Made by a program: the position numbers and the translations under genes | Notes under the pieces: generated by a model | Seen by the model: only the letters and a program-made list of their open reading frames with translations | Told to the model about the DNA's origin: nothing | Database searches by the model: none | In this document: positions 1 to 64,000 of the stretch, one piece after another | How positions within the stretch are numbered: position 1 is the first letter of the stretch | Layout: the number at the start of each line of letters is the position of its first letter | Source: Smithella sp. | GTDB lineage: Bacteria > Desulfobacterota > Syntrophia > Syntrophales > Smithellaceae | Assembly (NCBI GenBank): GCA_049517435.1 | Contig: JBEKRZ010000014.1 | Coordinates: 7,443-71,442, forward strand | DNA length: 64,000 nt | Direction: 5' to 3'

Positions 1-156
1 TCCATGAGCAGGAAAGCGGCACAACTCACTTTGGGCAACCACGACATCGCCAAAAAGCTTCAGGAGATCAACCTGAGTCCGAAGCCACTTTTCTTCCAGT
101 ATATGCCTGTCATGGAGGCCATCCTTTATGGCCCGCGCAATTTGATGGATGATTGA
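1..156 (+). CDS. 3' end of a gene entering from the left edge; resembles an acetoacetate decarboxylase-family protein C-terminus
   Basis: Frame 1 is open from base 1 to TGA at 154-156: SMSRKAAQLTLGNHDIAKKLQEINLSPKPLFFQYMPVMEAILYGPRNLMDD. The LxLGxHxIAxxL...SPKP pattern recalls ADC-family C-termini. Confidence 0.45.
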   Translation, partial: SMSRKAAQLTLGNHDIAKKLQEINLSPKPLFFQYMPVMEAILYGPRNLMDD

Positions 157-366
157 GAGGGACGGTTGGCGAATAGCTTACTGAAGCGGTTATTGACCCT
201 GCCGGTCCATTGTTGGGAACAGACCGCGTGGCTTGAGGTGGTAATTGGGGTGGAGGTGCAGGTCAATGTCGCTTAGCTGCACGCGATCATGGTGATCTCC
301 AGAGCAAAATTACTCCTTTATTCGGACGCCTGTATGGCAGCAGTTGCAATGACCTGACTAAACAGA

Positions 367-1290
367 TTAATTTTTGATGTCCTTAATGAAATCTATATAT
401 TGTGTTACTGTTTCTTTAGGTTTTTCCATCATGGGAACATGACCGCAATCCTTGATGATCACAGTCTTATGATTTATTAATCCCCTTTCGAAAACCGGTA
501 CGTCGGAAATATCAATGACTTTATCCTTATCGCCCCAAAGAATTAAAGCTGGCGCTTTTATTTTCGGCAGGTCTTTTTCGAGAGAGAAAAAATTAGGAAC
601 GACTTCGTTGCCCTCTTTTTCATAAAACTGGCGATTGGCTAAACAAGTTTTGAACATTACTTTCTTGAGTGGATAAGGTAAAAAAGGCTGTTTAACAAAC
701 AATAATGTCATCATGCGTTGCCAATCGTTGCTGTTTTTTATTAAAAATGGATTTTCGCCTTTTTCTGCCATTTTATATACCATACTTTTTTCCAAAGATG
801 TGACCCCCGCGGCATCAAAAAGTCCCACGCTAATAATTTCATTAGGATAGCGCACAGCGTAAGTTCCTGCAAATAAACCGCCCATGGAATTACCCACGAT
901 ATGAATTTTTTTCAGATCAAGTGTCTGGACGAATTTATGCAAACGCGAAATCTGATTTGATAGATCGTACGAGTCTTTCTCGATCTTGGAGCTTTCTCCG
1001 TAGCCGGGGATATCGGGGATCACCACATGGTAATCTTTAGTTAAATAACCGGCAAAATTTAACCAGGCCTCTTTGCTCCCTGTATAGCCGTGCAAAAGTA
1101 ATATTGTCGGTCCTTTGCCTCCCTCTAGATAAACAATGTTATGATCATCGATCTTGATTTCTTTTTTGGTCAAACCAGCTTGGCTTATGGCTGCGTTAAT
1201 CATATAACCGGCCACTTTTTCCGGGAAAACATAATAACAGGCAACTAACGCGACGATAATAACTAATACAGCAATTAAGAATTTTTTCAT
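367..1290 (-). CDS. Alpha/beta hydrolase (lipase/esterase) with N-terminal membrane anchor
   Basis: HG oxyanion motif (LLHGY), nucleophile GNSMGG, catalytic D (WGDKD) and H (GHVP), hydrophobic N-terminus. Confidence 0.9.
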   Translation of the reverse strand: MKKFLIAVLVIIVALVACYYVFPEKVAGYMINAAISQAGLTKKEIKIDDHNIVYLEGGKGPTILLLHGYTGSKEAWLNFAGYLTKDYHVVIPDIPGYGESSKIEKDSYDLSNQISRLHKFVQTLDLKKIHIVGNSMGGLFAGTYAVRYPNEIISVGLFDAAGVTSLEKSMVYKMAEKGENPFLIKNSNDWQRMMTLLFVKQPFLPYPLKKVMFKTCLANRQFYEKEGNEVVPNFFSLEKDLPKIKAPALILWGDKDKVIDISDVPVFERGLINHKTVIIKDCGHVPMMEKPKETVTQYIDFIKDIKN

Positions 1291-1684
1291 TTTTCCCTCC
1301 TTATACTTTTGATATCATATCAAGTTAGTCAAAAAAGCCATCCCTTCTTACGAAATGCATGTCTTTTAATGTAACAAACTGCCTAGGAATCACACTTGAA
1401 GCTTTTTAAGTCTTTGGTTAAAAAAAGAAGCCCGGTCAAGTTAAATTAGTCAAGCCAAATGAAGATGAGATAAAAAAATGTTTATTTAAATAATTTGAAG
1501 AAGAATTTTAGTGTGACAATATGTAGAAAAGCCTGACTGAGATGTCAAGAAAATATTAAACTGTAAAATGTAATGTGTTTTAATATTTTTCGTCGGGAGT
1601 GAATGTTGTTTATTACGGATTGAAGGATAGCATTTTTTTCTATGTTAAAGATTTGGGGATAGAAAGAAGAAGTGCCTGTTGAGC

Positions 1685-3985
1685 TTACTTAATACCATGT
1701 TTATTTTTCATCTCATCCAGTTTTGACTGTGCCTTTGCATCGCCTTGTTTAGCCGCCTTGAGATACCACTTTGCAGACTCAGCATCGTCCTGTGGAACAA
1801 ATATTCCGTCTTGGTATAAATCGCCAAGCCAGTTCTGGGCATCTACGTGTCCCTGCTCAGCCGCCTTACGATACCACTTTACAGCCTCAGCAAAGTCCTG
1901 TGGAACGCCTTCGGCGTAGAAGTACTTCAAACCCAAATTGAACTGGGCATCTGCATTTCCCTGCTCAGCCGCTTTGCGATACCACTTTACAGCCTCAGCA
2001 TAATTTTGTGAAACGCCTTTGCCTTCCTGGTAAATCCAACCAATATTGAACTGGGCCTTTGCGTCTTCTTGCTGGGCCGCCTTAAGAAACCATTTCAGTG
2101 CTTCGGCATCGTCCCGTGGAACGCCATTGCCTTCTTTGTACATCACACCCAATATGGTCTGGGCCTTTGCGTCTTCTTGCTCAGCTGCCTCAAGAAACCA
2201 TTTCAGTGCTTCGGCATTGTCCTGTGGAACGCCTTCACCCTTTCGGTACATTACTCCCAGATTATACTGGGCATTTGAAATTCCCTGCTCAGCCGCTTTG
2301 CGATACCACTTTGCAGCATCAGCATCATCCTGCGGAACGCCAAAACCTTCTCTGTACATCATACCCAATATGGTCTGGGCACCTGCTTGTCCCTGCTCAG
2401 CCGCCTTGCGATACCACTTTTCAGCCTCGGCATCGTCCTGCGGAACGCCTAAACCGTCCTGGTACATCAAACCCAGATTATACTGGGCATGTGCATTTCC
2501 CTGTTGGGCCGCTTTATAATACCACTTTGCAGCTTCGGCAGAGTCCTGTGGAATGCCTAAACCATTTATGTACATTCCGCCGATCTCAAATTGCGCATCT
2601 GCATATCCCTGCTGGGCCGCTTGGAGATACCACTTTACAGCCTCAGCATCGTCCTGCGGAACGCCTTTGCCTTCTTTGTACATCATACCAAGTATGGTCT
2701 GGGCATCTGCTTGTCCCTGCTGGGCCGCCTTGCGATACCACTTTACAGCCTCGGCATCGTCCTGCGGAACGCCTAAACCGTCTTGGTACATCACACCAAG
2801 ATTGAACTGGGCAGTTGCAATTCCCTGCTCAGCAGATTTTAAAAACCATCTTGCAGCCTCGGCATCGTTTTGTGGAACACCTTCACCTTCCTGGTACATA
2901 ATGCCCAGATTGAGCTGGGCATTTGCGTCTTCCTGCTGGGCTGCCTTAAGAAACCATTTCACGGCTTCGGCATCGTTTTGTGGAACACCTTTGCCTTCTT
3001 TGTACATCATACCCAGTATGGTCTGGGCCTTTGCATCTCCCTGTTGGGCAGCCTGGAGATACGATTTCGCGGCCTCCGCATCATCCTGCGGAACGCTTAA
3101 ACCGTTTACGGACATCCCGCCAATCTCAAATTGAGCGTTTGCATCTACCTGCTCATCCGACTTGAGAGACCGCTTTGCAACTTCAGCATCGTCCTGCACA
3201 ACGTCTTTAAGTTCTTGGTTGATTATATCCAGTGTGTTCTGGGCATCTGCGTGTCCCTGCTGGGCCGCCTTACGATACCATTTCGCGGCCTCCGCGTAGT
3301 CCTTTGGAACACCTCTGCCTTCTACGTACATCATACCCAGTATGTTCTGTGCTTCTGCATCTCCACGCTCAGCCACCTTGATATACCACTTTACGGCTTC
3401 AGTATCATTCTGCGGAACAAATATGCCTTCCCGGTATATATTGGCAAGCCAATTCTGGGCTTCTGTGTGTCCCTGCTCAGCCGCCTTGCGATACCACTTT
3501 ACAGCCTCAGCATCGTCCTGCTCAACGCCTTCACCTTCCTGGTACAGAATACCCAAATTGAACTGGGCATCTGCTTGTCCCTGCTCGGCCGCCTTATGAT
3601 ACCACTTTACAGCTTCGGCTTCGCTCTGCGGCACGCCTATGCTTTCTTTGTACATCATACCCAGTACGAACTGGGCGTCTGCTTGTCCCTGCTCAGCCGC
3701 CTTACGATACCATTTCGCGGCTTTTACATCGTCCTGGGGAACGCCCTTGCCTTCTTGGTACATCACACCAAGATTGAACAGGGCATCTATATCTCCCTGC
3801 TTAGCCGCCTTACGATACCATTTCACGGCTTCGGCATCGTTCCTTGGAACGCCTTTACCAGTTATGTCCGTTAAACCAGTATTGTTCTGGGCAACTGCGT
3901 TTCCTTGTTCAGCCGCTTTGCGAATATCTGTTAAACGTAATATATTTTTTTTCATGTGAATTATACTCATGAGAATGTTCTTCAT
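1685..3985 (-). CDS. Sel1-like repeat (SLR/TPR) protein, about 20 repeats
   Basis: 36-aa period AQxxLGxMYxxGxGVPQDDAEAVKWYRKAAEQG, 108-nt periodicity in the DNA. Confidence 0.95.
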   Translation of the reverse strand: MKNILMSIIHMKKNILRLTDIRKAAEQGNAVAQNNTGLTDITGKGVPRNDAEAVKWYRKAAKQGDIDALFNLGVMYQEGKGVPQDDVKAAKWYRKAAEQGQADAQFVLGMMYKESIGVPQSEAEAVKWYHKAAEQGQADAQFNLGILYQEGEGVEQDDAEAVKWYRKAAEQGHTEAQNWLANIYREGIFVPQNDTEAVKWYIKVAERGDAEAQNILGMMYVEGRGVPKDYAEAAKWYRKAAQQGHADAQNTLDIINQELKDVVQDDAEVAKRSLKSDEQVDANAQFEIGGMSVNGLSVPQDDAEAAKSYLQAAQQGDAKAQTILGMMYKEGKGVPQNDAEAVKWFLKAAQQEDANAQLNLGIMYQEGEGVPQNDAEAARWFLKSAEQGIATAQFNLGVMYQDGLGVPQDDAEAVKWYRKAAQQGQADAQTILGMMYKEGKGVPQDDAEAVKWYLQAAQQGYADAQFEIGGMYINGLGIPQDSAEAAKWYYKAAQQGNAHAQYNLGLMYQDGLGVPQDDAEAEKWYRKAAEQGQAGAQTILGMMYREGFGVPQDDADAAKWYRKAAEQGISNAQYNLGVMYRKGEGVPQDNAEALKWFLEAAEQEDAKAQTILGVMYKEGNGVPRDDAEALKWFLKAAQQEDAKAQFNIGWIYQEGKGVSQNYAEAVKWYRKAAEQGNADAQFNLGLKYFYAEGVPQDFAEAVKWYRKAAEQGHVDAQNWLGDLYQDGIFVPQDDAESAKWYLKAAKQGDAKAQSKLDEMKNKHGIK

Positions 3986-4381
3986 TCAAAAAAGGTTCTT
4001 GATTTTCAGACCATTCTCTAAAAAATTTACACTTAATTCAATCGTCTTATGTATCTAACAATTAATATCCAAACTTCTCTTTTCCTATGATTAACTATCA
4101 TAATAACACTATTAATTATTTTTAAAAGAGAAAAATATGCAACTTTATTGATAACGGATTGAAGTCTTGTATCCTCTTTGAGATTGACGATTTATTGAGG
4201 AAGAAGCAAATACTGCTTTCACCTGCAACTATTCAGTCATTGGCACTCATCAGAATTTAGATTTGCCGTATCAAAGTAAAATGCAAGGTTCCTTTACTCC
4301 AAATTCCTCAACAGGGATAAATTTTCTATTGCGGGATCTGGGTTTTTTGTGAAGCTTGCCATTGATTCAGGCAACTCGTGC

Positions 4382-5188
4382 TTAATTGTGTTTAAGCGCG
4401 AGAAAAGCCAGCATATCTTTTATAAAGGTATTGCGCTCCTGGCTCATGAAACCGTGACCGGAGCCCTTATATTTGATGAGTTTCGCCCCCGGTATGCGCC
4501 CGGCAAGTATTCGTGAATTCTTCGGCGGGATGAGTACATCATCGGTGCCGGTTGCAACCAGTGTAGGATTCTTAATTTCAGGCAGGCGGTCGTAGGTATC
4601 GGATTTAGCGTAAGCCATTAATTGGCGCAAGGAGTTTGCGTTGCTGATGGGGGCCCGCAGGTAGCGTTCTTTGAAATGTTTCACATAATCTGGGCTTGCG
4701 TCAAGAAAATCTTTTGTGAACATCAATTTAAGCACTCTTTCAAACACGCCGTCGAGTCCTCCGCTTTGGTCCATCAATATCCGCATGATCTCGTCGGTTG
4801 CCTGAATCATATGCTTGCCTCCGCAGAAGGTATATCCAAGCACAAGATTATTCACTCTCTCAGGGTATTTAAGCGCCAGTTGCTGGGCGATCAAGCCGCC
4901 CATCGACATGCTCAGGATGTTTGCGCGTTTGATTCCTTTTGCGTCCATTAATGCGGCCGTGTCGTCGGCGAACATTTCGCAAGTGAACTCGCCCTCAGCG
5001 GGGGTAACCGTGCGTCCGGCCCCGCGATTGTCGAACATCAGCACATGGTATTTCTGGGAGAGCGCGTCCACTAATTCAGGGTCCCACCAGTCCATGTTGG
5101 CGGTAAGCCCCATGATAAGCACTATAGGATATCCATCACCTGCGGATTCGCAACAGATTTTAAGATCTCGAACAGTTACCAGTTCCAT
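4382..5188 (-). CDS. Alpha/beta fold hydrolase (PcaD/MhpC-like)
   Basis: FDNRGAG motif, SMSMGG nucleophile elbow, D-x-L-I-P and GHGF catalytic residues. Confidence 0.88.
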   Translation of the reverse strand: MELVTVRDLKICCESAGDGYPIVLIMGLTANMDWWDPELVDALSQKYHVLMFDNRGAGRTVTPAEGEFTCEMFADDTAALMDAKGIKRANILSMSMGGLIAQQLALKYPERVNNLVLGYTFCGGKHMIQATDEIMRILMDQSGGLDGVFERVLKLMFTKDFLDASPDYVKHFKERYLRAPISNANSLRQLMAYAKSDTYDRLPEIKNPTLVATGTDDVLIPPKNSRILAGRIPGAKLIKYKGSGHGFMSQERNTFIKDMLAFLALKHN

Positions 5189-5308
5189 TGTTATCTCCGT
5201 AATTTCAAAAAATACCAGCTTTGAAAATTCGAGCTACCCCGATCATCAAAGCTGGTATGGTCTTTTATGATAGAATACTTTTATGTGACCAGTTGAAGTT
5301 TTGTCGTT

Positions 5309-5875
5309 CTATCTTCTATCATGTCCTTCTCCCTGACGATTGCCATGTCCCTGTTCACCTTGCTGGGGACCTTGTTGAGACTGGCGAGACCTGATATTTC
5401 CCTGCTTGTTTCGGGGAGGCAATCCCTGCACGCCCCATGTTCTCTGTTCCCAGTGCCTGTTTGTTTGCCAACCGCGCCAATTGCGTTGAAGATCCTGGTG
5501 AGGTACGCGCTGATGTTCCCACGGGTGACCTTTCCATTGATGATCTCTGTAATTATCTCTCCAACCGGGAGGAATATTTCTGTGAAAAGCCGGTACGCCT
5601 CTGTAATAACCCCACCCTCTGTCATAATAATGAGATCGGTACCAGCGCCCTTCCCAGGGACGCCACCACCAGCCGCCGAAAAAGAATATATCCTCCTGCA
5701 CATCGGGCACCGCATAAACATTCGTTTCCGGTATTACCACCGGTACAGGCGGTGCCGCGAAAATAATCGGCGGGGGCAGAGGAATATCAATATTTATGCT
5801 TACCCCGGCCAGCGCGGAAACCGGTGCGAAAACTAACAATGTCAAAAACAATATTTTCAAAATCAACTTTTTCAT
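5309..5875 (-). CDS. Secreted hypothetical protein with Trp/Arg/Gly-rich low-complexity C-terminus (YXWGXW-like)
   Basis: GGAGG RBS before ATG 5875; signal peptide MKKLILKILFL...ALA; Pro-rich segment followed by GGWWWRPWEGRWY. Confidence 0.7.
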   Translation of the reverse strand: MKKLILKILFLTLLVFAPVSALAGVSINIDIPLPPPIIFAAPPVPVVIPETNVYAVPDVQEDIFFFGGWWWRPWEGRWYRSHYYDRGWGYYRGVPAFHRNIPPGWRDNYRDHQWKGHPWEHQRVPHQDLQRNWRGWQTNRHWEQRTWGVQGLPPRNKQGNIRSRQSQQGPQQGEQGHGNRQGEGHDRR

Positions 5876-6070
5876 CGAATTGCCTCCTTTGTTTATTGTT
5901 AATCTGACCACATAACATAATGATCAAAAAAGACGGTTTGATATTTACAAAACATTGCCTGCAAACGGCTAAACTATAAGAAACTCGTTTTTGTATGTCA
6001 AGATAATCTTAACCGCACTGTATGTAACGACGCCATATTACATTTTCAAATCCGGAGAGTTATCAAGGAA

Positions 6071-7009
6071 TTACTTATCCTTGTCCAGCCATTCGCGAAA
6101 CTTTAAATAATCCTCGGCAGACCGGCGCGGCTGTTCTAGCATCGGCAAGTGCCCCAATCCCTTCATTATAATAACCTCGGAGCGCAGCATCAACTTGTGT
6201 AGAATCTCGGCTGTTGCCGGATTGATGGCGCGGTCTTTATCACCAAATACAATAAGGGTTGGCGTCTTGAGACCAGTAACGTACTTCTCGGCTGAATCAA
6301 TATGAGTCTCTTTAAAAATACGTTTCTCCAGTTCATAATTGCGGATGCGTTCCTTCGCCATGACGTTCAGGATAGGCCGTGGAATAAAGGGCGGGTCAGC
6401 CATAACGAATGCAAATATTTTGGCGAACTCATCTTCGTTTTTGGCCATAAGAGGGTTTTCTCCGGTTTTGGCGATAATTTCGCGCACCTCACTGGAGGGC
6501 GCACTCCAGATTCCGCCCGGATCGAGCAGCCATAAACTTTTGACTTCATCTGGGAAAAGAAAAGCATACATCATGGAAATATGACCGCCCATGGAGCTTC
6601 CGCCTAGGTGAACTTTTGTAATTCCCAGCGCCTGCGCAAGAGTTCTGATTCTGACTGCCTGGGTAAGCGCTCTATAGTCTGCATCCTGAGGATGGCTGGA
6701 TTCACCAAAGCCGATATGATCTGGTATTATTACCCTGTAATGCGGGGTCAGAAATCGGGCGACTCTTATAAAATTATCCTTGTTGGCGCCGAAGCCATGC
6801 AGCAATATAAGAGGCTCACCTTTTCCTCCTTCCAGATAAACATAATGAAGGTTGCCCGGAATATTGATTTCCTTAAGCGTAAGCCCGGAGCGTTTGCGTT
6901 CCAAGTCTATAACCAACTTGGCGGCCTTTTCAGGCGCTAGGTAAACAAATCCGACGCCCGCCATAATACATATAATAATGAAAACAAAAACACCCTTAAC
7001 TATACGCAT
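6071..7009 (-). CDS. Alpha/beta hydrolase (lipase/esterase) with N-terminal membrane anchor
   Basis: LLHGF, GSSMGG, FGDKD, GHLP motifs; paralogous to 367..1290. Confidence 0.9.
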   Translation of the reverse strand: MRIVKGVFVFIIICIMAGVGFVYLAPEKAAKLVIDLERKRSGLTLKEINIPGNLHYVYLEGGKGEPLILLHGFGANKDNFIRVARFLTPHYRVIIPDHIGFGESSHPQDADYRALTQAVRIRTLAQALGITKVHLGGSSMGGHISMMYAFLFPDEVKSLWLLDPGGIWSAPSSEVREIIAKTGENPLMAKNEDEFAKIFAFVMADPPFIPRPILNVMAKERIRNYELEKRIFKETHIDSAEKYVTGLKTPTLIVFGDKDRAINPATAEILHKLMLRSEVIIMKGLGHLPMLEQPRRSAEDYLKFREWLDKDK

Positions 7010-7104
7010 CTTATCCTCCTTTTTTATGAAGATGTTTGTATCTTTAATCCATTTCAGTTTTAAAGTATATTAATTATTAATAAATAGTTAAAAACAAATT
7101 TTTA

Positions 7105-8436
7105 TCAAATTTCACCGTAAGTTCGTTTATCATCGGCTGAGTGCTTCTGGCTGCCAGCGTAAAGCTCGTATTCAAGAAGGCGGCATTCGATTTCACCGTT
7201 GTAAAAAATAATTCGCCGTTTGGTTCTCAAACCCACTTTCTTGATCATCTCTAAATTGCCGGTAAAAATAAAACCGCTGTAACCGCCGCCGATCTTCTTG
7301 AAGAAATCGCCGATGCCTTGATAAGTCGTTTCCAGTATCTGAAAATCACTTGCCTGGATGTGATCGCCTTTATCCTGCTGCCTGTCAGATGCCTTGCGAA
7401 GAATGATTTTACGGCCATTTACAGCCGATTCTCTGCTGACGCGAAGATCTGTTGAATGTGGTTTTGTATTGATGGCGCCCATTCGCTCGCCGTAAGGGGG
7501 ATTTAAAATGATTATCCCGCCGTCTTCCGGTATGGGAGTTTCTTCATAAGGACAGGTGTGAAATTCAATCAAGTGATCAACTCCGGCTGTCTGCGCGTTT
7601 TGTTTGGCGGCGATAACCGCCATTTTATCAATATCCGTGGCGATGATTTTTGCCGGCAAGATTTTTCGGGCATTGGCTTTGGCCATTTTGCGCAGTTCCT
7701 GCCAGAATTCTTCAGGGAATTCCTTGATGAACATAAAGCCGTAATTATTCCGCATTAGTCCGGGGGCTCGATTTAAGGCGATGTATGCGGCCTCAATGGC
7801 CAAAGTTCCGCTGCCGCACATTGGGTTGATAAAATTTCCCTCGCCCTTCCAGCCTGTAGCCATAATCGCTGCCGCCGCCAATGTTTCCTGCATGGGCGCT
7901 TGCAGGGGAATCTTGCGGTATCCGCGCAGGGAGAGACGCTCGCCAGAAGTATCCAGATAAACATCGGCCTGATTGTTCTTCCAATAAACATGGACAACGG
8001 CTTTGTCCTTATTCGGGCCGGAATCAGGACGCCTGCCGCACTTATCGCGCATTCGATCCACGATGGCATCCTTGACCTTGACATTGACGAAGCGGGAATC
8101 GGTAATCAGCGGGTTATCGGCAATCGAGGTCACACAAACATAGGCCGCCTTGCCGGAATCATGAAGGAAATTTTCCCATTCAATAGATTTGATTTTTTTG
8201 TAGAGGCTCTCCGGTGTATTGACTATTAACTTCTCCAGTTGGTAGAGGACTCGCTGGGCAGCGCGCAGATGAAGATTGAGAATTAAGGTGTCCTGGAGAG
8301 TTCCTTCGGTTTGTATTGCCGTATCCAGTTCCGCCAGAACCGGAAAATCCAACGCCTCGATCTCTTTCTTTAGATAAGGCGAAACGCCCTTCGGACAGGT
8401 TATAAGTATTTTACTTTTCTGATTCCAAATGGTCAT
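7105..8436 (-). CDS. THUMP-domain class I SAM-dependent RNA methyltransferase (RlmL-like)
   Basis: N-terminal THUMP region, RGYR, APMQETLAAA, NPMCGSGT SAM motif, NPPYGER motif. Confidence 0.9.
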   Translation of the reverse strand: MTIWNQKSKILITCPKGVSPYLKKEIEALDFPVLAELDTAIQTEGTLQDTLILNLHLRAAQRVLYQLEKLIVNTPESLYKKIKSIEWENFLHDSGKAAYVCVTSIADNPLITDSRFVNVKVKDAIVDRMRDKCGRRPDSGPNKDKAVVHVYWKNNQADVYLDTSGERLSLRGYRKIPLQAPMQETLAAAAIMATGWKGEGNFINPMCGSGTLAIEAAYIALNRAPGLMRNNYGFMFIKEFPEEFWQELRKMAKANARKILPAKIIATDIDKMAVIAAKQNAQTAGVDHLIEFHTCPYEETPIPEDGGIIILNPPYGERMGAINTKPHSTDLRVSRESAVNGRKIILRKASDRQQDKGDHIQASDFQILETTYQGIGDFFKKIGGGYSGFIFTGNLEMIKKVGLRTKRRIIFYNGEIECRLLEYELYAGSQKHSADDKRTYGEI

Positions 8437-8591
8437 GGCACCCTTCTAACATATTATAATGCTTTTGATAAGTATGAAATCCACATCGTATTTCAAGACG
8501 TCAAGCTATGATTGATAAGCCTTGACCCCAAAAGGTTGTTGGTGTAAAAGCCACAAATTATATTATTGTACCGGGAAGGGAGGATACAGAG

Positions 8592-9683
8592 ATGTCAAAA
8601 TATCAATACAACCAGGAAGCGGTCGCAAATCTCAGATTGAGTGATACGTCCGTTTTGGATCATTTGGTTGATTTCGAGTCGGCCCGAGCGGCTCATTTGA
8701 AAAAGGAACATGCCAAGAAAGACAAACGTATGTCGCTTGCCGAGGCAGTTTCGACTTTTGTGCAGGATGGCGACATAATGACCGATGCCGGCTTTTCTTA
8801 TGTCAGAACACCCCACCAAGCCTTCAACGAGGTCATCAGGCAAGGCAAAAAGAATCTTCAGATGATAGGGGCGCCCAATACCAATCAAAGCTTCTTTATT
8901 GTTTACGGTTGCGTGGACTATTCACACAATTCATACACCGGTGCGGAGATGCGCGGGATTGATAAAAGCTATGACCGAATGCTCAAGGCCGAGCGGGTCA
9001 AGATTCTTTCCGAATGGAGCCATGGAGGAGTAGCACTGGGTTTCAAGGCTGCTCAATTGGGCACGCCGGGGGTCTTCAGCAAGCAGATGCTGGCCAGCGA
9101 TATCGTACGCTATAATCCTTATCTCAAGGTGATGCAACACCCTTTGAAGAATGATCCTGATCCCGTGGTGTTCGTTCCGGCGTTGTATCCCGATGTAGCC
9201 ATCATCCATTGCCATGCGGCGGACAAGTACGGCAACGCCTATATCTATGGCCCGGCCGTTAATGATCTTGCCGTGGCGGCAGCGACGCGCAAACTCATCA
9301 TCACGGCCGAAGAAATTGTTCCCGAAAACGACATCCGCTACAACAAGAAAGGGTCCATCATCCCGTTCTTCTACGCCGACGCCGTGGTTGAGATGCCCTT
9401 TGGAGCTGTGCCCGGAAATATGCCCGGGTGTTACTACTGGTCGCGGCAGTGGTGGGAAAAGGTCATGCGTTTCGGTGGTGCTTCCGACGAAAACATGATG
9501 TCATTGCTCAATGAATGGATTATGGGCACCAAGGATCAGTTCGAGTTCGTCGAAAAACTGGGCGGCGCCAAATGGATCTCCGAGGCCCGTCGTCAGACCA
9601 AGGCCGCCGAAGGCGACAATGAAGACATAGATTTTACCTATGAAGAATATACCCTGAATCATGATTCAGGACTCTACTACTAA
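8592..9683 (+). CDS. CoA-transferase subunit A (family I, glutaconate CoA-transferase-like)
   Basis: SLAEAVSTFVQDGD, DVAIIHCHAADKYGNA, IITAEEIV motifs; paired with the downstream beta subunit. Confidence 0.85.
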   Translation: MSKYQYNQEAVANLRLSDTSVLDHLVDFESARAAHLKKEHAKKDKRMSLAEAVSTFVQDGDIMTDAGFSYVRTPHQAFNEVIRQGKKNLQMIGAPNTNQSFFIVYGCVDYSHNSYTGAEMRGIDKSYDRMLKAERVKILSEWSHGGVALGFKAAQLGTPGVFSKQMLASDIVRYNPYLKVMQHPLKNDPDPVVFVPALYPDVAIIHCHAADKYGNAYIYGPAVNDLAVAAATRKLIITAEEIVPENDIRYNKKGSIIPFFYADAVVEMPFGAVPGNMPGCYYWSRQWWEKVMRFGGASDENMMSLLNEWIMGTKDQFEFVEKLGGAKWISEARRQTKAAEGDNEDIDFTYEEYTLNHDSGLYY

Positions 9684-9697
9684 GACAGGAGGATATC

Positions 9698-10489
9698 ATG
9701 CAGGACTTAAATGCTCCGGCCAATCCATTAGAAACATTGGCCTATATAATAGCACAGCAGATTCACGATCATTCGATTGTGTATATCGGTACCGGAATTC
9801 CCATGGTGGCCGGGATTCTGGCTAAGAAAACTCATGCCCCCAACATTACCATTGTCTACGAATCAGGTGGCCAGGATCCGATCGAGGGTGACATGCCCTG
9901 GTCGGTCGGCTGTCCTTTTACCTGGCGCAAGTCCCCTACAATTATGGAGATGTCCTATTCTTTTGCGCAATGCTACAACGGATACGTGGATATGGGCTTT
10001 CTGGGTTTCGCCCAGGTGGATATGTACGGCAACGTGAATACCCACCTGATTGGCAAAGATTTTCATAAGCCCAAGGTCCGCATGACCGGCAGCGGCGGGA
10101 ATAACGATCTGTCTTCTCTGACCGAGAACATGGTATTGGTTGGACTTCAGACCCCGGATAAATTTCCTGAGAAGGTTGATTTCATTACCTCTGTGGGACA
10201 TCTGACCGGAGGCAACTCACGTCAGGAAGCCGGTCTCATCGGTAATGGTCCGAGCGCTGTGATCAGCCCGTGGGGCGTCTATGACTTCGAACCGGTCAGC
10301 AAGCGTATGCGGGTTAAATCCCTAACTCCCGGCGTTACCTTTGAGATAGCTCAATCGCTTACCGGTTTTGAGCTTCTTAAGCCGGAAGGAGAGATACCTC
10401 AAACGAAACTGATTACGGATGATGCATTGAAAATCATACGCACTCAGGTAGATCCGCGTGGTGTTTTTACGACCATGCCAACCGCATAA
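9698..10489 (+). CDS. CoA-transferase subunit B
   Basis: YIGTGIP, YESG (catalytic Glu), GFLGFAQVDMYGNVN, GSGGNND motifs; GGAGG RBS. Confidence 0.88.
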   Translation: MQDLNAPANPLETLAYIIAQQIHDHSIVYIGTGIPMVAGILAKKTHAPNITIVYESGGQDPIEGDMPWSVGCPFTWRKSPTIMEMSYSFAQCYNGYVDMGFLGFAQVDMYGNVNTHLIGKDFHKPKVRMTGSGGNNDLSSLTENMVLVGLQTPDKFPEKVDFITSVGHLTGGNSRQEAGLIGNGPSAVISPWGVYDFEPVSKRMRVKSLTPGVTFEIAQSLTGFELLKPEGEIPQTKLITDDALKIIRTQVDPRGVFTTMPTA

Positions 10490-10537
10490 ATACTGGGTAT
10501 GTCCGCATGATTTTAATATTAACCGAGGGGGAAGATT

Positions 10538-10996
10538 ATGGAGGATATTAATAGAATTCTTGCTGTGAGCTGGGTCACTCAATATTGTAAGGGGACTGTT
10601 CATTCCGCGGTTTCACTGGCCGCAAAGTATAGTGCTGAACTTGCCGTGATTCATGTAATCGATACGTTATGGCTGAAGGGCTGGAATTTGCCGATGAAGT
10701 TGCATGAGGAAGAGCGCCGGAAGGAAATGGAACGAATTAAGGCAGATCTGGATGGTATTATCAGCCGTGAAAAAAAGGGCGGTATGAAGATCAAAACGAT
10801 TATTAAGGAAGGCGATCCCGTTGAAGAAATTCTGAAGGTTATTGAGAAAGAGAAGATTGACTTAGTCATTATGCGAGCCCATGAAGAAAGCCGGATCGAA
10901 CACTTTTTGGTCGGTGGCAGTAACGATGCTATCATCCGGAAGATGCCCTGCTCCATTTATCTGCTGAAGAATGAACCCGGGCAGAAGGTTGATTGA
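10538..10996 (+). CDS. Universal stress protein (UspA family)
   Basis: GDPVEEIL...IDLVIMRAH...LVGGSNDAIIRKMPCSIYLLK USP signature. Confidence 0.85.
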   Translation: MEDINRILAVSWVTQYCKGTVHSAVSLAAKYSAELAVIHVIDTLWLKGWNLPMKLHEEERRKEMERIKADLDGIISREKKGGMKIKTIIKEGDPVEEILKVIEKEKIDLVIMRAHEESRIEHFLVGGSNDAIIRKMPCSIYLLKNEPGQKVD

Positions 10997-11340
10997 GTTA
11001 AAAACTGATGCCGGCAGACGGTGAATCTTTACAGCAGCCGGGCCGGAGATTAGCGACTGGTAATAAGCCAAATATTTAAATAACAGGGCGCTGTTCTGTT
11101 ATTGATTCTGTATGGCATTATTAAAAGAAGTGATTATTAGAGTAAGTAAATTATAAGAAAATAAGAGGGAAGGAGGTGAGGAAAAGGGGCAGATCATAAG
11201 GAATAGATTGGAACTGATTGATAAGAAAATAAGTCGCGTAATACTATTAGGATAAAAAAATTAAAAATAACCATATCGAGGATGGGTGAAAACGACTCCA
11301 TACTTCAGAACAAATTTAAATTATGAAAGGATGAATTAAA

Positions 11341-11973
11341 ATGAAGAAAATTATAGTTGGTTTAGCTATTGCCCTGTTTGTAAGTATATCTTTTTTAATG
11401 GCCTGCTCCGGTGGTAAAAGCGCGGCGGAACTGGCGATCAAGACCGCCGAACAAGCCGTCAACGCGACCAAAGCTGAAGCAGCAAAGATTGTTCCTGATC
11501 AGGTAAAATCATTGGAAGACGCTTTAGCCGCCGCGAAAGAAAAGGTTGTTAAAGGCGAGTATAAAGAAGCTTTAGGGGACGCAACCGCCCTTGCCGGCAA
11601 GGCCAAGGATGTTCTGGCTGCCGCAAAAGCCAAAAAAGAAGAACTGACCAAAAAATGGATGGACTTAAGTCAGGGAATTCCCCAGATGGTCACTGATATT
11701 CAAAGCAAAGTGGATTCTCTTTCCAAAGTAAAAAAGCTTCCGGCCAACCTGACGAAGGAAAAATTTGAAGAAGCCAAAGCCGGACTTGCTTCCATCACAG
11801 ATGAATGGACCAAAGCACAGGATAGTTTTAAAACTGGAAGCTTTGGGGACGCTGTCAGCATGGCAACTTCAGTAAAAGATAAAGCCGTAAAGGCTATGGA
11901 AGCTCTGGGTATGAGTGTACCAGCTCCTGCTGCCGTTCCCTCTCCGGCCCCCGCTCCAACTCCTGCGAAGTAA
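11341..11973 (+). CDS. Hypothetical helical lipoprotein
   Basis: Lipobox LMAC, Ala/Lys-rich coiled coil, Pro-Ala tail. Confidence 0.8.
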   Translation: MKKIIVGLAIALFVSISFLMACSGGKSAAELAIKTAEQAVNATKAEAAKIVPDQVKSLEDALAAAKEKVVKGEYKEALGDATALAGKAKDVLAAAKAKKEELTKKWMDLSQGIPQMVTDIQSKVDSLSKVKKLPANLTKEKFEEAKAGLASITDEWTKAQDSFKTGSFGDAVSMATSVKDKAVKAMEALGMSVPAPAAVPSPAPAPTPAK

Positions 11974-12129
11974 TAATTATTGATCTAATAATAAAATAAA
12001 CGAGGGATATATTCCAATTTTAAAATGGATTATATCCCTTTTTTAATGAGATCAACGCTTCAGAAACAAATTGTTTCCATATTATTATTCTGCCTTTGCT
12101 TTGTGAGAAAAAAGTGTTTTGATAATTCA

Positions 12130-12720
12130 TTACCCGCCATGATACAAATTTCTTTTTCTCTTTTGCATATTATGGAGATCCTTTTTGAACATTTCAACAA
12201 AAGGACCATCGTCGCGCCAGGCGCGGCATGTATTAACAAGAAATTCAAGGATCATCTTTTCACGATCAGGATCAAAAACTATTGGCTTTCTTGATTGATA
12301 AGCCGCAAATCCCTGGATGGCAGCTGGGGCCATTGCCAGAATAAGTTCCACCAGGTGAGTACATCCCTTTTTGCCTCCGGCCAATTTTTTTACTTTTGTC
12401 GTAAAGCCTTTGGTAATTGTCAGACCCTTGATGGGAGCGAGACAGTCGATAGTTTCCCGGCACACTTCCCGGGGAACGGATATCAGATCGACATCAATAT
12501 CCTCGATCAAAAGATTGGAACAATTAACAATGAGTCGTATGGCCATGTGATGAATGACGCCACGCGGAAATGTTTCACCCGTAAACGAATGAGATTCCTG
12601 AAAACGATCATCTTTAAGTAAACCTTCTACAATTATTCTTTGTCCGTCATAATCGTATGTCGCTACTTCTATATTTCGTGTATGTAACTTTTTTCCTTTT
12701 GATTTCCAAATGGACTGCAT
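12130..12720 (-). CDS. DUF2889 domain protein
   Basis: HTRNI, IHHM, VPREVC, GCTHLVEL pattern typical of DUF2889; GGAG RBS. Confidence 0.75.
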   Translation of the reverse strand: MQSIWKSKGKKLHTRNIEVATYDYDGQRIIVEGLLKDDRFQESHSFTGETFPRGVIHHMAIRLIVNCSNLLIEDIDVDLISVPREVCRETIDCLAPIKGLTITKGFTTKVKKLAGGKKGCTHLVELILAMAPAAIQGFAAYQSRKPIVFDPDREKMILEFLVNTCRAWRDDGPFVEMFKKDLHNMQKRKRNLYHGG

Positions 12721-12858
12721 TTTATTTTAATTCTCCTGAAAAAATAAAGGTCACACTAGGTCTCGCGTGTACTTCCGGTAGTGCATCCATCAAGGGGGCA
12801 CAATAAAAACAGATCATTTCCTTACCTGTGAGCTACACCATTTTGGCGTGGCTCACAC

Positions 12859-13027
12859 ACACCTCGTTACTTCCGCCTGGCCCCGCTGAAGGGAGACAGT
12901 TTCCAATAGCCAAAGGCCATTGGATAATTCGGCTTACAAAATTCAGTTCACTTTGCTCCTGAATTTTGAGTCTCATTACAACTAAAGAATTCCAGTTCAC
13001 TGTGTAACTGTAATTCGAGTTTCACTG
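12859..13027 (-). repeat. Modular palindromic repeat array (locus G)
   Basis: Shares TAATGAGACTC..AAAGTGAACTG..GAATTATCCAATGGCCTTTGGCTATTGG with 39541-39883, and a ~47-bp and a 26-bp block with 57546-57637. Confidence 0.75.
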
Positions 13028-13095
13028 TCGCCTCAATATCATCTTTGATTCAAAAATGGTATAATATTATAATCTCAACTACGGGGGATAAAAAT

Positions 13096-13725
13096 ATGTG
13101 TGGAAGATTCGTACTGATAACCGATTTGAAAAATATCCAAAAGAATTTCAATATTCAGAATATATCATGTGAATACCAACCGAGTTGGAATATAGTGCCG
13201 AACCAATCAGTGCCTGTTATAATTCATCATAACGAAATCAATCAATTAGTCTGTTTCAGGTGGGGGATGATTCCCTCATGGTCGAAAGATCCTTCAATTG
13301 CCAACAAGCTGATTAATGCCCGTGCGGAAACAGTAGATAAGAAACCCAGTTTTAAAGATGCTTTCAAAAAAAGGCGGTGCCTTATAGTTGCTGACGGATT
13401 TTACGAGTGGAAGAGGGAAGGCAACAAAAAAATGCCGCTGTATTATTATCTGAAATCAGGACGGCCTTTCGGATTCGCGGGACTTTATGAAACATGGATA
13501 TCACCGGACAAAAAGGAAATCAATACCTGCGTAATCATTACTACCGGTGCCAACGAACTGATTGCGCCTGTTCATGATCGCATGCCGGTTATCTTATCCA
13601 ATGATCAGGAGAGAGTTTGGTTGAATAGCGATGTGGTTGATGTCCCGGGTCTTAAGTCTATTTTAAAACCGTACCCTGCTAAAGAGATGAACTACAAATC
13701 AGGCATAGGGCCGCATAGTTTTTAA
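13096..13725 (+). CDS. SOS response-associated peptidase (SRAP/YedK/HMCES family)
   Basis: Starts MCGRF (catalytic Cys2); NARAET, RRCLIVADGFYEW, HDRMPVIL motifs. Confidence 0.92.
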   Translation: MCGRFVLITDLKNIQKNFNIQNISCEYQPSWNIVPNQSVPVIIHHNEINQLVCFRWGMIPSWSKDPSIANKLINARAETVDKKPSFKDAFKKRRCLIVADGFYEWKREGNKKMPLYYYLKSGRPFGFAGLYETWISPDKKEINTCVIITTGANELIAPVHDRMPVILSNDQERVWLNSDVVDVPGLKSILKPYPAKEMNYKSGIGPHSF

Positions 13726-13776
13726 TGAAGAAGTAGTATATTTATTAGTTGCATATAGAAATTATTTCTAAAGCCG

Positions 13777-14337
13777 TTACTTTGTTTGGCCGGTTTCCGG
13801 AATGTTTCCCCCAAGATCCTTAACCAATCTGGTGAATGATTCCTGCGCATACAGAAGCTTGCCTGCCACCTTGCGCAATTTGTCCACCTGCTCCTCAGAC
13901 AGAGTCAGAGCCGTGGGGATTTCCTGAAAGTATTCCCGTTCCGTCTTGTCGAGAAGAGAGTCAAAAGAGATATGAATTATATAGATTTCTATGTTCTTTT
14001 TTCCGTCCTTCCCGCTTTCATATGTCCATTCCTCAGAATAGCGTCGCAGCAGATCGATTGTCTCGAAATTATACTTGTTGATCATAATGGTTGAAGACGC
14101 GCCAAGAATTGCTCCAATTCCCGGGATCTTGTCAATAAGCCTCCAGCTTTTCTTTTCCTGCGTTTGCGCGTTGACAATGATGAAGACCAACCGGTGACAA
14201 CTTGTAAGCTTTTCCTCTTTCATGATCTCACGGATACCACCCTGAACCGCGATGCTCTCCATGATGCCCCGGATGCCAAGGTTATCAGACACGCCGCCGT
14301 CAATCAGATGTATGTATGGTTTTGTCTCCGGTTCTAA
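13777..14337 (-). pseudogene. C-terminal fragment of a patatin-like phospholipase
   Basis: Extending the ORF upstream gives LEPETKPYIHLIDGGVSDNLG (DGG motif), bounded by an in-frame TGA; the GxSxG N-terminal half is absent. Confidence 0.7.
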
Positions 14338-14395
14338 TCAGTCGTAATTCGATCATACCTTATTCTTTTGAGACCTAACATGAAAATTCACCTGA

Positions 14396-14845
14396 TCATC
14401 GCCGTTCCTCATCATATTTCTTTTGCAGACCCTCCGGTGGATTAGCGGGTTTCATAGTGCCGAGATTAATAAATACTCCACCTTGTGTAGCCGTTGCGGC
14501 ATGCTTGCCGTTAACCATAAATTCCGCATTGGCCACCCAACCCGAAGAGTCGAATTTCTCCATCCAGATACTTCCGTTAACCTGATCATGCATCCGAATC
14601 GGTCGCTTATACTCTATATGCGTTTGAGTGATAATGGGCACAATCAATTCCGAAATGAGTTTTTGCAGCGGATAATGAACTTCAAGGAAATAGAGCCGCA
14701 AGTCCTCCATCCAGCGCACATATGCGATGTTGCTGACGATACCCATAAAATCGATATCGTATGTCTTAACCGTAATGTGCAAATTAACTTGAAGCGGTCG
14801 TTGTTGTGTCATATAACCTCCTTCTCTTTCCGTCGTATAATACAC
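14396..14845 (-). CDS. Acyl-CoA thioesterase (YbgC/4HBT hot-dog family)
   Basis: DIDFMGIVSNIAYVRWMEDLR and IEYKRPI motifs. Confidence 0.85.
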   Translation of the reverse strand: MYYTTEREGGYMTQQRPLQVNLHITVKTYDIDFMGIVSNIAYVRWMEDLRLYFLEVHYPLQKLISELIVPIITQTHIEYKRPIRMHDQVNGSIWMEKFDSSGWVANAEFMVNGKHAATATQGGVFINLGTMKPANPPEGLQKKYDEERR

Positions 14846-14869
14846 ATTTAATAATAAGACGTTGCTTGT

Positions 14870-15706
14870 TTATTTAATTGCCGGAGTAATATATTTAAAC
14901 ATATATATCGCATAACCATCTTTAATATCCTTAAAAACAGTTTTCATTAATATTTTTACTAAAAACTGTGAAATTGTCAGCTTTGCATATTCTAGCGTTT
15001 TATCAATAATGGATATTTTTACTTCGAGAGCATAACTACTATCCAGAAACAATTGTTCCGGTGAATTTGAAGTAATCTGCAACGATGTCCCAAATTCCTG
15101 CAATACTTTTTGAAATTTCGTATTAAATTTTTTGAAAAATTTATAATTTTGCAGATCACAAAATAATGTATGCTGAGAAAATTGATTCTGCAATGTCCTA
15201 ATCAATTTTATTGTTGCTTTTTCATCTAAATAGATAAAAACACCCTCTATAATTATAAATACGGGTTTCTTGAAATTAAATGCCGTTAATTTTTCTTCCA
15301 GAGAATCAACGGAAAAATCAAAGGGAATTCTTTTAATCGTATTCTTACATTCTGATTCCGGGAGGTATTTTTCTTTATGTTTTATTACCTCGGGATCATC
15401 AAATTCATACCAGTAACCACCATCCATTCTGTAAGCCCTTGTATCAAACCCGGCTCCAATGATAAAAATTATGGTTTCCGGTTCTTTTTTTAATTCCGAC
15501 TTTATCAAATCATCAATAATCCTATGTCTTGTTGCATTACTTATAATGGCATTTTTAAAAGGCCTGAACTTATCAAACACCTCCAAAGCTTCTTTATCCA
15601 TTAATATTTTAGCATAATTATCACCGCATACCGGACGATCACTATCAGCGTCCAACATACGGGCACCACAACAAAAAAAGGCTGTTTTTGATACTGGTTT
15701 CATCAT
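14870..15706 (-). CDS. Class I SAM-dependent methyltransferase (LCM/TcmP-like)
   Basis: VSKTA...R, RHRIIDD, IGAGFDTRAYR, IEGVFIYL motifs. Confidence 0.85.
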   Translation of the reverse strand: MMKPVSKTAFFCCGARMLDADSDRPVCGDNYAKILMDKEALEVFDKFRPFKNAIISNATRHRIIDDLIKSELKKEPETIIFIIGAGFDTRAYRMDGGYWYEFDDPEVIKHKEKYLPESECKNTIKRIPFDFSVDSLEEKLTAFNFKKPVFIIIEGVFIYLDEKATIKLIRTLQNQFSQHTLFCDLQNYKFFKKFNTKFQKVLQEFGTSLQITSNSPEQLFLDSSYALEVKISIIDKTLEYAKLTISQFLVKILMKTVFKDIKDGYAIYMFKYITPAIK

Positions 15707-15782
15707 CTTTCTCTCTAAATTTATTAATTACAAAATTACAAGCGCTTATAAAAATTCAAATAAATACGTTTTCATTCAGATT

Positions 15783-16313
15783 CTAACCAAGGTTAAATCT
15801 GAACTCAATTTCGCACTTTCCATTCTGATGCATCAGGCATCCATTGAACTCAGGTATCATGTCATACTTCACGCCAAGACCTTCTAGCCAACCTTGCACT
15901 CTTATTACAATTCCACATTGATACACATCGATAAAACCAAATTTACTAACACCATCATGAGCAAAACATTTATGAAAACCGCCCCTAAAAACATTCTTAT
16001 CAGGAAAACCGTAATACAGTTTCATGAATTCCGGCTGGATTAATTTATATGTTGTATCGATTATCTCTTTTAATTCTTCAAAGGTTGTAATAACAGCATC
16101 TTTCGGTTTGCCCATCAATTTCAGTATTCTTTTTATTTCAATACCAGCCATTGTTTTTACAGCTCCTTTATTTATTTCATTAGCTTTTTCTGCGCCTAAT
16201 TCCCGCATAACACTTCCAAACCACATGGCATCATGAGTCATCCAATTCTTTGAAAAGAACTCCCTGATTTCTTTTTTATCAAGTTTATCCATTAAATCCA
16301 TAGCATCCTCCAA
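15783..16313 (-). CDS. DUF6125-like protein
   Basis: KNWMTHDAMWF motif with conserved C-terminal Cys residues; paralog of 16983..17495. Confidence 0.65.
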   Translation of the reverse strand: MEDAMDLMDKLDKKEIREFFSKNWMTHDAMWFGSVMRELGAEKANEINKGAVKTMAGIEIKRILKLMGKPKDAVITTFEELKEIIDTTYKLIQPEFMKLYYGFPDKNVFRGGFHKCFAHDGVSKFGFIDVYQCGIVIRVQGWLEGLGVKYDMIPEFNGCLMHQNGKCEIEFRFNLG

Positions 16314-16445
16314 TGTTAGTTTGATAAGATGATATTGTTTTATGATGGAACTATAGATAACTAAGTTTATTTTACTGTGTGTCGTTTTTTGTATAGGCCA
16401 GCGCTCGCCGGATACGTATCCCGATAAGCCGGTGCCTCCTTAGTA

Positions 16446-16877
16446 TTATGCCTTCTTCCGGTCTTCCACCCTGATCTCCATTACAATGTGGCCCCAGCCG
16501 CCGCACTTCACGCCGGTATCGAAACATCCGGTACGCTTGAAGCGCATCTCGTTCGGGTCAATCCCGGCATAAAGGAGTTCATTGGCGGCAAAGATAAGAC
16601 CGGGGATCTGGCCTAATGCGAAACAGCAGATTTTTCCAGGGTTGAGCTTGGTGATGAGATTTCCCGCGCCATCGAAAATAAATTTATCGCCTGCTTCATG
16701 CCCGGAGTTGCACCCGCTTGCCTCCACCACCTCAACGACAATGGTCTTGCTCATCAATGCCCCAGCCTTGGAAATCACATCCTCATTTCTGGGATTTTGC
16801 CGGAATAACTTCATCTCGTCATCAGTGTAGCCTAAATGTTTTTGAATAAAATTCCACACATCTTCATTGATTTTCAT
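16446..16877 (-). CDS. Small Cys-rich hypothetical protein (TIGR04076-like)
   Basis: GGAGG RBS before ATG 16877; GCNSGHEAGDKF, ICCFA, CFDTGVKCGGWG. Confidence 0.65.
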   Translation of the reverse strand: MKINEDVWNFIQKHLGYTDDEMKLFRQNPRNEDVISKAGALMSKTIVVEVVEASGCNSGHEAGDKFIFDGAGNLITKLNPGKICCFALGQIPGLIFAANELLYAGIDPNEMRFKRTGCFDTGVKCGGWGHIVMEIRVEDRKKA

Positions 16878-16919
16878 TTTATTGCCTCCTGAATAAAATT
16901 TATTCGTGAAACTCCAATT

Positions 16920-16982
16920 TAATGAGACCCAAGCTTCAAAAACAAAGTGCACTGAAGCTTGCCGATCGAATTATACCCGTGA
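16920..16982 (+). repeat. Modular repeat unit (locus B)
   Basis: TAATGAGACCCAAGCTTCAAAAACAAAGTGCACTGAAGCTTGC nearly identical to 39541-39582 and 18592-18624. Confidence 0.8.
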
Positions 16983-17495
16983 TTACTCAAAGAAAAACCT
17001 GTAATCCCAAGCGCATTTGCCGTCGATGTGCATCATACAACCTGTTATTTTGGGTTTTACTTCAAATTTGATGCCAAGAGTGTTAAGCCAGGTATCGATA
17101 CGCAACATAATGCCGCATTCGTAACGATCGCTGACACCCAGTGATTTCATTCCTTCATACGCAAAGCATGAATCCCACTGGGCATGCATTAAGTTTTTAG
17201 CGGGAATGGTGTAGTTATATTTCATAAACTTGCCGGTAGGAATTTCCATTGCGGTATCAAAAAAGCTTTTAAACTCATCAAAAGTATTAATTTGAGTCGC
17301 CCCAACAGCTTTTTGGATACGTTTGATCTCTATAGCCGCCATGTCACGGATAGCGGCTTTGTTTATCTTATTGGTTTTCTCGATGCCGCATTCTTTTAAG
17401 CAGTTGTAAAACCACATCGCATCATGGGTCATCCAGCTTTTGTTTAAAAGTTCTTTTAATTCATTTTTACTAAGTGAATTGAAATCGGCTGTCAT
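16983..17495 (-). CDS. DUF6125-like protein
   Basis: KSWMTHDAMWF motif; paralog of 15783..16313. Confidence 0.65.
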   Translation of the reverse strand: MTADFNSLSKNELKELLNKSWMTHDAMWFYNCLKECGIEKTNKINKAAIRDMAAIEIKRIQKAVGATQINTFDEFKSFFDTAMEIPTGKFMKYNYTIPAKNLMHAQWDSCFAYEGMKSLGVSDRYECGIMLRIDTWLNTLGIKFEVKPKITGCMMHIDGKCAWDYRFFFE

Positions 17496-17604
17496 CTCTT
17501 TGTCTCCTTTCTTAATCGCTTTTCTAATGCAACGCTCTTACGGCATTATTGTTACGTTAAGCTTTTTTCCTAAAGACAAATTATCACAATTAGAATGTTT
17601 GTAT

Positions 17605-17620
17605 TAGAATATACATTCTA
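17605..17620. promoter_or_regulatory. Palindromic operator candidate TAGAAT-N4-ATTCTA inside a minus-strand TTGACA-N17-TATATT promoter
   Basis: Perfect 6-4-6 inverted repeat; degenerate copy TGGAAC-N4-ATTCTA at 18377-18392 just upstream of the TetR gene. Confidence 0.5.
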
Positions 17621-17784
17621 TAATAATGCATGTCAAGAATATTTTCGCACTGTAAAATTACAAACAATTGCTTCATCAACAAAGACTGTTTCAAAATATT
17701 AAATACGTCAATTTTAAGGATTGAAAAAGATGAGTAGATGGAAAGGTCAACTGATGGAAAAAGGTCAGTAAATTTGTATAAATA

Positions 17785-18363
17785 TCATTTTGATTTTTCT
17801 ATCAAAGCTTCATACGTTTCCCGGATAAGATCAGCAACTGATTGGGGTGGTATTTTATTTTCTTGTAGATATCGTCTCAAGATTCCCATAGGGGCATCAT
17901 GGATGGCAAAAAGTGTTCGATCTATATACTCTTTGGTGACACGTCCGAATTGTTTTTTTGTGAAAGCGGCTATACCTTCCTGCAATTCCTTAAATAAACG
18001 CTGTGCGCGTTTCTGTAAGTCTTTGGGCCAATCGCCGGAAGTGAGATCGTCGATACGGTATAGCAGCATAACGCGCGCTTCGCTAGGATGAGTACGAACC
18101 CATTGCATACAGAAAAGTGTAGCCTGAAGTCCGTCCGTCTGAAGAGTTTTTAACCATTCATTTTGAAATGATTCAATAATATTCAACCATAATTCGGCGA
18201 GAAGCGCGTCTCGAGAGGGAAAGCGATGGTAAACCGAACCGATCGGTGCGGTTACTCGTGTGGATAGTCCCGCAATTGTCAGCGCGCCAAGACCTTCCTC
18301 GGCAATTATTTGTATTGCCGAGTCGATGAATTCTTCATTTTTAAAATAAGCTTTGCGTCCCAT
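17785..18363 (-). CDS. TetR/AcrR family transcriptional regulator
   Basis: N-terminal HTH LTIAGLSTRVTAPIGSVYHRFPSRDAL. Confidence 0.9.
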   Translation of the reverse strand: MGRKAYFKNEEFIDSAIQIIAEEGLGALTIAGLSTRVTAPIGSVYHRFPSRDALLAELWLNIIESFQNEWLKTLQTDGLQATLFCMQWVRTHPSEARVMLLYRIDDLTSGDWPKDLQKRAQRLFKELQEGIAAFTKKQFGRVTKEYIDRTLFAIHDAPMGILRRYLQENKIPPQSVADLIRETYEALIEKSK

Positions 18364-18406
18364 ATTAAGCTTTTAATGGAACACAAATTCTAATATGTCA
18401 AGAATA

Positions 18407-18624
18407 TAATGAGACTAGCTGAAAACGAACGAAGTGAAGTTTGAAGCGTTGTCGAATTATCCCAGGAGCGAAGCGATCGTGACTCTCGCTGAGAGCGAAT
18501 TGAGTGAAGCTCGAAACGCAAGAGGAACAATCCCGCCAACGTAGTTGGCAGATACGAGGGATTGATCGCAAAATGTAATAAGACTCGCTGATAATGAGAC
18601 CCAAGCTTCAGAAACAAAGTGCAT
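18407..18624 (+). repeat. Modular repeat array (locus A)
   Basis: TAATGAGACTAGCTGAAAACGAACGAAGTGAAGTTTGAAGCGTTGTCGAATTATCCC matches the reverse complement of 43265-43342 and 50716-50843. Confidence 0.8.
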
Positions 18625-18660
18625 TCATCCATCATTCAGGTCTTCGTGGCAGTGTCTTTT

Positions 18661-20226
18661 CTATGAGGGGTATGTATTTTTCAGTGCATCGAAAAAGAGA
18701 CCGGCACTGCCGCGATTATCCTGCCCGTCATATTTTTCGCCCTTCAAATAAAGAGCTTCTACCTTAACATTGCTTAACTTCTGAACCGGTACCTGCAGAG
18801 GATTCTGATCCAGCACGACAAAATCAGCCAATTTGCCAACCGTCAGGGTTCCGCGTTTGTTTTCATCAAAGGAAAGTTTGGCGCATGCCGAGGTATGCAT
18901 GCGCAGGGCATCTAGTACCGGGACCGATTCCTGAGGATTAGGATGATTGCAGGCCGCGTAAATTGACGCGATGGGATCGGGCAAAGTGCATGGAGCATCA
19001 GAGCCACTCGCGATAACTAACCCGGCATCCAGCATACTCTTTAAAGGAATCAGGTTTTTAATACGATTACCTAAAATATGTTTCAGATATTCCATAGGTT
19101 CCTGCTGCCAATGTAGAAATGGTGTTTGCAGGGCAACGCAGAGCCCAAGTTTTGCCGCCTTTTCGATTGTTTCGTGGTTCATCAGATCGGCGTGAATCAT
19201 GATATGCCGGTGGTCTTCACGGGGAAAATCATTCAATGCCAATTCAAAGGCTGTCAGGGCCTGTTCGATTGCCGCATCGCCAATAACATGCATGGCGACC
19301 TGCAAACTGCTGCGATTTGCCGCTTTTACAAAATCATTTACCTGCTGCTGCGAATAAAAGAGCGTACCAAAACTTTTGGGATTATTAGAATAGGGTTGTT
19401 TCAGAGCGGCATCTTCGGAACCAAAGCAACCATCCAGAGCAGTGGCAAAGCAACCTCCAATGCAGGGCATTTTGCGGCGCAGTACTTTTTTGATATCCAT
19501 CGTCTGGAAAAAAATATGAAACTTTTGCGGCAGCCCCCGGTTGGCAAATCTTACAATATCCACATCTAAATCCAACGGAAAGCCGACCCCTTCGGATGTA
19601 TGCACTAACGCAATCCCTTTGCGGGCAAGATAATCGCTGCCGGCAATCATATTATTAAAAACAGCCGGCAGGGATACAGATCGCGAAATGCTGTTGACCG
19701 CTCTGTAAAACGCATTAAGATAAAACCAGCCTGTTTTCGCGTCAAATCCCGGATCGGCAAGGATAGCCGCGGGGAGTTTGTTGATCATTGCGGTATTGCC
19801 CACGGAAGCATGGCCGTCATATTTTACAATCATGAGTGGATGGCCGGTAATCTTATCCAGATCACTTCTTCCGGGGAGTCTTTTTTCTGCTACGGTGTGA
19901 GCGGAACAACCAAAACCGAGAATCACTTTTTCTTTCTTGCCCTGTGCAATGTATTTACGAATCAGTTCATCAAGCTCGGCAAAATCGTGCACATCTCTGC
20001 AATCGAGGCCGGAGTTGAAAAAAGCAAAGGAGGCAAAGTGCATGTGAGTATCGGCAAAGGCCGGGACCACGCAGAGGTTTTTTAAGTCTATCTGTTCAAC
20101 CCGGGAATAAACTTCCGGCAATTGATCGCCGGTAAAAATTATTTTCCCATCTTCTTCCACAAGGTATTTGAAAGTACGATTTTCATCTTCACAGGAAATA
20201 AAATTGGCGTTTTTAAATACGTGCAT
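18661..20226 (-). CDS. Amidohydrolase family 3 (YtcJ-like)
   Basis: PAFADTHMH metal motif, HVIGD, HIMIHAD, SGSDAP, GKLADFVVL. Confidence 0.88.
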   Translation of the reverse strand: MHVFKNANFISCEDENRTFKYLVEEDGKIIFTGDQLPEVYSRVEQIDLKNLCVVPAFADTHMHFASFAFFNSGLDCRDVHDFAELDELIRKYIAQGKKEKVILGFGCSAHTVAEKRLPGRSDLDKITGHPLMIVKYDGHASVGNTAMINKLPAAILADPGFDAKTGWFYLNAFYRAVNSISRSVSLPAVFNNMIAGSDYLARKGIALVHTSEGVGFPLDLDVDIVRFANRGLPQKFHIFFQTMDIKKVLRRKMPCIGGCFATALDGCFGSEDAALKQPYSNNPKSFGTLFYSQQQVNDFVKAANRSSLQVAMHVIGDAAIEQALTAFELALNDFPREDHRHIMIHADLMNHETIEKAAKLGLCVALQTPFLHWQQEPMEYLKHILGNRIKNLIPLKSMLDAGLVIASGSDAPCTLPDPIASIYAACNHPNPQESVPVLDALRMHTSACAKLSFDENKRGTLTVGKLADFVVLDQNPLQVPVQKLSNVKVEALYLKGEKYDGQDNRGSAGLFFDALKNTYPS

Positions 20227-20377
20227 ATTTACCCCCTTATTTGATTACGGCAAAGTTTATGAAAGTATAAGACCAATATTTCTGTATGTCAAAGAAATAA
20301 TTGGTACATTTTAGACTAAGCTCGTGATGATATTGGGAAGGGTGAAATTAACGCTTTTTTGATTCTGTTAGGGTAGA

Positions 20378-20562
20378 GAAATCTTCTATACCTTGAAAGA
20401 AGCAAAGACATTAATTGAAAAATGGCGCATAGAATACAATACGTTCATGCCGCACAGTTCTTTGAATTACCGTCCTCCAGCACCAAATGCATACCTGAAT
20501 TGAGAAATAAAAAATGGCTGAATCCTAACTTAACATGTGGTACAAGTATCTGGGGCAGGTCA
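20378..20562 (+). mobile_element. IS3-family right-end remnant
   Basis: Encodes EIFYTLKEAKTLIEKWRIEYNTFMPHSSLNYRPPAP (IS3 transposase C-terminus) and ends ...GTACAAGTATCTGGGGCAGGTCA (terminal CA). Confidence 0.8.
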
Positions 20563-20980
20563 CCAACTCTTCACGCAGCTGGCGGGCTAGCGTTGGGCTT
20601 TTACCATCGGTACCTATTGTAATCGCCAGATCTCCTCTTTGCACAAGGGATGGCAAAATAAAATCGCATTTTTGCGGATCGTCAACAATATTTACGGGAA
20701 TGCCTTTGTTACGGGCATCAAAGGATATAGCCACATTGGTTTTTTCATCATCAGTGGCTCCGATGACCAGAGCGGCTCCATGAATTAAATCGCCTGTGTA
20801 TTCAGCGGCAATGTGACAAATTATGTCTTTTTCTTTAAGCACGGCAAGCGCAGGCGTCAGTTGGGGGCTGATGACAAACACTTTAGCGCCGCAATCCAGA
20901 AGCCTTTCGGCCTTTCTCGCGGCAACTTCACCGCCGCCAACAATGACACATTTTAGGAAAGTTATCACGAAGGGGAACAA
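20563..20980 (-). pseudogene. cysG: Truncated precorrin-2 dehydrogenase/sirohydrochlorin ferrochelatase (SirC/CysG N-terminal)
   Basis: KCVIVGGGEVAARK, VNIVDDP..CDF, GKSPTLARQLREEL; homology stops at the IS3 end, and the 5' start is also atypical. Confidence 0.75.
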
Positions 20981-21162
20981 AGTTCAAGACAGCTTGTTGA
21001 TTACTAATTGAGTCCAGGATCTTTGTCAATCTTGGCCTGTTGTAAATTTTAGGAAGCATGCAACTGGATGAACCTGCAAAATGCTATATTCTACAGCACC
21101 CCGCCGCAATAACACTGAATAATTTTTCTGATCTTTATAGTCTTCTTTATGCTTATTCCTGC

Positions 21163-21447
21163 TTATTTATTTTTGAAATCTTCAATGCTGCCCACTTTCT
21201 TAAATGTATCAACTGTTGGACTAACGTCTGGTTTAGCAGTTGCCGCGATAACTGCCTTGCCATAATTGTTCATCTCATGCTTTCCAGTATCCTTTTTCGG
21301 CATCGCGTCAACATGACAATCCATACACTTGATCTTGGCATCAGGGTACGCCTCCTTATAAATCTTTATCTCTTTCATATTCGCCTGCGCCGTAGCCATC
21401 CAAAACATAAGTCCCAAGCCGATAAATAAGATCATTCCTTTTTTCAT
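21163..21447 (-). CDS. Small exported monoheme cytochrome c
   Basis: Signal peptide ending AQA, single CMDCH, GGAG RBS. Confidence 0.7.
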   Translation of the reverse strand: MKKGMILFIGLGLMFWMATAQANMKEIKIYKEAYPDAKIKCMDCHVDAMPKKDTGKHEMNNYGKAVIAATAKPDVSPTVDTFKKVGSIEDFKNK

Positions 21448-21606
21448 TATTCTTCTCCTTGTTTTTTGAAAAGATGTTGCTTTTTGATTGCTGAATTATA
21501 AGCTCTTTGGTCTTGTCTGTCAAGGCAATCGGTGTCAGGGCGGATTTAGTAACAATGCCAAACGGTGATCATATTCCCACTCCTGTTTCTGTGAAGCTTA
21601 ATATAT

Positions 21607-22293
21607 TTACTTTGCAAAGACCTCGACCTTCGCCTTTTTGTTGATCTCGCCAATCCAGGCATCCGCGGTCATCCCCTTTTCCTGCGTTCCTTTGGCGATT
21701 AGTTTGGAAATAAGGATATCTTTTTCTATCCTCTTTTCGAAATTGGCCTGTGTCAAGGCGTGATTTTTCAGAAAGGCCTCAAAATCCTTATCTGAAAAAT
21801 TCATGCCTTGCTTGATAGCGGCGATCCGCTCAGCAATCTCCTGAGGAGTCACAGTGATCTTTTCCTTGACCGCTTCAATGATCAGTATTTTTTCCTGGAT
21901 TATTTTACTCAGTATCTGCATTCTCATATTCGCCGTGGCCGCTTTACGCTCTGGAGTGTTAGAATCCAGCTGACCGCTTTGCCCGGACATTTTTTTATAG
22001 AGGTCGAGTTTCTGATCCACTTCCGCGATTAATATCTTTTCCCCGTTGACAGTGGCGGCCGTTGAAAATCCCCTCATAGGATTAGGCAGCAGGCCTGTAT
22101 AAATCAGCAAGGCCACGCCTCCCAAAATCACCAGCAAAATGACAAGAAGCGCATATATCTTTTTACTACCCGGCTTCTTCTCTTTAGGAGGGATGACACT
22201 TTCATCGTCTTTCACTTCCCTGCCACATGTTCCGCAGACCGCCACTCCGTTTGCCAAGGCGTTACCGCATTGAGGACATTCCAGATTTTCCAT
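21607..22293 (-). CDS. Zinc-ribbon + TM + SurA N-terminal domain protein
   Basis: CPQCG...CGTCG ribbon, TM helix, AATVNGEKI...LSKIIQEKILIIEA...ITVTPQEI SurA-N pattern; GAGGT RBS before ATG 22293. Confidence 0.75.
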   Translation of the reverse strand: MENLECPQCGNALANGVAVCGTCGREVKDDESVIPPKEKKPGSKKIYALLVILLVILGGVALLIYTGLLPNPMRGFSTAATVNGEKILIAEVDQKLDLYKKMSGQSGQLDSNTPERKAATANMRMQILSKIIQEKILIIEAVKEKITVTPQEIAERIAAIKQGMNFSDKDFEAFLKNHALTQANFEKRIEKDILISKLIAKGTQEKGMTADAWIGEINKKAKVEVFAK

Positions 22294-22398
22294 TTCTTTT
22301 ACCTCACTTTGTATTTTTACAAACTCACTTTTTTTATGCCATAAGGAACCTGTAAAGTAAATGTAAAATGACAATAAAGAGCTCATCGCCTTTGGGCT

Positions 22399-23247
22399 TT
22401 AGGAGATGCCGCCATAGCTGTGGAGACCTGAGAGGATCAGGTTCACACCGAGATAGCAGAAGAGAGTGGCGGCAAAACCAATGATGGAGAGGATTGCCGC
22501 CCTCTTGCCCCGCCAGCCGCGGGTGATCCTTGCATGCAGATAAGCCGCATAAATAAGCCAGACTATTAGCGACCATGTTTCCTTCGGATCCCAGCTCCAG
22601 TATGTCCCCCACGCCACATTTGCCCAGAAGGCGCCAGTTACAATGCCTATGGTTAAAAGCGGAAATCCGATTGCGATGGTCTTATAGCCGATCTCGTCGA
22701 GCGCGGTAGAGGAGGGAAATGAATTCCAGAACGACTCGATGGGCTTGGGGGAGCGCTTCTCCGATCCTATCTTGAAAAAATAGAGGATGCTGACGCCGAA
22801 AGAGACGGCAAAGGCAGCATATCCGACAAAACAGCTCATTACATGGAAAATGAGCCAATTGCTCTTCAGAGCCGGCACCAACGGCTGAATATCATTTGGA
22901 TTCAATGAAGCATAGGCCATGATGAGAAAAGGGAAAGGGGCGACGAAAGCGCCCACCGTCCGAATATTGAACTTTCTCTCCAAGATAAGATAGATCAGGG
23001 CGATCGTCCAGGCGAAAAAGACCAATGATTCATAAAGATTCGTCATGGGCGCACGCCCTATCCCCATTTGGTAGGATTCGTACCATCTCATGCCGATCGC
23101 TGCCGTTTCGACAATGACGCCGCCGAGTAGGGAGAAGCTCGCCACCTTCCCCAGCATCTCAGACCGGAACGCCAGATAAGAGATATAAAGCACCATAGCG
23201 AAAAAATATATAAATGTAGCAATGCCGAATAATAAAGAATTGGTCAT
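22399..23247 (-). CDS. ccsA: Cytochrome c biogenesis System II heme-handling protein (CcsA/ResC)
   Basis: WWD domain WGTYWSWDPKETW, conserved His (IFHV, YLH, GLHSY), multiple TMs. Confidence 0.93.
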   Translation of the reverse strand: MTNSLLFGIATFIYFFAMVLYISYLAFRSEMLGKVASFSLLGGVIVETAAIGMRWYESYQMGIGRAPMTNLYESLVFFAWTIALIYLILERKFNIRTVGAFVAPFPFLIMAYASLNPNDIQPLVPALKSNWLIFHVMSCFVGYAAFAVSFGVSILYFFKIGSEKRSPKPIESFWNSFPSSTALDEIGYKTIAIGFPLLTIGIVTGAFWANVAWGTYWSWDPKETWSLIVWLIYAAYLHARITRGWRGKRAAILSIIGFAATLFCYLGVNLILSGLHSYGGIS

Positions 23248-24644
23248 TAAGAAATCTCCTTCAAGTTCTGAATTATCTGTTCCATCTCTCTGGCAAAGGC
23301 GTCGCGGTTTTTGTTTGCCGTTCCGCCGATCTTCAATTCACTCTTCCCTTTTTTATCGGTTCTCAGGGAGATCCATATCTTTTTGTGTGACACGAAAAAA
23401 GCGATCATAATGCCCGCAATCAGCAGCATACTGCCCAACCACACCAGAATCTCTCCCGGATCATTGTTGACCTGAAGTCCGGTATATTTTTTCATTTTCA
23501 AGTCCTTCACCTGGAAATAGTAAGCACCGCCGCGATGTCGATCATATTCGGGATGATCAATAAGGAGCCACAACTCCACGGGTGCCCCTTTAGCCGGGTA
23601 GATGTTGACGCCGATTGCCCGGCCACCTTCCACTCCGTCAGGCAGATGAAAATGTTCCTGATAATCGGCCACCTCCACTTTATCAGTCTCACCGAGAATA
23701 TCAACCTTCCGGTCGAAGGGCGTTGTCATCGTTCCCTTCAGGGAGCCATCTTTGTTCACTACGTCGATCGCCACCTGATCGGGTAGTCCTCCATAGCTGG
23801 ACTGGTAAAAGGTAACCCCTTCGAAAGTCAAGGGATCGTTCACCCGGATTGTTTTTCGGATCACTTCTTTGCCGTTCTGAAAAATTGAGAGATCACTGCG
23901 ATAATCCATCGGGGCTCCGTTGGAATAGAATTCGGCGTGAAACGTATTGCATTTTATCTGAAAATCCAGCTTCTGAATATTTCCGACTCTGGTTTCCAAC
24001 TGCGAAATAGTCTCCCCTTCGAAAATGTTAACATATCCTTTGTAACCGAAAAAAGATCCGCTTATGGCGCCGAGAAAAACCATCAGAATGCTCAGATGGG
24101 TCATAAAGAAAGCCAGGCGGCTATATTTTCCTTTTTCAAAGAAATAATGACGCTCGCCGTCCTCCATCGCGGTTACCACTGGTTTACCGGGAAAGTTCTT
24201 CCCGGCCAACTCCACCATTTTCCTTTCTACGATATCCAGTTGTAGGACATACCGGATCGTTGTAATATTCTGTAAAGATTTTGAAAGTTTTTCGTCAAGA
24301 ATGATGTTATTTTTTCTCATCCCGGCCATGATTCCCCGGTAGCGGTCCATCGTGCAAGCGGTGATGTTCAGGGCTAGCAGCGACAGGCAAGCGACGAACC
24401 ACCAACTATGATACATGTCGAAAAGACCGAGCTTCAAAAACAAGGCAACGGTCCCCGGTTGATAAACCCGGTAATATTCTTGCAGAGGTTTATTTTGTTC
24501 AATCAAAGTTCCAACAATCGAGAATACGGAAAGGATAAGCAAAAGGATTATAACGAGCTTCAGGGATGTCAGAAAATTCCAGAGTTGTGAGATCCAATCG
24601 TTTCCTTTATCTTTTGCCGTCCCTGCCGGCTGGTCAGCAGACAT
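23247..24644 (-). CDS. resB: Cytochrome c biogenesis protein ResB (CcsB/Ccs1)
   Basis: GTLIEQ, DMYHSWWF, THLSIL, IRVNDPL...FYQSSY, DPG motifs. Confidence 0.92.
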   Translation of the reverse strand: MSADQPAGTAKDKGNDWISQLWNFLTSLKLVIILLLILSVFSIVGTLIEQNKPLQEYYRVYQPGTVALFLKLGLFDMYHSWWFVACLSLLALNITACTMDRYRGIMAGMRKNNIILDEKLSKSLQNITTIRYVLQLDIVERKMVELAGKNFPGKPVVTAMEDGERHYFFEKGKYSRLAFFMTHLSILMVFLGAISGSFFGYKGYVNIFEGETISQLETRVGNIQKLDFQIKCNTFHAEFYSNGAPMDYRSDLSIFQNGKEVIRKTIRVNDPLTFEGVTFYQSSYGGLPDQVAIDVVNKDGSLKGTMTTPFDRKVDILGETDKVEVADYQEHFHLPDGVEGGRAIGVNIYPAKGAPVELWLLIDHPEYDRHRGGAYYFQVKDLKMKKYTGLQVNNDPGEILVWLGSMLLIAGIMIAFFVSHKKIWISLRTDKKGKSELKIGGTANKNRDAFAREMEQIIQNLKEIS

Positions 24645-24688
24645 AAAATATTTCCCTTCTCCAGATGATTAATTTCAACAATCTTAAG

Positions 24689-26743
24689 CTACTTTTCTTT
24701 TTTCACAGCGGGGGCTGTCAACAGAGCTTCCACCTTTTGGACATCTCTCTGTACTTGATTAAGAATCGCCATGGCCAGGTCTGGATTGTGAACGCCATTG
24801 GCACTGACTACAAATTTATAAGTATTCCGTGCCTGATTAAGAAGTTTTGCGGCCTCATCAACATCCCGCTTCATTTTGCGGGAGTCGTCCAATTTCCGGC
24901 CAGTCTTTTCAAGCGAATCATAAGTATTCTTTTGCTTCGCCATGATTTCCTGCTTCCATTTGTCGAGAATTTTCACGTGGGCTTCGTCATGGCAGACAAC
25001 GCATGTTGTGGAGATGTTCTTATATGTCTGCTTTTGGGAAAGGTCGTGACAATTGACACACTCAACCTGTCCGGCCTTCACATTTGGCTTTGCTTCCGGT
25101 AATTTTATCGGCAGATTATTGGCAGTAAAGAGCGCAGACTGTTTTTGATGACAGCGCACGCATTGGGTATTTTTCGGGCTGTGGTGACAAGCCATGCAAC
25201 CTTCTTTGGTAATGCTGACCTTTTTATGCTTTTCCGCCGAATGGCAGGTCGTACAACCAAGGCCAAACTCAAAGGCATGGCGTGTGTGCGGCAGTTTGAT
25301 CCCCTGAAAGGAGATCACGTTAGGAAGCTTCACCCCGGCCTTATCGTGGCAGAGTTGGGCGCAATAGCCTCCCCTGATCGGACTTTTTTCGGGAAGGGAG
25401 GGTGCTATCTTCCCGATCGTCCGGAAGAGACTGTTCAGGTCTCTGTCCGCTACCTGGATGAGCTCCGCCGCATAGAAGGGATTATGAACCCCTTTCCCGA
25501 CCTTCACGAAATCGGCATTGTATCTGGCGTCTTCATAAAGTTTTCGGGCCGCCTGAAGTTTTCCTTCGGTTTTGCCCGATTTTTCCAGAACCTGGCGGGC
25601 CGCGTTTAATTTGGGCTCAATATCCCTCTGGATAATATCAAAGGTTTCTTTCCAATCCGTGAGCATTCCTTTGTATTGGTTTCCGTGGCAGTGCGTGCAG
25701 GCCTTTTCCGCAGCCACGAAAGTTCGACCACTTCTCCCGCCGCCCATCTCTGCGCCTTTCGGCTGGATATGGCAGGCCAGACAGTCCACGCGGAAAATGA
25801 ACATGTGACTTGGGGTGGTCGGAACTCCTTTGCCTCTCTCCCCCATGAACATCTCTTTCGGCGCGCTGTGAGTTTCCGCATGGCAGGCATTGCAGCTGTA
25901 TTCCATAAAACGCACTTTAGATGTCTTCATGCTGTGTTTAATTTCATCATGACATCGCGTACAGTTCACTTTTCGTTTGGCGACATGGGTATTGTGCATG
26001 AACGTTACATCATCGTACCTTGCCAGCCTCTCCGGTTCATTGTGACAGTCGTAACATTTTTCCTTATGAGCTAATCCTTCTCCCTGGATGACGTCGAGAT
26101 GACAATTTTCACAGGCGACATGACGTGACCCGGCAAAATCATTATGGTTAAAGGTGAGCCCCTGGAACTGAATATCTTCCTTCGGGTATTCATGGCAGGT
26201 GATGCAATTCCCCAGCGGGAGCATCCCCTTTTGTTCCGGCTTGTGCCGGAAGTGGCAAAGGAAGCAAGTGCTGTCTGTCACCTCAACATGCGTACCCACA
26301 ACAATCTGGGAGTGACAGCTCGTACAGCGCAACTGTTTGCCCCGCCGTAAATCTCCTAAATGAAATTTGTGATCGAAGCGTATTCCCTTTTTATAGATGA
26401 GTTTATTCGACATTAACAAATTCCTGGAATGGCATCCCGCTCGCAGGCAACTGGCATCATCGATCTGGGCGTAGGGCTTGGAGATGTACTTTTTCCTGGT
26501 CACATATTGGACCACGGAATTGATCGCTTGAAACTTAGCCCACCAAAGCTTTTTGGGGTCGGGAGAATAATGGCACAACACGCAGGAGACATCTTTGTGT
26601 TTTGAAGTCTTCCAAGCGTCGTAATAGGGTTTCATAATGTGGCAACTGTTACAAAATCCGGAAGTGGAGGTGTAATAAGCCAGATAGCCTATAACGGCCA
26701 ACCCCAAAACCAAGCAAATGACCAGCACCCGTATCCTTTTCAA
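24689..26743 (-). CDS. Membrane-anchored multiheme cytochrome c (16 CxxCH + CX4CH + CX3CH), NapC/NirT-like N-terminus
   Basis: 16 canonical CxxCH counted, plus CLRAGCH and CAQLCH; N-terminal TM helix. Confidence 0.9.
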   Translation of the reverse strand: MKRIRVLVICLVLGLAVIGYLAYYTSTSGFCNSCHIMKPYYDAWKTSKHKDVSCVLCHYSPDPKKLWWAKFQAINSVVQYVTRKKYISKPYAQIDDASCLRAGCHSRNLLMSNKLIYKKGIRFDHKFHLGDLRRGKQLRCTSCHSQIVVGTHVEVTDSTCFLCHFRHKPEQKGMLPLGNCITCHEYPKEDIQFQGLTFNHNDFAGSRHVACENCHLDVIQGEGLAHKEKCYDCHNEPERLARYDDVTFMHNTHVAKRKVNCTRCHDEIKHSMKTSKVRFMEYSCNACHAETHSAPKEMFMGERGKGVPTTPSHMFIFRVDCLACHIQPKGAEMGGGRSGRTFVAAEKACTHCHGNQYKGMLTDWKETFDIIQRDIEPKLNAARQVLEKSGKTEGKLQAARKLYEDARYNADFVKVGKGVHNPFYAAELIQVADRDLNSLFRTIGKIAPSLPEKSPIRGGYCAQLCHDKAGVKLPNVISFQGIKLPHTRHAFEFGLGCTTCHSAEKHKKVSITKEGCMACHHSPKNTQCVRCHQKQSALFTANNLPIKLPEAKPNVKAGQVECVNCHDLSQKQTYKNISTTCVVCHDEAHVKILDKWKQEIMAKQKNTYDSLEKTGRKLDDSRKMKRDVDEAAKLLNQARNTYKFVVSANGVHNPDLAMAILNQVQRDVQKVEALLTAPAVKKEK

Positions 26744-26781
26744 TGTACCTCTTGATCAGTTCTGTATTTTCAAAGCTTTTC

Positions 26782-28032
26782 CTATGGCTTTATTCGCTCG
26801 TATTGAGGCTTGATGGCGGCCTTGTCATATTTCGAGTGGACAAAATCACCCCGCAGGATGGGGACGGCGATCCTCATGAACATGGTAAAGATAAAGAGCC
26901 CAGAAGCCCATATCCCCAGAGAAATGGCTATTTCATTGATATTCGGCAGGTATTCGTAAATCTCGCCGAGAGGATCGGGAACAAAGCCGGGAACGATCAA
27001 ACCGAGCCCCTTTTCAATCCACACGCCCAAGATGATGAGTAGCGAACCGATATTGAGTGTGATCAGATTATTCCTTGTTCCGGGAATCAGGAAGATCAAA
27101 AAAGCTGCTATATTCATCGCCATGGCCGACCATATCCAGGGAACCAGGGCATGATGACCGTGCACCCCCTGGAAGAGATATTTCATAGGCTCCAGATGAA
27201 TAGTACCTGTATAATACTCCTTGAAGATTTCGGCTCCCAGCAGGAACAAATTGATGAACATGGCGTAGGCCATCAACTCGGCAATCTTGAAAAGCGCCTC
27301 GTTCTTGATTTTCAGCCCCATCGTCTTTCTCAAAATCTGGAAAATAATTAACGCTATGGCCGGCCCGGAACAAAAAGCGCTGGCCAGAAAACGAGGCGCC
27401 AGAATGGAGGCATTCCAGAAGGGTCGGGCGGCAAGCCCGTTGTAGAGAAATGCGGTCACGGTATGAATACCCACTGCCCAGGGAATGGAAAGTAAAACCA
27501 GTGGAATGACGAATTTCTTTACCGGTTCCTTGCGGAAGTACATCTTGATCAGAATATATATCGGAACGATGGCGTTCAGCACCATATAGACGTTCAGAAC
27601 GATCACATCCCAGGCCATAAGTGAACTGGGAAAGGAAAGAATTCCGATAAACGGTATAACATGCCAAAACCGGTCAGGTCTGCCAAGATCGGCCATAATA
27701 AACATCAAGGCCATGATGATGGCCGAAGCGGCAAGAAGCTCTCCCAGAACAACGATTTCTTTGATGGGATCGAAGTGATAGATGTACGCCGGAATAACGA
27801 GGAGCACGGCCGCGGCGGCGACGCCGACCAAATAAGTAAAGTTACCGATATAGAGACCCCAGGAGACCTGGTCTGTCATATTGGTTACAATCAATCCAGC
27901 ATCCAGTTGTTTCGCGTAGAAGCTAATCCCCACACCAATAATAGCCAGTAAAAAAGCACACCAGAAGTAGTAGACCTTCGTCCCGACAAAAACCATTCGG
28001 ACCGTTCTTTTAAAAAATATCCAAGCTTCCAT
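26782..28032 (-). CDS. nrfD: NrfD/PsrC-family quinol oxidoreductase membrane subunit (CbcU/HmcC-like)
   Basis: SWGLYIGNF, DLGRPDRFW, SLMAWD, HTVTAFL; about 10 TMs. Confidence 0.9.
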   Translation of the reverse strand: MEAWIFFKRTVRMVFVGTKVYYFWCAFLLAIIGVGISFYAKQLDAGLIVTNMTDQVSWGLYIGNFTYLVGVAAAAVLLVIPAYIYHFDPIKEIVVLGELLAASAIIMALMFIMADLGRPDRFWHVIPFIGILSFPSSLMAWDVIVLNVYMVLNAIVPIYILIKMYFRKEPVKKFVIPLVLLSIPWAVGIHTVTAFLYNGLAARPFWNASILAPRFLASAFCSGPAIALIIFQILRKTMGLKIKNEALFKIAELMAYAMFINLFLLGAEIFKEYYTGTIHLEPMKYLFQGVHGHHALVPWIWSAMAMNIAAFLIFLIPGTRNNLITLNIGSLLIILGVWIEKGLGLIVPGFVPDPLGEIYEYLPNINEIAISLGIWASGLFIFTMFMRIAVPILRGDFVHSKYDKAAIKPQYERIKP

Positions 28033-28048
28033 GCTGTCCTCTAAAACG

Positions 28049-28951
28049 CTATGCGGAAAAGAAATAATAAAATTTGGGTTCCGCGTTCAAGTCTTCCTTT
28101 AATCGAAAGACCCTTTTATTTTCAATAAGATATCTTATTTCGCTGTTCGGATCGAGCAGGTTCCCGAATTTTCTGGTTCCCGTGGGACAGGCCTCCACGC
28201 AGGCGGGGTAACGCCCATTCCGGACCCGTTGGACACAAAACGTGCATTTTTCCACAACATTTTTCATACGGGGCCGGTTCCCCAGATAATGGACATCCGT
28301 ATTCAACTCTTTCACGGGAATATTGGGCTCGCCCCAGTTAAAAACCCGTCCCTTGTAAGGGCAGGCAGCAATACAATAGCGGCAGCCTATGCACCAATTG
28401 TAATCGACCACCACAATGCCATCCGGTTCCTTCCACGTCGCCTTGACTGGGCATACACGCACGCAGGGTGGATTTTCGCAATGCTGGCATTGAACCGGCA
28501 TGTACATGAACCCCGGCTCCGGCACTGTTTCCGGATTATAGTAGTGTTCGGCATTTTCGAGGTTGATCATACTCCCATTTTTCAATCGGACGACCCTGAT
28601 CCATTGGAGTTGCGGGTTGACCCGGGACTGATTGTTTTCTTTCACACAGGCGTAAACGCACCTTCGGCACCCGATACACCGCGACAGATCAAGGCCATAG
28701 CCCCAGAGAATCCCGGCACCGGCCGGCTTGGTGCTGATTTGAAATTTTTTCCCGTATTTTTTCAGGTACATCTCTTCCAATCGCCGGATAACCTGTTTCT
28801 TCTCTGTCTCAGACATTTCCCGGAAGTTCTTCTGAAGGAACTCTTCCACCTTGTCTTTAGTGCACGCCGAGCTTCCCAGGTAAAGCGCGGCCACGGTGCC
28901 CATGGACATCATCTTTATAAATTCTCTTCTGGTATGCGATCTATCTTCCAT
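28049..28951 (-). CDS. Tat-exported 4Fe-4S dicluster protein (NrfC/CbcT/HmcB-like)
   Basis: TRREFIK twin-arginine motif; CIGCRRCVYAC, CQHCENPPC, CIGCRYCIAACP, CTFC...CVEACP. Confidence 0.92.
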   Translation of the reverse strand: MEDRSHTRREFIKMMSMGTVAALYLGSSACTKDKVEEFLQKNFREMSETEKKQVIRRLEEMYLKKYGKKFQISTKPAGAGILWGYGLDLSRCIGCRRCVYACVKENNQSRVNPQLQWIRVVRLKNGSMINLENAEHYYNPETVPEPGFMYMPVQCQHCENPPCVRVCPVKATWKEPDGIVVVDYNWCIGCRYCIAACPYKGRVFNWGEPNIPVKELNTDVHYLGNRPRMKNVVEKCTFCVQRVRNGRYPACVEACPTGTRKFGNLLDPNSEIRYLIENKRVFRLKEDLNAEPKFYYFFSA

Positions 28952-29438
28952 ATGTCCGTTCCGGTTTGGTTGGTGGGGGTTCCGGTTTCAGGGGTTTGAA
29001 TTTAGGGTCATGGGGATTGTGACAATTCACACAAAGGAAATAAACCCTTTTCCCCCCTTTGAAATATCCGATCCTTTTGCCGTGGATGCCGACTTTCCAG
29101 TCGCGATAGATATTGCCGTGGCACTGTCCGCAGAGCAGGTAGGACTCCGTAAACTTGATGGTGTCCCCATTGGCAAGCTTCAATTTATCCCTGTCGGCTG
29201 GATTGTGACAATCAAGACACCAGCGGTCTTTTTCAGCATGGTGCAGTTTGATGTTGGTATGCTCATCCTTGAGTTCTCTCTTTTTTGCATTGACCTCCAG
29301 CCCCGCATGACAGTTGCTGCAGGGAAATATCCCCTCCGATAATGGGGGCATTAAAACAGGATATTCATCGTGGTGCAATGCGAACGCGGGCACGCCAAAT
29401 GCAATAATTGCGAATAAACATAGGAATCTTATTTTCAT
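28941..29438 (-). CDS. Periplasmic tetraheme cytochrome c (CbcS-like)
   Basis: Signal peptide; CSNCH, CLDCH, CGQCH, CVNCH. Confidence 0.88.
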   Translation of the reverse strand: MKIRFLCLFAIIAFGVPAFALHHDEYPVLMPPLSEGIFPCSNCHAGLEVNAKKRELKDEHTNIKLHHAEKDRWCLDCHNPADRDKLKLANGDTIKFTESYLLCGQCHGNIYRDWKVGIHGKRIGYFKGGKRVYFLCVNCHNPHDPKFKPLKPEPPPTKPERTYGR

Positions 29439-29588
29439 AGACTTTGCTCGTTATCCTCATTTACCCTGCCTGTATCCTTAACTGCGCTTTTTCAACAATC
29501 CGCTACTGCGGATACCGGAAGGGGAAATAGCCAACCTAATAAAGCAATCTCAAATTATTAAATTTCTTTTACCCGGCAAAGATTAAAA

Positions 29589-29617
29589 ATCTTAAGTGAT
29601 AATTTTTATAGAGTCAA
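29589..29617 (-). promoter_or_regulatory. Sigma70-type promoter candidate for the tetraheme-to-maturation operon
   Basis: Minus strand TTGACT-N17-TAAGAT, 150 bp upstream of the start at 29438. Confidence 0.45.
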
Positions 29618-29728
29618 GAAGAGAAAAATATGAGGAGAAAAATATGTTCTTATTTTGTTCATTTGTGAACCAGCAATACCGTGGCATTTTCAACCATCGC
29701 CCGCTTCTTTTCCGTAAAGACTGTCCAT

Positions 29729-29758
29729 AAAAAAATCCCCGCCTGTTTCCAGGCGGGG
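29729..29758 (-). terminator. Rho-independent terminator after the omcB-like gene
   Basis: 9-bp stem CCCCGCCTG/CAGGCGGGG with 4-nt loop followed by a T-run on the minus strand. Confidence 0.8.
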
Positions 29759-29797
29759 CCGGTTAGATCAGCAGATCAAAAACTGCCGTGGTTAAGA

Positions 29798-32179
29798 TTA
29801 TGGACGCTCCGGAGAGCTCCATCCGCCGGTTGTGTGACTCCATCCGATCAGGTAAAGCATGGCTTCCGTGGTGCCGGGCGCCAAGGTGGTCAGCGTGCTG
29901 TCCGTGTACGCCGTTGCTCCCTTGCCGAAGAGGCCGTAGACAGGGGAGCCCACAGTGCCCGACAAAGCCAGAGCAGTGGCGCCCACCGACCCGTTCATCA
30001 GACCATCGTCAAGATAGTCGATGGTATCATAGAGTAACCTGCGGGAGTATGTGAGGGCATGGGCGTATGCTCCCGGCTCTCTCTTTAAGAATACAATATT
30101 GGAAACAGCTCCCATCACTCTGGCTTTGTTGTACCCTGCTCCCAGGATAGTCATAGCCGCCGTCCAGTCCGCTGCTGCCGCTTCTGTCAACGTCGGTAGC
30201 GCACTGGTTTTGTATGCCCTCACAAAATCAGGCAAATCTCCTCCCTCACTAGTAATTGTGATGCCTGTATTCTTATCATTAAAAACTTTAATTGCAAGCG
30301 AAAGAGCAGCCTGATAGGCTTCGGACTGTGGCCCCAAGAAGTATTGATTGAAGTCCGCGATCATCGTGATAGCATGACCTCCTTTCGAGGTGTGGCAATT
30401 ATTACAGACAGTGGTGATAGTCTTTTGATCAATAGTTAGGCTATGGTTGCCGGGAGTACGATGGCAGGCTACGCAAGGACCGTTGGCCGTCAGATTTGTC
30501 TGGGATGCAGTGATACCATGATCGCCAATTATTGTCGGCGTCCCCAGTTTCCGGTGGGTACTGGTAATGGTTCCACCATCCTGATCAGATAAAAGAGAAG
30601 TGTCAATTGTTACACCGGGAAGAGCACCCGGAGCAAACGTAATGAAGCCCATTTTGATATACATGGTTGCGGCCGCCTGCAGATAGTGGGTTCGTTGATA
30701 GTTCGTGCTTGTGTCGGTGATAGCACCGGGGTCCTTCTCCCGGGAATCATGACATGCAATACAAATATTGGATGCGGCAATATCGGGGTACCGCAGCTTA
30801 CCGTAATTGAGCGTGTATCCCGGCGGATTCCAGCCCAGATCTGTGGTGTAATTGGTTGTTGGATTGGCATCTTTGAGCGTGCGCAATATACCTGCGCCGG
30901 GATTCGTATGGCAACCATAGCATTTAAGAGGTCCTGCGGCAATTGTACCCGGATTGGTGGTTAAATTTTCAAAGAAGTAAGAGAATCCTTCCGTCGTATG
31001 ACATCGTCCACAGATCCCCGAATTGTGACCGCCGAAAGGACCGCCGGCAACTGTGGCCGCCATAACGGCGTCCACCTGCGCTGTGCTTTTAACAACGAAT
31101 GGTGCAGCCGCGGCATATTTCGCTGTAAGCAATCCGCGGGCATGACCAGACTGCGCCCAATCGGTATAAATTGTTGCCTTTGCAGGATCGTAGGACACAG
31201 ATGCCGGATCGTTATTACTATTTGTCATGGCATTATGGCCGTGACAATCGTAACAGGGATTCGGATTGATGGATCCGTTTGGCAATGTTAACCGTATCCC
31301 ATAGCCTGTTATGTTCCCTGCTACCAGGGCTGCCGGATCCTGGTAATGAGTGGTGCCTATTATCCGGTACCACGAGGTCTCATGATGACCGACTAAAGCG
31401 GTACCCGATGCCACCGTACCGGAACCCATAAGAAGACCGGTTGGGTTTGTATAGCCGTGGCATTGCGTACAGAGACGGAACTGGTCATTGAGGGGACTTG
31501 CTAAACTGCTCGTAACGGAACCAACCGTCGTACTGGGATTCCAGGTTGCATCCACACGAAGTTTTTTGGAATCATGCGTCATATGGCAGGTATCGCACTG
31601 GATCGGCCTGAGATCAGTTACTGTGCCCGGCGCGTTTACTCCGGCCGCCATGACTGTCCCGTCGCCGGTGAAATTGGACATAGCGGACAAGACGGCACCC
31701 ACGTGGGTGTGGCAGCGATTGCACGGTGCTGCTGCTTCTATTTGGACGCCAAGGTGTTTGGAGGTGGAATAGGCTGTACACAATTGATAGTTAGTGGCAA
31801 GAATCACCGTGGACAGGGCCGATATGTCCCCCCCGGTAATGGCTACACCGTTGTTGTGGCAAACGGCGCACTGCACATAATTGGGGTCCGGATAGGGAAT
31901 CGGGCCTACACCATTGTGCGATCCGCCATTTCCGTGGCAGGCCTGGCAGCCTACTGAATTAAGAGCGTGGACCGACGTGTCGTATGTCGTGACGATCGAA
32001 TAACCCGTCAGAGTTTCAAGCGTTGTACTGTGGCACGTCGTGCAGGCCGTGTTGTCAACAGCAGACACCACACCTGAGTCGTCACCATCCCTGTTCGACG
32101 AACCACAGCCGCTTATAAGCAGCAACGACAAGACCAACGCCATAATCGAAGCGAAACCAACATATCTTTTTTTGTTCAT
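29798..32179 (-). CDS. omcB: 12-heme outer-membrane lipoprotein cytochrome c, OmcB/OmcC-like
   Basis: Lipobox LISGC; 12 CxxCH counted; N-terminus ACTTCHS..ETLTG.S...GCQACHG.G..HNGVGPIP matches the OmcB pattern as I recall it. Confidence 0.85.
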   Translation of the reverse strand: MNKKRYVGFASIMALVLSLLLISGCGSSNRDGDDSGVVSAVDNTACTTCHSTTLETLTGYSIVTTYDTSVHALNSVGCQACHGNGGSHNGVGPIPYPDPNYVQCAVCHNNGVAITGGDISALSTVILATNYQLCTAYSTSKHLGVQIEAAAPCNRCHTHVGAVLSAMSNFTGDGTVMAAGVNAPGTVTDLRPIQCDTCHMTHDSKKLRVDATWNPSTTVGSVTSSLASPLNDQFRLCTQCHGYTNPTGLLMGSGTVASGTALVGHHETSWYRIIGTTHYQDPAALVAGNITGYGIRLTLPNGSINPNPCYDCHGHNAMTNSNNDPASVSYDPAKATIYTDWAQSGHARGLLTAKYAAAAPFVVKSTAQVDAVMAATVAGGPFGGHNSGICGRCHTTEGFSYFFENLTTNPGTIAAGPLKCYGCHTNPGAGILRTLKDANPTTNYTTDLGWNPPGYTLNYGKLRYPDIAASNICIACHDSREKDPGAITDTSTNYQRTHYLQAAATMYIKMGFITFAPGALPGVTIDTSLLSDQDGGTITSTHRKLGTPTIIGDHGITASQTNLTANGPCVACHRTPGNHSLTIDQKTITTVCNNCHTSKGGHAITMIADFNQYFLGPQSEAYQAALSLAIKVFNDKNTGITITSEGGDLPDFVRAYKTSALPTLTEAAAADWTAAMTILGAGYNKARVMGAVSNIVFLKREPGAYAHALTYSRRLLYDTIDYLDDGLMNGSVGATALALSGTVGSPVYGLFGKGATAYTDSTLTTLAPGTTEAMLYLIGWSHTTGGWSSPERP

Positions 32180-32205
32180 GGCCGATTCTCCTCACCAGTA
32201 TTAAA

Positions 32206-32901
32206 TTAATACGTTATATGACATTTTCTACAGGTTCTTCCTTTACTGTCATTTTTATACTTGTTCATGATGGATTTCCAATTTCGGGGATGGGGATTCA
32301 CCTTCCCACTGCTGTGGCACTGGATACAGACATCCGCATCCGGATGACAAGATTCGCAGGACTGCAGGTTCCTTCGCGCTTCGGACGCATGATCCGAATT
32401 CCAGTTATATATCTGCGAGGTGCCGGCCGGCCGGTGTGATTTTATTTTCATGCTGCCCTTATTCCGTATCTTGGTGTGACAGTCCTGACAGAAACTCGAC
32501 TCGTGGCAGCGATAGCAATTCTGGGGGTTATCCTTAGCCTTTATAGAATGGATAGAGATAAAATCGGAGCGATGCGTCTTGGGCATATACTCCCCCTTGG
32601 TCGACAGACTTTTCTTCAAATCAGGTTCAATGCCTCCGCCTTTGTGGCAATCTAAACAGAAGGATTGTTGATGGCAATCCGCACAATTGTTCCCCGCCTT
32701 TTGGGCCAGCAACCGATGTTCTTTCACAAAGAAATCACCGTGATTGGCTATCACGCCAACGCTGCTGTGACAAACCGGGCAGTCACTAAGTGCTACATCC
32801 TTGAATTCTCTGTGGTCGGTCCTGGCAAAGGAGAGACAGACGACCAAGAGAAGTAAGGCTGTGGACAACAGTATAATTTTAAATGCCTTATTATTTATCA
32901 T
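32206..32901 (-). CDS. omaB: Periplasmic 8-heme cytochrome c, OmaB-like
   Basis: Signal peptide; 8 CxxCH counted; located between the porin and the OmcB-like gene. Confidence 0.8.
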   Translation of the reverse strand: MINNKAFKIILLSTALLLLVVCLSFARTDHREFKDVALSDCPVCHSSVGVIANHGDFFVKEHRLLAQKAGNNCADCHQQSFCLDCHKGGGIEPDLKKSLSTKGEYMPKTHRSDFISIHSIKAKDNPQNCYRCHESSFCQDCHTKIRNKGSMKIKSHRPAGTSQIYNWNSDHASEARRNLQSCESCHPDADVCIQCHSSGKVNPHPRNWKSIMNKYKNDSKGRTCRKCHITY

Positions 32902-32918
32902 GGTCTCCCCTCATAAGT

Positions 32919-34385
32919 TCAATAATTGATATTAATGGCCACAAAGCCTTTATAACTGTTGTTATAGTTGAAATTGATATCGTCCTCAACCTTCATGCTT
33001 ACAGTTATGATCTTACTGAATTCGTAATTGACACCTGCCCAGTATTTTTCCGCATTTCCATCGCGGGAGTCATACCTTCTGAAATCATCATAATCGATTC
33101 CGGCCATAAGAGCCATCTTGGAGATCTTATACTCACCATAAAGTCTGATGCCGCTGAGACCGTCGGTATAACCGCTCCTTATTTCATAGGTCGCATTAAT
33201 GGTTAGATCTTTGATCGGACGGGCAAGAAAACCAACGTCATAGACATTGGCAATCGCACTATCGCTGTTACCGATATTACCACTAAAATCTTCCCGGGCG
33301 TATTTAACGCTGACCCGGTACTTGCTGGTCAATTGATACTCGGCGGAAATGCTCTGTTCCTTGTACTGGTCGACGGCAAAAACACTGTAAAGGGAGGAAG
33401 TGTCAAACGTAGGATAACTTTCATAATACTCGCCGCGAAGGGTTAAATCTTGGAGAGGGGTGACTTTTGCGCCAAAAAGCATCTCATTGAACGATTCTGA
33501 AATAGTGTCATATTTCAACCGCGCGTAAAAATTAACCATACCACTGATAGGGGTGGTGGAAAAATCCAGACCAACGTTTTCGCGCGCTAACAGGCTGTCG
33601 CCATCGGCCTCACAATATTTCCTTCCATAACTCACTTCGACATGCGTATTTTTTATTGTATCCAGATAAACGCTCATTCCGATGAGGCCATCCCCTCGAG
33701 TGCCCGTCTCTGTCTTATCTGCAAATATCACATTTCTCCCGCCGAAAAAAGTAATCCCCATCGGACCCAGATTTTTCAGATCCATGTGGATACCATCTAT
33801 GGTTCCGGAAACCGCCGCTTCATTTACAAAGGTTCTGCCGGCTCTTAAATCGAGATGTTCATTGAAGGCATCCCGGTAATCCAGGTAAAAATAATACAAC
33901 CTTCCTTGGAAATCTTCATCATGATCCGTCCAGAGTTCTTTGATAGCCCTTCCGTATGCGTAAAAGTTGATCTTCCCTTCCTTGTCCAGATTGGTGACAT
34001 TCATCCGCAAATACTGGGCAAAATCCTGGATGCTCTTCTCCCTATCGACCGCCAACAAATCCTGATACCAAAGATATTGCGTGGAACTCGTCAGCTTTAC
34101 CTCCGCCCGCTGAGGACTTCGAGGCGGGTTCTCCTGCTCCGGCTTTTTCACCTCCTGCTGAAGGCTTCTAGGCGTCTTATCTTGTTCCGGTTCTTTTATC
34201 TTTTGTTGAGGACTTTGAGGTGAGTTATCATCAAGGGCGTCTTCTGCGTCGGGTGCATTAAATCCCCTTAGAGTAAGCTGCGTCTTCTTAATTGGTTCCT
34301 GTGCCATAATGGGTATGGCCACAAATAGCATACACGTAAAAAATACTACTGACAATGAACCAATAAATATCCTACTTTTCATCAT
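32919..34385 (-). CDS. ombB: Outer-membrane beta-barrel porin-like protein, OmbB-like
   Basis: Signal peptide, alternating amphipathic beta-strand pattern rich in Y/F/G, C-terminal aromatic (AININY), no CxxCH; assignment relies on synteny. Confidence 0.72.
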   Translation of the reverse strand: MMKSRIFIGSLSVVFFTCMLFVAIPIMAQEPIKKTQLTLRGFNAPDAEDALDDNSPQSPQQKIKEPEQDKTPRSLQQEVKKPEQENPPRSPQRAEVKLTSSTQYLWYQDLLAVDREKSIQDFAQYLRMNVTNLDKEGKINFYAYGRAIKELWTDHDEDFQGRLYYFYLDYRDAFNEHLDLRAGRTFVNEAAVSGTIDGIHMDLKNLGPMGITFFGGRNVIFADKTETGTRGDGLIGMSVYLDTIKNTHVEVSYGRKYCEADGDSLLARENVGLDFSTTPISGMVNFYARLKYDTISESFNEMLFGAKVTPLQDLTLRGEYYESYPTFDTSSLYSVFAVDQYKEQSISAEYQLTSKYRVSVKYAREDFSGNIGNSDSAIANVYDVGFLARPIKDLTINATYEIRSGYTDGLSGIRLYGEYKISKMALMAGIDYDDFRRYDSRDGNAEKYWAGVNYEFSKIITVSMKVEDDINFNYNNSYKGFVAININY

Positions 34386-35064
34386 TATCCTTTGGTTAAA
34401 GCGTCCCCAAATTTATTCGCTGTTCTCGATTATATTACAATAACCAGTATGACAATGTGACGAAAATGCAATGCGTTAATATATTAGTTGTACACAACAG
34501 CAATTCTTATAAAAAATTATCGCTTAATCCCTATGATTATATTAATATTAAACTACAGTAGAATAATTATTTTTATTCGCATGAGAAGAGTAATGGCACG
34601 CCAAGAGCCATCAAAATTACAAAATATTTCATCCCCTTCATTGCCAGCAATCTTAGTTATTTCTAATACTATATTTTATCTTTTACATGCTTGCTAACAT
34701 TAGGTGGTTCTAATAATTTTGATAGGAAATAAGACGATATTTAAAATGTAAAGTATTTCTGTTATTTATGTCAAGAAGTATTTTGCAGCTTATGAATTTT
34801 TCTATTTTTCTTGACGCCGCCTCAAAAAAGCGAACAAATAATAGTTGACTGGTCAGACCATTTACCCGTTGGCTATTTTATGGAGGCATTTTAAAGGGCG
34901 GACGAAAAGTGTGAAACCAAGTGGGGTGTATTTTTGATATTTATCATATGGCATAAATCATGTTTATTGTGAAACTCAAATTGCGAAAACGGAGCGCATA
35001 ACCTAAACAACCTGAATAAGCTGAAGGTCACGCGGGGTCACACGTCGTAATTTTTAAACTAAAC

Positions 35065-35625
35065 TTAAACTTTAACACGCTCCACATCACCGGTGATGCA
35101 GCCGATATCCATTATAAGCTTGCAATGCGGCATCGGGATCCCTATCAGTGTTGTAGCGATGAATTCCGATATAATGCCGCACTGCTTGATGGTGTCGAGA
35201 TAAACATACCGGGTTACAGCGGAGCCCTTTGTGGTGATGACGCCGGATTGAAGTACCTCAACGCCGTTTGCTTTCATCTGTTCAAGTTTCTTGTCGTAAC
35301 CCGTCACGGTAAACCCGAGATGATGGATGCCGCCGCCGCTTTTCGCGAGCATATCCGAATAAACGTTCTCATCTTTGCTTTTTACCTGGATAAGCTCGAT
35401 CTCCACACCGCCCTGAAATGCAAGTACGATATCTGCTTCGACATTGATGGGTTTTCCCCGATAGATGGTTTCATGTTTTACGGTGTTTGAGCTATACCAT
35501 GGTCCGATGTTGAGGAGTTTTGCATAATAGGCCACCGCTTCCGGTATGTCCTTAACAAGGATGCCGATCTGGTCTACGTTGGGAAGTTTCATTTGGCTGA
35601 TGCTGCTAATGTCCGGTTGTTTCAT
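35065..35625 (-). CDS. VOC family protein (methylmalonyl-CoA epimerase-like)
   Basis: DQIGILVKD, IELIQ, GIHHLGF, YLDT...IISEF. Confidence 0.85.
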   Translation of the reverse strand: MKQPDISSISQMKLPNVDQIGILVKDIPEAVAYYAKLLNIGPWYSSNTVKHETIYRGKPINVEADIVLAFQGGVEIELIQVKSKDENVYSDMLAKSGGGIHHLGFTVTGYDKKLEQMKANGVEVLQSGVITTKGSAVTRYVYLDTIKQCGIISEFIATTLIGIPMPHCKLIMDIGCITGDVERVKV

Positions 35626-35639
35626 TAATGCTCCCTTTC

Positions 35640-36854
35640 CTATTCAAAGCTGACAGCTGTTTTCATCGCCCGGTTGACGTCTTTCTTTAAATTGATCTCG
35701 ATCAATTCCCTGTATTTTTCCAGCGGGAACTTGTGTGTAAGCATGTTCTCCACCTGTATTTTTTTGGATGAAATCAAATCAATGGCCATTTCAAATGTAT
35801 GCTTTTTGACTCCAGCGATATTGTTGTAACGGTAGCCGTAGCAACCTTTGACGGTCTGCAGCTTAAGCCACAACGTCGTGAGATCTAGTTTTACCTCCTT
35901 GCCGATGCCGATGACGGAAAGCGTGCCGTTTGTAGCCGTGACGCGCAGCGCCATATTCAAGGTGTCGGCGTGCCCAACAGTATCATAGACCTTGTCGAAG
36001 CCGCCCATCACTACACGTTCTCCCAACAGGGGTTGATAGGCGCGTCCACCGGCAATCTCTACGGCAGCGTCGATGATTCCGCCTTTGATGGTCCGGTTGG
36101 CTCCGCATTTTTTTATATGCTCAGCCGCGAAAGTAGATGGTTCGACAACTGTGATATCACAGCCGCTGTCCAGCGCGCGCATGCACTTGACCACCATGGC
36201 GCCAATGACGCCGCCGCCGATAACCAGCACCTTGTCTGTGTCCTCCGGACGGTTGTCCAACACAGCCTGCAAACCCACTGCCAGGGGTTCGATCAGGGCT
36301 GCCGATTCCGGCGATACGCCGGCTGGTATTACGTGGATCTGGCTCTTATGTGCCACGACATACTCGGCAAATCCGCCGTTGATGTCTTTGCAGATGCCGA
36401 TGAACATGCCCGGCGAGAAAGCTCCTTCGGCGAAATTATCGCAATTGGCCGTTGATCCGGCGGCACAGCTCCGGCATATCGGCGCGATGTCGCGTGTATA
36501 ACAGTTGAGGGCGGGAACGACCGTAACGAGATCGCCGGTTTTGCAATTCTCAACCTCTTTGCCGGTCTCAACGATCTCACCGCAGAATTCGTGTCCCGGC
36601 ACGCAGGGAAAAGACGTGAAGGGTGATGCGGTCGGCGAATCCTTCAGGAAAAGGAGATTTATATCGCTGCCGCAGACACCGCAGAATTTTATTTTTATCT
36701 TTACCCACTCAGGCGACGGGAGCGTTGGTTCCGGTATATCGACAAGTTTCACCGTGGAGAAAGGTCCCCGGTAACAGAAGCTTCCGCTGATGGGCCGCAG
36801 CGCCTGGATGATTAAAAATTTGGGTACATTAACATTAAATTGAAGTGCTTTCAT
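35640..36854 (-). CDS. Zn-dependent alcohol dehydrogenase (MDR family)
   Basis: CGVCGSD, GHEFCG, structural Cys cluster, GGGVIG NAD-binding motif. Confidence 0.9.
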   Translation of the reverse strand: MKALQFNVNVPKFLIIQALRPISGSFCYRGPFSTVKLVDIPEPTLPSPEWVKIKIKFCGVCGSDINLLFLKDSPTASPFTSFPCVPGHEFCGEIVETGKEVENCKTGDLVTVVPALNCYTRDIAPICRSCAAGSTANCDNFAEGAFSPGMFIGICKDINGGFAEYVVAHKSQIHVIPAGVSPESAALIEPLAVGLQAVLDNRPEDTDKVLVIGGGVIGAMVVKCMRALDSGCDITVVEPSTFAAEHIKKCGANRTIKGGIIDAAVEIAGGRAYQPLLGERVVMGGFDKVYDTVGHADTLNMALRVTATNGTLSVIGIGKEVKLDLTTLWLKLQTVKGCYGYRYNNIAGVKKHTFEMAIDLISSKKIQVENMLTHKFPLEKYRELIEINLKKDVNRAMKTAVSFE

Positions 36855-36946
36855 TGAACGTCTCCCTGAACATTTTTTGGTATCTACATTTTACCATTTA
36901 TAAATCAAAGATAACATCGCGGCGATAAGGCGCATAAATCTGCCAA

Positions 36947-37085
36947 ATCCCCCTGTCTCCCCCTTTACAAAAGGGGGAATTTTCTAAATTGAATTTTTTC
37001 CTTAGCCCCTTCTACCAAAGGAGGATTTCTCTAAAAGAAATTTTCCCTTAAACCCTCCTTTTCTAAAGGAGGGTTAGGGAGGATT
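36947..37085. repeat. Three tandem C-rich/G-rich hairpins (REP-like)
   Basis: CCCCCTTTACAAAAGGGGG, CCCCTTCTACCAAAGGAGG, AACCCTCCTTTTCTAAAGGAGGGTT. Confidence 0.65.
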
Positions 37086-37171
37086 TTTTTAATATTTAGA
37101 AAACCGCCTACGACCCAGGCATGCGCCGGGCTTCGCTGCCAACAAAGCTAGCGTTTTAATTTAAACCGGTC

Positions 37172-38842
37172 TTATTCCATCTTCAACGCCTGATAGAACA
37201 ATACCGTTGCGGGACTGGTGACGGTCGGGTCGGTCATCACATTCACGCAGGCCGGTTTCCCGGATTCAAAAGCGCGTTTGAGCGCGGGAATGATATCCTC
37301 ATCCTTTGTGACAAATTCGCCATATCCACCCAGACCTTCTACCATCTTTTCATAGTGTCTTGTGCCCAGTTCCGCGCACTGGAGCCTTTCGGGGCCAATG
37401 GACATTTCCTGAGAGTGTTTGATCATGCCCCAGGCGCAGTCATTATTGACCACGCACACTATCGGAATATTGAGTCGCACCATCGTGTCGAATTCCATGG
37501 CATTAAAGCCGAAAGATCCGTCGCCGTTGAGCAGCAATACCTTCATCTCCGGCCGCGCCAGCTTGGCAGCCATGGCGAAGGGAATGCCGGTGCCGAGGCA
37601 ACCGAGAAGACCCGCAGATGAACCGATAACGCCGGCTTTATGTTTCGACATAAACCCGACAAGGCCGAAATAAGAAGTGTCGCCGCCGTCAACAACGTAT
37701 AGCGCATCATCGCCAACATATTTCCTGATTTGCTCAGCCAGGCGGATCGGGTGAATGGGTTCGGATACCGCCTGACGGATTTTAAGTTCCCCGTCAATCA
37801 TGGATAGGCTTGCCGCTTTCAGCGTTTTCACCCATTCGCCGTGATCCTTTTTATTGAGCAGTGGATTAAGCTGACCCAGCACGGAACCGCAATCGCCGAC
37901 AAGTCCGACATCGGCCTGCCTGTTCCGGTCGATTTCATGCGGGTCGATATCAATCCGCACAATCTTGGTTGTGGGCGGAATAACGTTGCCCGACTGGAGC
38001 AGCCAGTTGAGGCGAAGCCCTGCAATGACAATTACATCAGCTTGGGCAGCGGTCACCATGATACCGACGTTGCCACAATCCCAGATGGAAAGAGGATGGT
38101 TGTCGGGAAGCGTTCCCCTGCCGTGATTGAGGAGAATAAAGGGTATCCCCGTTTTATCAATAAATTGTCCGAGGCAATCCGTGCAGGAGCTGAATCCTAC
38201 GCCGGTTCCGCCGAGAAACAACGGCTTCTTGGCGTTGTTGATGATATCCGCTGCTGCTTTCAGATCGGCATCGTCGGGATGAACCGTGTATTTCCGCGTG
38301 GGCCGGCTTGGCATCGGCGCCAGGGATTCATCAATTTTTATGCCGAGGATATCGGGTGGCAGTTCCAGGAGAACAGGGCCTGGCCTCCCCGATGTAGCCT
38401 GCCGGAAGGCGATCGCCAGATATTCCGGTATCCGCTTAGTCTCGTAACAGGTGGCAGCCCATTTGGTAATGGGCTTGACTACGTCCATCTGATTCATTTC
38501 CTGAAGCGCTCCCTTCAGATCTTCCTTCAGCGGGTGCTTGCCGCAAAGCACCACCAGCGGCGCGTTATCAAGGTAGGCGTTCGCAATTCCCGTAAGACCG
38601 TTGGTAAACCCCGGCCCTGCAGTCAGAAAGCATACTCCGGGTTTGCCTGTATAAACATACCAGGCATGCGCCATCATTGCCGCGGCCTGCTCATGCCGAA
38701 CGTCAATGGTACGAATCTTGTATTGAGTAAAGCCATCCAGAATCGCCTCCAGATGTCCGCCGGAAATGCCGAACACAATTTCAACCTTTTCCACCTCTTT
38801 TAAATATTTGCCTACAAGATGACCGCCATTAATAGTTCCCAT
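37172..38842 (-). CDS. Thiamine-diphosphate-dependent enzyme (acetolactate synthase-like; HACL/IlvBL-type)
   Basis: DVRHEQAA, TAGPG, GDGSFGFNAMEFDT...NNDCAWG ThDP motif. Confidence 0.88.
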   Translation of the reverse strand: MGTINGGHLVGKYLKEVEKVEIVFGISGGHLEAILDGFTQYKIRTIDVRHEQAAAMMAHAWYVYTGKPGVCFLTAGPGFTNGLTGIANAYLDNAPLVVLCGKHPLKEDLKGALQEMNQMDVVKPITKWAATCYETKRIPEYLAIAFRQATSGRPGPVLLELPPDILGIKIDESLAPMPSRPTRKYTVHPDDADLKAAADIINNAKKPLFLGGTGVGFSSCTDCLGQFIDKTGIPFILLNHGRGTLPDNHPLSIWDCGNVGIMVTAAQADVIVIAGLRLNWLLQSGNVIPPTTKIVRIDIDPHEIDRNRQADVGLVGDCGSVLGQLNPLLNKKDHGEWVKTLKAASLSMIDGELKIRQAVSEPIHPIRLAEQIRKYVGDDALYVVDGGDTSYFGLVGFMSKHKAGVIGSSAGLLGCLGTGIPFAMAAKLARPEMKVLLLNGDGSFGFNAMEFDTMVRLNIPIVCVVNNDCAWGMIKHSQEMSIGPERLQCAELGTRHYEKMVEGLGGYGEFVTKDEDIIPALKRAFESGKPACVNVMTDPTVTSPATVLFYQALKME

Positions 38843-38931
38843 AGTCTTTCTCCTTTTTCACCCATTGTATTGAATGCAGAAAAAATATAAATTTGACTTA
38901 TAGTAACGGCTTTGTAAAAGTTCCGCCTTTT

Positions 38932-39297
38932 TCACTTCATTACTAGTTTTATACCGTCATTAAACCATTGAATATAAGCCGCCATGCCGTCTATTTTCAA
39001 ATTACCTTTTGCAGCCGCCTGAAAAGTTTGTTCATCACTGCCCGAAGACATCACCTTGAAAGCAGTGTTGGAGTCAGACCAGACAAGCGCCGCGTCATAA
39101 GGGTGCATGCCGCCGGTAAAAGTTGACAATTTACCCCGGTCAAAAATGAACAACCTGCCATGTTTCCCATCGGCTGTCTTAATCATGATTTTCACCTGCA
39201 TGCCGCCGAGAAAACTCTGGTATGCCGCGTTTTTCATCGCAGCCCTTTTCAACTTTTGATACAAAATGAAAAGCAACAGTCTTAATTTCATAAGCAT
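38932..39297 (-). CDS. SCP2 sterol/lipid-binding-like protein
   Basis: QAAAKGNLKIDG motif typical of SCP2 C-termini; GAGGAG RBS before ATG 39297. Confidence 0.65.
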   Translation of the reverse strand: MLMKLRLLLFILYQKLKRAAMKNAAYQSFLGGMQVKIMIKTADGKHGRLFIFDRGKLSTFTGGMHPYDAALVWSDSNTAFKVMSSGSDEQTFQAAAKGNLKIDGMAAYIQWFNDGIKLVMK

Positions 39298-39540
39298 CTC
39301 CTCTTCGATGTCCATTCACCCAGCTTTACTTGACAACCTCCGTGCATAGAATATTTGGCAAGAATGACCCTATAAAAACACAAAACCCCGCTCTCGTTTT
39401 TAAAGCAGGGTTTCAATAATCTCTTCATGTCATCACCATTCTAAAAAAGGTTTAAATTGGTGTTAACTAATTGACAATGGTTCATCTGAATGTGTTTGAT
39501 ATTTGCCTTAATGTGAGTTGAGAAGTCAAGAGGAAAAATC

Positions 39541-39883
39541 AATGATGCCCAAGTTTCAGAAACAAAGTGCACTGAAGCTTGCTGGACGAATTATACTAGG
39601 TGCTAAGCGCCGTGGTAAAACGAACGAAGTGAAGTAGTGAGACTCAAACTTCAGTAACGAAGTGAACTGAAGTTTCTAAGTCGAACTATCCCCTGAACGT
39701 AGTGAATGGGGATTTGAAGCGTAAGGCGTAGTGAGACTCTCTGAAAACGAGCATTGCGAAATTTGAAGAGTTAGTCGAACTATCCAATAGCCTTTGGCTA
39801 TTGGGAATTATCCCACGTGCTAAGCCAAGTGGGACTATAACAAAGTACACCGCAGCTTGCTTTAGGGTTTCATACCCGTGATA
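39541..39883 (+). repeat. Largest modular repeat array (locus C, about 6 units)
   Basis: Successive units begin (T)AATGATGCCC / TAGTGAGACTC and end in GAA(C/T)TATCC-hairpin; match loci A, B, F, G. Confidence 0.85.
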
Positions 39884-39969
39884 AATAGGGCGCTATCTCG
39901 AACTACCTAATGTCAAGAAAAAACTAGCATGGTGTCCCCCGAATTTTCGCTAATTATTAGACAACTTGT

Positions 39970-41256
39970 TCATTTATAATGATCATCTTGCGCGTAAAGA
40001 AAACAATCTATCCTTGCTGCCTCCCATCTATCCTGCAATGCAGGAACTTCACCAGTTCTCTTAACAGAAGATGCTATTGAATCAAGTTTGTCTAGTTTTT
40101 CTTTTTTAGATACTGATTTTTTACCCAACTTACTTTCTTGTAGTGTTCCAAAAGTAGCTTTAGGTCCTAGTTGCGGAAATTTTTGCATAGCAGGATTGAC
40201 TCTATCTATATAACTTCCCAGCATTGATAAAGCACTTGAGTAAACGCCTTTACCTAGAAAACTGGCAACAATAAGCATGTTGCCTACGCTATCATTATTA
40301 GGACGGTTCCTAATAGTTTCAAGTAAGTTTTCTTTTATTTGCGGTGCTTTTATATTTTTTATCCAGTAAAAGGCTGGTACATCACACCATAGAGAAAATT
40401 GAAATATAGCAAGTTTGTGTTTCTCCCTAACATTAATTATATTTCTATCAGCATACCATCTCCACAAAACCACAGATGAGGGCATGGACTCGGATTTTCC
40501 TCTAGACAAAACCGACCAAGCTGCAATCTCTTCTTCAAAACCTTCAGGTGCAACGGTAAAACTCATACCTTTTATTGCGATTGCGTCTGGAGAGTCTTCA
40601 ATTATAAATCGTTTAGCTTCCTTATCACCTTTGTCCTTAGATAGAATAAAAACGTTACTACTTGCAGGTGATTGAACTACTCTTGCGACTTTTTCCGATA
40701 ACGAATTTCTGAACTGATCAATTCTACGTTCTATAATATCACTTAAGTCTCTAGAATCCACTAGGTGATTTCCACCACTTTGCCTAACATACATTGTTCC
40801 TTTTTGTAGTACTGTTTTTGGTTTTCCACTTGTATGATCAAATATGCCATCCTTGCTAATCATATGAGTTAGGCCGATAGATTGCGGTATATAGATAATT
40901 ACTATAGAAAAGCCGTCTATTTTAAATTCTTTCGCGCGCAATCCAATTATATGTGGTTCTAAGTGCCTATTTATTTTTTGATGCACATTATTTGCGTCCT
41001 TAAGTATGCCAACTATGTTCTTTGATAATCCAACAATTTGCTTTTCGCTGTTATTTATACCAAACACCAGATAGCCGCCGTAAGTATTAGCAAAGGCCGA
41101 AATATCTTTTGTTATTTCTAGCCAATCTTTTTCAGATGCAGGGTCAATTGTTAGTTTATAATCGACCCTATCATCTTCCTCGGCGTATTCGGCAAGAAAC
41201 AAAGCTGTTTTGCGTGTAAGAGGATCTTTTCTTCGTAAGTGATCTATAACGCTCAT
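39970..41256 (-). CDS. Schlafen AlbA_2 domain protein with uncharacterised C-terminus
   Basis: EDDRVDYKL...EITKDISAFANTYGGYLVFGI...IVG AlbA_2 signature; visibly AT-rich. Confidence 0.85.
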   Translation of the reverse strand: MSVIDHLRRKDPLTRKTALFLAEYAEEDDRVDYKLTIDPASEKDWLEITKDISAFANTYGGYLVFGINNSEKQIVGLSKNIVGILKDANNVHQKINRHLEPHIIGLRAKEFKIDGFSIVIIYIPQSIGLTHMISKDGIFDHTSGKPKTVLQKGTMYVRQSGGNHLVDSRDLSDIIERRIDQFRNSLSEKVARVVQSPASSNVFILSKDKGDKEAKRFIIEDSPDAIAIKGMSFTVAPEGFEEEIAAWSVLSRGKSESMPSSVVLWRWYADRNIINVREKHKLAIFQFSLWCDVPAFYWIKNIKAPQIKENLLETIRNRPNNDSVGNMLIVASFLGKGVYSSALSMLGSYIDRVNPAMQKFPQLGPKATFGTLQESKLGKKSVSKKEKLDKLDSIASSVKRTGEVPALQDRWEAARIDCFLYAQDDHYK

Positions 41257-41470
41257 TATCAAAGTCCTTTTAAATAAAAGTGAAAGAAGAAAAATTAATA
41301 AGGGCTAAACTGTTCCCTTACGATAAGGGTTTTATGGTCTGACGTAAAGCATAGAGTCAGGTCTTGAAATATCAGTTTTCAGACACCAGTTAATATTATG
41401 TAGTTCTTTAATGAAGTGCAGCGAATAATACTATTTCTAAAAAACAATGCAAGAAAAAAGAGGGTAGTAT

Positions 41471-41657
41471 CAAATCCCGCTCCGTTTCACTTCGGGGATA
41501 ATTCCACTTATGCTTCGAACGTCGCATAGCTCACCGTACCACGGCGCTTTGCGCCTGGTATATAAAAGGTTGCTCACTATCCTACGTCGCTTCGCTCCTA
41601 GGATAATTCCACTAACGTTTCGAGCTTCACTTTGCTTGCTCTCAACGAGTGTCATTA
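41471..41657 (-). repeat. Modular repeat array (locus D), overlapping the enoyl-CoA hydratase stop codon
   Basis: Minus strand TAATGACACTCGTTGAGAGCAAGCAAAGTGAAGCTCGAAACGTTAGTGGAATTATCCTAGGAGCGAAGCG. Confidence 0.8.
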
Positions 41658-42457
41658 AAATCGGGTTTCTGCCGCGTGAGAAAGGCGGAAACTCCATGGA
41701 TGCTTTCACCACTCGCAATGAGGGTGACTGCTTCTTCCGTCTCCAGTTCCAGGGCCTCTTGGGTTGTCAGATCGCCGGTTTTTCTGATCACGGATAGGGC
41801 ATGGCGGACGGCACGAGGGCCGTTTTGCGCGATGGAAAGAGCAAGAGACAATGCTTCCTCAAGAGCCTTGCCCGGTGCACTGATGCGGTTGATCAAACCG
41901 AGTTGGAAGGCCTCTTCTGCCCCCACCTTCCGGGCAGTGAGGATGAGGTCGGCAGCCCGGGAAGCGCCCACGAGATGGGTGAGCCCCACGACTCCGCCGT
42001 GGTCCGGCATGAGGCCAAGCCGCACCTCGGAGAAACAAATCACGGCACTGGGATCCATGACCCGCAGGTCACAGCGGGAGGCGATCTCGGCTCCACCGCC
42101 GTAAGCCAGTCCATTTATGGCGGCGATTATCGGTACCGGCAATGAGACAAGGCTGTCGGTGCTAGTCCTTACGCGGCGGATGAGATCATATGCCGGGCCT
42201 TTGTCGTGTCCCTCCATTGCGGCAATTAATGGCTTAAGTAAAGGATTTTCCGGGTTCACGTCGAATCCTGCGCAGAAAGCCTTGTCGCCGGCGCCGGTGA
42301 GCACGATAACACGCGGTAGGTTGCTCTTGAGCTCGGCCACTACCTTATCAAAACAGTCCCACATGTGCTGGTCGAGGGCGTTCTGTTTTGCCGGCCGGTC
42401 GAGGGTAATGACTGCTATGTGTCCTTGTCGCTTAAGACTGATACCGTAATCTTTCAT
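41642..42457 (-). CDS. Enoyl-CoA hydratase/isomerase (crotonase family)
   Basis: AFCAGFD, IAAINGLAYGGGAE, FSEVRLGLMPDHGG. Confidence 0.92.
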   Translation of the reverse strand: MKDYGISLKRQGHIAVITLDRPAKQNALDQHMWDCFDKVVAELKSNLPRVIVLTGAGDKAFCAGFDVNPENPLLKPLIAAMEGHDKGPAYDLIRRVRTSTDSLVSLPVPIIAAINGLAYGGGAEIASRCDLRVMDPSAVICFSEVRLGLMPDHGGVVGLTHLVGASRAADLILTARKVGAEEAFQLGLINRISAPGKALEEALSLALSIAQNGPRAVRHALSVIRKTGDLTTQEALELETEEAVTLIASGESIHGVSAFLTRQKPDFNDTR

Positions 42458-42472
42458 GCGTAACTCCCGTCT

Positions 42473-43048
42473 CTAATTATTTTGGCGATGGTCAAACATT
42501 TTGCTAAGCCAAGTCAATATTGCCTCTGCTATTACCTGTTGTCCTCTCTCATTGGGATACCGGGAATCTGACAGAACCAGATCCGTACTACATAGATTAT
42601 TTTCTTCAAGATAACCAGCCCAATAGTTGTGTACGGGAATTAATTCACAGCCCAGGTCTGAAGCCACAATCCTCAAAGACCTGTAAAAGATATTAACAGC
42701 ATCCATATCGTTAGGGTTATCGAATGTGTGGGATGTAGCCAGGAAGATGACTGGATTGAAGCGAAGGCGCGCCAGCCTGACCATTTGTACGATATTTTCC
42801 TGAAATTCAGAGCGGTAGACATACCCGAAAGCATCATCAACACCGAATTGGATAAGAAGGATATCAGGCGCAAAGTTAGCAATATCCTCGTTGAAAGTGC
42901 CCGTGCCGTCAAAAGAGGTTTCTCTGTACCTTGATCGGTTAATCACCTCGATTCCTTTATTGAGAAGAGATTCTGCGAGAATATCTGCATAACTTTTGCT
43001 CACTCCTAGACCTGCAGCAATACTTCCACCACGGATAAGCAGTTTCAT
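42473..43048 (-). CDS. SGNH/GDSL hydrolase
   Basis: GGSIAAG block I, QFGVDD block III, DSRYPN block V variant. Confidence 0.75.
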   Translation of the reverse strand: MKLLIRGGSIAAGLGVSKSYADILAESLLNKGIEVINRSRYRETSFDGTGTFNEDIANFAPDILLIQFGVDDAFGYVYRSEFQENIVQMVRLARLRFNPVIFLATSHTFDNPNDMDAVNIFYRSLRIVASDLGCELIPVHNYWAGYLEENNLCSTDLVLSDSRYPNERGQQVIAEAILTWLSKMFDHRQNN

Positions 43049-43159
43049 TAATGGCCCTCAAATACTTTTCACTTACAGAAATATTCTATCATCAAATTGA
43101 TAAATGGTAATCAAAAAAATAGAGCGCAGTAAAAATAGGGACAAGGGGCAAGATGATTC

Positions 43160-43184
43160 TGGATTTCCGCCTTCGCGGGAATGA
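43160..43184. repeat. Single REP/dRS3-like palindrome
   Basis: TGGATTTCCGCCTTCGCGGGAATGA; ATTCCC-N8-GGGAAT type. Confidence 0.5.
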
Positions 43185-43264
43185 TGAAGGTTTTAGGAAT
43201 GAGACCCTTTATATATTTTGTTGCCGTAGTAATAATTAGTGTTTATCATATTTGAGTATTATTG

Positions 43265-43342
43265 CCCCCATTCGCTTCGCTACGGGGATAATTCGACTAA
43301 CGTTTCAAACTTCACTTCGCTCGTTTTCAGCGAGTCTCATTA
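43265..43342 (-). repeat. Solitary consensus unit of the modular repeat family (locus E)
   Basis: TAATGAGACTCGCTGAAAACGAGCGAAGTGAAGTTTGAAACGTTAGTCGAATTATCCCCGTAGCGAAGCGAATGGGG. Confidence 0.85.
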
Positions 43343-43491
43343 AATTCGGCTGATTGCGTTCAATACACAAAAATGTTATAAGGCTTAGCCAAGTATTGCC
43401 CAACGATATATAATTGAAAATTTTCAACTTAGTAAATATTGTTAGAATCACTTGAAAAGAAGAAAAACTCACTTTTTATCGGGAGGAAATA

Positions 43492-45030
43492 ATGGCAGAC
43501 ACAGATTTAAAACTAAAAGCTATTGACGCACTTGTTCATATCCACACAGCTATAAAGAATGTGCAACGACATCCATCTGTCGATCCGGCAATTACGAATT
43601 CCATTGAAACGCTTTATCTTCATCTTGTGGAAATATTGAAACAGGATGCGCCTCAAGTATTTGCGGAATTAGAAAAAAAATCCCTGCTTCGCGAAAAACT
43701 TTCCAATCAGCAGGAAGACGAAACGATTCATATTTCAGCCCTGCCGGATATCCTTCTCGGTTTAGGTATCAAGAACATTTCTTTCGATAAAGATTTGGAA
43801 AAGGAAGAACTGCATATTTTCATAAATCTTCTCGCGAAAAAGCCGAAAACTGTACACGATGAAGTTGGCTTGCCCAAACTAATATTGGAAAATGAAACTG
43901 CGCAGATCGTGCCGGATAATAAAGTATCTGTAACCATGGAAAAGGATCAGGTAATCGTATCCGACCGTGATATTGCGGAAAGTCAAATTTCTGAAAGTAT
44001 TGTCGAGATGCAGACAGTATTCACCCGTCTGAACGCAATGCATGGATCCATTGAATCTCTTCCTTCCGAAGAAAAAAGGGATATGATCAAAAGATTATCA
44101 GTACGAACGGCAGAGTGGATAGAGATGGAAACAGCCGTCACGTCTGCCTACAAAAAAATATGCCAGAGTTTGCAAACACTTCTTCAAGACTTCATCACCT
44201 ATGGATTCTTTGCCGAAGCAAATCCGATTATAGATGTCTTCAGTAAAATTAATACCGGCGCGCTGAAAAAAGATTATGAAGTGCGAAAGGTCTCTTTGGA
44301 AATTCTCCGAAACCTGGCATCAGAAAGTAATATTAACATCCTATTAAAAGAATTCAATACCAACGAGAAGCATGAATCAATTGAAGCCTTTCAAATACTT
44401 AACGGATTTGGCGACATTATAATGAACAAATTACTCAATATCGTACGGAATGCCAGCGATAGCAAAGAACGTATAAGCATTATCCATATTATTGAAGAAA
44501 TGGGGCATAGGGCAATACCGGCCATCATTGCAAGTATTACCATGAATGCTCCATGGTATTACTTGCGTAATATGGCCTACATACTCGGCCGTATTGGCAA
44601 TGAAACCAACGCTGATATACTTCGAGTTCTTTTGATGCATAAAGACAAGCGGGTCCACAAGGAGGCATTAAAAAGCATTGGCCAGATAGGAGGAAATAAG
44701 AAAGGACCATTACTTCTGTCTTTTCTGCCGCAGGCAGAAGGTGAATTGAGAGTTAATGTAATTGAAATGCTCGGTAAAATCAGATACACCGAAGCGGTGC
44801 CTGGTCTGCTGGATATGCTCAAGAACAAGTCCTTGATAGCTAAAGATGAGCAGATATCCTTGCAGGAAAAAATTTGCAACGCTCTTGGAACTATTGGCTC
44901 GCCTGAGGCGATAAAAATTCTTTCAGAAATTGCCGAATCAAAATCTATTTTAGGCATCGGGTCATACCCTAAAGAAGTCAAATCCGCCGCTGAAAGGGCA
45001 TTGGCAAACATAAAAAGAAAACAGGAATAA
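43492..45030 (+). CDS. HEAT-repeat protein
   Basis: WYYLRNMAYILGRIG, DKRVHKEALKSIGQIG, LRVNVIEMLGKI helical repeats; GGAGG RBS. Confidence 0.8.
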   Translation: MADTDLKLKAIDALVHIHTAIKNVQRHPSVDPAITNSIETLYLHLVEILKQDAPQVFAELEKKSLLREKLSNQQEDETIHISALPDILLGLGIKNISFDKDLEKEELHIFINLLAKKPKTVHDEVGLPKLILENETAQIVPDNKVSVTMEKDQVIVSDRDIAESQISESIVEMQTVFTRLNAMHGSIESLPSEEKRDMIKRLSVRTAEWIEMETAVTSAYKKICQSLQTLLQDFITYGFFAEANPIIDVFSKINTGALKKDYEVRKVSLEILRNLASESNINILLKEFNTNEKHESIEAFQILNGFGDIIMNKLLNIVRNASDSKERISIIHIIEEMGHRAIPAIIASITMNAPWYYLRNMAYILGRIGNETNADILRVLLMHKDKRVHKEALKSIGQIGGNKKGPLLLSFLPQAEGELRVNVIEMLGKIRYTEAVPGLLDMLKNKSLIAKDEQISLQEKICNALGTIGSPEAIKILSEIAESKSILGIGSYPKEVKSAAERALANIKRKQE

Positions 45031-45103
45031 GATCAAAGTTGACGTGCGTGTGTTCCTCACGGTGTAATACTTGATCTACGAGGAGAAATCTTTTGAGGAT
45101 ATC

Positions 45104-46300
45104 ATGATTTCAAGACGTGATTTTTTAGTAACACTTGCAAAGCTGGCCGCGACAGTCGGCGGCACCGGCATGATTTTGTTCGATCCTTGCTGGCAGAAGT
45201 TTTTGGTTGGCGGCGATTCTGGCCTTGCCTTCGGAGATACTTATTTAGATGAACTTGTCCGATCAGCTCCAAAGGCCCGCTACTGGAGGCCGCTCACGAT
45301 AAAAGGCGATGGCTATCCCCCTGAGGAAACCATTGTTAGATGTCTTCTTTGCGCCAATGGCTGCGCTATTGTTAACGGTCAGCGGGGAAAATGCCGGACG
45401 CGCATGAATGTTAACGGAGAACTGAAGAGTCTTGTCTATGGCCGCCCCGTATCCATCCATATTGATCCGATCGAAAAGAAACCATTTTACCATTATCTGC
45501 CGGGGTCTGCGGCATATTCTCTTGCCACCGCCGGTTGTCCGCTCAGGTGCAAGTTCTGCCAAAACTGGGAAATCTCCCAGGCATCACCGGAAGATCATCA
45601 GGTTTCATTTACACCACCGGCCAAGATTGTCAATGGTGCTTACGCCAGCAAGGCGCCCGTTATTGCCTTTACTTATAATGAACCAACGGTTTTCACGGAA
45701 TATCTGACCGACATTGCCCGGGACGCAAAAAAGCAAGGTATTCGCTCGGTATTAATAAGCTGCGGATTCATGAACGAGGCGCCTCTCGCGGAAATGTGCA
45801 AGGTGCTTGACGCCATTAAGATCGACCTGAAGGGGTACAGCGAGGATTTCTACCGCACTGCGTGCGGAGTAGAGCTGCGACCCGTTCTCAGAAGCATCAA
45901 ACAGGTAGCGAAGAGCCGTGTCCATCTTGAAATTGTAAATCTGGTTGTACCCACATTAAATGATTCAGACAAGATGTTACAGGAACTGATAAACTGGATA
46001 TTGGGAGAAGTTGGTCCCGATGTTCCTGTTCACTTCACCCGCTTTCATCCCGATTACCAACTGCTGAATCTCCCTCCCACGCCTGTTGCCACGCTGGAAC
46101 GTGCCTATAACATGGCCATAGCTAAAGGGATGCATTATCCATACGTGGGGAATGTCCCTGGCCATCCGGGAAATCATACCTACTGTCCGAACTGCAAAAA
46201 GATTGTGATAGAGCGGCAGGGATTTTTTATAACAGGGATGAACATGAAGGATGGGTGTTGTAAATTCTGCAAACGAAAGATTGCCGGTGTGTGGGTATAA
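45104..46300 (+). CDS. amrS: AmmeMemoRadiSam system radical SAM enzyme with Tat-like signal
   Basis: SRRDFL motif; CLLCANGC..GQRGKCRTR; IDPIEKKPFYH; CPLRCKFCQNWEISQ (CxxxCxxC); FTYNEP. Confidence 0.9.
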   Translation: MISRRDFLVTLAKLAATVGGTGMILFDPCWQKFLVGGDSGLAFGDTYLDELVRSAPKARYWRPLTIKGDGYPPEETIVRCLLCANGCAIVNGQRGKCRTRMNVNGELKSLVYGRPVSIHIDPIEKKPFYHYLPGSAAYSLATAGCPLRCKFCQNWEISQASPEDHQVSFTPPAKIVNGAYASKAPVIAFTYNEPTVFTEYLTDIARDAKKQGIRSVLISCGFMNEAPLAEMCKVLDAIKIDLKGYSEDFYRTACGVELRPVLRSIKQVAKSRVHLEIVNLVVPTLNDSDKMLQELINWILGEVGPDVPVHFTRFHPDYQLLNLPPTPVATLERAYNMAIAKGMHYPYVGNVPGHPGNHTYCPNCKKIVIERQGFFITGMNMKDGCCKFCKRKIAGVWV

Positions 46301-46317
46301 AAGGAGGTTATAAGGAA

Positions 46318-47856
46318 ATGAAAATATTAGGATTGAGTTTTACACTGCCTTTCATCATTTTTTGTTTTGCCACGGCTTGCCAGGCGAATAAAGGGTCGGA
46401 CACGGATGTTCGTGAACCTGCTGTCGCGGGAAAGTTCTATCCTGAATCCGCGGCCAGGCTGAAGCTCGCCATAGAAAAATTTCTTCAGGACGCAGTTCCT
46501 ATCAAAGTTCAAAAACCGATTGCCATCATCGTTCCCCATGCCGGCTACATTTTCTCCGGTCAGCTTTGCGCCGATGGGTTCAAGCAGGTCAGTAATCAGC
46601 AATATGATGTGATTGTCATTCTGGGAACAAACCATACAAGCTCTAATTTTCAGAAAATTTCGCTTTATCCGGGCGACGGTTTTCGCACTCCATTAGGTGT
46701 GGCGCCGGTGGAAAAAAATATTATATCTTTACTTAAGAAGGCTGATCCAGCCGATTGTACTTTAGATAAATCACTTCATGAATCTGAGCATTCCGTCGAA
46801 GTAATGGTGCCTTTTATCCAAGTAGTTTTTCCTAAAGCAAAGATTGTTCCCGTTGTTGTCGGTTCACAAGATATGGAGATGTGCGCCCGCTTCGGTCAGG
46901 CGCTGGCGAAGGTTTTGAAAAACAAGAAGGCCTTGATTGTTGCGAGTTCCGATCTCTCTCACTATCCGGCTGCCCAAGATGCAAATATAGCAGACAGGGA
47001 GACCCTCGCGTCCATTGCCAAATTAGACCCCGCCGCGTTTCGCGCAACTGTGCAGGCGCATGTGGATAGACGTATTCCCAACCTTGTTACGAGTGCCTGC
47101 GGCGAGGCGCCAATCATGGCGGCAATGGCAGCAGCCAGATCTTTGGGCGCTACCCACGGCGTGGTCATCAGCTATGCCAATTCAGGAGATACGTCTGTAG
47201 GTGAGCGCTCGCGGGTTGTAGGATATGGCGCTGTTATATTAACTGCGGAAGGAGAAGATAAAAACATCAGTGTATCTGCTCAACCAACACTGTCTGCCGT
47301 ATCCGAACAGCTTACGTCAGCCGATAAAAAGAAATTGCTCGCCTTTGCCAGAAAAACCTTATCCCGATTATTTTTGACGGATACGGTTCCGTTGGCAAGG
47401 GGTTTTAATTCAACGCTCCAACAACCGCGCGGAGCTTTTGTAACACTCAAGAAAAAAGGCGCGCTTCGCGGCTGTATCGGCCGGATCATCGGAGATGAGC
47501 CCCTTGGCAAGATTGTCGGCGCAATGGCGATTCAGGCAGCCTTTAATGATAGCCGGTTTCGCCCGTTAACCGCCGATGAACTGAACGATATAGAAATAGA
47601 AATATCCGTGCTGACACCGATGAAACAGGTAGGCGGCGCCGCTGATGTTGTTATCGGCAGGGATGGAGTCTTGCTCAGCAAAGATGGCCATTACGCCGTT
47701 TTCCTTCCTCAAGTGGCAGCGGAACAAGGATGGAATCGTGAAGAATTGCTGGATAATCTTTGCAGGAAGGCAGGTTTGGAGACGGGATGTTGGAAACAGG
47801 GAGCGCAGTTCTCAACCTTTCAGGCTGTAGTATTCAGCGAATCCCAATTCAGATAA
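46318..47856 (+). CDS. amrB: AmmeMemoRadiSam protein B (MEMO1) fused to protein A (AMMECR1), with signal/lipoprotein peptide
   Basis: REPAVAGKFYP, PHAGYIFSG, EHSVEV, SSDLSHYP, CGEAP (MEMO); GAFVTL...LRGCIG, IEISVL, VFLPQVA (AMMECR1). Confidence 0.9.
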   Translation: MKILGLSFTLPFIIFCFATACQANKGSDTDVREPAVAGKFYPESAARLKLAIEKFLQDAVPIKVQKPIAIIVPHAGYIFSGQLCADGFKQVSNQQYDVIVILGTNHTSSNFQKISLYPGDGFRTPLGVAPVEKNIISLLKKADPADCTLDKSLHESEHSVEVMVPFIQVVFPKAKIVPVVVGSQDMEMCARFGQALAKVLKNKKALIVASSDLSHYPAAQDANIADRETLASIAKLDPAAFRATVQAHVDRRIPNLVTSACGEAPIMAAMAAARSLGATHGVVISYANSGDTSVGERSRVVGYGAVILTAEGEDKNISVSAQPTLSAVSEQLTSADKKKLLAFARKTLSRLFLTDTVPLARGFNSTLQQPRGAFVTLKKKGALRGCIGRIIGDEPLGKIVGAMAIQAAFNDSRFRPLTADELNDIEIEISVLTPMKQVGGAADVVIGRDGVLLSKDGHYAVFLPQVAAEQGWNREELLDNLCRKAGLETGCWKQGAQFSTFQAVVFSESQFR

Positions 47857-47860
47857 CATC

Positions 47861-50023
47861 ATGACCATTTCTCTTCTCGCCATTGGGCTGATTTCAATTC
47901 TGGGACAGGTTGTCCTGCTTCGGGAATTGAATGTTTCCTTCTACGGAGTAGAATTAATTTACATCCTGTCCCTGGGAATATGGTTATTCTGGACTGCCGC
48001 AGGTGCAGTCATCGGACGCCGAGTTCGTTTCCCATCGTTTACCCACATTGCGGTACTTTTTATCATCTTCGGAATCGCCATTCCTCTGGATATTGTGTTC
48101 ATCCGTTCCAGCCGTCTGATCTTTGGCGGTGTACCCGGCGCATACCTTACCTTTTTTCAGCAATTAATTGTTGTCGTCATTTCCATCCTTCCCGCGGGGT
48201 TGTTGTCCGGCCTTTTATTCCAGTGGACTGCAAAGGCATACGTGACAAAAGGCAGGACGCTGGCTGTAGCCTATGCTATTGAAAGCGCAGGCGGCTTAAT
48301 CGGCGGATTGTTTTCCACCCTTTTTATGATGTGGGGACTTCGGAATTGCTCTATAGCGTTTGTTTGCGCTCTTGTCTCAGTCATAACACCCTTAATCGTT
48401 TTAAGGGGATTAAAGACATCGCTTCTCCGCTGGACGGCAACTATCTTAGCTTGTATCTTTCTGGTGCTCATGTGGAAGACATCTTATCTGGATCGCCAGA
48501 TGACCATATGGAATCACCCGAATCTTTTGGAAAGCAGTGATTCTCCATATGGCAGAATTACCGTGACACGGCTGTACAATCAGATATCCGTTTTTGAAAA
48601 TGACGCCCTGTCATTTGAAACTGAGGGAACCGAAGCCGAGTACTTCTGCCACTTAGCGGCACTCCAGCACCAAAATCCTCGAGACGTGCTGATTCTGGGG
48701 GGTGGAATTGAAGGGATCGTCAGAGAAATGGAGAAGTACGGGCCGCGGCGAATTGATTATGTCGAACTCAACCCCGTCATGCTGAACCTGGTGACACGAC
48801 ATCTTCCTGATGACATCAGAAAGTCGCTTGGGAAACCGAACGTACATATTATATTTGCCGACCCCCGGCAGTATCTTAAAAAGAGCGGCATGTACGATCT
48901 CATTTTGGTCGGCATGCCGGAACCGGCATCGGGACAGGCAAACCGCTTCTACACGCAGGAGTTTTTCCAACAATGTTCCGCGAAACTGAATCCCAGGGGA
49001 ATTCTGGGCTTCAGGCTCCGCACGGCTGAAAATCTATGGACGATGCCGCTGACCAGACGCAACACAAGTATCTATAACGCTCTGCAATTTGTTTTTCCTG
49101 AAGCGCTGTTTCTCCCGGGAACAACAAATGTTGTGACTGCCTCTCACTCACCGCTGCCTAGAGAGCCGGAAATCATGTCCCGCCGGTTGCAGGACCGAAA
49201 AATAACGACAAAATTAATTTCACCAAATTACATCAATTATCTTTTTACAAACGACAGATTTTTCAAAATCAGAGATTTACTCCAGAGAGAAAAGGCGCTG
49301 CCTAATACCGACATCAGACCGGTTTGTTATCAGTATGCCTTTATAATCTGGTTGTCGAAGTTTTTTCCGCGCATCGCTGTGGTTGATCCATCTTCGATCA
49401 TGGATAAGGGTTTTTTAAAACCGCCTTTATCATTGTTTTTGTGGATCATCCTGCCCATCATCTTTCTCTTAACCCGCTTTCGGCCTACACTGCGCCGTGC
49501 AATGCTAGTCGCCGTAGCAGGATTTATGGGCATGGTTCTGGAAACAATCCTCATCCTTTATTATCAGGTAAAACACGGGGTTCTCTATCAGGACATAGGA
49601 CTGCTGCTGATGAGTTTCATGGCTGGTCTTGCTCTGGGTGCAATGATTATCAACAGAGAGATGGTCAGACCGATCGCCAATAGAATGCTCTTACGGTGGT
49701 ATGGTCTCAGCCTGCTCATCGGATTTTGTTTTTTATGCGCATTTACGGGAATGAGAGTAACAATGAGCATCTCCGGCGGTTTGGTCGAGATTTCATGTCT
49801 CCTGGCAATAGCGGGTTTTTTAGTCGCCGGTATTTTTGCCTACGCCAGCCTTCACGAAATTGAAGACCAGAAAAACGTAATTTCACCGCTATACTCGGCT
49901 GACCTCATCGGCGGATGTCTTGGCTCTTTCATTGCTAGTCTGATCTTAATTCCCTTAGTGGGCATGGATGTCACCACATGGGGAATGCTTCTGCTTGCCG
50001 CATTTTCTATTCTTCTGGTATGA
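47861..50023 (+). CDS. Membrane-fused spermidine synthase-like (MFS-like TMs + SAM-binding domain) protein
   Basis: N- and C-terminal TM bundles; SPYGRI, VLILGGGIEG, VELNP, DPRQYL, YDLI, NRFYTQEFF. Confidence 0.8.
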   Translation: MTISLLAIGLISILGQVVLLRELNVSFYGVELIYILSLGIWLFWTAAGAVIGRRVRFPSFTHIAVLFIIFGIAIPLDIVFIRSSRLIFGGVPGAYLTFFQQLIVVVISILPAGLLSGLLFQWTAKAYVTKGRTLAVAYAIESAGGLIGGLFSTLFMMWGLRNCSIAFVCALVSVITPLIVLRGLKTSLLRWTATILACIFLVLMWKTSYLDRQMTIWNHPNLLESSDSPYGRITVTRLYNQISVFENDALSFETEGTEAEYFCHLAALQHQNPRDVLILGGGIEGIVREMEKYGPRRIDYVELNPVMLNLVTRHLPDDIRKSLGKPNVHIIFADPRQYLKKSGMYDLILVGMPEPASGQANRFYTQEFFQQCSAKLNPRGILGFRLRTAENLWTMPLTRRNTSIYNALQFVFPEALFLPGTTNVVTASHSPLPREPEIMSRRLQDRKITTKLISPNYINYLFTNDRFFKIRDLLQREKALPNTDIRPVCYQYAFIIWLSKFFPRIAVVDPSSIMDKGFLKPPLSLFLWIILPIIFLLTRFRPTLRRAMLVAVAGFMGMVLETILILYYQVKHGVLYQDIGLLLMSFMAGLALGAMIINREMVRPIANRMLLRWYGLSLLIGFCFLCAFTGMRVTMSISGGLVEISCLLAIAGFLVAGIFAYASLHEIEDQKNVISPLYSADLIGGCLGSFIASLILIPLVGMDVTTWGMLLLAAFSILLV

Positions 50024-50053
50024 GCACCCGCCGGCAGGAGCTGCAGGCTTCAA

Positions 50054-50689
50054 TCAGATCCATTTGAGGATTCCCGCAAATACAATTAAAGCAATAGCGT
50101 TAATGGTGAAAAGAGAACCGATAAAAAGTTTTTGTGCCCGGAGTTGCCAGTCATGCACGTAACAGGCGGCGGCGAAAAAGGGGATATAAACCGTCACAAA
50201 AACCGGGAAAGCGCCCCACCATCCATAGACCCACACGAAAGTCGGCGTCTTAGCCAAGAATATTTCCAGAATGGAGGCAAAACCGGCATTGGCAACTGTA
50301 AAGGCCCAACGGTTATTGATGCCCAGAATTTTCAGCGTGGGGTCTTTGGGCATTAGCTTGCAAACAACTATTCCGGCGATAGCGAACATTAGATTAATTT
50401 CGATTCCGACACCAACCATTATTTCAAAGGCCGTTCCGGCAGGCACCGTCCACAGAGCGTGACCGGAAAAATGCTGGATGAGCGCGTTGACTATTTCCAC
50501 AAACCAGTGGACCATGTAAAGGGCCAGCCCTCCGGCGATAACGCGATAATTGCCCTTTTGGTACTCGTTGGCATAGATGTAAAGGACGATAACAAGGAGA
50601 GGTATGACATACCACTGGAACGTATTGCCGCTCCTTAAAATGTTCAATGCCTGCTGGGTTGCTTCCTGGTTGTTTAAATTCATAGCCAT
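50054..50689 (-). CDS. Hypothetical integral membrane protein
   Basis: About 6 hydrophobic segments; GGAGG RBS. Confidence 0.7.
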   Translation of the reverse strand: MAMNLNNQEATQQALNILRSGNTFQWYVIPLLVIVLYIYANEYQKGNYRVIAGGLALYMVHWFVEIVNALIQHFSGHALWTVPAGTAFEIMVGVGIEINLMFAIAGIVVCKLMPKDPTLKILGINNRWAFTVANAGFASILEIFLAKTPTFVWVYGWWGAFPVFVTVYIPFFAAACYVHDWQLRAQKLFIGSLFTINAIALIVFAGILKWI

Positions 50690-50715
50690 ACCTCCTTTAT
50701 TGTGTTCATATAATT

Positions 50716-50843
50716 CCGCTTTGCGGGATAATTTCCAATAGTCTTCGACTTTCTCTTCAAACTTCGATATGCTCGTTTTCAGAGAGTCTCACTACGACTA
50801 ACGCTTCAAACTTCATTTCATTCGTTTTCAGCTTAGCTCACTA
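50716..50843 (-). repeat. Modular repeat array (locus F)
   Basis: Two TAGTGAG(C/A)...CTGAAAACGA...GAAGTTTGAAG units directly after the stop codon at 50844. Confidence 0.8.
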
Positions 50844-51155
50844 TCAGCGAGCCTCCTTATGCATTCTGGCTGTTTTAATTGCGAGGTCTTTGTCTTTGGT
50901 AAACATCCACCATTGCTGTTGTGTGGTGTGTGGGCCGTTCTCTTTGTCACGGCCCCGGCAATAATACCAGTGACCGAATTGCTCGACGGTAGAAAAGGGA
51001 TGGCTGCCGGTGCAGAGAATACTGCAAGGTCGTATCTCCCTGAAAAAGATCGTTTCGTCCGGCGCTTCGTCATCGGCCAAATCTTCCGGCAATTCGATGT
51101 GCGAAACGTCAATGCCTTCGGCTTCCTTTTCATCCAACCACTTTGAAATATTCAT
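50844..51155 (-). CDS. Small acidic hypothetical protein
   Basis: MNISKWLDEKE...CSILC...GHWYYC; translationally close to the upstream gene. Confidence 0.65.
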   Translation of the reverse strand: MNISKWLDEKEAEGIDVSHIELPEDLADDEAPDETIFFREIRPCSILCTGSHPFSTVEQFGHWYYCRGRDKENGPHTTQQQWWMFTKDKDLAIKTARMHKEAR

Positions 51156-51168
51156 TTCCGCTTCCTTA

Positions 51169-51891
51169 TCATCTAAGGTATCCTTTAAACAAATAATCCA
51201 AATCATCTACCATCCGGCTGTCTATAGAGAAGTTTACGCTGTCGGCAAAAATATCAAGCACGACAACAGCATTGAGATTAGCGTCTTTACCCCCGATAGT
51301 CCTGAGCCTTTTACAAAAGCTTTCGTTAACGACCCTTATATTCTCATACGTCTCAGCAAGTTTCTTCAAATCCCAATCAGGCTGAATGCCACGCTGATAT
51401 AAGAAATACTGAGCCAGTAGATACATCGAAATGGCGCGATATTTAGTTTCCTCTATCGTGGCAAAGGGCAGATGAAAACGCACCATAGGTTTTAACTTTT
51501 CAAGAATAGGGCACCCGCTGGTAACCATATATATACCGATCAGAGAACTAACGCCGTGCTGTAAATTTACTCTCTTAATATATTTTCTTTCTTGCGCGGT
51601 AACAATAACCTCTACCGGTTCGTGAGAAACGAAATTGCTGAAGTAATTTATGATATCTATCATATTCACGGCTATGGGGCAGAATTCGTATTGACGTTCA
51701 TCCAGAATACAATTAGGGCACTTAAAACAGCTGAGTTTTGTCCATTCAGGGCAATCTTTATCTCCTTTTTGTATTAAATTAAAAGTGACTCTGTCTAACT
51801 CAATGTTAAACTCTTTCTCCCTCCCGTTGTTGAATATAAATTTGTAATTGTATGTTATTTTACCTGTAAAACTGCGTCTATCATCATTCAT
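51169..51891 (-). CDS. DUF6901-like Cys-containing protein
   Basis: WTKL..FKCPNC, CPIA, TSGCP, RFHLPFA pattern. Confidence 0.6.
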   Translation of the reverse strand: MNDDRRSFTGKITYNYKFIFNNGREKEFNIELDRVTFNLIQKGDKDCPEWTKLSCFKCPNCILDERQYEFCPIAVNMIDIINYFSNFVSHEPVEVIVTAQERKYIKRVNLQHGVSSLIGIYMVTSGCPILEKLKPMVRFHLPFATIEETKYRAISMYLLAQYFLYQRGIQPDWDLKKLAETYENIRVVNESFCKRLRTIGGKDANLNAVVVLDIFADSVNFSIDSRMVDDLDYLFKGYLR

Positions 51892-52042
51892 ACTTAAGTT
51901 CCCTCCTATGCCTCAACTACTTAGTGAAGCTCCCTCCGGCAGGAGATGGAAGCTTCCCTCAATGCGGAGTTTTCTGAAGGGTGTGGTTTCGATAATGGCA
52001 TTAATCTTACATTGCGTAATGCGCGATTTCCCACCCCATCAA

Positions 52043-53578
52043 CTACTTATTAAGAATCATGGTATAGTTTTTCTCCTGAAATAATTTCAGACAGGCATCT
52101 ACGACATCTGCATCATAAAGGATGCCCTTGTTCTGGGAAATCTCTTCCAGAGCAGGGTCGATTCCCATTGCAGGCCGATAGGGACGGTGGAAAGTGATGG
52201 CCTCCACAACGTCGGAAACGGCCAGAATCCGTGCCTCCAGTAAAATATCATATCCCTTAAGACCCTGAGGATAACCGGATCCGTTCATCCGTTCATGGTG
52301 CTGAAGGACGACATCGGCCACAGGCCAGGGGAATTCGATGTCTTTCAGGATATTATAACCTGACTGGGAGTGTGTTTTAATCAATCCGAATTCCAAATCA
52401 CTTAATTGCGTCGGCTTGCTGAGAATAGCGGAAGGAATGGATATTTTGCCGATATCATGAATGGCGGAAGCAGTGTGAATGAAGTCCTGCCGGTCTGCCG
52501 ATAAGCCCATCTCTGTGGCAATCGATCGGGCCAGATCGGCTACCCGCTGTTGATGGCCTGAAGTATAGGGATCTTTCATTTCTAAGGTCAGGGAGATGGA
52601 TTGGATCGTGGCTCTGAGAGCTTTTCTCAGTTTCTCAAAACTTTGTTGACGTTCCTTCTCCGCCTCCTTGCGTTCGGTGATGTCGCGTAGGGTTCCGGAA
52701 ATACCGCAAGGTCTGCCATCTGGATCGGTAAGTATGCTTGCCATGAGTGATGCGTATGTCTGTGCGCCGTCCTTCTTCTTCATTAAGACTTCATAATCCC
52801 GGAGGAATCCTTTTTGGGATAGCTCTGCTAAAAGTTTTTCCCGGTCTTCTGGTCGGACATAGATATTCGAGGCCGGCTTTCCGATGAGTTCATCAGGAGA
52901 CCATCCCGTAAGCCGATACACAGATGGGGAGAGGACTCGGATGATACCGTTCTCATCTGTCTGATAGTAGACGTCCTCGAATGATTCAAAAATCCGCCGA
53001 TACTTGATTTCGCTTTCGATCAAGGCAGCCTCTGTTATTTTACGTTCGGTGATGTCCGTTACGGAAATCAAAGCTGTGGGTTTATCTTCATATTGGATGC
53101 GGTTTCCGTTCAGGTTGACCCATTTTTCCACGCCGTTTTTTGTAATTATTTTGAATTCGTAAGCACGCGGCATCACCTTTCCCTGTTGACGATTGTAACC
53201 GCTTTGTTTTACCATCTCTCTGTAATCCGGGTGCACAATATCCCAAAAGTGCATGCCGCAGAGCTCTTTTTCCGTGTAACCGGAAATTTCCTCAGCCGCA
53301 CGATTCGCGTAAATCCAATGATCGCCTTGGTGCATCATGATGGCAAAAGAGCTGGATTCTGCCAGCATGCGGAATTTTTCTTCGCTTTTCCGCAGTTCAT
53401 CGTTCACCTGCATGAGTTCCTGGGAACTCAGATCAAAGGCCCTCTCAAGCAGGAGCCTGTCCTCATCATTTTCATGGTAAGCCTTATCCACGGCCTTGAT
53501 GAATTCCTGTAAAACCTCGTGGAAAGGCTTCATATCTTTAAGATAGCGTTTTATCTGTCGTTCGATAAGGCTGTGCAC
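52043..53578 (-). CDS. PAS-PAS-HD-GYP c-di-GMP phosphodiesterase
   Basis: Two PAS/PAC domains; KDPYTSGHQQRV, HDIGK, HHERMNGSGYP. Confidence 0.92.
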   Translation of the reverse strand: MHSLIERQIKRYLKDMKPFHEVLQEFIKAVDKAYHENDEDRLLLERAFDLSSQELMQVNDELRKSEEKFRMLAESSSFAIMMHQGDHWIYANRAAEEISGYTEKELCGMHFWDIVHPDYREMVKQSGYNRQQGKVMPRAYEFKIITKNGVEKWVNLNGNRIQYEDKPTALISVTDITERKITEAALIESEIKYRRIFESFEDVYYQTDENGIIRVLSPSVYRLTGWSPDELIGKPASNIYVRPEDREKLLAELSQKGFLRDYEVLMKKKDGAQTYASLMASILTDPDGRPCGISGTLRDITERKEAEKERQQSFEKLRKALRATIQSISLTLEMKDPYTSGHQQRVADLARSIATEMGLSADRQDFIHTASAIHDIGKISIPSAILSKPTQLSDLEFGLIKTHSQSGYNILKDIEFPWPVADVVLQHHERMNGSGYPQGLKGYDILLEARILAVSDVVEAITFHRPYRPAMGIDPALEEISQNKGILYDADVVDACLKLFQEKNYTMILNK

Positions 53579-53582
53579 AAGT

Positions 53583-54707
53583 TTATTCCTCGCTCAAAGC
53601 TGTGATGGTCATAGTCTGGTTGTGCAGTTCGCACGTGCCGCCCTTGGCAAAAGGTGATATTTCGCCATAGGAATAGAAGCCTGTATAGGTGGTGCCTTCT
53701 CCGAGGATGTCGCGAACCCCTTCCACTTCTTCTTCAATACGCTGTTTGAGGATAAGTTTTCTCCCCACACAACTGATGAGAATTGCGAGTTCAGGGCTGA
53801 TGTGTTCCATGGTTTCAGCCGATGTCTTGGCTGCACTCACTGCGCCGTCGATGAGACGCTCAAAGTTGGCCTTCATCAGGCGGGCGTAGGTATTTTCGGG
53901 CATGTTACCCGCAAAGGTCATGCTCTGATCTTTTTCGTTTACCGACAGGAGCGTTCTCACCACAGGCCTGGATGCATCATTTATCCTGAGACTTAAGGGG
54001 AAGAGCAGGCCCGTGGCAGGGAGGCCTTTTGCGTGCTCCCCTAGATATTGCTTGTACAAGGTAAGGGCGGATTTACCGTCAAGTTCATAAAGGATGTTTC
54101 TCTTGGAACGGGTAATAAGCCGCTCCGGTCCGAATGTATCCCATCCACCGAAAGAGCCGTAGCCGACCTTGAGAGTGCTGCCATAGAAACCGATGGCTCC
54201 GACGGCATCCCTTGTCGGTTCGTTGTTAAGCAGAACATAAGTCTCTTGGAATCTGTCACCGTCTCCGGAAAGTCCCCCGGTAAGTGTTGTCCCGAGAGGC
54301 AGGTTTTTTGTGAGTCCCCTCACGAGTTCGGAGCCGTTTATATTGAGACCTTCGGAAAGGACAAAGACATGTTTGAGATTGTCCCCTGCAAGGGATCTCG
54401 CCAGCTCAACCCCTGTCTCGTAACTGTTCTCTTCGCCCGTGGACTTGACCATGGCACCTGCAACCTTGGTTGCTGAAAAAGAAACGGCGGTAACAATCAG
54501 TGAATTATCAAATGCTTGTGTCCCAATGATCTCGCCTGCAGTAGAGCACCCGAAGATACACGCATTTGGGTATGCCGCACGGATCATATTGATGAGACCT
54601 TTTTCTTTGATTCTTTTCGTTGCGCCGAAGAGGAGGACGAGATCCGCCTGTATGCCGAGTTTTCCTTGTAAAAGACCGTCTGTTAAAATATATTGTTCCG
54701 TTTTCAT
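53583..54707 (-). CDS. FIST signal transduction protein (FIST N + FIST C)
   Basis: GCSTAGEI, GGLSGDG, GGWDTFGP, ISCVGRK, GFYSYGEI, LHNQT. Confidence 0.92.
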   Translation of the reverse strand: MKTEQYILTDGLLQGKLGIQADLVLLFGATKRIKEKGLINMIRAAYPNACIFGCSTAGEIIGTQAFDNSLIVTAVSFSATKVAGAMVKSTGEENSYETGVELARSLAGDNLKHVFVLSEGLNINGSELVRGLTKNLPLGTTLTGGLSGDGDRFQETYVLLNNEPTRDAVGAIGFYGSTLKVGYGSFGGWDTFGPERLITRSKRNILYELDGKSALTLYKQYLGEHAKGLPATGLLFPLSLRINDASRPVVRTLLSVNEKDQSMTFAGNMPENTYARLMKANFERLIDGAVSAAKTSAETMEHISPELAILISCVGRKLILKQRIEEEVEGVRDILGEGTTYTGFYSYGEISPFAKGGTCELHNQTMTITALSEE

Positions 54708-55057
54708 AGTTCTTTCTTAAAAAATATTGATAAGATATTCCTTTTTTCCTTTAAGATACTATATGAAAAATGATTTTTTGTGTCAATAGAATAGTGACCA
54801 TAAAACATGAAGTGAAAATGGTTTTCCGTTATACATACCTTCATTTTATTATTGGAGGTGTGAATGATGAATACAATTCTTCCAGAATTTATGAACCATC
54901 TAATCGTAACTTAATGAAAAATTATGGCATCCTGAAAAAAATATTTCCAGTCGATAAATAATTTTTTATTGCTTATTCTTATTGTTTTATATACTTTATA
55001 TCATCGTCTAACTAAAACGTTAGGGCAGTAGTGAAAGGAAATAAAATTTAAAATGCA

Positions 55058-57484
55058 TTGCCAGGGATGTCCATGAAGAAGTCGATCGATCACATAACTC
55101 AAGCCCGCCTCCTCGAGGAGTTGCGCATCAAGAGCTCTGCTATTGACTCCGCCGTCAACGGCATCGCTTTTGGGGATCTTGAAGGCCGGGTTACTTATGG
55201 AAATGCCGCCGCTATTGCCCTTACAGGATATACACTGGAGGAGGTTCTCGGCTGGTCCATATTGACATTTGCCGATAACCAGGAAGAGGCGGCTTTCATT
55301 TTAGCCCACGTCCTTGAAAAGGGCAGTTGGATTGGCGAGGTGGCCGGGCGGAAGAAGGATGGTTCGCGCATTGTTGTCCATCTGTCGGCAAGTCTTGTCC
55401 GAGATGACGATGGCAATCCTATCTGTACTTTGTGTTCCTTCGTGGATATAACGCGTGCCCGGCAGGCGTTCGAGGAACTGCGTCTCAAGGATCAAGCCAT
55501 TGCCTCGTCCATTAACGGCATCGTTTTTGGGGATCTTGAAGGCCGGGTGACCTATGCAAATGCCGCCGCTTTTGAACTTACAGGCTATACGCTGGAGGAG
55601 GTTCTCGGTTGGTCTATATTGACATTTGCCGATAACCAGGAAGAGGCGGCTTTCATTTTAGCCCACGTCCTCGAAAAGGGCAGTTGGATTGGCGAGGTGG
55701 CCGGGCGGAAAAAGGACGGCTCGCGCGTTGTTGTTCACTTGTCGGCAAGTCTTGTCCGAGATGACGATGGCAATCCTATCTGTACTTTGTGTTCCTTCGT
55801 GGATATAACGCGTGCCCGGCAGGCGTTCGAGGAGTTGCGCATCAAGAGCACTGCTATTGACTCCGCCGTCAACGGCATCGCTTTCGGGGATATTGAAGGC
55901 CGGGTGACCTATGCAAATGCCGCCGCCCTTGACCTTACAGGCTATACGCTGGAGGAGGTCCTCGGCTGGTCCGTGTTGGCATTCGCCGATGACCAGGAAG
56001 AGGCTGCCCATCTCTTCGCCGAGTTCATGGAAAAGGGTAGCTGGAGCGGCGAGGTGGCCGGGCGGAAGAAGGACGGCTCGCGAGTTGTTGCTCATTTGTC
56101 GGCAAGCCAGGTCCATGACGAGGACGGCAAGCCCGTGGGTACTTTGTGCTCTTTCATCGACATCACCCGTTCCAGACAGGCGTTTGAGGAGTTGCGCATC
56201 AAGAGCTCTGCTATTGACTCCGCCATTAACGGCATCATTTTCGGGGATCTTGAAGGCCGGGTGACTTACGGAAATGCCGCCGCCATTGCCCTTACAGGCT
56301 ATACGCTGGAGGAGGTTCTCGGTTGGTCTGTGTTGACATTTGCCGATAACCAGGAAGAGGCGGCTCTCATTTTAGCCCACGTCCTCGAAAAGGGCAGTTG
56401 GGTCGGCGAGGTGGCCGGGCGGAAGAAGGATGGTTCGCGCATTGTTGTCCATCTGTCGGCAAGTCTTGTCCGAGATGACGATGGCAAGCCTATCTGTACT
56501 TTGTGTTCCTTCGTGGATATTACCCGTGCCCGGCAGGCGTTCGAGGAACTGCGCCTCAAGGACCACGCCATTGCTTCTTCCATCAACGCCATCGTTTTCG
56601 GCGACCTGGATGCACGCATCACCTATGTGAATGAGGCCTTTCTCCGTCTCTGGGGAGGCGATGACGCTTCTGAGGTCATCGGACGCTCTGTTTTTACCTT
56701 CGCTGAGTCGGAACAGGAGGTCGATCGGATTCTCCAGCATGTCTTCGAGCAGGGCAACTGGCAGGGCGAATTCAAGGGTAAGGCCAAGGATGGACACACC
56801 TTGACGATTCAGATCTCCGCCCACCTCGTAACCGACGAGCAGGACCGGCCGATCTGTTTGATGTGTTCCTTTGTGGACATCACAGAGAAGAACAGGGCGC
56901 AGGAGGCTCTTCGACAGACGTTAGATGAACTCGAACAGCGGGTGGCCGAGCGTACGATAGAGCTTACCAAGGCCAATGAAAAACTCCGCTGGGAGATCGA
57001 GGAGCGCAAACTCGCTGAGAAGAACCTCCGGAAAAAGGAGCGGGAACTCAATCTCAACGCCTTGCACCTGGAGGAAACAAACATTGCGCTGAAGGTCCTG
57101 CTCGAACAGCGGGATAAGGATAAAAACGAGTTGGAGGAGAAGGTTCTGGCCAATGTCCGGGGACTGCTGCTCCCCTGCCTTGAACGCCTTAAGGGCTGCC
57201 ACCTCAACGACCGGCAGAAGGTCTATGCGGATATCCTCGAGACCAATCTCCAGACCATTATTTCGCCCTTTCTTCACAGCATGTCCAGTCGCAGCCTGAA
57301 CTTCACTCCGGCGGAAATCCAGGTGGCCGGTCTGGTGAAGGACGGCAAGACATCCAAGGAAATCGCCTCTTTGATGAATGTTTCCGAGCGGGGCGTCGAA
57401 TTCCACCGCAACAACATCCGCCAGAAACTAGGTCTGACCAACGCCAAGAAGAACCTACGCTCCTACCTCTTGTCGCTATCTTAG
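55058..57484 (+). CDS. 5xPAS + LuxR-type HTH transcriptional regulator
   Basis: Five 119-aa PAS units; C-terminal FTPAEIQVAGLVKDGKTSKEIASLMNVSERGVEFHRNNIRQKLG. Confidence 0.92.
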   Translation: MPGMSMKKSIDHITQARLLEELRIKSSAIDSAVNGIAFGDLEGRVTYGNAAAIALTGYTLEEVLGWSILTFADNQEEAAFILAHVLEKGSWIGEVAGRKKDGSRIVVHLSASLVRDDDGNPICTLCSFVDITRARQAFEELRLKDQAIASSINGIVFGDLEGRVTYANAAAFELTGYTLEEVLGWSILTFADNQEEAAFILAHVLEKGSWIGEVAGRKKDGSRVVVHLSASLVRDDDGNPICTLCSFVDITRARQAFEELRIKSTAIDSAVNGIAFGDIEGRVTYANAAALDLTGYTLEEVLGWSVLAFADDQEEAAHLFAEFMEKGSWSGEVAGRKKDGSRVVAHLSASQVHDEDGKPVGTLCSFIDITRSRQAFEELRIKSSAIDSAINGIIFGDLEGRVTYGNAAAIALTGYTLEEVLGWSVLTFADNQEEAALILAHVLEKGSWVGEVAGRKKDGSRIVVHLSASLVRDDDGKPICTLCSFVDITRARQAFEELRLKDHAIASSINAIVFGDLDARITYVNEAFLRLWGGDDASEVIGRSVFTFAESEQEVDRILQHVFEQGNWQGEFKGKAKDGHTLTIQISAHLVTDEQDRPICLMCSFVDITEKNRAQEALRQTLDELEQRVAERTIELTKANEKLRWEIEERKLAEKNLRKKERELNLNALHLEETNIALKVLLEQRDKDKNELEEKVLANVRGLLLPCLERLKGCHLNDRQKVYADILETNLQTIISPFLHSMSSRSLNFTPAEIQVAGLVKDGKTSKEIASLMNVSERGVEFHRNNIRQKLGLTNAKKNLRSYLLSLS
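55115..56899 (+). repeat. Intragenic 357-bp tandem repeat (5 units)
   Basis: Unit starts (GAG GA(G/A) ...) at 55115, 55472, 55829, 56186, 56543. Confidence 0.9.
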
Positions 57485-57510
57485 CTTACGTCGCGTTGGC
57501 GGCATCAATA

Positions 57511-57704
57511 ATTCCATTTCCAAATCATAGATGATACCGCGGCAGCAGTGAAAATCGAATTAAAGTTACGCCGTGAACTGGAATTCGTTAGTTGAACTGT
57601 CCCACTTAAGTGGGGCTAGGAGGAAGCAACGAGGCGTATTATATATACGCTGAGGAAGCCGACGACGACGCCAACAAAGGGAGCGCTTGATTTGGAAATG
57701 GAAT
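57511..57704. mobile_element. 194-bp element bounded by perfect 17-bp inverted repeats (MITE-like), containing modular-repeat units (locus H)
   Basis: ATTCCATTTCCAAATCA at 57511-57527 and TGATTTGGAAATGGAAT at 57688-57704. Confidence 0.55.
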
Positions 57705-57910
57705 AACACCTGGTGTAGCCTGCGGAAGCTTTACACCTTCCCGTGTTCCAATCTTCCACTTGCGACAGGGATATTCACGACGGTCGGGATCCTGATATTT
57801 TCCTCAGCCTGACTCAGGGCGGTCTTCCGATCCTTCAAGGCATAACGGTTCAACCCTGACAGGTGTATCGGCCCCATGTAGCGCTGCCACTCAATGATCC
57901 CCGCATCCAC

Positions 57911-58051
57911 GAAAAATGGTGCATGGAATACAAGACATTCAGGCCACACAGCTCACTGAATTACTGTCCTCCAGCGCCAGAGGCGTACCTGAATTGAAAA
58001 AAATGCCTGAACTCTGACTTAACTTGTGGTACAAAGACTTGGGGCAGATCA
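57911..58051 (+). mobile_element. Second IS3-family right-end remnant
   Basis: EKWCMEYKTFRPHSSLNYCPPAPEAYLN* followed by GTGGTACAAAGACTTGGGGCAGATCA; clearly homologous to 20378-20562. Confidence 0.8.
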
Positions 58052-58073
58052 GTTACAGGGAATCAATATAAAT

Positions 58074-59381
58074 TTATTCCATCCTATCTTTCTTCATATC
58101 AAGCATGTCAAAAAAGGCATCTATCCTTGTTTTAACGAGGGGGAATGAATATGCCCTTGGATCGATACAATCTCCATCAATGACGAGCCAGGGTGTGACA
58201 TCTTTCAGATGTTCTGCACACATATGGATGGAACTGTAGAGATGACGGCATCCTTTATGGGTAAAGCCGATCATGCCATCAACATTAAACAGCTTGCCAT
58301 GCTTCTCGTAAATACCGAATTGTACTTCGACGGGGCTGTATGCAGGATTCGAGAGCATTTTTCTCGCAAGGCTGCGATATGGATCTGCAGGATCAAAGGC
58401 ATCCCAGAAAATCCAATTGGACATTTCATGCACCAGGTAGGCTCCGCGCTCTTTTTCGATATAATTGATAATGGTGTTGTCATAATAAGGTCTCAAATGA
58501 ATCCAGACAATTCTGTGGACGCCTTTTGAAATGCCGCCTTTGGCACAGGCAGCCTGCATTTCTTCGTAAAGGGATTTGAAGATGTCCACTGCAGCATCGG
58601 TGCCCCAGATGTTGAGCAGTACGACCGAATAATCAAGCATCTGAACGCCCCTGACCAACGGGTAGTTATTTTTTCTTAACTCCATGGCTTTCAAAAACCA
58701 TTCACGGGCTTCGTTTGAACGCTGCATTACCTCGTACAGCCTGTCCTCATTGAGTTTCCTGCCAGTTTCCTGTTCGATAAATTTTACCATGGACTTGAGC
58801 TGCTTCGCAACATAATCCACGGCATCCCTGTATTGATCAGGATTCATGACCACGCCGCCGAACGGCACATCGATAAAAAATTCCTTCCTCCCGCTAATCT
58901 GGGCGGATAATCGTGCAAGCTTCATCGCAGTATCGCATAGCTGAGATGTGGTTACAATAAAGTCCGGCTCCGGGAAAAGGTGCTCCAGCATAGCGCCAGC
59001 GGAACATGTTGCGAAGGAGCAGCTATCCATGCATTGGGTGTGAGATTCCCCTCTCTCCACGAGCACCCGGCTGATTCCCGCTCCGGCGATCCCTGCAGCA
59101 GCCATTTCCGCCGTGAATGGCACGATGTCCATCGCCTGGAATATTTCAGTGGGCATAAACAGACTGTGCCATACAACGCATGAATTCGGATCATACGCTT
59201 TCGTGAACATGTCTGTTATGCTCCGGCCTCGTTTTTGAGAAGCGCTCAACTCCGATGCCGGCTTCTTGAGCAGTGCGCCTGCCTTCTCCCCCATATCCTT
59301 CATGGTGGACTTCTCTTTGTGCTCCTGTGAAAACTTCAGGAAATCTTGCAATTGCTGAGTTCGTTTCAATCTATATTCCAT
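58074..59381 (-). CDS. 2-hydroxyacyl-CoA dehydratase subunit (HgdA/B, BcrB/C family)
   Basis: MDSCSFATC, TSQLCD, VDGMIGFTHKGCRH, IDGDCIDPR. Confidence 0.85.
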   Translation of the reverse strand: MEYRLKRTQQLQDFLKFSQEHKEKSTMKDMGEKAGALLKKPASELSASQKRGRSITDMFTKAYDPNSCVVWHSLFMPTEIFQAMDIVPFTAEMAAAGIAGAGISRVLVERGESHTQCMDSCSFATCSAGAMLEHLFPEPDFIVTTSQLCDTAMKLARLSAQISGRKEFFIDVPFGGVVMNPDQYRDAVDYVAKQLKSMVKFIEQETGRKLNEDRLYEVMQRSNEAREWFLKAMELRKNNYPLVRGVQMLDYSVVLLNIWGTDAAVDIFKSLYEEMQAACAKGGISKGVHRIVWIHLRPYYDNTIINYIEKERGAYLVHEMSNWIFWDAFDPADPYRSLARKMLSNPAYSPVEVQFGIYEKHGKLFNVDGMIGFTHKGCRHLYSSIHMCAEHLKDVTPWLVIDGDCIDPRAYSFPLVKTRIDAFFDMLDMKKDRME

Positions 59382-59386
59382 ATTAT

Positions 59387-60499
59387 CTACGCCTCAATAA
59401 AGTCGAGCAATTCAATGAAGGATCGGATTTCTCTCTGCGGTATGTCGCCTGATATATCCCCCTCAATCTTTTTGATGGGGATATTTTCCTTTTCCATGGC
59501 ATCCTTGATGAACTGGTATTCCCAGAAAAGATTATCGCAGCGCTTGGTTGCAAAATAAATGACCGCATCGGCCCTGAATTCACGCACCAGTTTCACAACT
59601 ATGTCCGGCGTCTGTTCTCCATGACTGCTGGCCATCCGCGCACAGGGCATCTTGCCCAGATAGCGCCTGCTGATTGCGGTCATGGGGTCAGTATCTGCTT
59701 CCATGTTGATTTCAGTATCAAAGTAGCGATAGCCCTGACAGGCGTCCTCACATACAACGATTCCGCCGGTGCCGTCCCCTTCAATATATTTAACGATCGA
59801 AGGATTATACATGCCCCCGTATAGAAGAATCCGGTATCTAAAATCATTGAATACACCGGTTTCCCTAATTTCCAGCTCCTGAAGATACGGTTCAAAATAC
59901 TCATTGAATTTTTCTTTGGGTGTGGACATGCAGATGTCAAGTATTTCCTGGACTTGGAAGCCACTCACGGACGGCTTTTCCCGTTTTCTTAACTCGTAGA
60001 GCCGATTTAAAAGTTGCCTGGTCTTATTATATAATTTGATTGAGCGGATCAGTGATTCATTTGATATGTGTTTATTGAACTGCTTCTCGATATCTTCCTT
60101 AAATTGATTCAAGGTTTTGCTGAAATATTCAACGGAAAGGTTTGTATTAACGGTTGGCACGGAAAACTGATAGGCAAATTGCGGCTTGACACTGGAATTC
60201 ATCTCTACCCAGCCGTCATATAAACGTCTCATGCACTCACAGCAGTGCGGAATAATGACCCCATCCATGTAGTCGTATTTACCTTCCAGCGCACCGCCAA
60301 AAATGCTGTGAACGAAAGAGCAGAGACCTCTGCTTAGATATACGTCGTCGTCTTCACACCCGGAACTCTTTCTTATGCCGTAGGTATTAAATCCGGCAGC
60401 GTGAAGAATCTCTTCAGGCATATATGTGCAGAACCACCCGATGGAGGGGCCGATATTTTTATAAGGCTCCAAAGTCTGTTTAAATTGACTCAGATTCAT
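59387..60499 (-). CDS. 2-hydroxyacyl-CoA dehydratase subunit (HgdB/D family)
   Basis: IGWFCTYMPEEILHAAG, LCSFV, HCCECMRR, VCEDACQG, PCARM, KRCD. Confidence 0.88.
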   Translation of the reverse strand: MNLSQFKQTLEPYKNIGPSIGWFCTYMPEEILHAAGFNTYGIRKSSGCEDDDVYLSRGLCSFVHSIFGGALEGKYDYMDGVIIPHCCECMRRLYDGWVEMNSSVKPQFAYQFSVPTVNTNLSVEYFSKTLNQFKEDIEKQFNKHISNESLIRSIKLYNKTRQLLNRLYELRKREKPSVSGFQVQEILDICMSTPKEKFNEYFEPYLQELEIRETGVFNDFRYRILLYGGMYNPSIVKYIEGDGTGGIVVCEDACQGYRYFDTEINMEADTDPMTAISRRYLGKMPCARMASSHGEQTPDIVVKLVREFRADAVIYFATKRCDNLFWEYQFIKDAMEKENIPIKKIEGDISGDIPQREIRSFIELLDFIEA

Positions 60500-60528
60500 T
60501 TTTGCACCTTTGATGATTGTTTTTTTTC

Positions 60529-62100
60529 TCAGTTACCGCCGGATTCGGCCACCAGATCATGGCCCATATCGGCCCGTACGGTTTCTTCATGATAATCATC
60601 GCAGGCACCGATTGCCGCTATCGTCTTCTTGTCAATTTGCAGCTTTACGAGGTCGCAGTAGTTTTCCTTCGGCAATCTCTTGGAACATTCATGGTATTCG
60701 CATTGAATAACGCTTGAAGTGATTCTGTAGACGTCCTCAAATCCCCTGAAACTGGTAACGATATTTCTTTTCTTGTGGAGCCTGCTTACGATCAGCGCCA
60801 TGCCAATAGCGCCCATCACATCGTGATACAGAGGTACGATAAGTTCAGGTTCTTCGCCGCCTCTTGCCTCGGCAATGTATTTTTCTAATTCCCGCTTCAC
60901 CCCTTTGTTCGCAGAAACGCCGCCCTGGAAAACAATTGGGGATCCCAATGTCTTTCTGCTAATTCCCAGGGTGTTGACAAAGTTTTTTGCGCATGCCTTG
61001 CAAAGACCGGCAATAATCGTCTCGATCGGGTAGCCTTTGGCCTGGGCATCGATCATACATGAATCCATGAAGACTCCGCACCTGGTCCTGAAGTCTATGG
61101 ATTTGACCGCTGTCAAGGCATAGTCGCCGAATTTCTCAATCGGAATGCCGAGCCTGTTCGCCTGCGCATCCAGCATGGCGCCCGTTCCGGCTCCACACCA
61201 TTCATTCATCTTTGACTTCTCAGGGATCCCGTTATTTACATATATAACCTTGGAATCCTGCCCGCCTATTTCCAGGATGGTTTGCACGTCCGGGATCTGG
61301 TGGATGGTTGCTGACGCATGGCTATATATCTCGGTCCTGTATGTATCCGCATTCAAAATGGACTTTGCCATCTCTCCGGAGCTGCCTGTAGTTCCCACAC
61401 CGATGATGACCGCATTGACCGGAAGCATCTGCTGCAGTTTCATGAAAGATGTTTTAATTGCGTCAAGAACCCGCCCGCGTGTGTAGGTATATACCGTTTC
61501 AATGACATTGTCGTACTGGTCGAGAAAAATTACATTCGTTGACACCGAACCGACGTCAACCCCTATAAATCCGTGCATTTTATGATTCCAAGCTTTTCCT
61601 GTATTTGAAAAAGCCCGCGTCTTCTCGTTTTCGTGGCAGTATTTGTATACAAGAAAATCAAAAGAACTCATCATCTCATCCAGCTTTGTGGCCATTGTTT
61701 TAATGTGCTTGTCCAGTTGAAGATTTTTTATGGTAACAGAGAGAGTCAGGTCCGTCTCATTATAGGACAAAGTTACGGATGCGTTATCATCATTGGTCAA
61801 AACATTTATGGTCTCAGGACTTAAGCAGTGGAAAGAAACCGGAAAGGTATCCAAAACATCTTTGAAAAAACGAATGATCGTTTTCGTATCATTTTCGGAC
61901 GGCTGAATTGGAGCATTAATAAACATCAATCTGAATCGTTTATTCATCTCAGGAGTAATAATCTGTGGAAACTCGGCAGTAATGAAATTAAATTGCTGCA
62001 ATAAATTTACCTTCTCATTATTCATGCTTTTAATCTTCCTCTTCTTCAGGATGTCATTAAATCCGAAGGGGATCCTGTAAGTAATGTGGTAGTTATTCAT
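60529..62100 (-). CDS. Acyl-CoA dehydratase activase (HgdC/BadF-G family ATPase) with ~175-aa unknown N-terminal extension
   Basis: GVDVGSVST, TTGSSG, EIGGQDSK, MNEWCGAGTG, CGVF, FQGGVSAN. Confidence 0.88.
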   Translation of the reverse strand: MNNYHITYRIPFGFNDILKKRKIKSMNNEKVNLLQQFNFITAEFPQIITPEMNKRFRLMFINAPIQPSENDTKTIIRFFKDVLDTFPVSFHCLSPETINVLTNDDNASVTLSYNETDLTLSVTIKNLQLDKHIKTMATKLDEMMSSFDFLVYKYCHENEKTRAFSNTGKAWNHKMHGFIGVDVGSVSTNVIFLDQYDNVIETVYTYTRGRVLDAIKTSFMKLQQMLPVNAVIIGVGTTGSSGEMAKSILNADTYRTEIYSHASATIHQIPDVQTILEIGGQDSKVIYVNNGIPEKSKMNEWCGAGTGAMLDAQANRLGIPIEKFGDYALTAVKSIDFRTRCGVFMDSCMIDAQAKGYPIETIIAGLCKACAKNFVNTLGISRKTLGSPIVFQGGVSANKGVKRELEKYIAEARGGEEPELIVPLYHDVMGAIGMALIVSRLHKKRNIVTSFRGFEDVYRITSSVIQCEYHECSKRLPKENYCDLVKLQIDKKTIAAIGACDDYHEETVRADMGHDLVAESGGN

Positions 62101-62940
62101 TAGTGCCTCCTTTGCTCCAAAAAGGTCTTATAATCTTAATTTTTTTTTCTACATGGGTTATCGGTAAGTCAATAGGTTGATCAATGGTCTTTTCCATCAC
62201 AGCGGTTTTCATAAAAACTCCTTTAATATCAATTGATTTTCATATATTTATTGAATCTAATTTATTCTGAAGCTCGAGTTGATTGCACTATTACATATTT
62301 TTTCTGGAATGTCTCACTTGTTTACTCATAGTATATTACAAGGCATAACCTAGTATTATGAGTCGACATCCTTTGGTTGGCTTGTTGATATAATCTAATA
62401 AATTAAGAGATTTACGGACGAAATACGAGATGGAGAACCCAATATGAAGAATGATGGATATAGGCACAAAGTAGTCCTGCAGTAGTAGTTGAATAGGATG
62501 AAAAAATGTCATGGGACGGACTAAACGAGCAGCCTTTCATGCTCAATGTATACAAGACGGTCTCTCAGTTGATGGTCTGGCAACCGCTGAACGGTAGGTT
62601 GTCGCGTGTGACTAAGTTTGCGATCAATGCTTATCTCAAACTCTTTATAGAGAAGAGCGTAATTAATCTCTTCCTGATTTACATTACCTGCAAGTTGAAT
62701 GTGCTATTGGCGGTGCTGGAAAACAAAACGGCTATAAGAAGTGGTGAAGTTCTTACAGCCGATATGTATTGGCTCGTCCGGAAAGATAATGAGGGCAGTT
62801 TTCATAATTTAAGATTACGGATGGAAATAGAGCAACGTGCTAGATCACTCGAAACACTGCAAACGATCGTTGATGATCAGTTTTGACGACCTTACAGGCC
62901 GCTGATATTCTCAAATACTAAACGTTGTTAACGTAGCCCC

Positions 62941-64000
62941 TTAGATTTTCTTTTTGCTCACTTGGTCTTTTAGCCTCTTAATATGACCTCTGCCCAGACC
63001 TTTAACTTCGCAGCCCATTTTCAGATAGTGGCGAATGCGGTCGTCATCGAGGATGCCGAAACAGTCGATGATTGCAATGGGATGGCCTGCGGCCTTTATG
63101 ACCTTTGATGGATCTAAACTGAGATATGCTTCATGCCGAACAGCAAGAACAAGAGCGTCGATATTCTTCAAGGACTTGTTCAGATCCTTTTGCACCCGTA
63201 AGTCTTTCAGTTTTTTTTGATTGCGAAAGAAGACGGACTTACTGTTGTTGGGATACTCTTCCTGATTCTCAAATTCAAACCAGTGATCGACGTAGGGGTC
63301 GTGCACCCGAATCTCGGCGCCCATTTCGGTAAGCCTGCGAATCAGAATTTCGGAGCCGCTATATCGTGTGTCACCTACATCTTCTCTATAAGAAGCGCCC
63401 AGGATGAGAACTTCCGAGCTGGCAATGGGCAAGCTCATATTACGCAAGGCGTCGCGGACAAGTTGAGCGGCATGCAGCGAGCGGGTGTCGTTGATATCAA
63501 TGGCCAGCGGGGTCATCCTAAACGTGTCGTCCTCAAAACCAAGAATGTGTCGGTTGGCCCATACGCCTAGGCCGCCGTCTTTCGGCAGACAGTAACCGCC
63601 GATGCCAGGGCCAGGAAAAATCATGTTGGAATGCGTCGGTCGCAGTTTGATGGCCTTGATGACTTTGATGAGATCCACGCCGTTTCTCTCAGAAAAGAGG
63701 CTCCATTCATCCAGAAAGGCCAAGATGGTAGCTCGGTAACTGTTTTCCACAACTTTTGCTGTCTCTGATTCAATCGGCCGGTCAAGTACCGTAAGGGGGA
63801 ATTTCTTGGTATTGAGCACTTCATTGAGAAACTTGACCACTCTTCGTTTGGCCTTTTCGTTAACACCGGAGCAGACGCGCCAGAAATCGCGAATGGATGC
63901 CACATAATCTCTTCCCGGCATAACGCGCTCGTAGCTATGGGCGATAAGCGGGTCACTCTTGATACCTCTTTGTCGAAAAACTTTTCTCATGGCTGGCAAG
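62941..64000 (-). CDS. Nucleotide-sugar dehydrogenase (UDP-Glc/UDP-GlcNAc/ManNAc DH family), 5' end outside the window
   Basis: SYERVMPG, ETAKVVENSYR, PGPGIGGYCLPKD, LGASYREDVGDTRYS, HDPY. Confidence 0.92.
   Translation of the reverse strand, partial: LPAMRKVFRQRGIKSDPLIAHSYERVMPGRDYVASIRDFWRVCSGVNEKAKRRVVKFLNEVLNTKKFPLTVLDRPIESETAKVVENSYRATILAFLDEWSLFSERNGVDLIKVIKAIKLRPTHSNMIFPGPGIGGYCLPKDGGLGVWANRHILGFEDDTFRMTPLAIDINDTRSLHAAQLVRDALRNMSLPIASSEVLILGASYREDVGDTRYSGSEILIRRLTEMGAEIRVHDPYVDHWFEFENQEEYPNNSKSVFFRNQKKLKDLRVQKDLNKSLKNIDALVLAVRHEAYLSLDPSKVIKAAGHPIAIIDCFGILDDDRIRHYLKMGCEVKGLGRGHIKRLKDQVSKKKI

What the first reader, a model, noticed from the sequence alone, without database searches (positions are those of the whole stretch)
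21163..34385. Self-contained quinone-to-surface electron conduit island in a syntroph-like genome
Seen: 11 co-oriented genes (porin, 8-heme, 12-heme lipoprotein, tetraheme, Tat Fe-S, NrfD, 16+2-heme anchored cytochrome, ResB, CcsA, SurA-N, monoheme) with 41 canonical CxxCH, an internal terminator and a second promoter. Established: porin-cytochrome complexes move electrons across the outer membrane in Geobacter; NrfD/Fe-S modules exchange electrons with menaquinone. Inference: one locus encodes the inner-membrane, periplasmic and outer-membrane steps plus their own maturation machinery. Cultured Syntrophus/Smithella are generally described as H2/formate-transferring and poor in multiheme cytochromes, so this may be an undescribed route for cytochrome-based DIET or metal/humic respiration in a fatty-acid oxidiser.
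Basis: partly seen in the sequence, partly recalled or inferred. Interest (0 to 1): 0.9.

Follow-up and report, generated by a model that had tools for sequence, protein, structure and literature searches.

The report
Self-contained electron-export island in Smithella
An uncultured peat Smithella, a fatty-acid-oxidising partner of methanogens, keeps all of its multiheme cytochromes in one 14-kb gene island. The island looks like a complete Geobacter-style wire from the membrane quinone pool to the cell surface, is transcribed in wetlands, and stands where sister species carry a different (MtrAB-type) wire.

Summary
Eleven co-oriented minus-strand genes at 21163-34385 carry 41 CxxCH motifs plus two conserved variant motifs, 43 hemes in all.

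- **Outer part:** a Geobacter-type porin-cytochrome trio. The porin models as a 22-strand barrel, followed by an 8-heme periplasmic protein and a 12-heme lipoprotein.
- **Inner part:** a tetraheme / Tat Fe-S / NrfD (DsrP-like) quinol module, a membrane-anchored NrfH-type 18-heme protein, ResB/CcsB heme attachment, a SurA_N chaperone and a monoheme.
- **Uniqueness in the genome:** these are the only multiheme cytochromes and the only ResB in the 3.1-Mb, 98%-complete genome.
- **Not an artefact:** both flanks are 91-97% identical to a sister Smithella, and independent peat assemblies span the right junction.
- **Transcribed:** wetland metatranscriptomes contain the genes.
- **Distribution:** the island is absent from the other sampled species of the genus. 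About a third of those carry an MtrAB-type locus with an unrelated ResB instead. Near-copies occur in three metagenome contigs and, rearranged, in a "Syntrophaceae CG2_30_58_14" genus. The outer cytochrome is the most variable gene.

Its premise that Smithella is cytochrome-poor is only partly right. Direction, electron acceptor and quinone supply remain inferred.

The parts
34386..34898 (-). AT-rich upstream region of the porin operon, with promoter-like sites and no regulator gene
   Evidence: 87% nt identity to the upstream region in locus L099. Sigma-70-like sites at 34915-34888 and 34774-34745. Sequence read.
32919..34385 (-). Porin-like outer-membrane protein (488 aa) with a Sec signal peptide and a disordered Pro/Gln-rich linker at residues 22-88
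   Evidence: AF2 model pLDDT 79.8 with 22 beta-strands. Foldseek matches only generic outer-membrane barrels. 34-40% identity to the porin of Geobacterales pcc loci in the same gene order.
32206..32901 (-). Periplasmic octaheme cytochrome (231 aa), OmaB-like
   Evidence: 8 CxxCH and a signal peptide. 47-57% identity to octaheme genes at the same position in Geobacterales and Nitrospirota loci. The tree places a Syntrophales-type clade as sister to the Geobacterales clade.
29798..32179 (-). 12-heme outer-surface lipoprotein cytochrome (793 aa), OmcB-like; the most variable gene of the island
   Evidence: 12 CxxCH and lipobox LISGC, with C25 invariant. Best named relatives are Geoanaerobacter 56%, Geobacteraceae 53% and Geomonas 47%. 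Only 72% / 64% identical in L099 / L115, where neighbouring genes are 90-97%. Tree.
29737..29758 (-). Intrinsic-terminator-like hairpin between the two halves of the island
   Evidence: 9-bp stem with 8 G-C pairs, followed by ATTTTTTTAT. RNA contigs partly read across it.
28941..29438 (-). Periplasmic tetraheme cytochrome (165 aa), NrfB-like partner of the Fe-S/NrfD pair
   Evidence: 4 CxxCH and a signal peptide. Paired_CXXCH and weak NrfB hits. Overlaps the next gene by 11 nt.
28049..28951 (-). Tat-exported ferredoxin subunit with four Cys clusters (300 aa), NrfC/DsrO/ActB-like
   Evidence: TRREFIK motif and 16 Cys in four cluster motifs. DsrO model 195.6 bits against a cut-off of 200. Best solved relative is ACIII ActB, 6F0K_B, E 8.6e-34.
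26782..28032 (-). NrfD-family integral membrane quinone-interacting subunit (416 aa, about 10 hydrophobic segments)
   Evidence: PF03916 E 8e-38. DsrP equivalog 409.6 bits, above the cut-off of 350. Best solved relative is ACIII ActC, 6F0K_C. Hydropathy.
24689..26743 (-). Membrane-anchored NrfH/NapC-type cytochrome extended to 18 hemes (684 aa)
   Evidence: One N-terminal TM helix. NrfH model E 2e-12 and PDB 2J7A_C. 16 CxxCH + CX4CH + CX3CH conserved. The family has more than 1100 members, all unnamed or generic.
23247..24644 (-). ResB (CcsA partner), system II cytochrome c maturation; the only copy in the genome
   Evidence: PF05140 E 1.5e-91. Own-genome search finds only this copy. 79-82% identical to genus g55 but 28.5% to the native ResB of sister genome G006.
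22399..23247 (-). CcsB heme lyase/channel subunit of system II
   Evidence: TIGR03144 302 bits, above the cut-off of 187.6. 88-89% identical to g55 and 53% to the G006 native copy.
21607..22386 (-). Membrane-anchored SurA_N/PpiD-like periplasmic chaperone with an N-terminal zinc ribbon
   Evidence: SurA_N_3 E 6.6e-23 and zinc-ribbon hits. One TM at residues 77-95. Conserved directly after CcsB in g55, L099 and L100.
21163..21447 (-). Small secreted monoheme cytochrome (94 aa) with its own consensus promoter at 21523-21495
   Evidence: One CxxCH and a signal peptide. Promoter 12/12. A 94-aa gene stands at the same position in L099.
20525..20980 (-). Truncated sirC-like (precorrin-2 dehydrogenase) ORF at the island's left edge; not part of the shared island
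   Evidence: NAD_binding_7 plus only the start of Sirohm_synth_M. Homology with L099 ends at 20986.
20372..20503 (+). Remnant of an IS3-type transposase C-terminus marking the left junction
   Evidence: Translation ...KEAKTLIEKWRIEYNTFMPHSSLNYRPPAPNAYLN*. Metagenome assembly graphs branch at 20492-20704.

Best explanation
The island is a complete, modular extracellular-electron-transfer (EET) system of the Geobacter porin-cytochrome (Pcc) kind, carried by an uncultured peat/wetland Smithella. Shown: the gene content, protein features, conservation, genomic setting and in-situ transcription. Inferred: the electron path. Reducing equivalents from beta-oxidation enter the membrane (methyl)menaquinone pool. 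Quinol is oxidised at the periplasmic face by either or both of two modules: the NrfD/Tat-Fe-S/tetraheme complex (NrfBCD- or ACIII-like) and the NrfH-anchored 18-heme protein. The latter is a CymA/NrfH-type quinol dehydrogenase fused to a long heme chain that could bridge much of the periplasm. Electrons then pass to the octaheme OmaB-like protein, which sits in the 22-strand porin, and on to the surface 12-heme OmcB-like lipoprotein. From there they reach an external acceptor: peat humic or particulate organic matter, Fe(III), or a partner cell. ResB/CcsB attach the 43 hemes, and the SurA_N/PpiD-like protein probably chaperones the secreted parts. The locus is a mosaic that moves within Syntrophales. 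In this lineage it stands in for the MtrAB-type conduit and its unrelated ResB/CcsB found in the sister species, and the outer cytochrome is exchanged like a cassette.
For: Gene content and motifs. Porin modelled as a 22-strand barrel, within the 18-22 range given for Pcc porins in PMC4245776. The same porin / 8-heme / 12-heme order occurs in dozens of Geobacterales, Desulfuromonadales and Nitrospirota loci. The Fe-S and NrfD subunits are closest to quinol-oxidising ACIII ActB/ActC among solved structures, and the N-terminus of the 18-heme protein matches NrfH. All multiheme ORFs and the only ResB of the genome are here. Distribution: the 12-heme gene has no close homologue in 24 other species of the genus or in 16 other families (one 28% match only), and the 18-heme gene is in 6 of 251 genomes of the order. 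Island proteins are 72-92% identical to genus g55, while neighbouring g55 genes are 29-41% identical (one 70%) or have no match. ResB is 28.5% identical to the native copy of sister genome G006, whose locus has an MtrA-like decaheme and an MtrB_PioB porin; MtrB is in 9 of 30 sampled species of the genus and 0 times in this genome. An IS remnant marks the left edge. The same 11-gene order occurs in L099 at 90% nt identity and the same chromosomal site, and partly in L115 and L105. The Omc genes of Syntrophales loci fall in at least 3 clades. Both flanks are 91-97% identical to G006, and independent peat assemblies span the porin-glyoxalase junction. Wetland metatranscriptome contigs at 97% identity or more cover the porin, Oma, tetraheme, Fe-S, NrfD, 18-heme and ResB genes, while the flanking genes are nearly uncovered. 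Context: in Syntrophus, ETF electrons enter methylmenaquinone (E0' -156 mV) via EMO, and a Smithella EMO homologue is listed (bioRxiv 10.64898/2026.08.18.745454).
Against: There is no biochemical or physiological evidence for this organism, and direction and acceptor are inferred. Quinone biosynthesis is unresolved in this genome: no MqnA/D and only sub-threshold MenA-like hits, in line with PMC13685792. Homology to the experimentally characterised G. sulfurreducens PCA proteins themselves was not tested directly. Composition is not clearly foreign: GC 47.5% against 43.9 +/- 2.8, and tetranucleotide distance in the top 14%. No integrase, tRNA or flanking repeats were found, so recent transfer is not shown. 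The RNA evidence comes from assembled contigs of strains about 2-3% divergent; depth is only semi-quantitative, and the 12-heme gene is matched only at 80-90% identity near its ends. The AF2 model of the 18-heme protein is poor (pLDDT 68.7), so a periplasm-spanning shape is conjecture.
Confidence: 0.7

Rival explanations
1. Same hardware, opposite or two-way use. The conduit takes electrons up from reduced humics, Fe(II), a cathode-like mineral or a partner cell, and feeds the quinone pool. This would be electrotrophy or Fe(II)/humic oxidation rather than export.
For: Porin-cytochrome conduits are not intrinsically directional: the MtrAB/PioAB/MtoAB relatives found in sister Smithella belong to a family used for both Fe(III) reduction and Fe(II) oxidation (established knowledge; MtrB_PioB hit). 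NrfD and NrfH modules are reversible in principle. Nothing in the sequence fixes the direction.
Against: The host lineage is a fatty-acid/propionate oxidiser whose bottleneck is disposal of quinol-level electrons. The genus survey reports no terminal reductase for nitrate, nitrite or sulfate, and the island holds no catalytic reductase.
Confidence: 0.1
2. The inner half (tetraheme/Fe-S/NrfD plus the 18-heme protein) is a periplasmic respiratory or detoxifying system for a soluble compound such as nitrite, hydroxylamine, sulfite or polysulfide. On this reading the 18-heme protein is an enzyme, and its adjacency to the Pcc trio is incidental.
For: The NrfH and NrfBCD modules are best known from nitrite ammonification. 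The weak Foldseek hits for the 18-heme model are to NrfA and octaheme nitrite or sulfite reductases (E above 0.03). A terminator separates the two halves. More distant homologues of the 18-heme protein occur without Pcc or Ccs neighbours.
Against: There is no CxxCK or other catalytic-heme signature and no molybdopterin or sirohaem subunit in the island. The trio and the inner module stay linked in G000, L099, L115, L100 and g55 despite rearrangement. The octaheme and 12-heme proteins would have no other electron donor, because the genome has no other multiheme cytochrome. RNA contigs cross the terminator.
Confidence: 0.07
3. Origin rival: the locus is ancestral in Smithellaceae/Syntrophales and inherited vertically. 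Its patchy distribution would reflect repeated loss and local rearrangement rather than horizontal transfer and conduit replacement.
For: Composition is not foreign. The island sits at the same site in a second Smithella lineage at about 90% nt identity, similar to flank divergence. No integrase or attachment repeats were found. A core of tetraheme / Fe-S / NrfD / ResB / CcsB recurs across the family.
Against: Two deeply different ResB types (28.5% identity) occur in sister species. Island genes are 72-92% identical to another family's genus, while adjacent genes there are 29-41% identical (one 70%) or absent. L100 mixes the G006-type quinol module with the island-type ResB/CcsB. Omc genes attached to similar porin/Oma pairs fall in different clades nested among Geobacterales. 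An IS remnant lies at the border.
Confidence: 0.2
4. Assembly or binning artefact: a Geobacter-like or other contig fragment wrongly joined to Smithella DNA.
For: The genome is a 61-contig MAG. De Bruijn graphs branch at 20492-20704 near the left edge.
Against: A single 18.9-kb contig in run X1 covers 20675-37500 with no mismatch, and a contig from another sample (X2) spans porin, glyoxalase and ADH. Both flanks are 91-97% identical to sister genome G006. L099 independently links the island to a gene 94.6% identical to a G006 gene. The branch point coincides with an IS remnant.
Confidence: 0.02

Closest known systems
Geobacter sulfurreducens porin-cytochrome complex OmbB-OmaB-OmcB (Pcc; PMC4282303, PMC4245776, PMC4589669)
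   Same: Same gene order: porin, then periplasmic 8-heme, then 12-heme outer lipoprotein. Similar protein sizes. The barrel strand number (22) lies within the reported 18-22. There is clear sequence homology to the trios of cultured Geobacterales: Citrifermentans bremense, Geobacter argillaceus, Oryzomonas and Geomonas (34-57%).
   Different: No OrfR/OrfS TetR-type regulator. The porin has an extra disordered Pro/Gln-rich N-terminal linker. The trio is physically joined to inner-membrane quinol modules, system II maturation genes and a chaperone. The host is a syntroph with no other multiheme cytochromes, whereas Geobacter has about 70.
NrfBCD menaquinol dehydrogenase of E. coli-type nitrite ammonification / alternative complex III ActABC / DsrJOP part of DsrMKJOP
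   Same: Periplasmic small multiheme cytochrome, Tat-exported four-cluster ferredoxin and NrfD-family membrane subunit. The NrfD subunit passes the NCBIfam DsrP equivalog cut-off, and the best solved relatives are ActB/ActC.
   Different: No NrfA and no DsrMK or DsrAB (dsrAB is reported absent from the genus). No molybdopterin-like ActB1 domain and no ActD/E/F. The cytochrome has four hemes, not five (NrfB, ActA) or three (DsrJ).
NapC/NirT/NrfH/CymA quinol dehydrogenases and Geobacter ImcH
   Same: N-terminal membrane anchor followed by an NrfH-like tetraheme domain. Presumed quinol oxidation with delivery of electrons to periplasmic cytochromes. Like Geobacter, there is more than one inner-membrane quinol oxidase.
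   Different: Extended to 18 hemes with two helical bundles that carry conserved GVHNP motifs. It belongs to a large uncharacterised family (more than 1100 proteins, for example in Methylomirabilota at 45-47%) annotated only as 'cytochrome c3 family' or 'NapC/NirT family'.
MtrAB/PioAB/MtoAB-type conduit locus of sister Smithella species (G006 and 8 other sampled species)
   Same: Same overall logic and partly the same layout: outer-membrane conduit plus tetraheme / Fe-S / NrfD / monoheme / ResB / CcsB in one locus.
   Different: The conduit there is an MtrA-like decaheme plus a 700-aa MtrB_PioB barrel, with no outer cytochrome seen in the locus. Its Fe-S protein and ResB are only 35% and 28.5% identical to the island's, and it sits at another chromosomal place. 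This genome has none of it.

Membership tests
Geobacter-type porin-cytochrome (Pcc) gene cluster | [quoted passage not shown] | tested here: met
   Order is porin (32919-34385), 8-heme (32206-32901), 12-heme (29798-32179), co-oriented with gaps of 17 and 26 nt.
Geobacter-type porin-cytochrome (Pcc) gene cluster | Porin-like protein with 18-22 trans-outer-membrane strands, smaller than MtrB | tested here: met
   The AF2 model has 22 strands and the barrel is mostly at pLDDT 90 or more. The range is quoted from PMC4245776. This is a prediction only.
Geobacter-type porin-cytochrome (Pcc) gene cluster | Periplasmic partner with 8 hemes and an outer partner that is a 12-heme lipoprotein (OmaB/OmcB pattern) | tested here: met
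   8 and 12 CxxCH. Signal peptide on one, lipobox LISGC on the other, with invariant C25.
Geobacter-type porin-cytochrome (Pcc) gene cluster | Sequence homology to Geobacter Pcc proteins | tested here: inconclusive
   Homology to syntenic trios of cultured and uncultured Geobacterales is clear: porin 34-40%, Oma 47-57%, Omc up to 56%. The characterised G. sulfurreducens PCA sequences themselves were not available for a direct comparison.
Geobacter-type porin-cytochrome (Pcc) gene cluster | The complex transfers electrons across the outer membrane | not testable with these tools
   Needs proteoliposome or genetic assays.
DsrMKJOP complex (DsrP/DsrO) | NrfD-family subunit scoring as a DsrP equivalog, with an adjacent DsrO ferredoxin | tested here: met
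   DsrP 409.6 bits against a cut-off of 350. DsrO 195.6 bits, just under its cut-off of 200.
DsrMKJOP complex (DsrP/DsrO) | Context of DsrM, DsrK, a triheme DsrJ and dissimilatory sulfite reductase | tested here: not met
   [quoted passage not shown] It should therefore not be filed as Dsr.
Alternative complex III | ActA pentaheme, ActB with a molybdopterin-like domain plus Fe-S domain, ActC and ActF (NrfD type), ActD, ActE | tested here: not met
   Only the Fe-S domain (matching 6F0K_B residues 798-1022) and one NrfD subunit are present. It works like the quinol-oxidising core of ACIII but is not a member.
NapC/NirT/NrfH quinol dehydrogenases | N-terminal membrane helix followed by a tetraheme NrfH-type domain | tested here: met
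   TM at residues 4-22. TIGR03153 E 2.3e-12 over residues 6-147 and PF03264. PDB 2J7A_C by sequence and by fold. All scores are below the equivalog cut-off, because this is a long fusion.
System II cytochrome c maturation (ResB/CcsB) | A ResB-family protein and a CcsB/CcsA heme-handling protein encoded together | tested here: met
   PF05140 E 1.5e-91. TIGR03144 302 bits, above the cut-off of 187.6. The two genes overlap by one base at 23247.
Genomic island acquired by horizontal transfer | Patchy distribution, xenologous genes and mobile-element traces | tested here: met
Genomic island acquired by horizontal transfer | Foreign composition, integrase, tRNA or direct repeats at the borders | tested here: not met
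   GC and tetranucleotide values lie within the genome's range (top 9.5% and 14%). No border repeats. No integrase or tRNA was noticed among the ORFs next to the island; no tRNA scan was run.

The most novel reading that the evidence does not exclude
Peat and wetland Smithella are facultative exoelectrogens. A minimal, portable cassette of five or six cytochromes with its own heme-attachment system lets a classical H2/formate syntroph send quinol-level electrons from beta-oxidation straight to humic or particulate organic matter, Fe(III) or a methanogen partner. This would bypass the energy-costly reverse redox loop. Such conduits (Pcc-type, MtrAB-type, with NrfH-18-heme or CbcL-like feeders) would be swapped between syntroph lineages as interchangeable modules, with the surface cytochrome tuned to the local acceptor.
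Probability: 0.3. Interest if true: 0.8.

Novelty: new variant of a known kind. Interest (0 to 1): 0.6.

Why it matters
Whether classical fatty-acid-oxidising syntrophs can dispose of electrons through cytochromes, rather than only through H2 and formate, is still open. The 2026 Smithellaceae survey explicitly leaves DIET 'unresolved'. In peat, electron flow to organic acceptors competes with methane formation.

This locus gives that question a concrete, small and testable object. It is the organism's entire multiheme complement in 14 kb, it is transcribed in wetlands, and it has natural 'swap' controls: sister species with an MtrAB-type conduit or none.

A self-sufficient cassette that carries its own cytochrome maturation genes is also attractive for transplanting EET into other hosts. 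Finally, the 18-heme NrfH fusion represents a large, uncharacterised family.

Tried and rejected
- **Chimeric contig:** rejected on flank synteny with G006 and contigs from independent samples.
- **Compositional test for foreign origin:** not decisive.
- **Border repeats or att sites:** none found.
- **Clean 'empty site' in the sister genome:** not obtained. Relative to G006 the island lies at a rearrangement junction: the 35 kb at window 160-35065 are absent from the corresponding G006 site, and about 16 kb of them lie on another G006 contig. The flanks of G006's MtrAB locus map to the interior of two different G000 contigs.
- **First RNA search, with the 12-heme gene:** found nothing, because that gene is hypervariable. 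A second search with the 18-heme gene found more than 20 metatranscriptomes.
- **Solved-structure searches:** nothing for the 8-heme and 12-heme proteins.
- **AF2 model of the 18-heme protein:** low confidence, and its fold matches are not significant.
- **Filing the NrfD/Fe-S pair as DsrOP or ACIII:** rejected on context.
- **Heme synthesis:** AhbD-type radical SAM hits are present but below the curated cut-off.
- **Quinone synthesis:** MqnA/D absent and MenA below cut-off, so the quinone supply is unresolved.
- **Peat EET preprint (10.64898/2026.05.27.727921):** it covers Acidobacteriota and Verrucomicrobiota, not Smithella.

Full report
**1. The observation**

Their translations carry 0/8/12/4/0/0/16/0/0/0/1 CxxCH motifs, 41 in total. 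The 684-aa protein also has one CX4CH and one CX3CH. In an alignment of 37 homologues all 16 CxxCH are conserved (15 invariant, one nearly so), as are C99/C104/H105 and C461/C465/(H466), so 18 hemes are likely and the island total is 43.

Family scans give:
- a weak Porin_4 hit;
- c7/c3-type multiheme families;
- a Tat-signal (TRREFIK) ferredoxin with four cluster motifs;
- an NrfD protein that passes the NCBIfam DsrP cut-off (409.6 against 350);
- an NrfH/NapC-like N-terminus on the 18-heme protein;
- ResB and CcsB (302 bits against 187.6);
- a SurA_N_3 protein with a zinc ribbon and one membrane helix.

The 12-heme protein has the lipobox LISGC, and that Cys is invariant in 28 homologues. 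Hydropathy gives about 10 hydrophobic segments for NrfD and a single N-terminal anchor for the 18-heme protein.

A strong terminator-like hairpin follows the 12-heme gene at 29758-29737. The promoter-like sites behind it are weak (9/12). A perfect consensus promoter precedes the monoheme gene.

**2. It is the genome's whole cytochrome complement**

The window is C14:7443-71442 of a 3.10-Mb, 61-contig genome that is 98.4% complete. A six-frame census finds only four ORFs with two or more CxxCH in the entire genome, and all four are in this island. The only ResB in the genome is the island copy.

**3. The host, and why this is not an artefact**

The genome search places the genome in the same order as the record titled 'Syntrophaceae bacterium CG2_30_58_14' (G173 equals locus L023). 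Proteins of the closest same-genus genome, G006, share 90%-identity clusters with NCBI proteins named 'Smithella sp.'. This agrees with earlier notes on other windows of this genome.

Both flanks match G006:
- The right flank (glyoxalase, ADH, TPP enzyme) is 92-97% identical and syntenic.
- The left flank (amidohydrolase, TetR and about 16 kb beyond) is 78-92% identical and collinear with another G006 contig.

In peat metagenomes a single 18.9-kb contig of run X1 covers 20675-37500 without a mismatch. A contig from a different sample (X2) spans porin, glyoxalase and ADH.

The assembly graph branches only at 20492-20704. That is where I found a remnant of an IS3-type transposase C-terminus (about 20372-20503, plus strand) next to a truncated sirC-like ORF.

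**4. Anatomy of the two halves**

*Outer half.* With a 33-sequence alignment the porin models as a 22-strand barrel (pLDDT 79.8), preceded by a disordered Pro/Gln-rich linker. Foldseek finds only generic outer-membrane barrels. The order porin / 8-heme / 12-heme recurs in dozens of loci from Geobacterales, Desulfuromonadales, Nitrospirota and unclassified 'Deltaproteobacteria'. Identities are porin 34-40%, Oma 47-57% and Omc up to 56% (Geoanaerobacter). This matches the Pcc definition of Shi et al., which gives 18-22 strands and the OmaB 8-heme / OmcB 12-heme lipoprotein pattern (PMC4245776).

*Inner half.* Among solved structures the Fe-S and NrfD proteins are closest to ActB and ActC of alternative complex III (6F0K) and to PsrB/NrfC. 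With the tetraheme they form an NrfBCD-like quinol:cytochrome module. They are not Dsr: there is no DsrMK, and dsrAB is reported absent from the genus.

The 18-heme protein begins like NrfH. It belongs to a family of more than 1100 proteins, all generically named, including 45-47% relatives in Methylomirabilota. Its AF2 model is poor (pLDDT 68.7).

No catalytic signature is present: no CxxCK and no molybdopterin subunit.

**5. Distribution and evolution**

The island is rare among relatives:
- The 12-heme gene has no close homologue in 24 other species of the genus or in 16 other families of the order (one 28% match only).
- The 18-heme gene is in 6 of 251 genomes of the order: this one, four genomes of genus g55, and one distant genome.

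In g55 the same proteins are 72-92% identical but arranged differently: tetraheme / Fe-S / NrfD, then a second Fe-S/NrfD set, then 18-heme / ResB / CcsB / SurA_N, then about 4 kb, then porin / Oma. Neighbouring g55 genes are only 29-41% identical to this genome (one 70%) or have no counterpart.

ResB as such is common in the family (75 of 91 genomes). However, the native ResB of sister genome G006 is only 28.5% identical to the island's, and CcsB is 53% identical. It belongs to a different locus: an MtrA-like decaheme, a 700-aa MtrB_PioB porin (E 6e-79), then tetraheme / Fe-S / NrfD / monoheme / ResB / CcsB. MtrB_PioB occurs in 18 of 91 family genomes and 9 of 30 sampled species of the genus, but not in this genome. 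The flanks of G006's Mtr locus map to the interior of two different contigs here, so its absence is not an assembly gap between them.

Near-copies exist in metagenomes:
- Contig L099 has the identical 11-gene order at about 90% nt identity from 34898 to 20986.
- L099 continues into a molybdopterin oxidoreductase that is 94.6% identical to the G006 gene next to the amidohydrolase. The island therefore occupies the same chromosomal site in a second Smithella lineage.
- L115 and L105 show the same order in part.
- L100 combines the same trio and island-type ResB/CcsB/SurA_N with the G006-type quinol module, and carries a CbcL-like 19-heme/cytochrome b fusion in place of the 18-heme protein.

The outer cytochrome is by far the most variable gene: 72% identity in L099 and 64% in L115, against 90-97% for its neighbours. 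In a FastTree phylogeny the Omc genes attached to Syntrophales-type porin/Oma pairs fall into at least three clades, and the window's clade is sister to a Geobacteraceae clade. The Oma proteins of the window, L099, L100 and L020 form one well-supported clade, sister to the Geobacterales clade.

Composition is unremarkable: GC 47.5% against 43.9 +/- 2.8, and there are no border repeats. I conclude that the locus is modular and horizontally exchanged within Syntrophales. It was acquired before the split of the G000 and L099 lineages, and it functionally replaces the MtrAB-type locus. Vertical descent with losses is a weaker alternative.

**6. Expression and habitat**

Near-identical DNA is present in at least 24 peat, wetland and permafrost metagenomes. 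More than 20 metatranscriptomes hold the 18-heme gene.

Contigs from four wetland RNA runs, at 97% identity or more, cover the porin, Oma, tetraheme, Fe-S, NrfD and 18-heme genes and the 3' end of ResB, at summed depths of 30-60 in X25. The flanking amidohydrolase and glyoxalase/ADH genes are at 0-8.

The 12-heme gene is matched only at 80-90% identity near its ends, as expected for a divergent allele. Some contigs cross the terminator region.

These are assembled contigs from strains about 2-3% divergent, so the evidence shows transcription, not its level.

**7. Mechanism**

*Inferred path.* Quinol is oxidised at the NrfD/Fe-S/tetraheme complex, at the NrfH-18-heme protein, or at both. Electrons then pass to the octaheme inside the porin, to the surface 12-heme lipoprotein, and finally to an external acceptor. 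ResB/CcsB and the PpiD-like SurA_N protein build the system.

*Physiological rationale.* In Syntrophus, ETF electrons from beta-oxidation enter methylmenaquinone (E0' -156 mV) through EMO and normally need a pmf-driven reverse loop to reach CO2. A Smithella EMO homologue is listed (bioRxiv 10.64898/2026.08.18.745454). An outward conduit to acceptors more positive than the quinone would remove that cost.

*Caveats.*
- Quinone biosynthesis is unresolved here: no MqnA/D, and MenA-like hits are below cut-off. The genus survey is likewise unresolved.
- AhbD-like heme-synthesis genes are present but below cut-off.
- Direction and acceptor are untested.

**8. Relation to the literature**

- The 2026 Smithellaceae comparative study counts multiheme cytochromes (73/71/68% of assA-negative genomes at 3, 6 and 10 or more hemes) and leaves DIET 'unresolved'. 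The passages I searched describe no locus (PMC13685792).
- Nobu et al. 2020 report expression of multiheme cytochromes in syntrophic fatty-acid-degrading Desulfobacterota at survey level (PMC7382037).
- Shi et al. 2014 list no Syntrophales among Pcc hosts.
- A 2026 peat EET preprint treats Acidobacteriota and Verrucomicrobiota only.
- No paper in the library combines Smithella with MtrB, OmcB, MtoA or FeGenie.

The components are therefore known kinds. What appears undescribed is the self-contained arrangement, its occurrence in Smithella, the swap of conduit type between sister species, and the cassette-like Omc.

**9. Verdict**

I rate it a new variant of a known kind of system, with interest 0.6.

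Noticed in passing
window 18447-18595: A short repeated element with very high depth in metagenomes (177 against about 13) and in metatranscriptomes (over 1000 in X25), with many alternative joins. A 23-nt match joins it to about 34969, upstream of the porin. It probably belongs to the hairpin MITE family that earlier agents described in this genome.
   Followed up: no
window 160-35065 (relative to G006 loci L003/L004): In the sister genome G006 the genes matching C14:1511-7595 are directly followed by glyoxalase/ADH/TPP. About 35 kb, including the island, is therefore absent at that site in G006, and about 16 kb of it lies on another G006 contig.
   Followed up: partly
L096 (G006:C7:1702000-1721900), 3582-12071: The sister Smithella carries an MtrA-like decaheme plus an MtrB_PioB porin, joined to tetraheme / Fe-S / NrfD / monoheme / ResB / CcsB. 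MtrB_PioB is in 9 of 30 sampled species of the genus. An adjacent 668-aa protein has CarboxypepD_reg/SdrD_B repeats. I found no description of an Mtr-type locus in Smithella in the searched papers.
   Followed up: partly
L100 18711-21551: A 934-946-aa fusion of about 19 c-type hemes with a cytochrome b561 (Ni_hydr_CYTB) domain, CbcL-like. It occupies the place of the 18-heme NrfH protein in a related Syntrophales locus. A second ResB gene follows.
   Followed up: no
L020 4311-7586 and L023 6305-9668: Related loci have a roughly 480-490-aa protein with one CxxCH, a roughly 460-470-aa protein and a 128-aa protein just upstream of the porin. This may be a heme-sensor two-component system; it was not annotated here. 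The window's island has no such genes.
   Followed up: no
window 29798-30380 (Omc residues about 600-793): The heme-free C-terminal part of the 12-heme protein holds a block of invariant residues (HALTYSRRLLYDTIDYLDDG and the terminal W..RP) across 28 homologues. Its role is unknown; it could be a docking element.
   Followed up: no
window 45071-50023: A radical SAM gene, followed by a Memo-AMMECR1 fusion (AmmeMemoRadiSam-type set) and a 720-aa spermine-synthase-domain protein.
   Followed up: no
window 58074-62100: Two HGD-D (2-hydroxyacyl-CoA dehydratase / benzoyl-CoA reductase D-type) genes and a BcrAD/BadFG ATPase gene, typical of ATP-dependent reductase/dehydratase systems of syntrophs.
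   Followed up: no
G000 C10:27743-28585, C5:28618-29358 and C5:29680-30678: Only sub-threshold MenA-like prenyltransferases and no futalosine-pathway MqnA/D. One prenyltransferase sits next to a NirJ/Ahb-like radical SAM gene. The quinone biosynthesis route of this Smithella is unclear.
   Followed up: partly

Follow-up and report, generated by a model that had tools for sequence, protein, structure and literature searches.

The tetrahaem–FeS–NrfD trio and its surroundings

We analysed a 64,000-nt stretch of a Smithella sp. genome (assembly GCA_049517435.1, contig JBEKRZ010000014.1, positions 7,443 to 71,442; hereafter the window). At 26782–29438, on the minus strand, lie three overlapping or nearly abutting genes encoding a tetrahaem cytochrome, a Tat-exported iron–sulfur (FeS) protein and an NrfD-family protein, the arrangement described in a first-pass annotation (Table 1). 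The cytochrome and FeS genes overlap by 11 nt, while 16 nt separate the FeS gene from the NrfD gene. As the annotation had also stated, no molybdopterin or hydrogenase gene adjoins the trio.

Table 1. Features of the cytochrome island, in window coordinates.
Feature	Position	Strand	Description
ResB/CcsB and CcsA (system II cytochrome c maturation)	22399..24644	-	same gene string as the trio
16-haem membrane-anchored cytochrome	24689..26743	-	684 aa; 16 CXXCH; starts 38 nt past the NrfD gene
NrfD-family membrane subunit, scoring as DsrP type, cofactor-free	26782..28032	-	416 aa; Pfam NrfD 131 bits
DsrO-like ferredoxin-type FeS protein	28049..28951	-	300 aa; Tat signal; four 4Fe-4S motifs
Tetrahaem cytochrome c	28941..29438	-	165 aa; CXXCH at residues 40, 74, 103 and 136
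Terminator-like hairpin	29737..29758	-	9 pairs, 8 of them G-C, then a T run
Upstream operon	29798..34385	-	porin-like protein, 488 aa; 8-haem cytochrome, 231 aa; 12-haem lipoprotein cytochrome, 793 aa

The tetrahaem cytochrome has a Sec-type N-terminus, a single hydrophobic stretch with AFA at its end. Four distal histidines (H60, H67, H119 and H143) are invariant beside its four CXXCH motifs, which implies four bis-His haems. Its AlphaFold model is poor (pLDDT 55), the DsrJ model gave no match to it, and a profile search of the PDB returned weak matches to the haem motifs of NrfA and NrfB and nothing stronger. In the FeS protein, a twin-arginine motif (TRREFIK) and 16 cysteines in four ferredoxin-type groups confirm the signal and the four 4Fe-4S motifs of the annotation. 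Its Pfam matches are to ferredoxin domains only (Fer4_11 and related families), and a sequence search of the PDB retrieved the C-terminal part of ActB from ACIII, together with PsrB. The NrfD-family subunit, presumed to be the site of quinol binding, is modelled as a multi-helix membrane bundle (pLDDT 93.6).

The trio comes first in a tight gene string and is followed by the 16-haem cytochrome and then by ResB/CcsA. Because the hairpin sits between the 12-haem and tetrahaem genes, a separate transcription unit seems to begin with the trio; weak promoter-like hexamers are found at 29669–29589. Only four ORFs in the 3.1-Mb genome have at least two CXXCH motifs, and all are inside this island. 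In L028, the nearest relative, linkage of the trio to the 16-haem gene is conserved, and ResB/CcsB and CcsA again come after the latter; the porin–cytochrome operon does not adjoin the trio there. Presumably, the 16-haem protein either accepts electrons from the trio or offers quinol a second point of entry, and the porin–cytochrome operon forms the outer-membrane exit of the electron path. The gene context speaks for oxidation of quinol as a source of electrons for extracellular transfer.

Family of the membrane and iron–sulfur subunits

NrfD-family proteins were compared using NCBIfam models. The window NrfD passes the DsrP cut-off (409.6 bits against 350; canonical DsrP proteins score 485–492 bits), and the FeS protein falls just below that of DsrO (195.6 bits against 200; canonical DsrO, 301 bits). 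Scores of the membrane subunit against other models were far lower: 42 bits for QrcD (cut-off 570), 32 for NrfD (348) and 29 for TtrC (314). The QrcC model gave 162 bits on the FeS subunit. The predicted structure of the window NrfD superposes on ActC (TM-score 0.80 to 8k9e_C, 6btm_C and 6f0k_C), with PsrC as a weak fold match only. A check for proton-channel residues, suggested by the first-pass annotation, found 16 residues of the quinone site and proton path of DsrP1 (as listed in PMC8076601) in the window protein, each kept in at least 90% of its clade: Y61, T66, Y83, E98, D115, S137, D142, Y149, S182, H190, T193, R203, R214, S218, E268 and K341.

In a first NrfD phylogeny, the branches of E. 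coli DmsC, NrfD and HybB were saturated and DmsC was a rogue row inside the window clade. The tree was rebuilt with CbcU-type proteins and HybB as the outgroup. Canonical DsrP proteins formed their own clade (97–98, starred), separate from the window clade (99, starred); a mid-plus-cable group was the third branch of a three-way split that was not resolved. E. coli HybB and NrfD were far from the window protein, HybB being distant in both trees. By model scores and trees taken together, the window NrfD does not group with Psr, Ttr or Hyb types, and the protein scores as a DsrP-type homologue, in a clade beside canonical DsrP. We rejected the idea that the trio anchors a catalytic subunit of the Psr, Ttr, Hyb or Nrf kind from another locus, considering the low TtrC and NrfD scores, the weak PsrC fold match, the distances of HybB and NrfD in the tree and the lack of a partner in the genome.

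In the structure of DsrMKJOP, quinol is oxidised at DsrP, electrons pass via DsrO to haems and protons are released to the periplasm (bioRxiv 10.64898/2026.08.25.746951). The trio resembles this complex in the score and functional residues of its NrfD and in its cytochrome–FeS–NrfD gene order, which is that of J-O-P. It differs in having a tetrahaem cytochrome instead of the trihaem DsrJ with its His/Cys haem, in an FeS subunit that misses the DsrO cut-off and in an NrfD outside the canonical clade. The genome contains no DsrA, DsrM or DsrJ, and no DsrK above the cut-off; the partners expected of a DsrP-like protein (DsrMK, DsrAB) are therefore absent, in line with the annotation. The trio could then be a DsrJOP fragment left over from a lost sulfite-reduction system, a reading encouraged by a same-genus genome (G082) with a complete canonical dsrMKJOP and by PGAP-style naming, which labels these proteins DsrP. 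We find this scarcely credible and rejected it: the window NrfD shares 44% identity with the DsrP of G082 but 90% with the window-type NrfD of another Syntrophaceae metagenome-assembled genome (MAG), it belongs to a separate starred clade, and the cytochrome is a conserved tetrahaem protein, not DsrJ.

Two further systems share parts of this architecture. ActC of ACIII (ActABCDEF) is the best structural match of the window NrfD model, the FeS subunit matches the C-terminal part of ActB, and ACIII is a quinol:cytochrome c oxidoreductase, the function also proposed for the trio. Identity is nevertheless about 20%, and the window lacks the molybdopterin-like ActB domain, the second NrfD (ActF), ActD and ActE. 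E. coli NrfBCD likewise combines a periplasmic multihaem cytochrome, a Tat FeS protein and an NrfD that pass quinol electrons to another cytochrome, and the window tetrahaem gives a weak NrfB-like signal. The trio is unlike it in the low score of the NrfD model, in its distance in the tree and in the absence of NrfA from the genome.

Related loci and comparison with Cbc4

Related loci were searched with a 13-sequence alignment, and their gene contexts were determined by BLAST against all ORFs. The cytochrome–FeS–NrfD order was found in 68 out of 70 complete loci, where tetrahaem homologues (46–93% identity) precede the FeS gene. The MAGs concerned bear the labels of nine phyla, and this recurrence of the three-gene order is far beyond chance. 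Further ORFs with at least four haem motifs were present in 43 out of 79 loci, and most related loci have no NrfH-type neighbour beside the trio.

The annotation had equated the trio with the Cbc4 type of Geobacter. The genuine CbcSTU of G. sulfurreducens (GSU0068–0070) was located with a published CbcS primer, at position 84,179 of a 3,814,128-bp contig; the primer had no match in the GTDB family to which the Geobacter MAG belongs and one at the order level. Like the trio, Cbc4 comprises a tetrahaem cytochrome, a four-cluster FeS protein and an NrfD-family protein in the same gene order, has no catalytic subunit and is a proposed menaquinol:cytochrome c oxidoreductase. These shared features, along with a 36% identity between CbcT and the window FeS protein, are what orthology would have in its favour. 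Against it, identity is 26% over 78 aa between CbcS and the window tetrahaem, and 19% between CbcU and the window NrfD (E 0.002). Furthermore, CbcS has an N-terminal membrane anchor and a linker of about 30 residues, both missing from the window cytochrome; the first haem motif is at residue 64 in CbcS and at residue 40 in the window protein. G. sulfurreducens has no DsrP-like NrfD, and CbcU-type proteins are in the outgroup of the rebuilt tree. Cbc4-like and window-type trios also occur in tandem in 16 out of 80 related loci, and the two are thus distant paralogues; no Cbc4-like trio was found in the Smithella genome. The equation was not borne out, and we rejected Cbc4 orthology as very improbable on account of the low identities, the outgroup position and the tandem co-occurrence.

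A closer counterpart is the DsrOhPh-tetrahaem locus of cable bacteria, which is also found in organisms without sulfur metabolism and for which the authors speculate on electron transfer from quinol to the periplasm (PMC13047784; bioRxiv 10.64898/2026.08.25.746951). It combines DsrO and DsrP homologues with a tetrahaem cytochrome carrying four His-His haems, away from dsrMKJ. We compared the trio with five closed Desulfobulbaceae genomes bearing the published cable-bacteria signature, in which DsrK is encoded elsewhere in the genome and no canonical DsrP is found. Identities were 37–38% for NrfD, 50–65% for the FeS protein and 41–47% for the cytochrome, and, judged by sequence, all three window subunits are homologous to this locus. 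The two differ in gene order (FeS–NrfD–cytochrome in cable bacteria, cytochrome–FeS–NrfD in the window), in cytochrome size (276–328 aa versus 165 aa) and in the placement of their NrfD proteins in separate clades. The cable-bacteria locus is reported to include a small TMH1 gene (PMC13047784). The window module is part of a cytochrome island in a genome without Dsr genes.

Partner enzymes and quinone metabolism in the genome

The only NrfD gene genome-wide is that of the window. No periplasmic molybdoenzyme was recognised in the genome; its single molybdopterin protein has a fused 2Fe-2S N-terminus, is NuoG/FdhA-like and is presumed to be cytoplasmic. The one periplasmic-type NiFe hydrogenase of the genome comes with a cytochrome b of its own. 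The description of the trio as a module without a catalytic subunit consequently holds at the level of the 98%-complete genome, in which no partner enzyme was found.

The annotation proposed looking for ETF:quinone oxidoreductase and menaquinone synthesis genes, and both searches came back negative. No ETF-QO was found in the genome, which does have EtfAB at two loci, accompanied by membrane FeS oxidoreductases resembling EMO; in our main reading, these would provide the quinone input to the trio. The search turned up no menaquinone pathway of either known kind: MenB gave no hit above the cut-off, MqnA and MqnD were not found, and two weak MenA-like prenyltransferases were the only hits. The annotation had further suggested that the complex could dispose of electrons from acyl-CoA dehydrogenase and ETF without reverse electron transfer. 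Its quinol:cytochrome c element agrees with our favoured reading. In Syntrophus, however, the uphill step lies at EMO itself (bioRxiv 10.64898/2026.08.18.745454), and reverse electron transfer would therefore be reduced, not abolished.

Proposed function and its alternatives

We favour, with reasonable though far from complete confidence, a periplasm-facing quinol:cytochrome c oxidoreductase built from DsrO and DsrP homologues and a dedicated tetrahaem cytochrome, feeding the 16-haem protein and the porin–cytochrome path. Menaquinol or methylmenaquinol would be oxidised at the DsrP-like membrane subunit, its protons leaving towards the periplasm, in addition to any proton pumping that the complex might perform. 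The four 4Fe-4S clusters of the Tat-exported FeS protein would relay electrons to the four bis-His haems, and the tetrahaem would hand them, by a putative physical contact, to the 16-haem anchored cytochrome of the same predicted operon. This protein could then deliver them to the neighbouring porin–cytochrome complex and on to an extracellular acceptor or partner. Counting against this reading are the negative search for menaquinone pathways and, in L028, the position of the porin–cytochrome operon away from the trio.

The direction of flow is not readable from sequence, and the related Qrc runs the opposite way. In a Qrc-like version of the same complex, multihaem cytochromes would reduce quinone with electrons donated by a partner, by a mineral or by reduced humics, and would feed enoyl-CoA respiration via EMO and ETF. 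NrfD modules do run in either direction in different complexes (PMC8076601). In Syntrophus growing on crotonate, EMO/ETF goes forward, and the QrcC score of the window FeS subunit fits this direction as well. Conversely, QrcD scores less than a tenth of its cut-off on the window NrfD, DsrP, the nearest characterised relative, oxidises quinol, and the Asp, Ser, Asp and Lys residues of the window protein are of the DsrP1 type. We regard reversed flow as improbable.

The 16-haem cytochrome introduces another alternative. Its N-terminal head is of the NrfH/NapC type, with CXXCHXM as the first haem motif, and the protein scores 47 bits against NrfH and 32 bits against Cytochrom_NNT (cut-off 24). 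Since this cytochrome carries an NrfH-type quinol-dehydrogenase head, electrons may enter the island by more than one route, and the trio need not be the principal one. The head could be the real quinol dehydrogenase of the island, leaving the trio to act as a second entry for another redox window, as a pmf-coupled step or in the service of an unrecognised periplasmic substrate. Geobacter has several quinol oxidases for different potentials, and the frequent tandems of two trio types would be compatible with such a division of labour. Yet the 16-haem gene is only 38 nt from the trio and the pair is conserved in L028, no candidate periplasmic enzyme was found in the genome, and the trio occurs without an NrfH-type neighbour in most related loci. 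We therefore judge this arrangement unlikely, albeit one to keep in view.

Beyond this genome, we tentatively suggest, at somewhat less than even confidence, that the widespread module of tetrahaem, DsrO-like and DsrP-like proteins serves generally as a quinol oxidase feeding multihaem cytochrome wires. This family of modules did not receive its name until 2026, and its function is openly called elusive. The Smithella genome offers its cleanest natural case, having no sulfur metabolism, no other NrfD and all its multihaem cytochromes in one island; a sole NrfD complex in a predicted operon with these cytochromes makes for a concrete, testable assignment. If correct, it would tell what the orphan module of cable bacteria does and would offer a syntroph of the Syntrophales/Smithellaceae kind a way of discharging quinone-level electrons over cytochromes without recourse to formate or H2. 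Whether a direct electron-transfer route exists in Smithellaceae is stated to be unresolved (PMC13685792), and the module suggests where quinone-level electrons could exit the cell. The analysis also sets apart two look-alike trios, the Cbc4 type and the DsrOP type, which are not linked in the literature. Finally, the NCBIfam DsrP equivalog gives members of this family the names of sulfate-reduction subunits in organisms without a Dsr system.

The tetrahaem-FeS-NrfD trio and its cytochrome island

Three ORFs on the (-) strand, at window positions 26782-29438, encode a tetrahaem cytochrome, an FeS protein and an NrfD-family membrane protein. The first-pass annotation was correct about their tight packing (the tetrahaem and FeS genes overlap by 11 nt, and 16 nt separate FeS from NrfD), the four 4Fe-4S motifs and the twin-arginine signal. 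Four distal histidines are invariant in the cytochrome family, which fits four predicted bis-His haems. The AlphaFold model of the NrfD protein is confident (pLDDT 93.6), and its best superposition is with ActC of alternative complex III (TM-score 0.80).

The trio sits in a 13-kb (-) strand island. When every ORF of the 3.1-Mb genome (98.4% complete) was scanned, only four carried at least two CXXCH motifs, all of them in this island. Because a strong terminator-like hairpin lies between the 12-haem and tetrahaem genes, the trio appears, from the sequence, to lead an operon of its own. In the 16-haem cytochrome, the first haem motif is CNSCHIM, of the CXXCHXM form typical of NrfH quinol dehydrogenases; with its NrfH-type head, this protein could be another point of quinol entry within that operon.

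Features of the trio and its island (window positions)
Feature	Position	Strand	Length	Characteristics
Porin-like gene, 8-haem cytochrome, 12-haem lipoprotein cytochrome	upstream of trio	(-)		same island
Terminator-like hairpin	29758-29737			between 12-haem and tetrahaem genes
Tetrahaem cytochrome		(-)	165 aa	CXXCH at residues 40, 74, 103 and 136; signal-like N-terminus
FeS protein		(-)	300 aa	twin-arginine motif TRREFIK; 16 Cys in four ferredoxin-type groups; Pfam Fer4_11 and related families
NrfD-family protein	26782-28032	(-)	416 aa	Pfam NrfD, 131 bits
16-haem cytochrome	24689-26743	(-)	684 aa	16 CXXCH; NrfH/NapC-like membrane-anchored head; 38 nt downstream of trio
ResB, CcsA and SurA-like genes	downstream of 16-haem cytochrome gene	(-)		same island

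Distribution and relation to Geobacter Cbc4

Species-representative genomes yielded 80 loci with an NrfD protein 55-90% identical to that of the window. By record title, they belong to Thermodesulfobacteriota, Myxococcota, Nitrospirota, Nitrospinota, Planctomycetota, Acidobacteriota, Gemmatimonadota, Actinomycetota and Pseudomonadota. Of the 70 loci with a full set of three genes, 68 have them in the order tetrahaem-FeS-NrfD; in most of the others, the contig ends just upstream of the NrfD gene. Five loci of this clade (L048, L051, L052, L056 and L059), which come mostly from Nitrospirota MAGs (L052 being labelled Desulfuromonadales), have NrfD ORFs of 532-566 aa that stay long after N-terminal trimming, the extra 120-150 residues appearing C-terminal.

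The trio had been assigned to the Geobacter Cbc4 (CbcSTU) type. Published papers describe Cbc4 as GSU0068-0070, with a 160-aa CbcS whose membrane anchor spans residues 1-29 and linker residues 30-58, and published supplementary primers encode its residues R59-T-K-A-Y-C64 and C-terminus EELKRYE. The primer sequence occurs once among the order's 239 genomes, at position 84,179 of a 3,814,128-bp single contig, where a 160-aa tetrahaem ORF with exactly the primer-encoded residues is followed by ORFs of 257 and 417 aa; a DsrP-like NrfD was not found in this genome. The window proteins share the architecture of Cbc4, but are only 26% identical to CbcS (over 78 aa), 36% to CbcT and 19% to CbcU (E 0.002). 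Moreover, Cbc4-like trios directly adjoin window-type trios as separate units in 16 of the 80 loci, including those of Geobacteraceae and Nitrospirota MAGs and of the window's nearest relative. Given these low identities and the tandem co-occurrence, the two trios are, on sequence grounds, paralogous systems, and the assignment to Cbc4 was rejected.

No Cbc4-like trio was found in the window's own genome, which lacks CbcU and CbcS homologues. In the nearest relative, whose NrfD protein is 90% identical, an extra 8-haem cytochrome gene and CbcT-like and CbcU-like genes lie between the NrfD and 16-haem genes (L028:10008-12700); the same junction in the window (26743-26782) is 38 nt only.

A DsrOP-like family linked to a tetrahaem cytochrome

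The window NrfD protein scored 409.6 bits with the NCBIfam DsrP model (cut-off 350) and the FeS protein 195.6 bits with DsrO (cut-off 200), while QrcD, NrfD and TtrC gave 42, 32 and 29 bits. Public homologues, mostly from Syntrophales and Syntrophorhabdales MAGs, are named DsrP, NrfD or HybB-like. Within the phylum (301 genomes), an NrfD match of 57-70% identity occurs in about 40 genomes, one of 48-51% in a few and one of 41-46% in many more; the last group has the operon order 330 aa, 535-555 aa, trihaem (~134 aa), FeS (~260 aa) and NrfD (~390 aa), which NCBIfam models identified as DsrM, DsrK, DsrJ, DsrO and DsrP in one genome of the window's genus. In our trees, canonical DsrP and the window type form separate clades (support 97-98 and 99, respectively, both starred), with E. 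coli HybB, E. coli NrfD and CbcU-type proteins far outside both. The proton-channel residues proposed for checking are present: of the quinone-site and proton half-channel residues listed for the DsrP1 type (PMC8076601), 16 are aligned and conserved both in the window's NrfD protein and in 90% or more of its clade, including D115, S137, D142 and the gate lysine K341.

Within the window's genus, one genome (G082, locus L108) has a complete canonical dsrMKJOP (DsrM 468, DsrK 743, DsrJ 160, DsrO 301 and DsrP 485 bits, all above cut-offs), the window's genome has the tetrahaem-linked paralogue instead, and another has neither. Non-Dsr, tetrahaem-linked NrfD proteins (the window's own and those of L116, L119 and L121) score 397-419 bits on the DsrP 'equivalog', and true DsrP 485-492. 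As the former also pass the cut-off, pipelines label them 'sulfate reduction complex subunit DsrP' in Dsr-less genomes.

The closest described system is the dsrOhPh-tetrahaem locus of cable bacteria, reported in 2026, in which DsrO and DsrP homologues are encoded apart from dsrMKJ, together with a cytochrome whose four haems all have His-His ligation (PMC13047784). It is also present in organisms without sulfur metabolism, and its function is termed elusive, the authors speculating that electrons pass from quinol to periplasmic cytochromes (PMC13047784); a DsrMKJOP structure preprint mentions it too (bioRxiv 10.64898/2026.08.25.746951). Five closed Desulfobulbaceae genomes showed the published signature, with DsrK elsewhere and the sole DsrP-like gene in an FeS-NrfD-tetrahaem locus. 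All three proteins are homologous to those of the window (FeS 50-65%, NrfD 37-38% and tetrahaem 41-47% identical), although clade and gene order differ. The window module is a further member of this recently named family of elusive function, in an unusually informative setting.

A cytochrome of ~460-480 aa with 8 haem motifs regularly flanks the trio in Desulfomonilaceae-like loci and in an intermediate clade of 45-51% identity (L115, L116, L122, L049, L055 and others), where it may be a fixed fourth subunit.

Catalytic partners and quinone supply

An NrfD protein of the Psr, Ttr or Hyb type could serve a catalytic subunit encoded at another locus, but the genome showed no sign of such a case: its only NrfD-family gene is that of the trio, DsrA and NrfA were not found in it, and no DsrK scored above cut-off. 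Its one periplasmic-type NiFe hydrogenase has its own cytochrome b. Its one molybdopterin-family protein (L009, G000:C3:27000-31000), with a 2Fe-2S, NuoG-like N-terminus and an adjoining NiFe-hydrogenase-like pair, is read as cytoplasmic. The genome showed no second such protein, and thus no sign of a separate periplasmic formate dehydrogenase, which leaves few exits for quinol electrons.

By analogy with DsrP, as described in the structure preprint (bioRxiv 10.64898/2026.08.25.746951), the membrane subunit would oxidise quinol, releasing protons to the periplasm, and electrons would run along the FeS chain to the haems. Since every ORF of the genome with multiple CXXCH motifs lies in the island, the island's own cytochromes would be the only possible acceptors; the order of the genes suggests the 16-haem protein as the next. 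Two EtfAB loci could supply the quinone pool. Just after each of them, a protein of 671-716 aa is encoded that combines an N-terminal membrane domain with a CCG-type FeS domain, resembling the EMO of Syntrophus (bioRxiv 10.64898/2026.08.18.745454). Canonical ETF-QO was not found in the genome. Neither MenB (classical pathway) above cut-off nor MqnA/D (futalosine pathway) was found, in agreement with the menaquinone status of Smithellaceae reported as "unresolved" (PMC13685792). Of MenA-like prenyltransferases, the genome gave just two weak matches, one of them beside an AhbD-like radical SAM gene. Neither menaquinone pathway was detected, yet the genome encodes at least three quinone-dependent modules (the NrfD trio, the cytochrome-b hydrogenase and the two EMO-like proteins).

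Quinol oxidation by the trio, feeding cytochromes, is plausible by this analogy, and its context offers more support than the first-pass annotation knew. That annotation had also proposed the disposal of ETF electrons without reverse electron transfer to H2, a part that needs restricting: in Syntrophus, EMO itself is where the uphill, pmf-driven step takes place (bioRxiv 10.64898/2026.08.18.745454), so that an exit to the outside would save just the second climb, to formate or H2.

Follow-up and report, generated by a model that had tools for sequence, protein, structure and literature searches.

A probable Geobacter-type porin-cytochrome conduit with a mosaic history in a Smithella-like syntroph

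The Mtr, Pio, and Mto conduits pair a porin of the PF11854 family with the decahaem cytochrome MtrA, and inward electron flow has been proposed for those of the PioAB/MtoAB type. The closest characterised homologue of the locus that we describe here is OmbB-OmaB-OmcB of Geobacter. The purified Geobacter complex has a 1:1:1 composition with 20 haems, and it passes electrons through a lipid bilayer on to Fe(III) (PMC4282303). In their 2014 survey of porin-cytochrome (Pcc) clusters, Shi, Fredrickson and Zachara found that the porin co-evolves with the periplasmic cytochrome but not with the outer one, and that inner-membrane and periplasmic cytochromes are often linked to the cluster (PMC4245776). 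Some of the bacteria with Pcc clusters reduce neither Fe(III) nor Mn(IV) oxides, and no Syntrophales are among the organisms listed in the survey (PMC4245776). Our literature search found no paper in which Pcc or Mtr genes are linked to Smithella or Syntrophales. Smithella-type syntrophs are regarded as hydrogen- or formate-transferring partners of methanogens. They are reportedly stimulated by magnetite or carbon nanotubes (in work cited in PMC7695907), an effect that has had no genetic basis so far.

The window, by which we mean the whole 64,000-nucleotide stretch of DNA that was analyzed, comes from a peat-dwelling, Smithella-like syntrophic bacterium (Smithella sp., assembly GCA_049517435.1, contig JBEKRZ010000014.1). 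Three adjacent, co-directional genes encode a barrel, an 8-haem cytochrome, and a 12-haem cytochrome, in that order, with spacers of 17 and 26 bases (Table 1). The original prediction, made from the sequence alone, described a beta-barrel, a protein with 8 CxxCH motifs, and a lipoprotein with 12, closed by a strong terminator. The open reading frames confirm the order and the haem counts. The terminator is strong as well: in its hairpin, 8 of the 9 base pairs of the stem are G-C, a T-run comes after it, and the folding energy is -29.7 kcal/mol (z = -4.2 against shuffled sequences). This terminator sequence occurs once in the genome.

Upstream of the trio, a 680-base spacer with about 31% GC is followed by a glyoxalase-family gene. 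Sigma-70-like sites are present in the spacer but are not significant. A search for a sigma-54 promoter upstream of the trio, prompted by two-component and sigma-54 genes in the relative L090, found none. A TetR-family OrfR/OrfS regulator does not lie upstream of the barrel gene; the sole TetR gene (17785-18363) is outside the island that holds the trio.

Table 1. Features of the trio and of the surrounding island, in window coordinates.
Feature	Position	Strand	Details
AT-rich spacer, presumed promoter region of trio	34386-35062	minus	right end = island boundary
Chimeric leader of barrel gene	34107-34385	minus	signal peptide and disordered Pro/Gln/Glu/Lys-rich linker, residues 1 to ~93
OmbB-like porin	32919-34385	minus	488 aa, 0 CxxCH
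OmaB-like periplasmic octahaem cytochrome	32206-32901	minus	231 aa, 8 CxxCH, Sec signal peptide seen in sequence
OmcB-like dodecahaem lipoprotein cytochrome	29798-32179	minus	793 aa, 12 CxxCH, lipobox LISG-C25
Intrinsic terminator	29737-29758	minus	closes trio; conserved 3' anchor of omcB-like cassette
Tetrahaem periplasmic cytochrome	28941-29438	minus	165 aa; first gene of downstream quinol module
DsrO/NrfC-like periplasmic 4Fe-4S protein	28049-28951	minus	twin-arginine leader, RREFIK motif
NrfD/DsrP-like integral membrane quinol-interacting subunit	26782-28032	minus	Pfam NrfD E 8e-38
Membrane-anchored 16-haem cytochrome	24689-26743	minus	16 CxxCH; NrfH/NapC-like N-terminal domain (NapC/NirT, NrfH matches)
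ResB and CcsA, System II cytochrome c maturation	22399-24644	minus	xenologous to congener's pair
Island left end	20312-22386	minus	SurA-like chaperone 21607-22386; sirohaem-synthase-like NAD-binding protein 20525-20980; boundary near 20312

We compared the trio with 67 related genome loci from Geobacterales, Desulfuromonadales, Nitrospirota, and Syntrophales, about 50 of which keep the same gene order. A genome from the Geobacteraceae, G130, has tandem clusters whose barrels are 100% identical to each other, as are their 8-haem proteins. This is a published hallmark of G. sulfurreducens PCA (PMC4282303), from which we infer that G130 carries the G. sulfurreducens ombB-omaB-omcB genes. Homology to Pcc proteins, set beforehand as the refutation test for the prediction of a Geobacter-type trio, was found for all three proteins when compared with G130: from the barrel (39.7% identity, E 5e-89), through the 8-haem protein (50.7% identity, E 2.5e-82, with equal lengths of 231 aa), to the 12-haem protein (31.4% identity to a 744-aa OmcB-like protein, E 1e-93). 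The 12-haem protein is also 32% identical to a protein named OmcB by NCBI.

The haem motifs are in register with those of G130 (8/8 in the octahaem protein and 12/12 in the dodecahaem protein). All 16 histidines of the octahaem protein, including 8 outside the motifs, are invariant across 9 homologues. In the dodecahaem protein, the 12 CxxCH motifs and the lipobox Cys25 are invariant in 13 homologues, and 9 non-motif histidines are invariant. The curated HMM libraries gave matches to generic cytochrome and porin domains and to no Pcc model. Since the Pcc family has no curated HMM, the membership of the trio rests on pairwise and profile homology.

The barrel is 74% identical to its counterpart in a Syntrophaceae MAG. 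Its Pfam match is weak (Porin_4, E 3e-4), and PF11854 (MtrB_PioB) matches neither this barrel nor any other protein of the host genome. In the AlphaFold2 model, residues 95-487 form 22 beta-strands, with most of the barrel modelled at a pLDDT above 90; this falls inside the 18-22 strands published for Pcc porins (PMC4245776). Residues 1-93 are modelled as disordered, except for a signal-peptide helix. A Foldseek search with the model returned outer-membrane barrels only. A sequence search of the PDB gave no match for the 12-haem protein, only a chance match for the barrel, and no structure of a Pcc component. The encoded machine is of an already known kind, to which this locus adds a member.

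The best explanation, with a probability of roughly 0.78, is that the trio encodes a 20-haem Geobacter-type Pcc conduit. The OmaB-like cytochrome, coming from the periplasmic side, would thread into the OmbB-like barrel with its 22 strands and would there meet the lipid-anchored, surface-exposed OmcB-like cytochrome. The electrons would come from the menaquinol pool and would be delivered by the island's downstream module, either through the 16-haem NrfH-like cytochrome or through the NrfD/Fe-S/tetrahaem complex. Outside the cell they would pass to an acceptor, and in peat the candidates include Fe(III) minerals and humic matter as well as a conductive particle or a methanogen partner. All open reading frames in the genome with at least two CxxCH motifs lie inside the island (the genome is 98% complete). 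Because the genome lacks any other multihaem cytochrome, the OmcB-like protein itself may be the terminal surface reductase. Complex formation, topology, the direction of electron flow, and the acceptor are all predictions from sequence.

Because a Pcc cluster can be present in an organism without metal-oxide reduction (PMC4245776), homology does not fix the acceptor or even the direction of flow in this trio. The conduit could run inward and feed the quinone pool with electrons from Fe(II), from reduced humics, from a cathode-like mineral, or from a partner cell. Haem wires are reversible in principle, and the alternative island of a congener, described below, belongs to the MtrB/PioB family, which includes systems from Fe(II) oxidisers. 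But the host is a Smithella-like syntroph, and the bottleneck of syntrophic metabolism is the disposal of electrons, not their supply. Also, the island holds no CO2-fixing or Fe(II)-oxidising context, and OmbB-OmaB-OmcB runs outward (PMC4282303, PMC4589669). We consider an inward conduit to be improbable.

The trio is probably functional as well. All nine reading frames of the island are intact. Relative to L086, which has the same island, dN/dS is 0.08-0.24 across all nine genes, which indicates purifying selection. At 90% identity, the octahaem protein belongs to a cluster of 66 members spread over metagenomes, and many peat and wetland runs hold contigs that are nearly identical to the trio. 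The cluster is rare in the family (1/116 genomes), as might be expected of a recently acquired passenger that is silent or decaying and has no present function. The intact frames, the conserved haem motifs and distal histidines, the purifying selection, and the occurrence of near-identical sequences in many environmental runs make such a passenger quite unlikely.

The trio lies in a 14.8-kb island (20312-35062) that would supply the Pcc conduit with its electrons. Of the proteins in the quinol module, the NrfD/DsrP-like subunit scores 409.6 bits against the NCBIfam DsrP model (cut-off 350), and the DsrO/NrfC-like protein scores 195.6 bits against the DsrO model, slightly below its cut-off of 200. 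The SurA-like gene accompanies the island in L086, L087, L090, and L091. We rejected the idea that the island provides cytochrome c maturation to a lineage without it, as ResB is found in 96/116 family genomes. The host also encodes type IV pilins; about 7% of the residues in the short one are aromatic, and we make no case for conductive pili.

One congener, G044, has flanks that match those of the island; between them, this congener has a conduit island of the MtrA/MtrB type, at the same place in the chromosome (PF11854, E 6e-79). The flanks are collinear between the two genomes, with 89-91% identical DNA, and homology resumes at 35063, to the right of the island. The ResB and CcsA proteins of the two islands are just 29% and 52% identical, while the flanking genes are 90-96% identical. 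We looked for direct or inverted repeats of at least 12 bases at the island's edges and found none, and a scan of the open reading frames on both sides gave no integrase- or transposase-like match. Within the family, the Pcc barrel is found in the host genome alone, and about a fifth of the genomes (23/116) have an Mtr-type porin. Across the order, 12/339 genomes have a Pcc barrel, and 10 of those 12 belong to one other family.

The original prediction had also suggested that the trio was possibly acquired horizontally, and had noted that the omcB-like gene is GC-richer than its upstream region. This is true in numbers (52.6% versus ~31%; the other two trio genes are at 44-46%). However, it is the second codon position that carries the excess (GC2 is 0.526, the 99th percentile of the genome), so it reflects the amino-acid composition. 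At 0.54, the gene's GC3 is like its neighbours', and its codon-usage deviation is unremarkable, so we rejected GC content and codon usage as signs of transfer for this gene. The eight island genes that we scored, from the barrel to ResB, are just mildly GC3-rich. Horizontal acquisition of the island is instead supported by synteny, distribution, and phylogeny. The sequence comparison indicates that the Pcc island replaces the Mtr-type island that is present at this site in the congener.

The 5' end of the barrel gene has another origin. Other Pcc barrels all align from residue 88-94 onward only. The leader is similar to the N-termini of PF13557-family outer-membrane proteins from 15 congeners (40-56% identity, E 1e-13 to 1e-27), and it occurs only in outer-membrane genes of the host genus. 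At the DNA level, homology of 67-74% extends from a point 5 to 69 bases ahead of the start codon to near 34106, about 280 bases inside the gene. These alignments indicate that the first ~93 residues derive from a genus-native porin gene that was fused to the 5' end of the barrel. We rejected the insertion of the island into the native PF13557 porin gene, as that gene is in a different neighbourhood in six congeners. The host genome retains a PF13557 porin paralogue with a different leader, on another contig. Although the assembly has 61 contigs and the island is atypical for the family, it is hardly credible that a mis-binned contig brought in an island from another organism and that a syntroph with a Pcc conduit is an assembly artefact, given the collinear flanks on the same contig, the genus-specific leader, and an estimated contamination of 0.38%.

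The omcB-like gene appears to have been exchanged as a cassette, with a history apart from that of the barrel and 8-haem genes. Its tree is discordant with those of the other trio genes (p-AU 5e-45, from AU tests in which the clades were named only after the trees had been seen). Relative to L086, its dS is 0.96, versus 0.14-0.20 for its neighbours. DNA homology to Syntrophales relatives is lost between ~32074 and ~29764, which places the exchange breakpoints just past the lipobox region and at the terminator. Some Syntrophales MAGs have a terminator that is 95% identical to this one, and an omcB-like protein with only 38-39% identity. Outer-cytochrome exchange is also seen between genomes whose octahaem proteins share one 90%-identity cluster. 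The 12-haem protein falls into a "long" clade, whose members extend about 50 residues further at the C-terminus.

What is of interest is not the machine but the conduit's mosaic history in a classical hydrogen/formate syntroph. The locus offers a complete, testable path by which a syntroph of peatlands could carry electrons from its quinol pool to the cell surface. With Mtr-type porins in 23 of the 116 family genomes, a Pcc-type one in the host alone, and the Mtr-type island of G044 at the same site, there is a natural experiment on the preference for one type of conduit. Since the surface cytochrome is exchanged in a cassette-like manner, it offers a way to study what makes a conduit specific for an acceptor or a partner.

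We speculate, tentatively, that the site between the glyoxalase-family and amidohydrolase genes is, in this genus, an exchangeable slot for whole EET modules, with the surface cytochrome as a second-level cassette. Non-homologous conduits of the Mtr/Pio or Pcc type would be swapped whole by recombination in the conserved flanks, and each would arrive with a quinol module and genes for cytochrome maturation of its own. Exchange of the surface cytochrome would take place between the conserved lipobox-coding 5' end and the conserved terminator. If so, hydrogen/formate syntrophs in peat might be tuned to different external acceptors or electric partners.

Compared with MtrAB, PioAB, and MtoAB, this trio shares the functional logic of a haem wire sheathed in an outer-membrane barrel but has no sequence homology. 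Its barrel is modelled with 22 strands, versus 26-28 in those systems, and its haems number 8 + 12 instead of 10 (+10).

The trio is like OmbB-OmaB-OmcB of Geobacter in its order of porin, periplasmic cytochrome, and lipoprotein cytochrome, in its 8 + 12 = 20 haems, in the G-C-G-S context of the lipobox, and in the 231-aa length of the octahaem protein. It differs from the G. sulfurreducens clusters in that it has no adjacent TetR-type OrfR/OrfS and no tandem duplication; these regulators are a feature of the G. sulfurreducens clusters and not of every Pcc cluster. Also, unlike in Geobacter, the barrel bears a foreign leader of ~93 residues, the 12-haem protein is in the "long" clade, and the trio is joined to a quinol module and ResB/CcsA in one island. 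The host also has no further multihaem cytochromes, and so no nanowire cytochromes, to take the electrons onward.

As in the Pcc clusters of the 2014 survey, the barrel and the octahaem cytochrome co-evolve and the outer cytochrome does not (PMC4245776). Here, in contrast to the survey, the breakpoints of the outer-cytochrome exchange are resolved.

The trio's genes are closely spaced (see the table), and 40 bases past the stop codon of the 12-haem gene is a hairpin (-29.7 kcal/mol, z = -4.2) whose 9-bp stem contains 8 G-C pairs; a T-run comes next. The barrel protein's match to Porin_4 in a profile search is weak. An AlphaFold2 model from 47 homologues shows 22 confident strands at residues 95-487; except for the signal-peptide helix, residues 1-93 are disordered. 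Using this model as the query, Foldseek found outer-membrane barrels only. The original prediction described a barrel, an octahaem cytochrome, a dodecahaem lipoprotein, and a terminator, and this description is correct throughout (ORFs, CxxCH counts, lipobox, modeled barrel, and hairpin).

Genes of the trio and the rest of the island
Feature	Position	Strand	Details
Barrel gene, OmbB-like	34385-32919	minus	488 aa, no haem motifs
Octahaem gene, OmaB-like	32901-32206	minus	231 aa, exactly 8 CxxCH
Dodecahaem gene, OmcB-like	32179-29798	minus	793 aa, exactly 12 CxxCH, lipobox LISG-C25
Tetrahaem cytochrome	island, 3' of trio	minus	
DsrO/NrfC-like Fe-S protein	island, 3' of trio	minus	Tat-exported
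NrfD/DsrP-like membrane protein	island, 3' of trio	minus	
16-haem cytochrome	island, 3' of trio	minus	membrane-anchored, NrfH/NapC-like head
ResB + CcsA	island, 3' of trio	minus	
SurA-like chaperone	island, 3' of trio	minus	

We found no curated HMM for the porin-cytochrome conduit (Pcc) family and no solved structure for any Pcc component, so we judged membership by homology and synteny. Full-length relatives of the 12-haem protein number in the hundreds and include proteins from Geomonas and Geobacter sp. M21; one that NCBI names OmcB is 32% identical (E = 9e-72). The lipobox cysteine and all 12 haem motifs are invariant among 13 aligned 12-haem sequences. A scan of species-representative genomes gave 67 loci, of which about 50 have the order barrel, 8-haem, 12-haem; this order is found in Geobacterales, Desulfuromonadales, Nitrospirota, and Syntrophales. 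In three loci from Desulfuromonadales/Desulfobulbaceae (L027, L046, and L049), the OmaB-like protein has 10 CxxCH motifs, not 8, with the two added motifs inserted at fixed alignment positions.

For a direct comparison, we searched genomes in the family of Citrifermentans bremense and chose G130. This genome has two tandem clusters with 100% identical barrels (403 aa), 100% identical octahaem proteins (231 aa), and 12-haem proteins of 744 and 768 aa. These are the features of the G. sulfurreducens PCA clusters described by Liu et al. 2014 (PMC4282303), so G130 is probably that strain. The window's proteins are 39.7% (barrel, E = 5e-89), 50.7% (octahaem, E = 2.5e-82), and 31.4% (12-haem, E = 1e-93) identical to those of G130, and all 8 and all 12 CxxCH columns coincide. 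In the octahaem protein, 16/16 histidines are invariant, which is sufficient for eight bis-His haems; nine non-motif histidines are invariant in the 12-haem protein. Also, Pcc porins are predicted to have 18-22 strands (PMC4245776), a range that includes the 22 of this barrel. The predicted Geobacter-type Pcc is thus supported by the homology of the barrel and both cytochromes to G130's Pcc proteins, by gene order, and by haem register. We conclude that the complex is a known type of machine, a Pcc.

Downstream of the terminator, a spacer of about 360 bases is followed by seven more genes on the same strand. The assembly (3.1 Mb, 61 contigs, 98% complete) has all of its ORFs with at least 2 CxxCH within the island cluster. 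Electrons would likely pass from menaquinol to the inner-membrane module, the octahaem protein in the barrel, the surface dodecahaem protein, and an external acceptor; we infer what the complex does and how it is oriented, as well as the direction of electron flow and the acceptor. Inward electron flow would fit less well, both with the physiology of a syntroph and with the characterized homolog. The cluster is unlikely to be a silent passenger: the frames are intact, the ligands are conserved, and nine island genes have dN/dS of 0.08-0.24 relative to L086, a relative's locus with the same island order, which indicates purifying selection on all of them.

The original prediction also raised the possibility of horizontal acquisition. 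G044, a congener, is collinear with the window at 89-91% DNA identity across 35063-38102 and 18627-20310. As collinearity stops at both flanks, we place the island at about 20312-35062. Between these flanks, G044 has another cluster (9.1 kb) with a decahaem MtrA-like cytochrome, an MtrB/PioB-family porin (PF11854, E = 6e-79), a tetrahaem cytochrome, an Fe-S protein, an NrfD protein, a monohaem cytochrome, and a ResB/CcsA pair (just 29% and 52% identity to ResB and CcsA of the window). We found no repeats or integrase at the island's edges, consistent with an exchange through recombination between flanking sequences. The Pcc barrel is present in 1/116 species genomes of the family and in 12/339 genomes of the order (10 of them in one other family, best identity 77%). 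The MtrB/PioB porin is found in 23/116 genomes of the family and is absent from the window's genome.

Ten same-genus genomes have an MtrB/PioB-family porin; in the three examined, G046 (L101), G048 (L103), and G044 (L104), it lies in a cluster with the gene content given above for G044. Because the flanks in G044 are unlike those in G046 and G048, the Mtr-type island also seems to be mobile. Near the island, 13725-18627 (~4.9 kb; six ORFs, one of which, at 17785-18363, encodes a TetR-family regulator) has no counterpart in G044 and is a second indel. A repeat of ~60-90 bases has three copies in the window (16921-16977, 18561-18621, and 39541-39633) and occurs at the edge of G044's Mtr-type island (L104 2940-3064, 89-93% match). 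Beside that island (L104 969-2572), alcohol-dehydrogenase and glyoxalase-family frames are shortened to 229 and 122 aa (the window's versions have 404 and 186 aa) and may be frameshifted. A few kb upstream of the window's island, a lower-GC stretch encodes a 430-aa Schlafen/AlbA_2-domain protein (39970-41262).

The barrel gene is chimeric. Residues 1 to ~93 comprise a signal peptide and a disordered Pro/Gln/Glu/Lys-rich linker. In 15 congeners, an unrelated outer-membrane protein of the PF13557 family has a leader that matches this segment at 40-56% identity. At the DNA level, homology to the PF13557-family genes sets in 5 to 69 bases before the start codon and stops ~280 bases into the barrel gene, near 34106; all other Pcc barrels are homologous only from this point on. 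Because the mature barrel has no other signal peptide ahead of it, export requires the fusion. Only L086 has the chimeric leader in common with the window. Since the flanks and the leader are genus-specific, the contig is unlikely to be mis-binned. The genus's PF13557-family (Phenol_MetA_deg) protein has an exchangeable N-terminal region followed by a coiled coil and barrel (L069-L085); the leader on the Pcc barrel is of the congeners' type, and in the genome's own paralog (C42:5339-7100) the leader is of another type, longer and containing PKAVEE repeats.

The omcB-like gene is a cassette whose history is separate from that of the other two genes. The barrel and octahaem trees both place the window among Syntrophales-type sequences (support 100). 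The 12-haem tree places it with L086, L087, and L089 as sister to Geobacteraceae (support 99), and the Syntrophales that are its partners in the first two trees belong to the other main clade. Forced congruence was rejected (p-AU 5e-45, 2e-14, and 4e-51, for groups named after the trees were seen). The octahaem proteins of two Syntrophales MAGs (L090 and L091) are in the window's 90%-identity cluster, and their 12-haem proteins share just 38-39% identity with the window's. L090 is homologous at the DNA level between 34107 and ~32074, about 35 codons into the 12-haem gene; this homology is then lost until the terminator hairpin, where it returns at 95%. The barrel, octahaem, Fe-S, 16-haem, ResB, and CcsA genes show a synonymous divergence from L086 of 0.14-0.20, versus 0.96 for 12-haem, 0.37 for tetrahaem, and 0.49 for NrfD. 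The L090 locus (3956-7267) is differently wired: ahead of its trio are a histidine kinase and two response regulators, one of them sigma-54-dependent; it lacks the quinol module and has a small c7-type cytochrome nearby.

As predicted, the 12-haem gene is GC-richer (52.6%, versus 44-46% in the barrel and octahaem genes; genome mean 43.4%), but we rejected GC content as a sign of transfer. The excess is at codon position 2 (0.526, 99th percentile) and therefore reflects a Gly/Ala/Thr/Ser/Cys-rich protein; neither GC3 (0.54) nor codon-usage deviation stands out within the island, so composition alone proves nothing about acquisition. Acquisition is instead supported by the site replacement, the distribution, the chimeric barrel gene, and the cassette history of the omcB-like gene.

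The barrel and octahaem genes have their nearest counterparts in MAGs named Syntrophaceae or Syntrophales, and near-identical DNA is present in peat, wetland, and permafrost metagenomes. In the literature that we searched, we found no Pcc host like this Smithella-like peat syntroph, no case of a Pcc-type island taking the place of an Mtr-type island at a single chromosomal site, and no two-level mosaic of a native leader on the barrel and an exchangeable surface cytochrome. The sole G. sulfurreducens feature that the trio lacks is an adjacent TetR-type regulator. Also, OmcB in G. sulfurreducens passes electrons onward (PMC4282303), while the window's OmcB-like protein would be the terminal reductase because the genome has no further multihaem cytochromes. 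Shi et al. 2014 (PMC4245776) reported that the outer cytochromes of Pcc clusters do not co-evolve with the porins and periplasmic cytochromes, and the window shows the same decoupling at breakpoint resolution.

Follow-up and report, generated by a model that had tools for sequence, protein, structure and literature searches.

Few enzyme superfamilies are as large as that of the radical SAM proteins, which are regarded as strictly cytoplasmic, in keeping with their use of SAM, a strong reductant and the Fe-S assembly machinery. Because this dependence on cytoplasmic SAM and reductant is assumed, export signals on a radical SAM enzyme are unexpected, and the searchable literature names no radical SAM enzyme among the described Tat substrates. 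For the trio formed by Memo, AMMECR1 and the radical SAM protein AmrS (AmmeMemoRadiSam), we know of no established function, the canonical systems included; human homologs exist.

The locus described here lies in the window, by which we mean the whole 64,000-nt stretch of DNA that was analysed, and belongs to a Smithella-like anaerobe. It consists of a three-gene operon encoding AmrS, a Memo-AMMECR1 fusion and a membrane protein. All three ORFs were confirmed as given in the initial annotation, and they are tightly coupled, AmrS and the fusion being 17 nt apart and the fusion and the membrane protein 4 nt. The features are as follows.

45104..46300, + strand: AmrS, AmmeMemoRadiSam radical SAM enzyme, 398 aa (TIGR04337, PF04055 Radical_SAM)
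45104..45184, + strand: twin-arginine-type leader MISRRDFLVTLAKLAATVGGTGMILFD, with the RR pair at 45113-45118
45536..45559, + strand: CX3CX2C radical SAM cluster motif (C145, C149, C152; invariant alignment columns)
46303..46307, + strand: Shine-Dalgarno GGAGG, 10 nt 5' of the Memo-AMMECR1 start (sequence reading)
46318..47856, + strand: fusion of Memo (protein B) and AMMECR1 (protein A), 512 aa (TIGR04336, TIGR04335, PF01875, PF01871)
46318..46380, + strand: putative Sec or lipoprotein-type signal peptide MKILGLSFTLPFIIFCFATAC with Cys21 (sequence reading)
47861..50023, + strand: 14-TM membrane protein, 720 aa (AlphaFold2 model, hhalign, PF01564)
48479..49405, + strand: SpeE-fold (aminopropyltransferase-like) nucleotide-binding domain, residues 207-515 (PF01564, 1uir, Foldseek)

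AmrS scored 360.6 bits against TIGR04337 (cut-off 220) and also matched PF04055 (Radical_SAM). The TIGR04337 match spans residues 75-397; therefore, AmrS has an N-terminal extension of ~74 aa. The N-terminus reads M-I-S-R-R-D-F-L and continues into an uncharged run of 13 residues (LAATVGGTGMILF), which confirms the SRRDFL and hydrophobic stretch that had been pointed out on the radical SAM protein. S-R-R-D-F-L-V at residues 3-9 fits the Tat consensus S/T-R-R-x-F-L-K, and the uncharged run meets the ~13-residue Tat minimum, exactly at the limit. The orthologs are 398-413 aa long with an N-terminus common to all. Every sampled ortholog, down to those 71% identical, retains MISRR[DEK]FL, with a hydrophobic stretch of variable sequence behind it. 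In an alignment of 24 diverse homologs, all picked because they carry an RR leader, no variation occurs at R4 and R5 or at C145, C149 and C152 of the CX3CX2C motif, whose position was also located in representative proteins.

A strict Tat pattern, [ST]RRxF[LIVM] and then 12 or more uncharged residues, was found in only 6 of the 2221 long ORFs of this genome. AmrS is one of them, and among the other five are a Rieske-like protein and the small subunit of a NiFe-hydrogenase. Our signal classifiers were purpose-written for this analysis, and the looser Tat classifier marked 3.7% of the ORFs of this genome in contrast to 55 of 76 related AmrS genes. Judged from these sequence counts, the AmrS leader exceeds the chance expectation. 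The genome also encodes TatC (256.7 bits, contig C6). The only Ala-x-Gly/Ala site, a conserved LAFG, is located ~17 residues past the hydrophobic stretch, and this distance makes cleavage of the leader uncertain; it may stay uncleaved as an anchor.

The second ORF scored 255.7 bits against TIGR04336 (cut-off 26) and 172.4 bits against TIGR04335 (cut-off 99), and both Pfam Memo (PF01875) and AMMECR1 (PF01871) match it. Its start is likely the ATG at 46318, 10 nt past the GGAGG, rather than the GTG at 46291. From this start the protein begins with a signal peptide ending in FATAC, with Cys21 as its last residue, so that the lipoprotein-like signal noticed earlier on the fusion stands once the start is moved from the GTG to the ATG. 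Between signal and domain, no alternative start is backed by a ribosome-binding site. Set against the lipobox [LVI][ASTVI][GAS]C, F-A-T-A-C21 fits at -1 and -2 and has an atypical Ala at -3, and the protein is probably lipid-anchored at Cys21. Among the related loci, the fusion is present in 34 of the 36 that hold Memo, and 35 of 37 Memo N-termini are signal-like and hydrophobic, followed in many by a Cys.

These related loci amount to 80 AmrS loci from over ten phyla, which include Thermodesulfobacteriota, Acidobacteriota, Latescibacterota, Ignavibacteriota, Omnitrophota and Planctomycetota. A leader was found on 71 of the 76 assessable AmrS genes (55 of Tat class), and 26 of the 39 leader-bearing loci with full flanks contain the membrane-protein gene. 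For one homolog, P0082, a gene caller had begun the protein at the internal Met23. We observed that the leader type tracks the export machinery: of the 17 genomes whose AmrS has an RR-type leader, 16 encode TatC, as against 4 of the 13 in which the leader is of Sec type (Fisher p 0.0004 when leaders are grouped visually, 0.015 when grouped by the classifier). Sec-type leaders in genomes lacking TatC fit poorly with the loading of an Fe-S cluster in the cytoplasm, which leaves the picture partly unexplained.

In some relatives (P0127, P0136), a signal anchor precedes FMN_bind, which precedes AmrS, and no TM helix interrupts this order; further AmrS fusions involve DsbD_2, NapH-like Fer4_5 and CBM_11. 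A CxxCH motif lies within the AmrS linker of some relatives. Relatives bring putative electron links of their own in the form of this CxxCH, of FMN_bind/NapH-like modules and of DsbD-like ones. No electron-transfer module of this kind is encoded in the Smithella operon. The flavinylation of FMN_bind domains is reported to occur outside the cytosol (PMC8238504), and radical SAM, Memo and AMMECR1 are not mentioned in that paper.

Elsewhere in the genome, contig C12 encodes an AmrS that has no leader, and on contig C4 Memo and AMMECR1 are two separate genes. A tree built from 146 AmrS cores puts the window copy in a well-supported Tat clade. The C12 paralog belongs to a clade that also has good support and in which 25 of the 26 rows are leaderless. 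The operon is a second, anciently diverged system beside the ordinary cytoplasmic, leaderless set of the genome. The membrane protein is present in 78 of the 201 genomes sampled from the phylum of the window, and two or more AmrS copies occur in 72 of these 78 versus 16 of the 123 genomes without it (odds ratio 80, p 3e-31, with shared ancestry ignored).

For the third ORF, 14 TM helices are predicted and PF01564 (Spermine_synth) matches at 63.5 bits, in agreement with the multi-TM, spermidine-synthase-like protein of the initial annotation. Its AlphaFold2 model (pLDDT 89.1, pTM 0.89) is arranged as seven helices, a domain and seven helices. TM1-6 and TM9-14 align to each other with an hhalign probability of 97.8% (E 1e-12), revealing an internal duplication in the same orientation. 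In the model, the protein would thus have an MFS-like 6+6 core, with TM7, the SpeE-fold domain and TM8 inserted between the halves. When an isolated half was submitted to Foldseek, nearly all of the top 50 matches were MFS/ENT transporters, with E values of 0.05-0.7 and query-normalised TM-scores of 0.5-0.6. The Pfam MFS models did not match the membrane protein, NF037959 scored 26.7 (cut-off 40), and a TM1-6 profile found nothing among the solved structures; the MFS assignment of the core is a weak one. The K+R counts are 14.5 inside versus 3.3 outside, with the bias present in 38 of 38 homologs and in each half independently. This positive-inside bias predicts that the SpeE-fold domain is located on the periplasmic side.

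The best sequence match of the SpeE-fold domain among the solved structures is 1uir (E 7.7e-17), and Foldseek gave TM-scores of 0.74-0.78 with aminopropyltransferases. The domain retains the Glu for ribose binding (in YVELNP) and the Asp for adenine binding (in FADPR). At the sites of GGGDG and DSSDP, it reads GGGIEG and GMPEP, and the consensus of 38 homologs at the latter is P-x-P. Neither the Asp of GGGDG nor the two Asp residues of DSSDP are conserved among these homologs. In aminopropyltransferases, the task of these three residues is to bind the amine of the aminopropyl group and to take a proton from the acceptor. The active-site loop is strongly conserved as P-x-P...Q-x-NRFYT-x-EFF, with an invariant Arg362 within NRFYT. 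On the outer membrane face, R21, E22, E31 and E141 are invariant charged residues, and E141 and D681 are acidic residues conserved at matching positions of the TM repeats. The domain missed the equivalog cut-offs of TIGR00417 (74 bits versus 249.55), PRK00811 (89.2 versus 260) and PRK03612 (107.9 versus 472). No AdoMet decarboxylase (PF02675) was matched in the genome, which is 98.4% complete, while the same search had matches in 7 of 14 control genomes, and the genome has no SpeE-family gene besides that of the membrane protein. We considered the membrane protein as an aminopropyltransferase and rejected this role on account of the catalytic Asp residues that are not conserved and the missing AdoMet decarboxylase. 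The suggestion that it aminopropylates an intermediate is contradicted by the same observations and by its being the sole SpeE-family gene.

From these data, we consider it rather probable that the operon encodes an extracytoplasmic AmmeMemoRadiSam system, the membrane partner of which would handle the SAM cosubstrate or its by-products. AmrS would fold and gain its [4Fe-4S] cluster in the cytoplasm, be carried across the membrane by Tat via SRRDFL, and then be either released or anchored by an uncleaved leader. The Memo-AMMECR1 fusion would leave via Sec, with a probable lipid anchor at Cys21. The MFS-type core would sit in the membrane with its TM7/TM8 hairpin displaying to the periplasm a SpeE-fold domain that appears to have kept the residues for adenosine and ribose binding and lost those for aminopropyl transfer. 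We infer that the membrane protein moves SAM outward or clears its by-products and makes the cosubstrate available to AmrS outside the cytoplasm, a proposal that draws solely on which residues were lost and which retained. Electrons would come from low-potential periplasmic carriers, and with the system located there, one would expect its substrate in the periplasm or the envelope. What counts against this model is that we know of no periplasmic SAM and of no periplasmic reductant strong enough for radical SAM chemistry. The initial annotation had proposed a periplasmic variant tied to the membrane protein; this part is supported by all the computational tests applied, on the leaders, the signals of the partner, TatC, topology and co-occurrence, with localisation being predicted, and its aminopropylation part did not hold. 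Of the other roles for the membrane protein, export, to which an MFS-like core would lend itself, and a different SAM-dependent transfer may each apply. In its most specific form, the model would describe the first extracytoplasmic radical SAM system, in which a Tat-exported AmrS and a lipid-anchored Memo-AMMECR1 work with an MFS-type SAM exporter that holds SAM on a periplasmic SpeE-derived domain, take electrons in the periplasm and act on an envelope or periplasmic target in many phyla of uncultured anaerobes. We offer this full combination tentatively, as somewhat less likely than not.

The exported system could also be arranged so that the membrane protein is itself an enzyme, with its periplasmic SpeE-fold domain transferring the methyl or 3-amino-3-carboxypropyl group of SAM to the substrate or product and its MFS-like core flipping or presenting a lipid or amphipathic substrate. 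The SAM-type transferase fold with its adenosine-binding residues retained, the conserved P-x-P...Q-x-NRFYT-x-EFF at the active-site loop and the invariant R21, E22, E31 and E141 at the outer membrane face are all consistent with this, and MFS folds often carry lipids. We regard it as unlikely, since periplasmic SAM is still required and the supply problem persists, no catalytic base is conserved at the former SpeE Asp positions and the operon contains no evident substrate gene. The supply problem would disappear if AmrS were exported with SAM already bound and regenerated it as a cofactor, as lysine 2,3-aminomutase does, while the membrane protein moved a substrate or product such as a cationic small molecule. 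Proteins that leave through Tat are already folded and keep their bound cofactors, and the repeat-matched acidic E141/D681 would suit a cationic cargo. This arrangement is improbable, in that the nearest relatives of AmrS, the glycyl-radical activases (58 bits, PFL-AE models), are SAM consumers and the periplasmic nucleotide-binding domain predicted in 38 of 38 homologs is left unexplained.

Another possibility is that the proteins act on the cytoplasmic face of the membrane, with the SpeE-fold domain in the cytoplasm, and that the RR leader is either a Tat remnant or chaperone-binding site of the NarG kind or simply tethers the enzyme to the membrane. This is hard to reconcile with the ordinary cleavable Sec/lipoprotein signal of the Memo-AMMECR1 partner (35/37), with a charge bias that puts the domain outside in 38/38 homologs and in each half alone, with the tracking of TatC by leader type, or with AmrS-FMN_bind and AmrS-CBM_11 fusions that come after a single signal anchor. 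To our knowledge, all known radical SAM chemistry is cytoplasmic, cytoplasmic enzymes with remnant Tat motifs exist, and the Sec-type leaders of some AmrS relatives fit poorly with the export of an Fe-S protein; even so, a cytoplasmic site of action seems quite improbable to us. Least credible, and in our view barely so, is that misassigned start codons or fortuitous hydrophobic stretches only give the appearance of leaders; in its favour, the start of P0082 called at Met23 can be cited. The strict motif is confined to those few ORFs (6/2221), proteins from different phyla share the MISRR start, and the fusion gene has no other RBS-backed start between signal and domain. The initial annotation had made its reading depend on the true starts not lying downstream of the signals, and neither the conserved MISRR nor the start of the fusion places them there.

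If the extracytoplasmic reading is true, a widespread clade of AmrS with export signals and a membrane partner would overturn the assumption that radical SAM enzymes work only in the cytoplasm, or would show a new trans-membrane supply of SAM and electrons. The exported paralog would narrow the search for the substrate of the trio to the envelope, and the membrane partner would give the trio a component with a measurable ligand. With the partner in 78 of 201 sampled genomes of its phylum, the system is not rare.

Like the canonical AmmeMemoRadiSam system (TIGR04335/TIGR04336/TIGR04337), the window has all three models above their cut-offs in clustered genes, shares the CX3CX2C and flanking Cys motifs, and retains PHAGY, GTNH, DLSH and ACGE of Memo and RGCIG of AMMECR1. 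In contrast to it, the window system adds N-terminal export signals, the B-A fusion and a dedicated 14-TM partner. Among characterised radical SAM enzymes, the glycyl-radical activases (PFL-AE, TIGR02493/TIGR02494; ~58 bits) come closest to AmrS. They are cytoplasmic; AmrS scores far below their family cut-offs and has no glycyl-radical enzyme partner. With SpeE of T. thermophilus (1UIR/3ANX), the domain of the window shares the fold, the ribose Glu, the adenine Asp and the LFT-x-EF(Y/F) loop; it differs in being embedded between TM7 and TM8, in its predicted periplasmic location, in lacking the conserved GGGDG/DSSDP Asp residues and in belonging to a genome without dcSAM synthesis. The "fused MFS/spermidine synthase" family NF037959 and the membrane-bound SpeE-like PRK03612 also combine a polytopic region with a SpeE-like domain, but the window protein scores below both cut-offs and has its domain in the middle of the 6+6 core, not at a terminus.

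Extracytosolic electron-transfer modules, NosR/NapH-like PF12801 with FMN_bind and the DsbD family (PMC8238504), are fused to or adjoin AmrS relatives and are absent from the window operon; their joining to the relatives fits a trans-membrane electron supply. The Tat-exported Fe-S proteins, the NiFe-hydrogenase small subunit and the Rieske protein, resemble AmrS in having an S/T-R-R-x-F-L leader in front of a cofactor-loaded passenger, and examples of them are encoded in the same genome.

The interval 45104-50023 on the forward strand is filled by three closely packed genes: a leader-bearing AmrS, the radical SAM enzyme of the AmmeMemoRadiSam system; a signal-bearing Memo-AMMECR1 fusion; and a multi-TM neighbour. 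All three had been noticed in the initial annotation, and all are indeed present. The host genome is Smithella-like (Syntrophales), and the top protein matches are to Smithella MAG proteins annotated "AmmeMemoRadiSam system radical SAM enzyme".

Genes of the operon and of its surroundings in the window
28051-28987, minus strand: polyferredoxin (Fer4_11), 312 aa, whose twin-arginine leader reads TRREFI and which may have a lipobox, GSSAC
43492-45030, plus strand: HEAT-repeat protein with PBS-lyase type repeats, 512 aa, ending 74 nt upstream of AmrS
45104-46300, plus strand: AmrS, 398 aa, matching TIGR04337 with 360.6 bits from residue 75
46318 (likely ATG start), plus strand: Memo-AMMECR1 fusion, matching TIGR04336 and TIGR04335
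47861-50023, plus strand: membrane protein, 720 aa, whose sole Pfam match is Spermine_synth
50054-50689, minus strand: multi-TM protein, 211 aa, without a family match, converging on the operon end
51169-51891, minus strand: DUF6901 protein, behind the 211-aa membrane protein

A GGAGG lies 10 nt ahead of the ATG at 46318, the resulting N-terminus of the fusion is MKILGLSFTLPFIIFCFATAC, and the membrane protein gene begins 4 nt past the fusion gene stop. Since the HEAT-repeat gene, the 211-aa membrane protein and the DUF6901 gene have no counterparts among the 80 related loci, all three were excluded as module members, and the HEAT-repeat protein is thus probably outside the module.

The AmrS N-terminus reads MISRRDFL and is followed by 13 uncharged residues. 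In orthologs as distant as 71% identity, MISRR[DEK]FL is retained while the hydrophobic stretch drifts in sequence and keeps its character, which is how signal peptides evolve. The strict Tat pattern, [ST]RRxF[LIVM] and then 12 or more uncharged residues, occurs in 6 of the 2221 long ORFs of this genome; besides the window AmrS, these include a NiFe-hydrogenase small subunit, a Rieske-like protein and a polyferredoxin. TatC is also encoded in the genome. When 1.84 billion representative proteins were searched, many of the best 150 AmrS relatives proved to begin with an RR leader or to have a TM segment at the N-terminus. A locus scan using one genome per species gave the 80 loci, from more than 10 phyla, and our signal classifiers, the loose one of which has a background rate of 3.7% of ORFs, recognised, among 76 assessable AmrS genes, 55 Tat-class, 6 RK-like and 10 Sec or TM-type leaders. 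In the searchable literature we found no account of a radical SAM enzyme that is exported, be it through Tat or to the periplasm in general.

The type of leader follows the export machinery of the host. Of the 17 genomes with an RR-leader AmrS, 16 proved to encode TatC, versus 4 of the 13 with a Sec-type leader (Fisher p = 0.0004 by visual grouping, 0.015 by the classifier's own grouping), the pattern expected of working export signals. In Omnitrophota and Elusimicrobiota, AmrS bears an ordinary Sec-type signal peptide (loci L031, L034, L045, L048, L053, L068, L069 and L078); in most of these genomes no TatC was detected, and the vicinity of AmrS holds a gene for a DsbD_2-type membrane protein. 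In lineages without Tat, the Fe-S enzyme would need to pass through Sec, which poses a puzzle for its maturation after export.

The window's genome also encodes a complete leaderless AmmeMemoRadiSam set on two other contigs, C12 and C4.

Leaderless AmmeMemoRadiSam genes of the same genome
C12, 81333-82343: leaderless AmrS, 336 aa, adjoining a class I methyltransferase gene
C4, 113941-115302: Memo and AMMECR1, as separate leaderless genes

When 146 AmrS cores were placed on a tree, the window copy grouped with Tat-leader proteins in a well-supported clade, and the leaderless paralog in another well-supported clade, 25 of whose 26 rows lack a leader. We therefore rejected the possibility that the window AmrS is a recent duplicate of the cytoplasmic one, as the copies belong to different well-supported clades. 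Leader state clusters on the tree, with 0 of 500 shuffles as low as the observed arrangement. Across 201 genomes of the phylum, AmrS was found in 191, and 78 encode the membrane protein as a full-length homolog, with the two genes side by side in many of them. At least two AmrS copies were present in 72 of the 78 genomes with the membrane protein versus 16 of the 123 without it (odds ratio 80, p 3e-31, uncorrected for shared ancestry).

The partners of AmrS bear signals as well. Memo and AMMECR1 are fused in 34 of the 36 loci holding Memo, and a Sec- or lipoprotein-like signal is found at 35 of 37 Memo N-termini. Where a leader-bearing locus has 5 kb or more of flank on each side (39 loci), the SpeE-like membrane gene is present in 26 cases, Memo plus AMMECR1 in 22 and both in 18. 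Two further neighbours, both absent from the window, were observed in the 80 loci: a DUF362 protein that itself carries a twin-arginine leader, directly adjoining a Tat-leader AmrS in 19 (L030, L036, L041, L044, L049 and 14 more; e.g. L049:6673-7690), and a DUF6599 lipoprotein in 10. Partial SpeE-like matches also appeared in very long frames of loci L074 and L084, which we suspect to be high G+C artefacts.

Fusions of AmrS to other domains were seen in eleven representative proteins (P0124, P0127, P0129, P0130, P0134, P0136, P0137, P0138, P0144, P0140 and P0172). The partners are DsbD_2, FMN_bind with a NapH-like Fer4_5, a carbohydrate-binding module and a beta-propeller, and some fusions place Memo, AMMECR1 and AmrS in a single chain behind one signal or anchor. 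In two, a single signal anchor is followed by FMN_bind and then AmrS with no TM helix between them. FMN_bind domains of that type undergo flavinylation on the extracytosolic side, where they act in electron transfer (PMC8238504); the study mentions neither radical SAM, Memo nor AMMECR1. NapH-like genes were counted in 9 of the related loci, DsbD_2 genes in 8.

We also noticed a CxxCH in the linker between leader and core, followed 10-16 residues on (usually 12-16) by a His, conserved in 13 of 82 related AmrS. These are the 13 closest non-Smithella orthologs and span five phyla (L013-L026; e.g. L016:8001-9224 and L018:8001-9236). This arrangement resembles a site for covalently bound heme c, and covalent heme attachment at CxxCH happens in the periplasm. 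The insert is absent from the Smithella copy (window 45260-45330), where it appears to have been lost, and no electron carrier gene was found within the Smithella operon. By sequence prediction, this genome sends Fe-S proteins across the membrane, the hydrogenase small subunit among them, and the polyferredoxin encoded ~17 kb upstream of the operon is conceivably a Tat-exported Fe-S protein and a candidate periplasmic electron carrier.

The membrane protein was modelled confidently by AlphaFold2 with 32 homologs (pLDDT 89.1, pTM 0.89) as seven helices, a domain of ~310 residues and seven further helices. TM1-6 are homologous to TM9-14 (hhalign 97.8%, E 1e-12), and the two halves are oriented alike; the model therefore suggests an MFS-type 6 + 6 core whose central loop has taken up TM7, the domain and TM8. 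The whole-model Foldseek search was dominated by the SpeE-fold domain and was uninformative on the membrane part. As searching solved structures with a TM1-6 sequence profile found none at E up to 10, we adopted a fold comparison, in which TM1-6 modelled alone (pLDDT 94.8) matched almost only MFS/ENT transporters in the PDB, with weak E-values of 0.05-0.7. The short loops carry 14.5 Lys + Arg on the N-terminus side versus 3.3 on the opposite side, a bias that all 38 of the 38 homologs show and that holds for either half taken alone; from it, the inserted domain is predicted to face the periplasm.

The periplasmic variant proposed in the initial annotation thus came through every computational test run, and we regard an AmmeMemoRadiSam variant facing the periplasm as a prediction. 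That the membrane protein would handle an adenosyl cosubstrate is the weakest step of this reading.

The inserted domain (residues 207-515) has the aminopropyltransferase fold, with TM-scores of 0.74-0.78 to SpeE structures and 1uir as its best sequence match, and its gene is the only SpeE-family gene of the genome. Unlike in SpeE, GGGDG reads GGGIEG here and DSSDP reads GMPEP; the Asp of the first motif and the two of the second are thereby replaced, and the family does not conserve them. Together with the absence of AdoMet decarboxylase (PF02675) from the genome (98.4% complete) and the missed equivalog cut-offs, this contradicts the aminopropylation earlier suggested for the membrane protein, and a dcSAM-dependent aminopropyltransferase was rejected; spermidine, if made by this organism, would need a route independent of dcSAM. 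The family conserves P-x-P...Q-x-NRFYT-x-EFF with an invariant Arg362, which, speculatively, might pair with the SAM carboxylate. As in SpeE, the domain retains the ribose-binding Glu (YVELNP) and the adenine-binding Asp (FADPR), and we infer that it may bind SAM or a related adenosyl compound.
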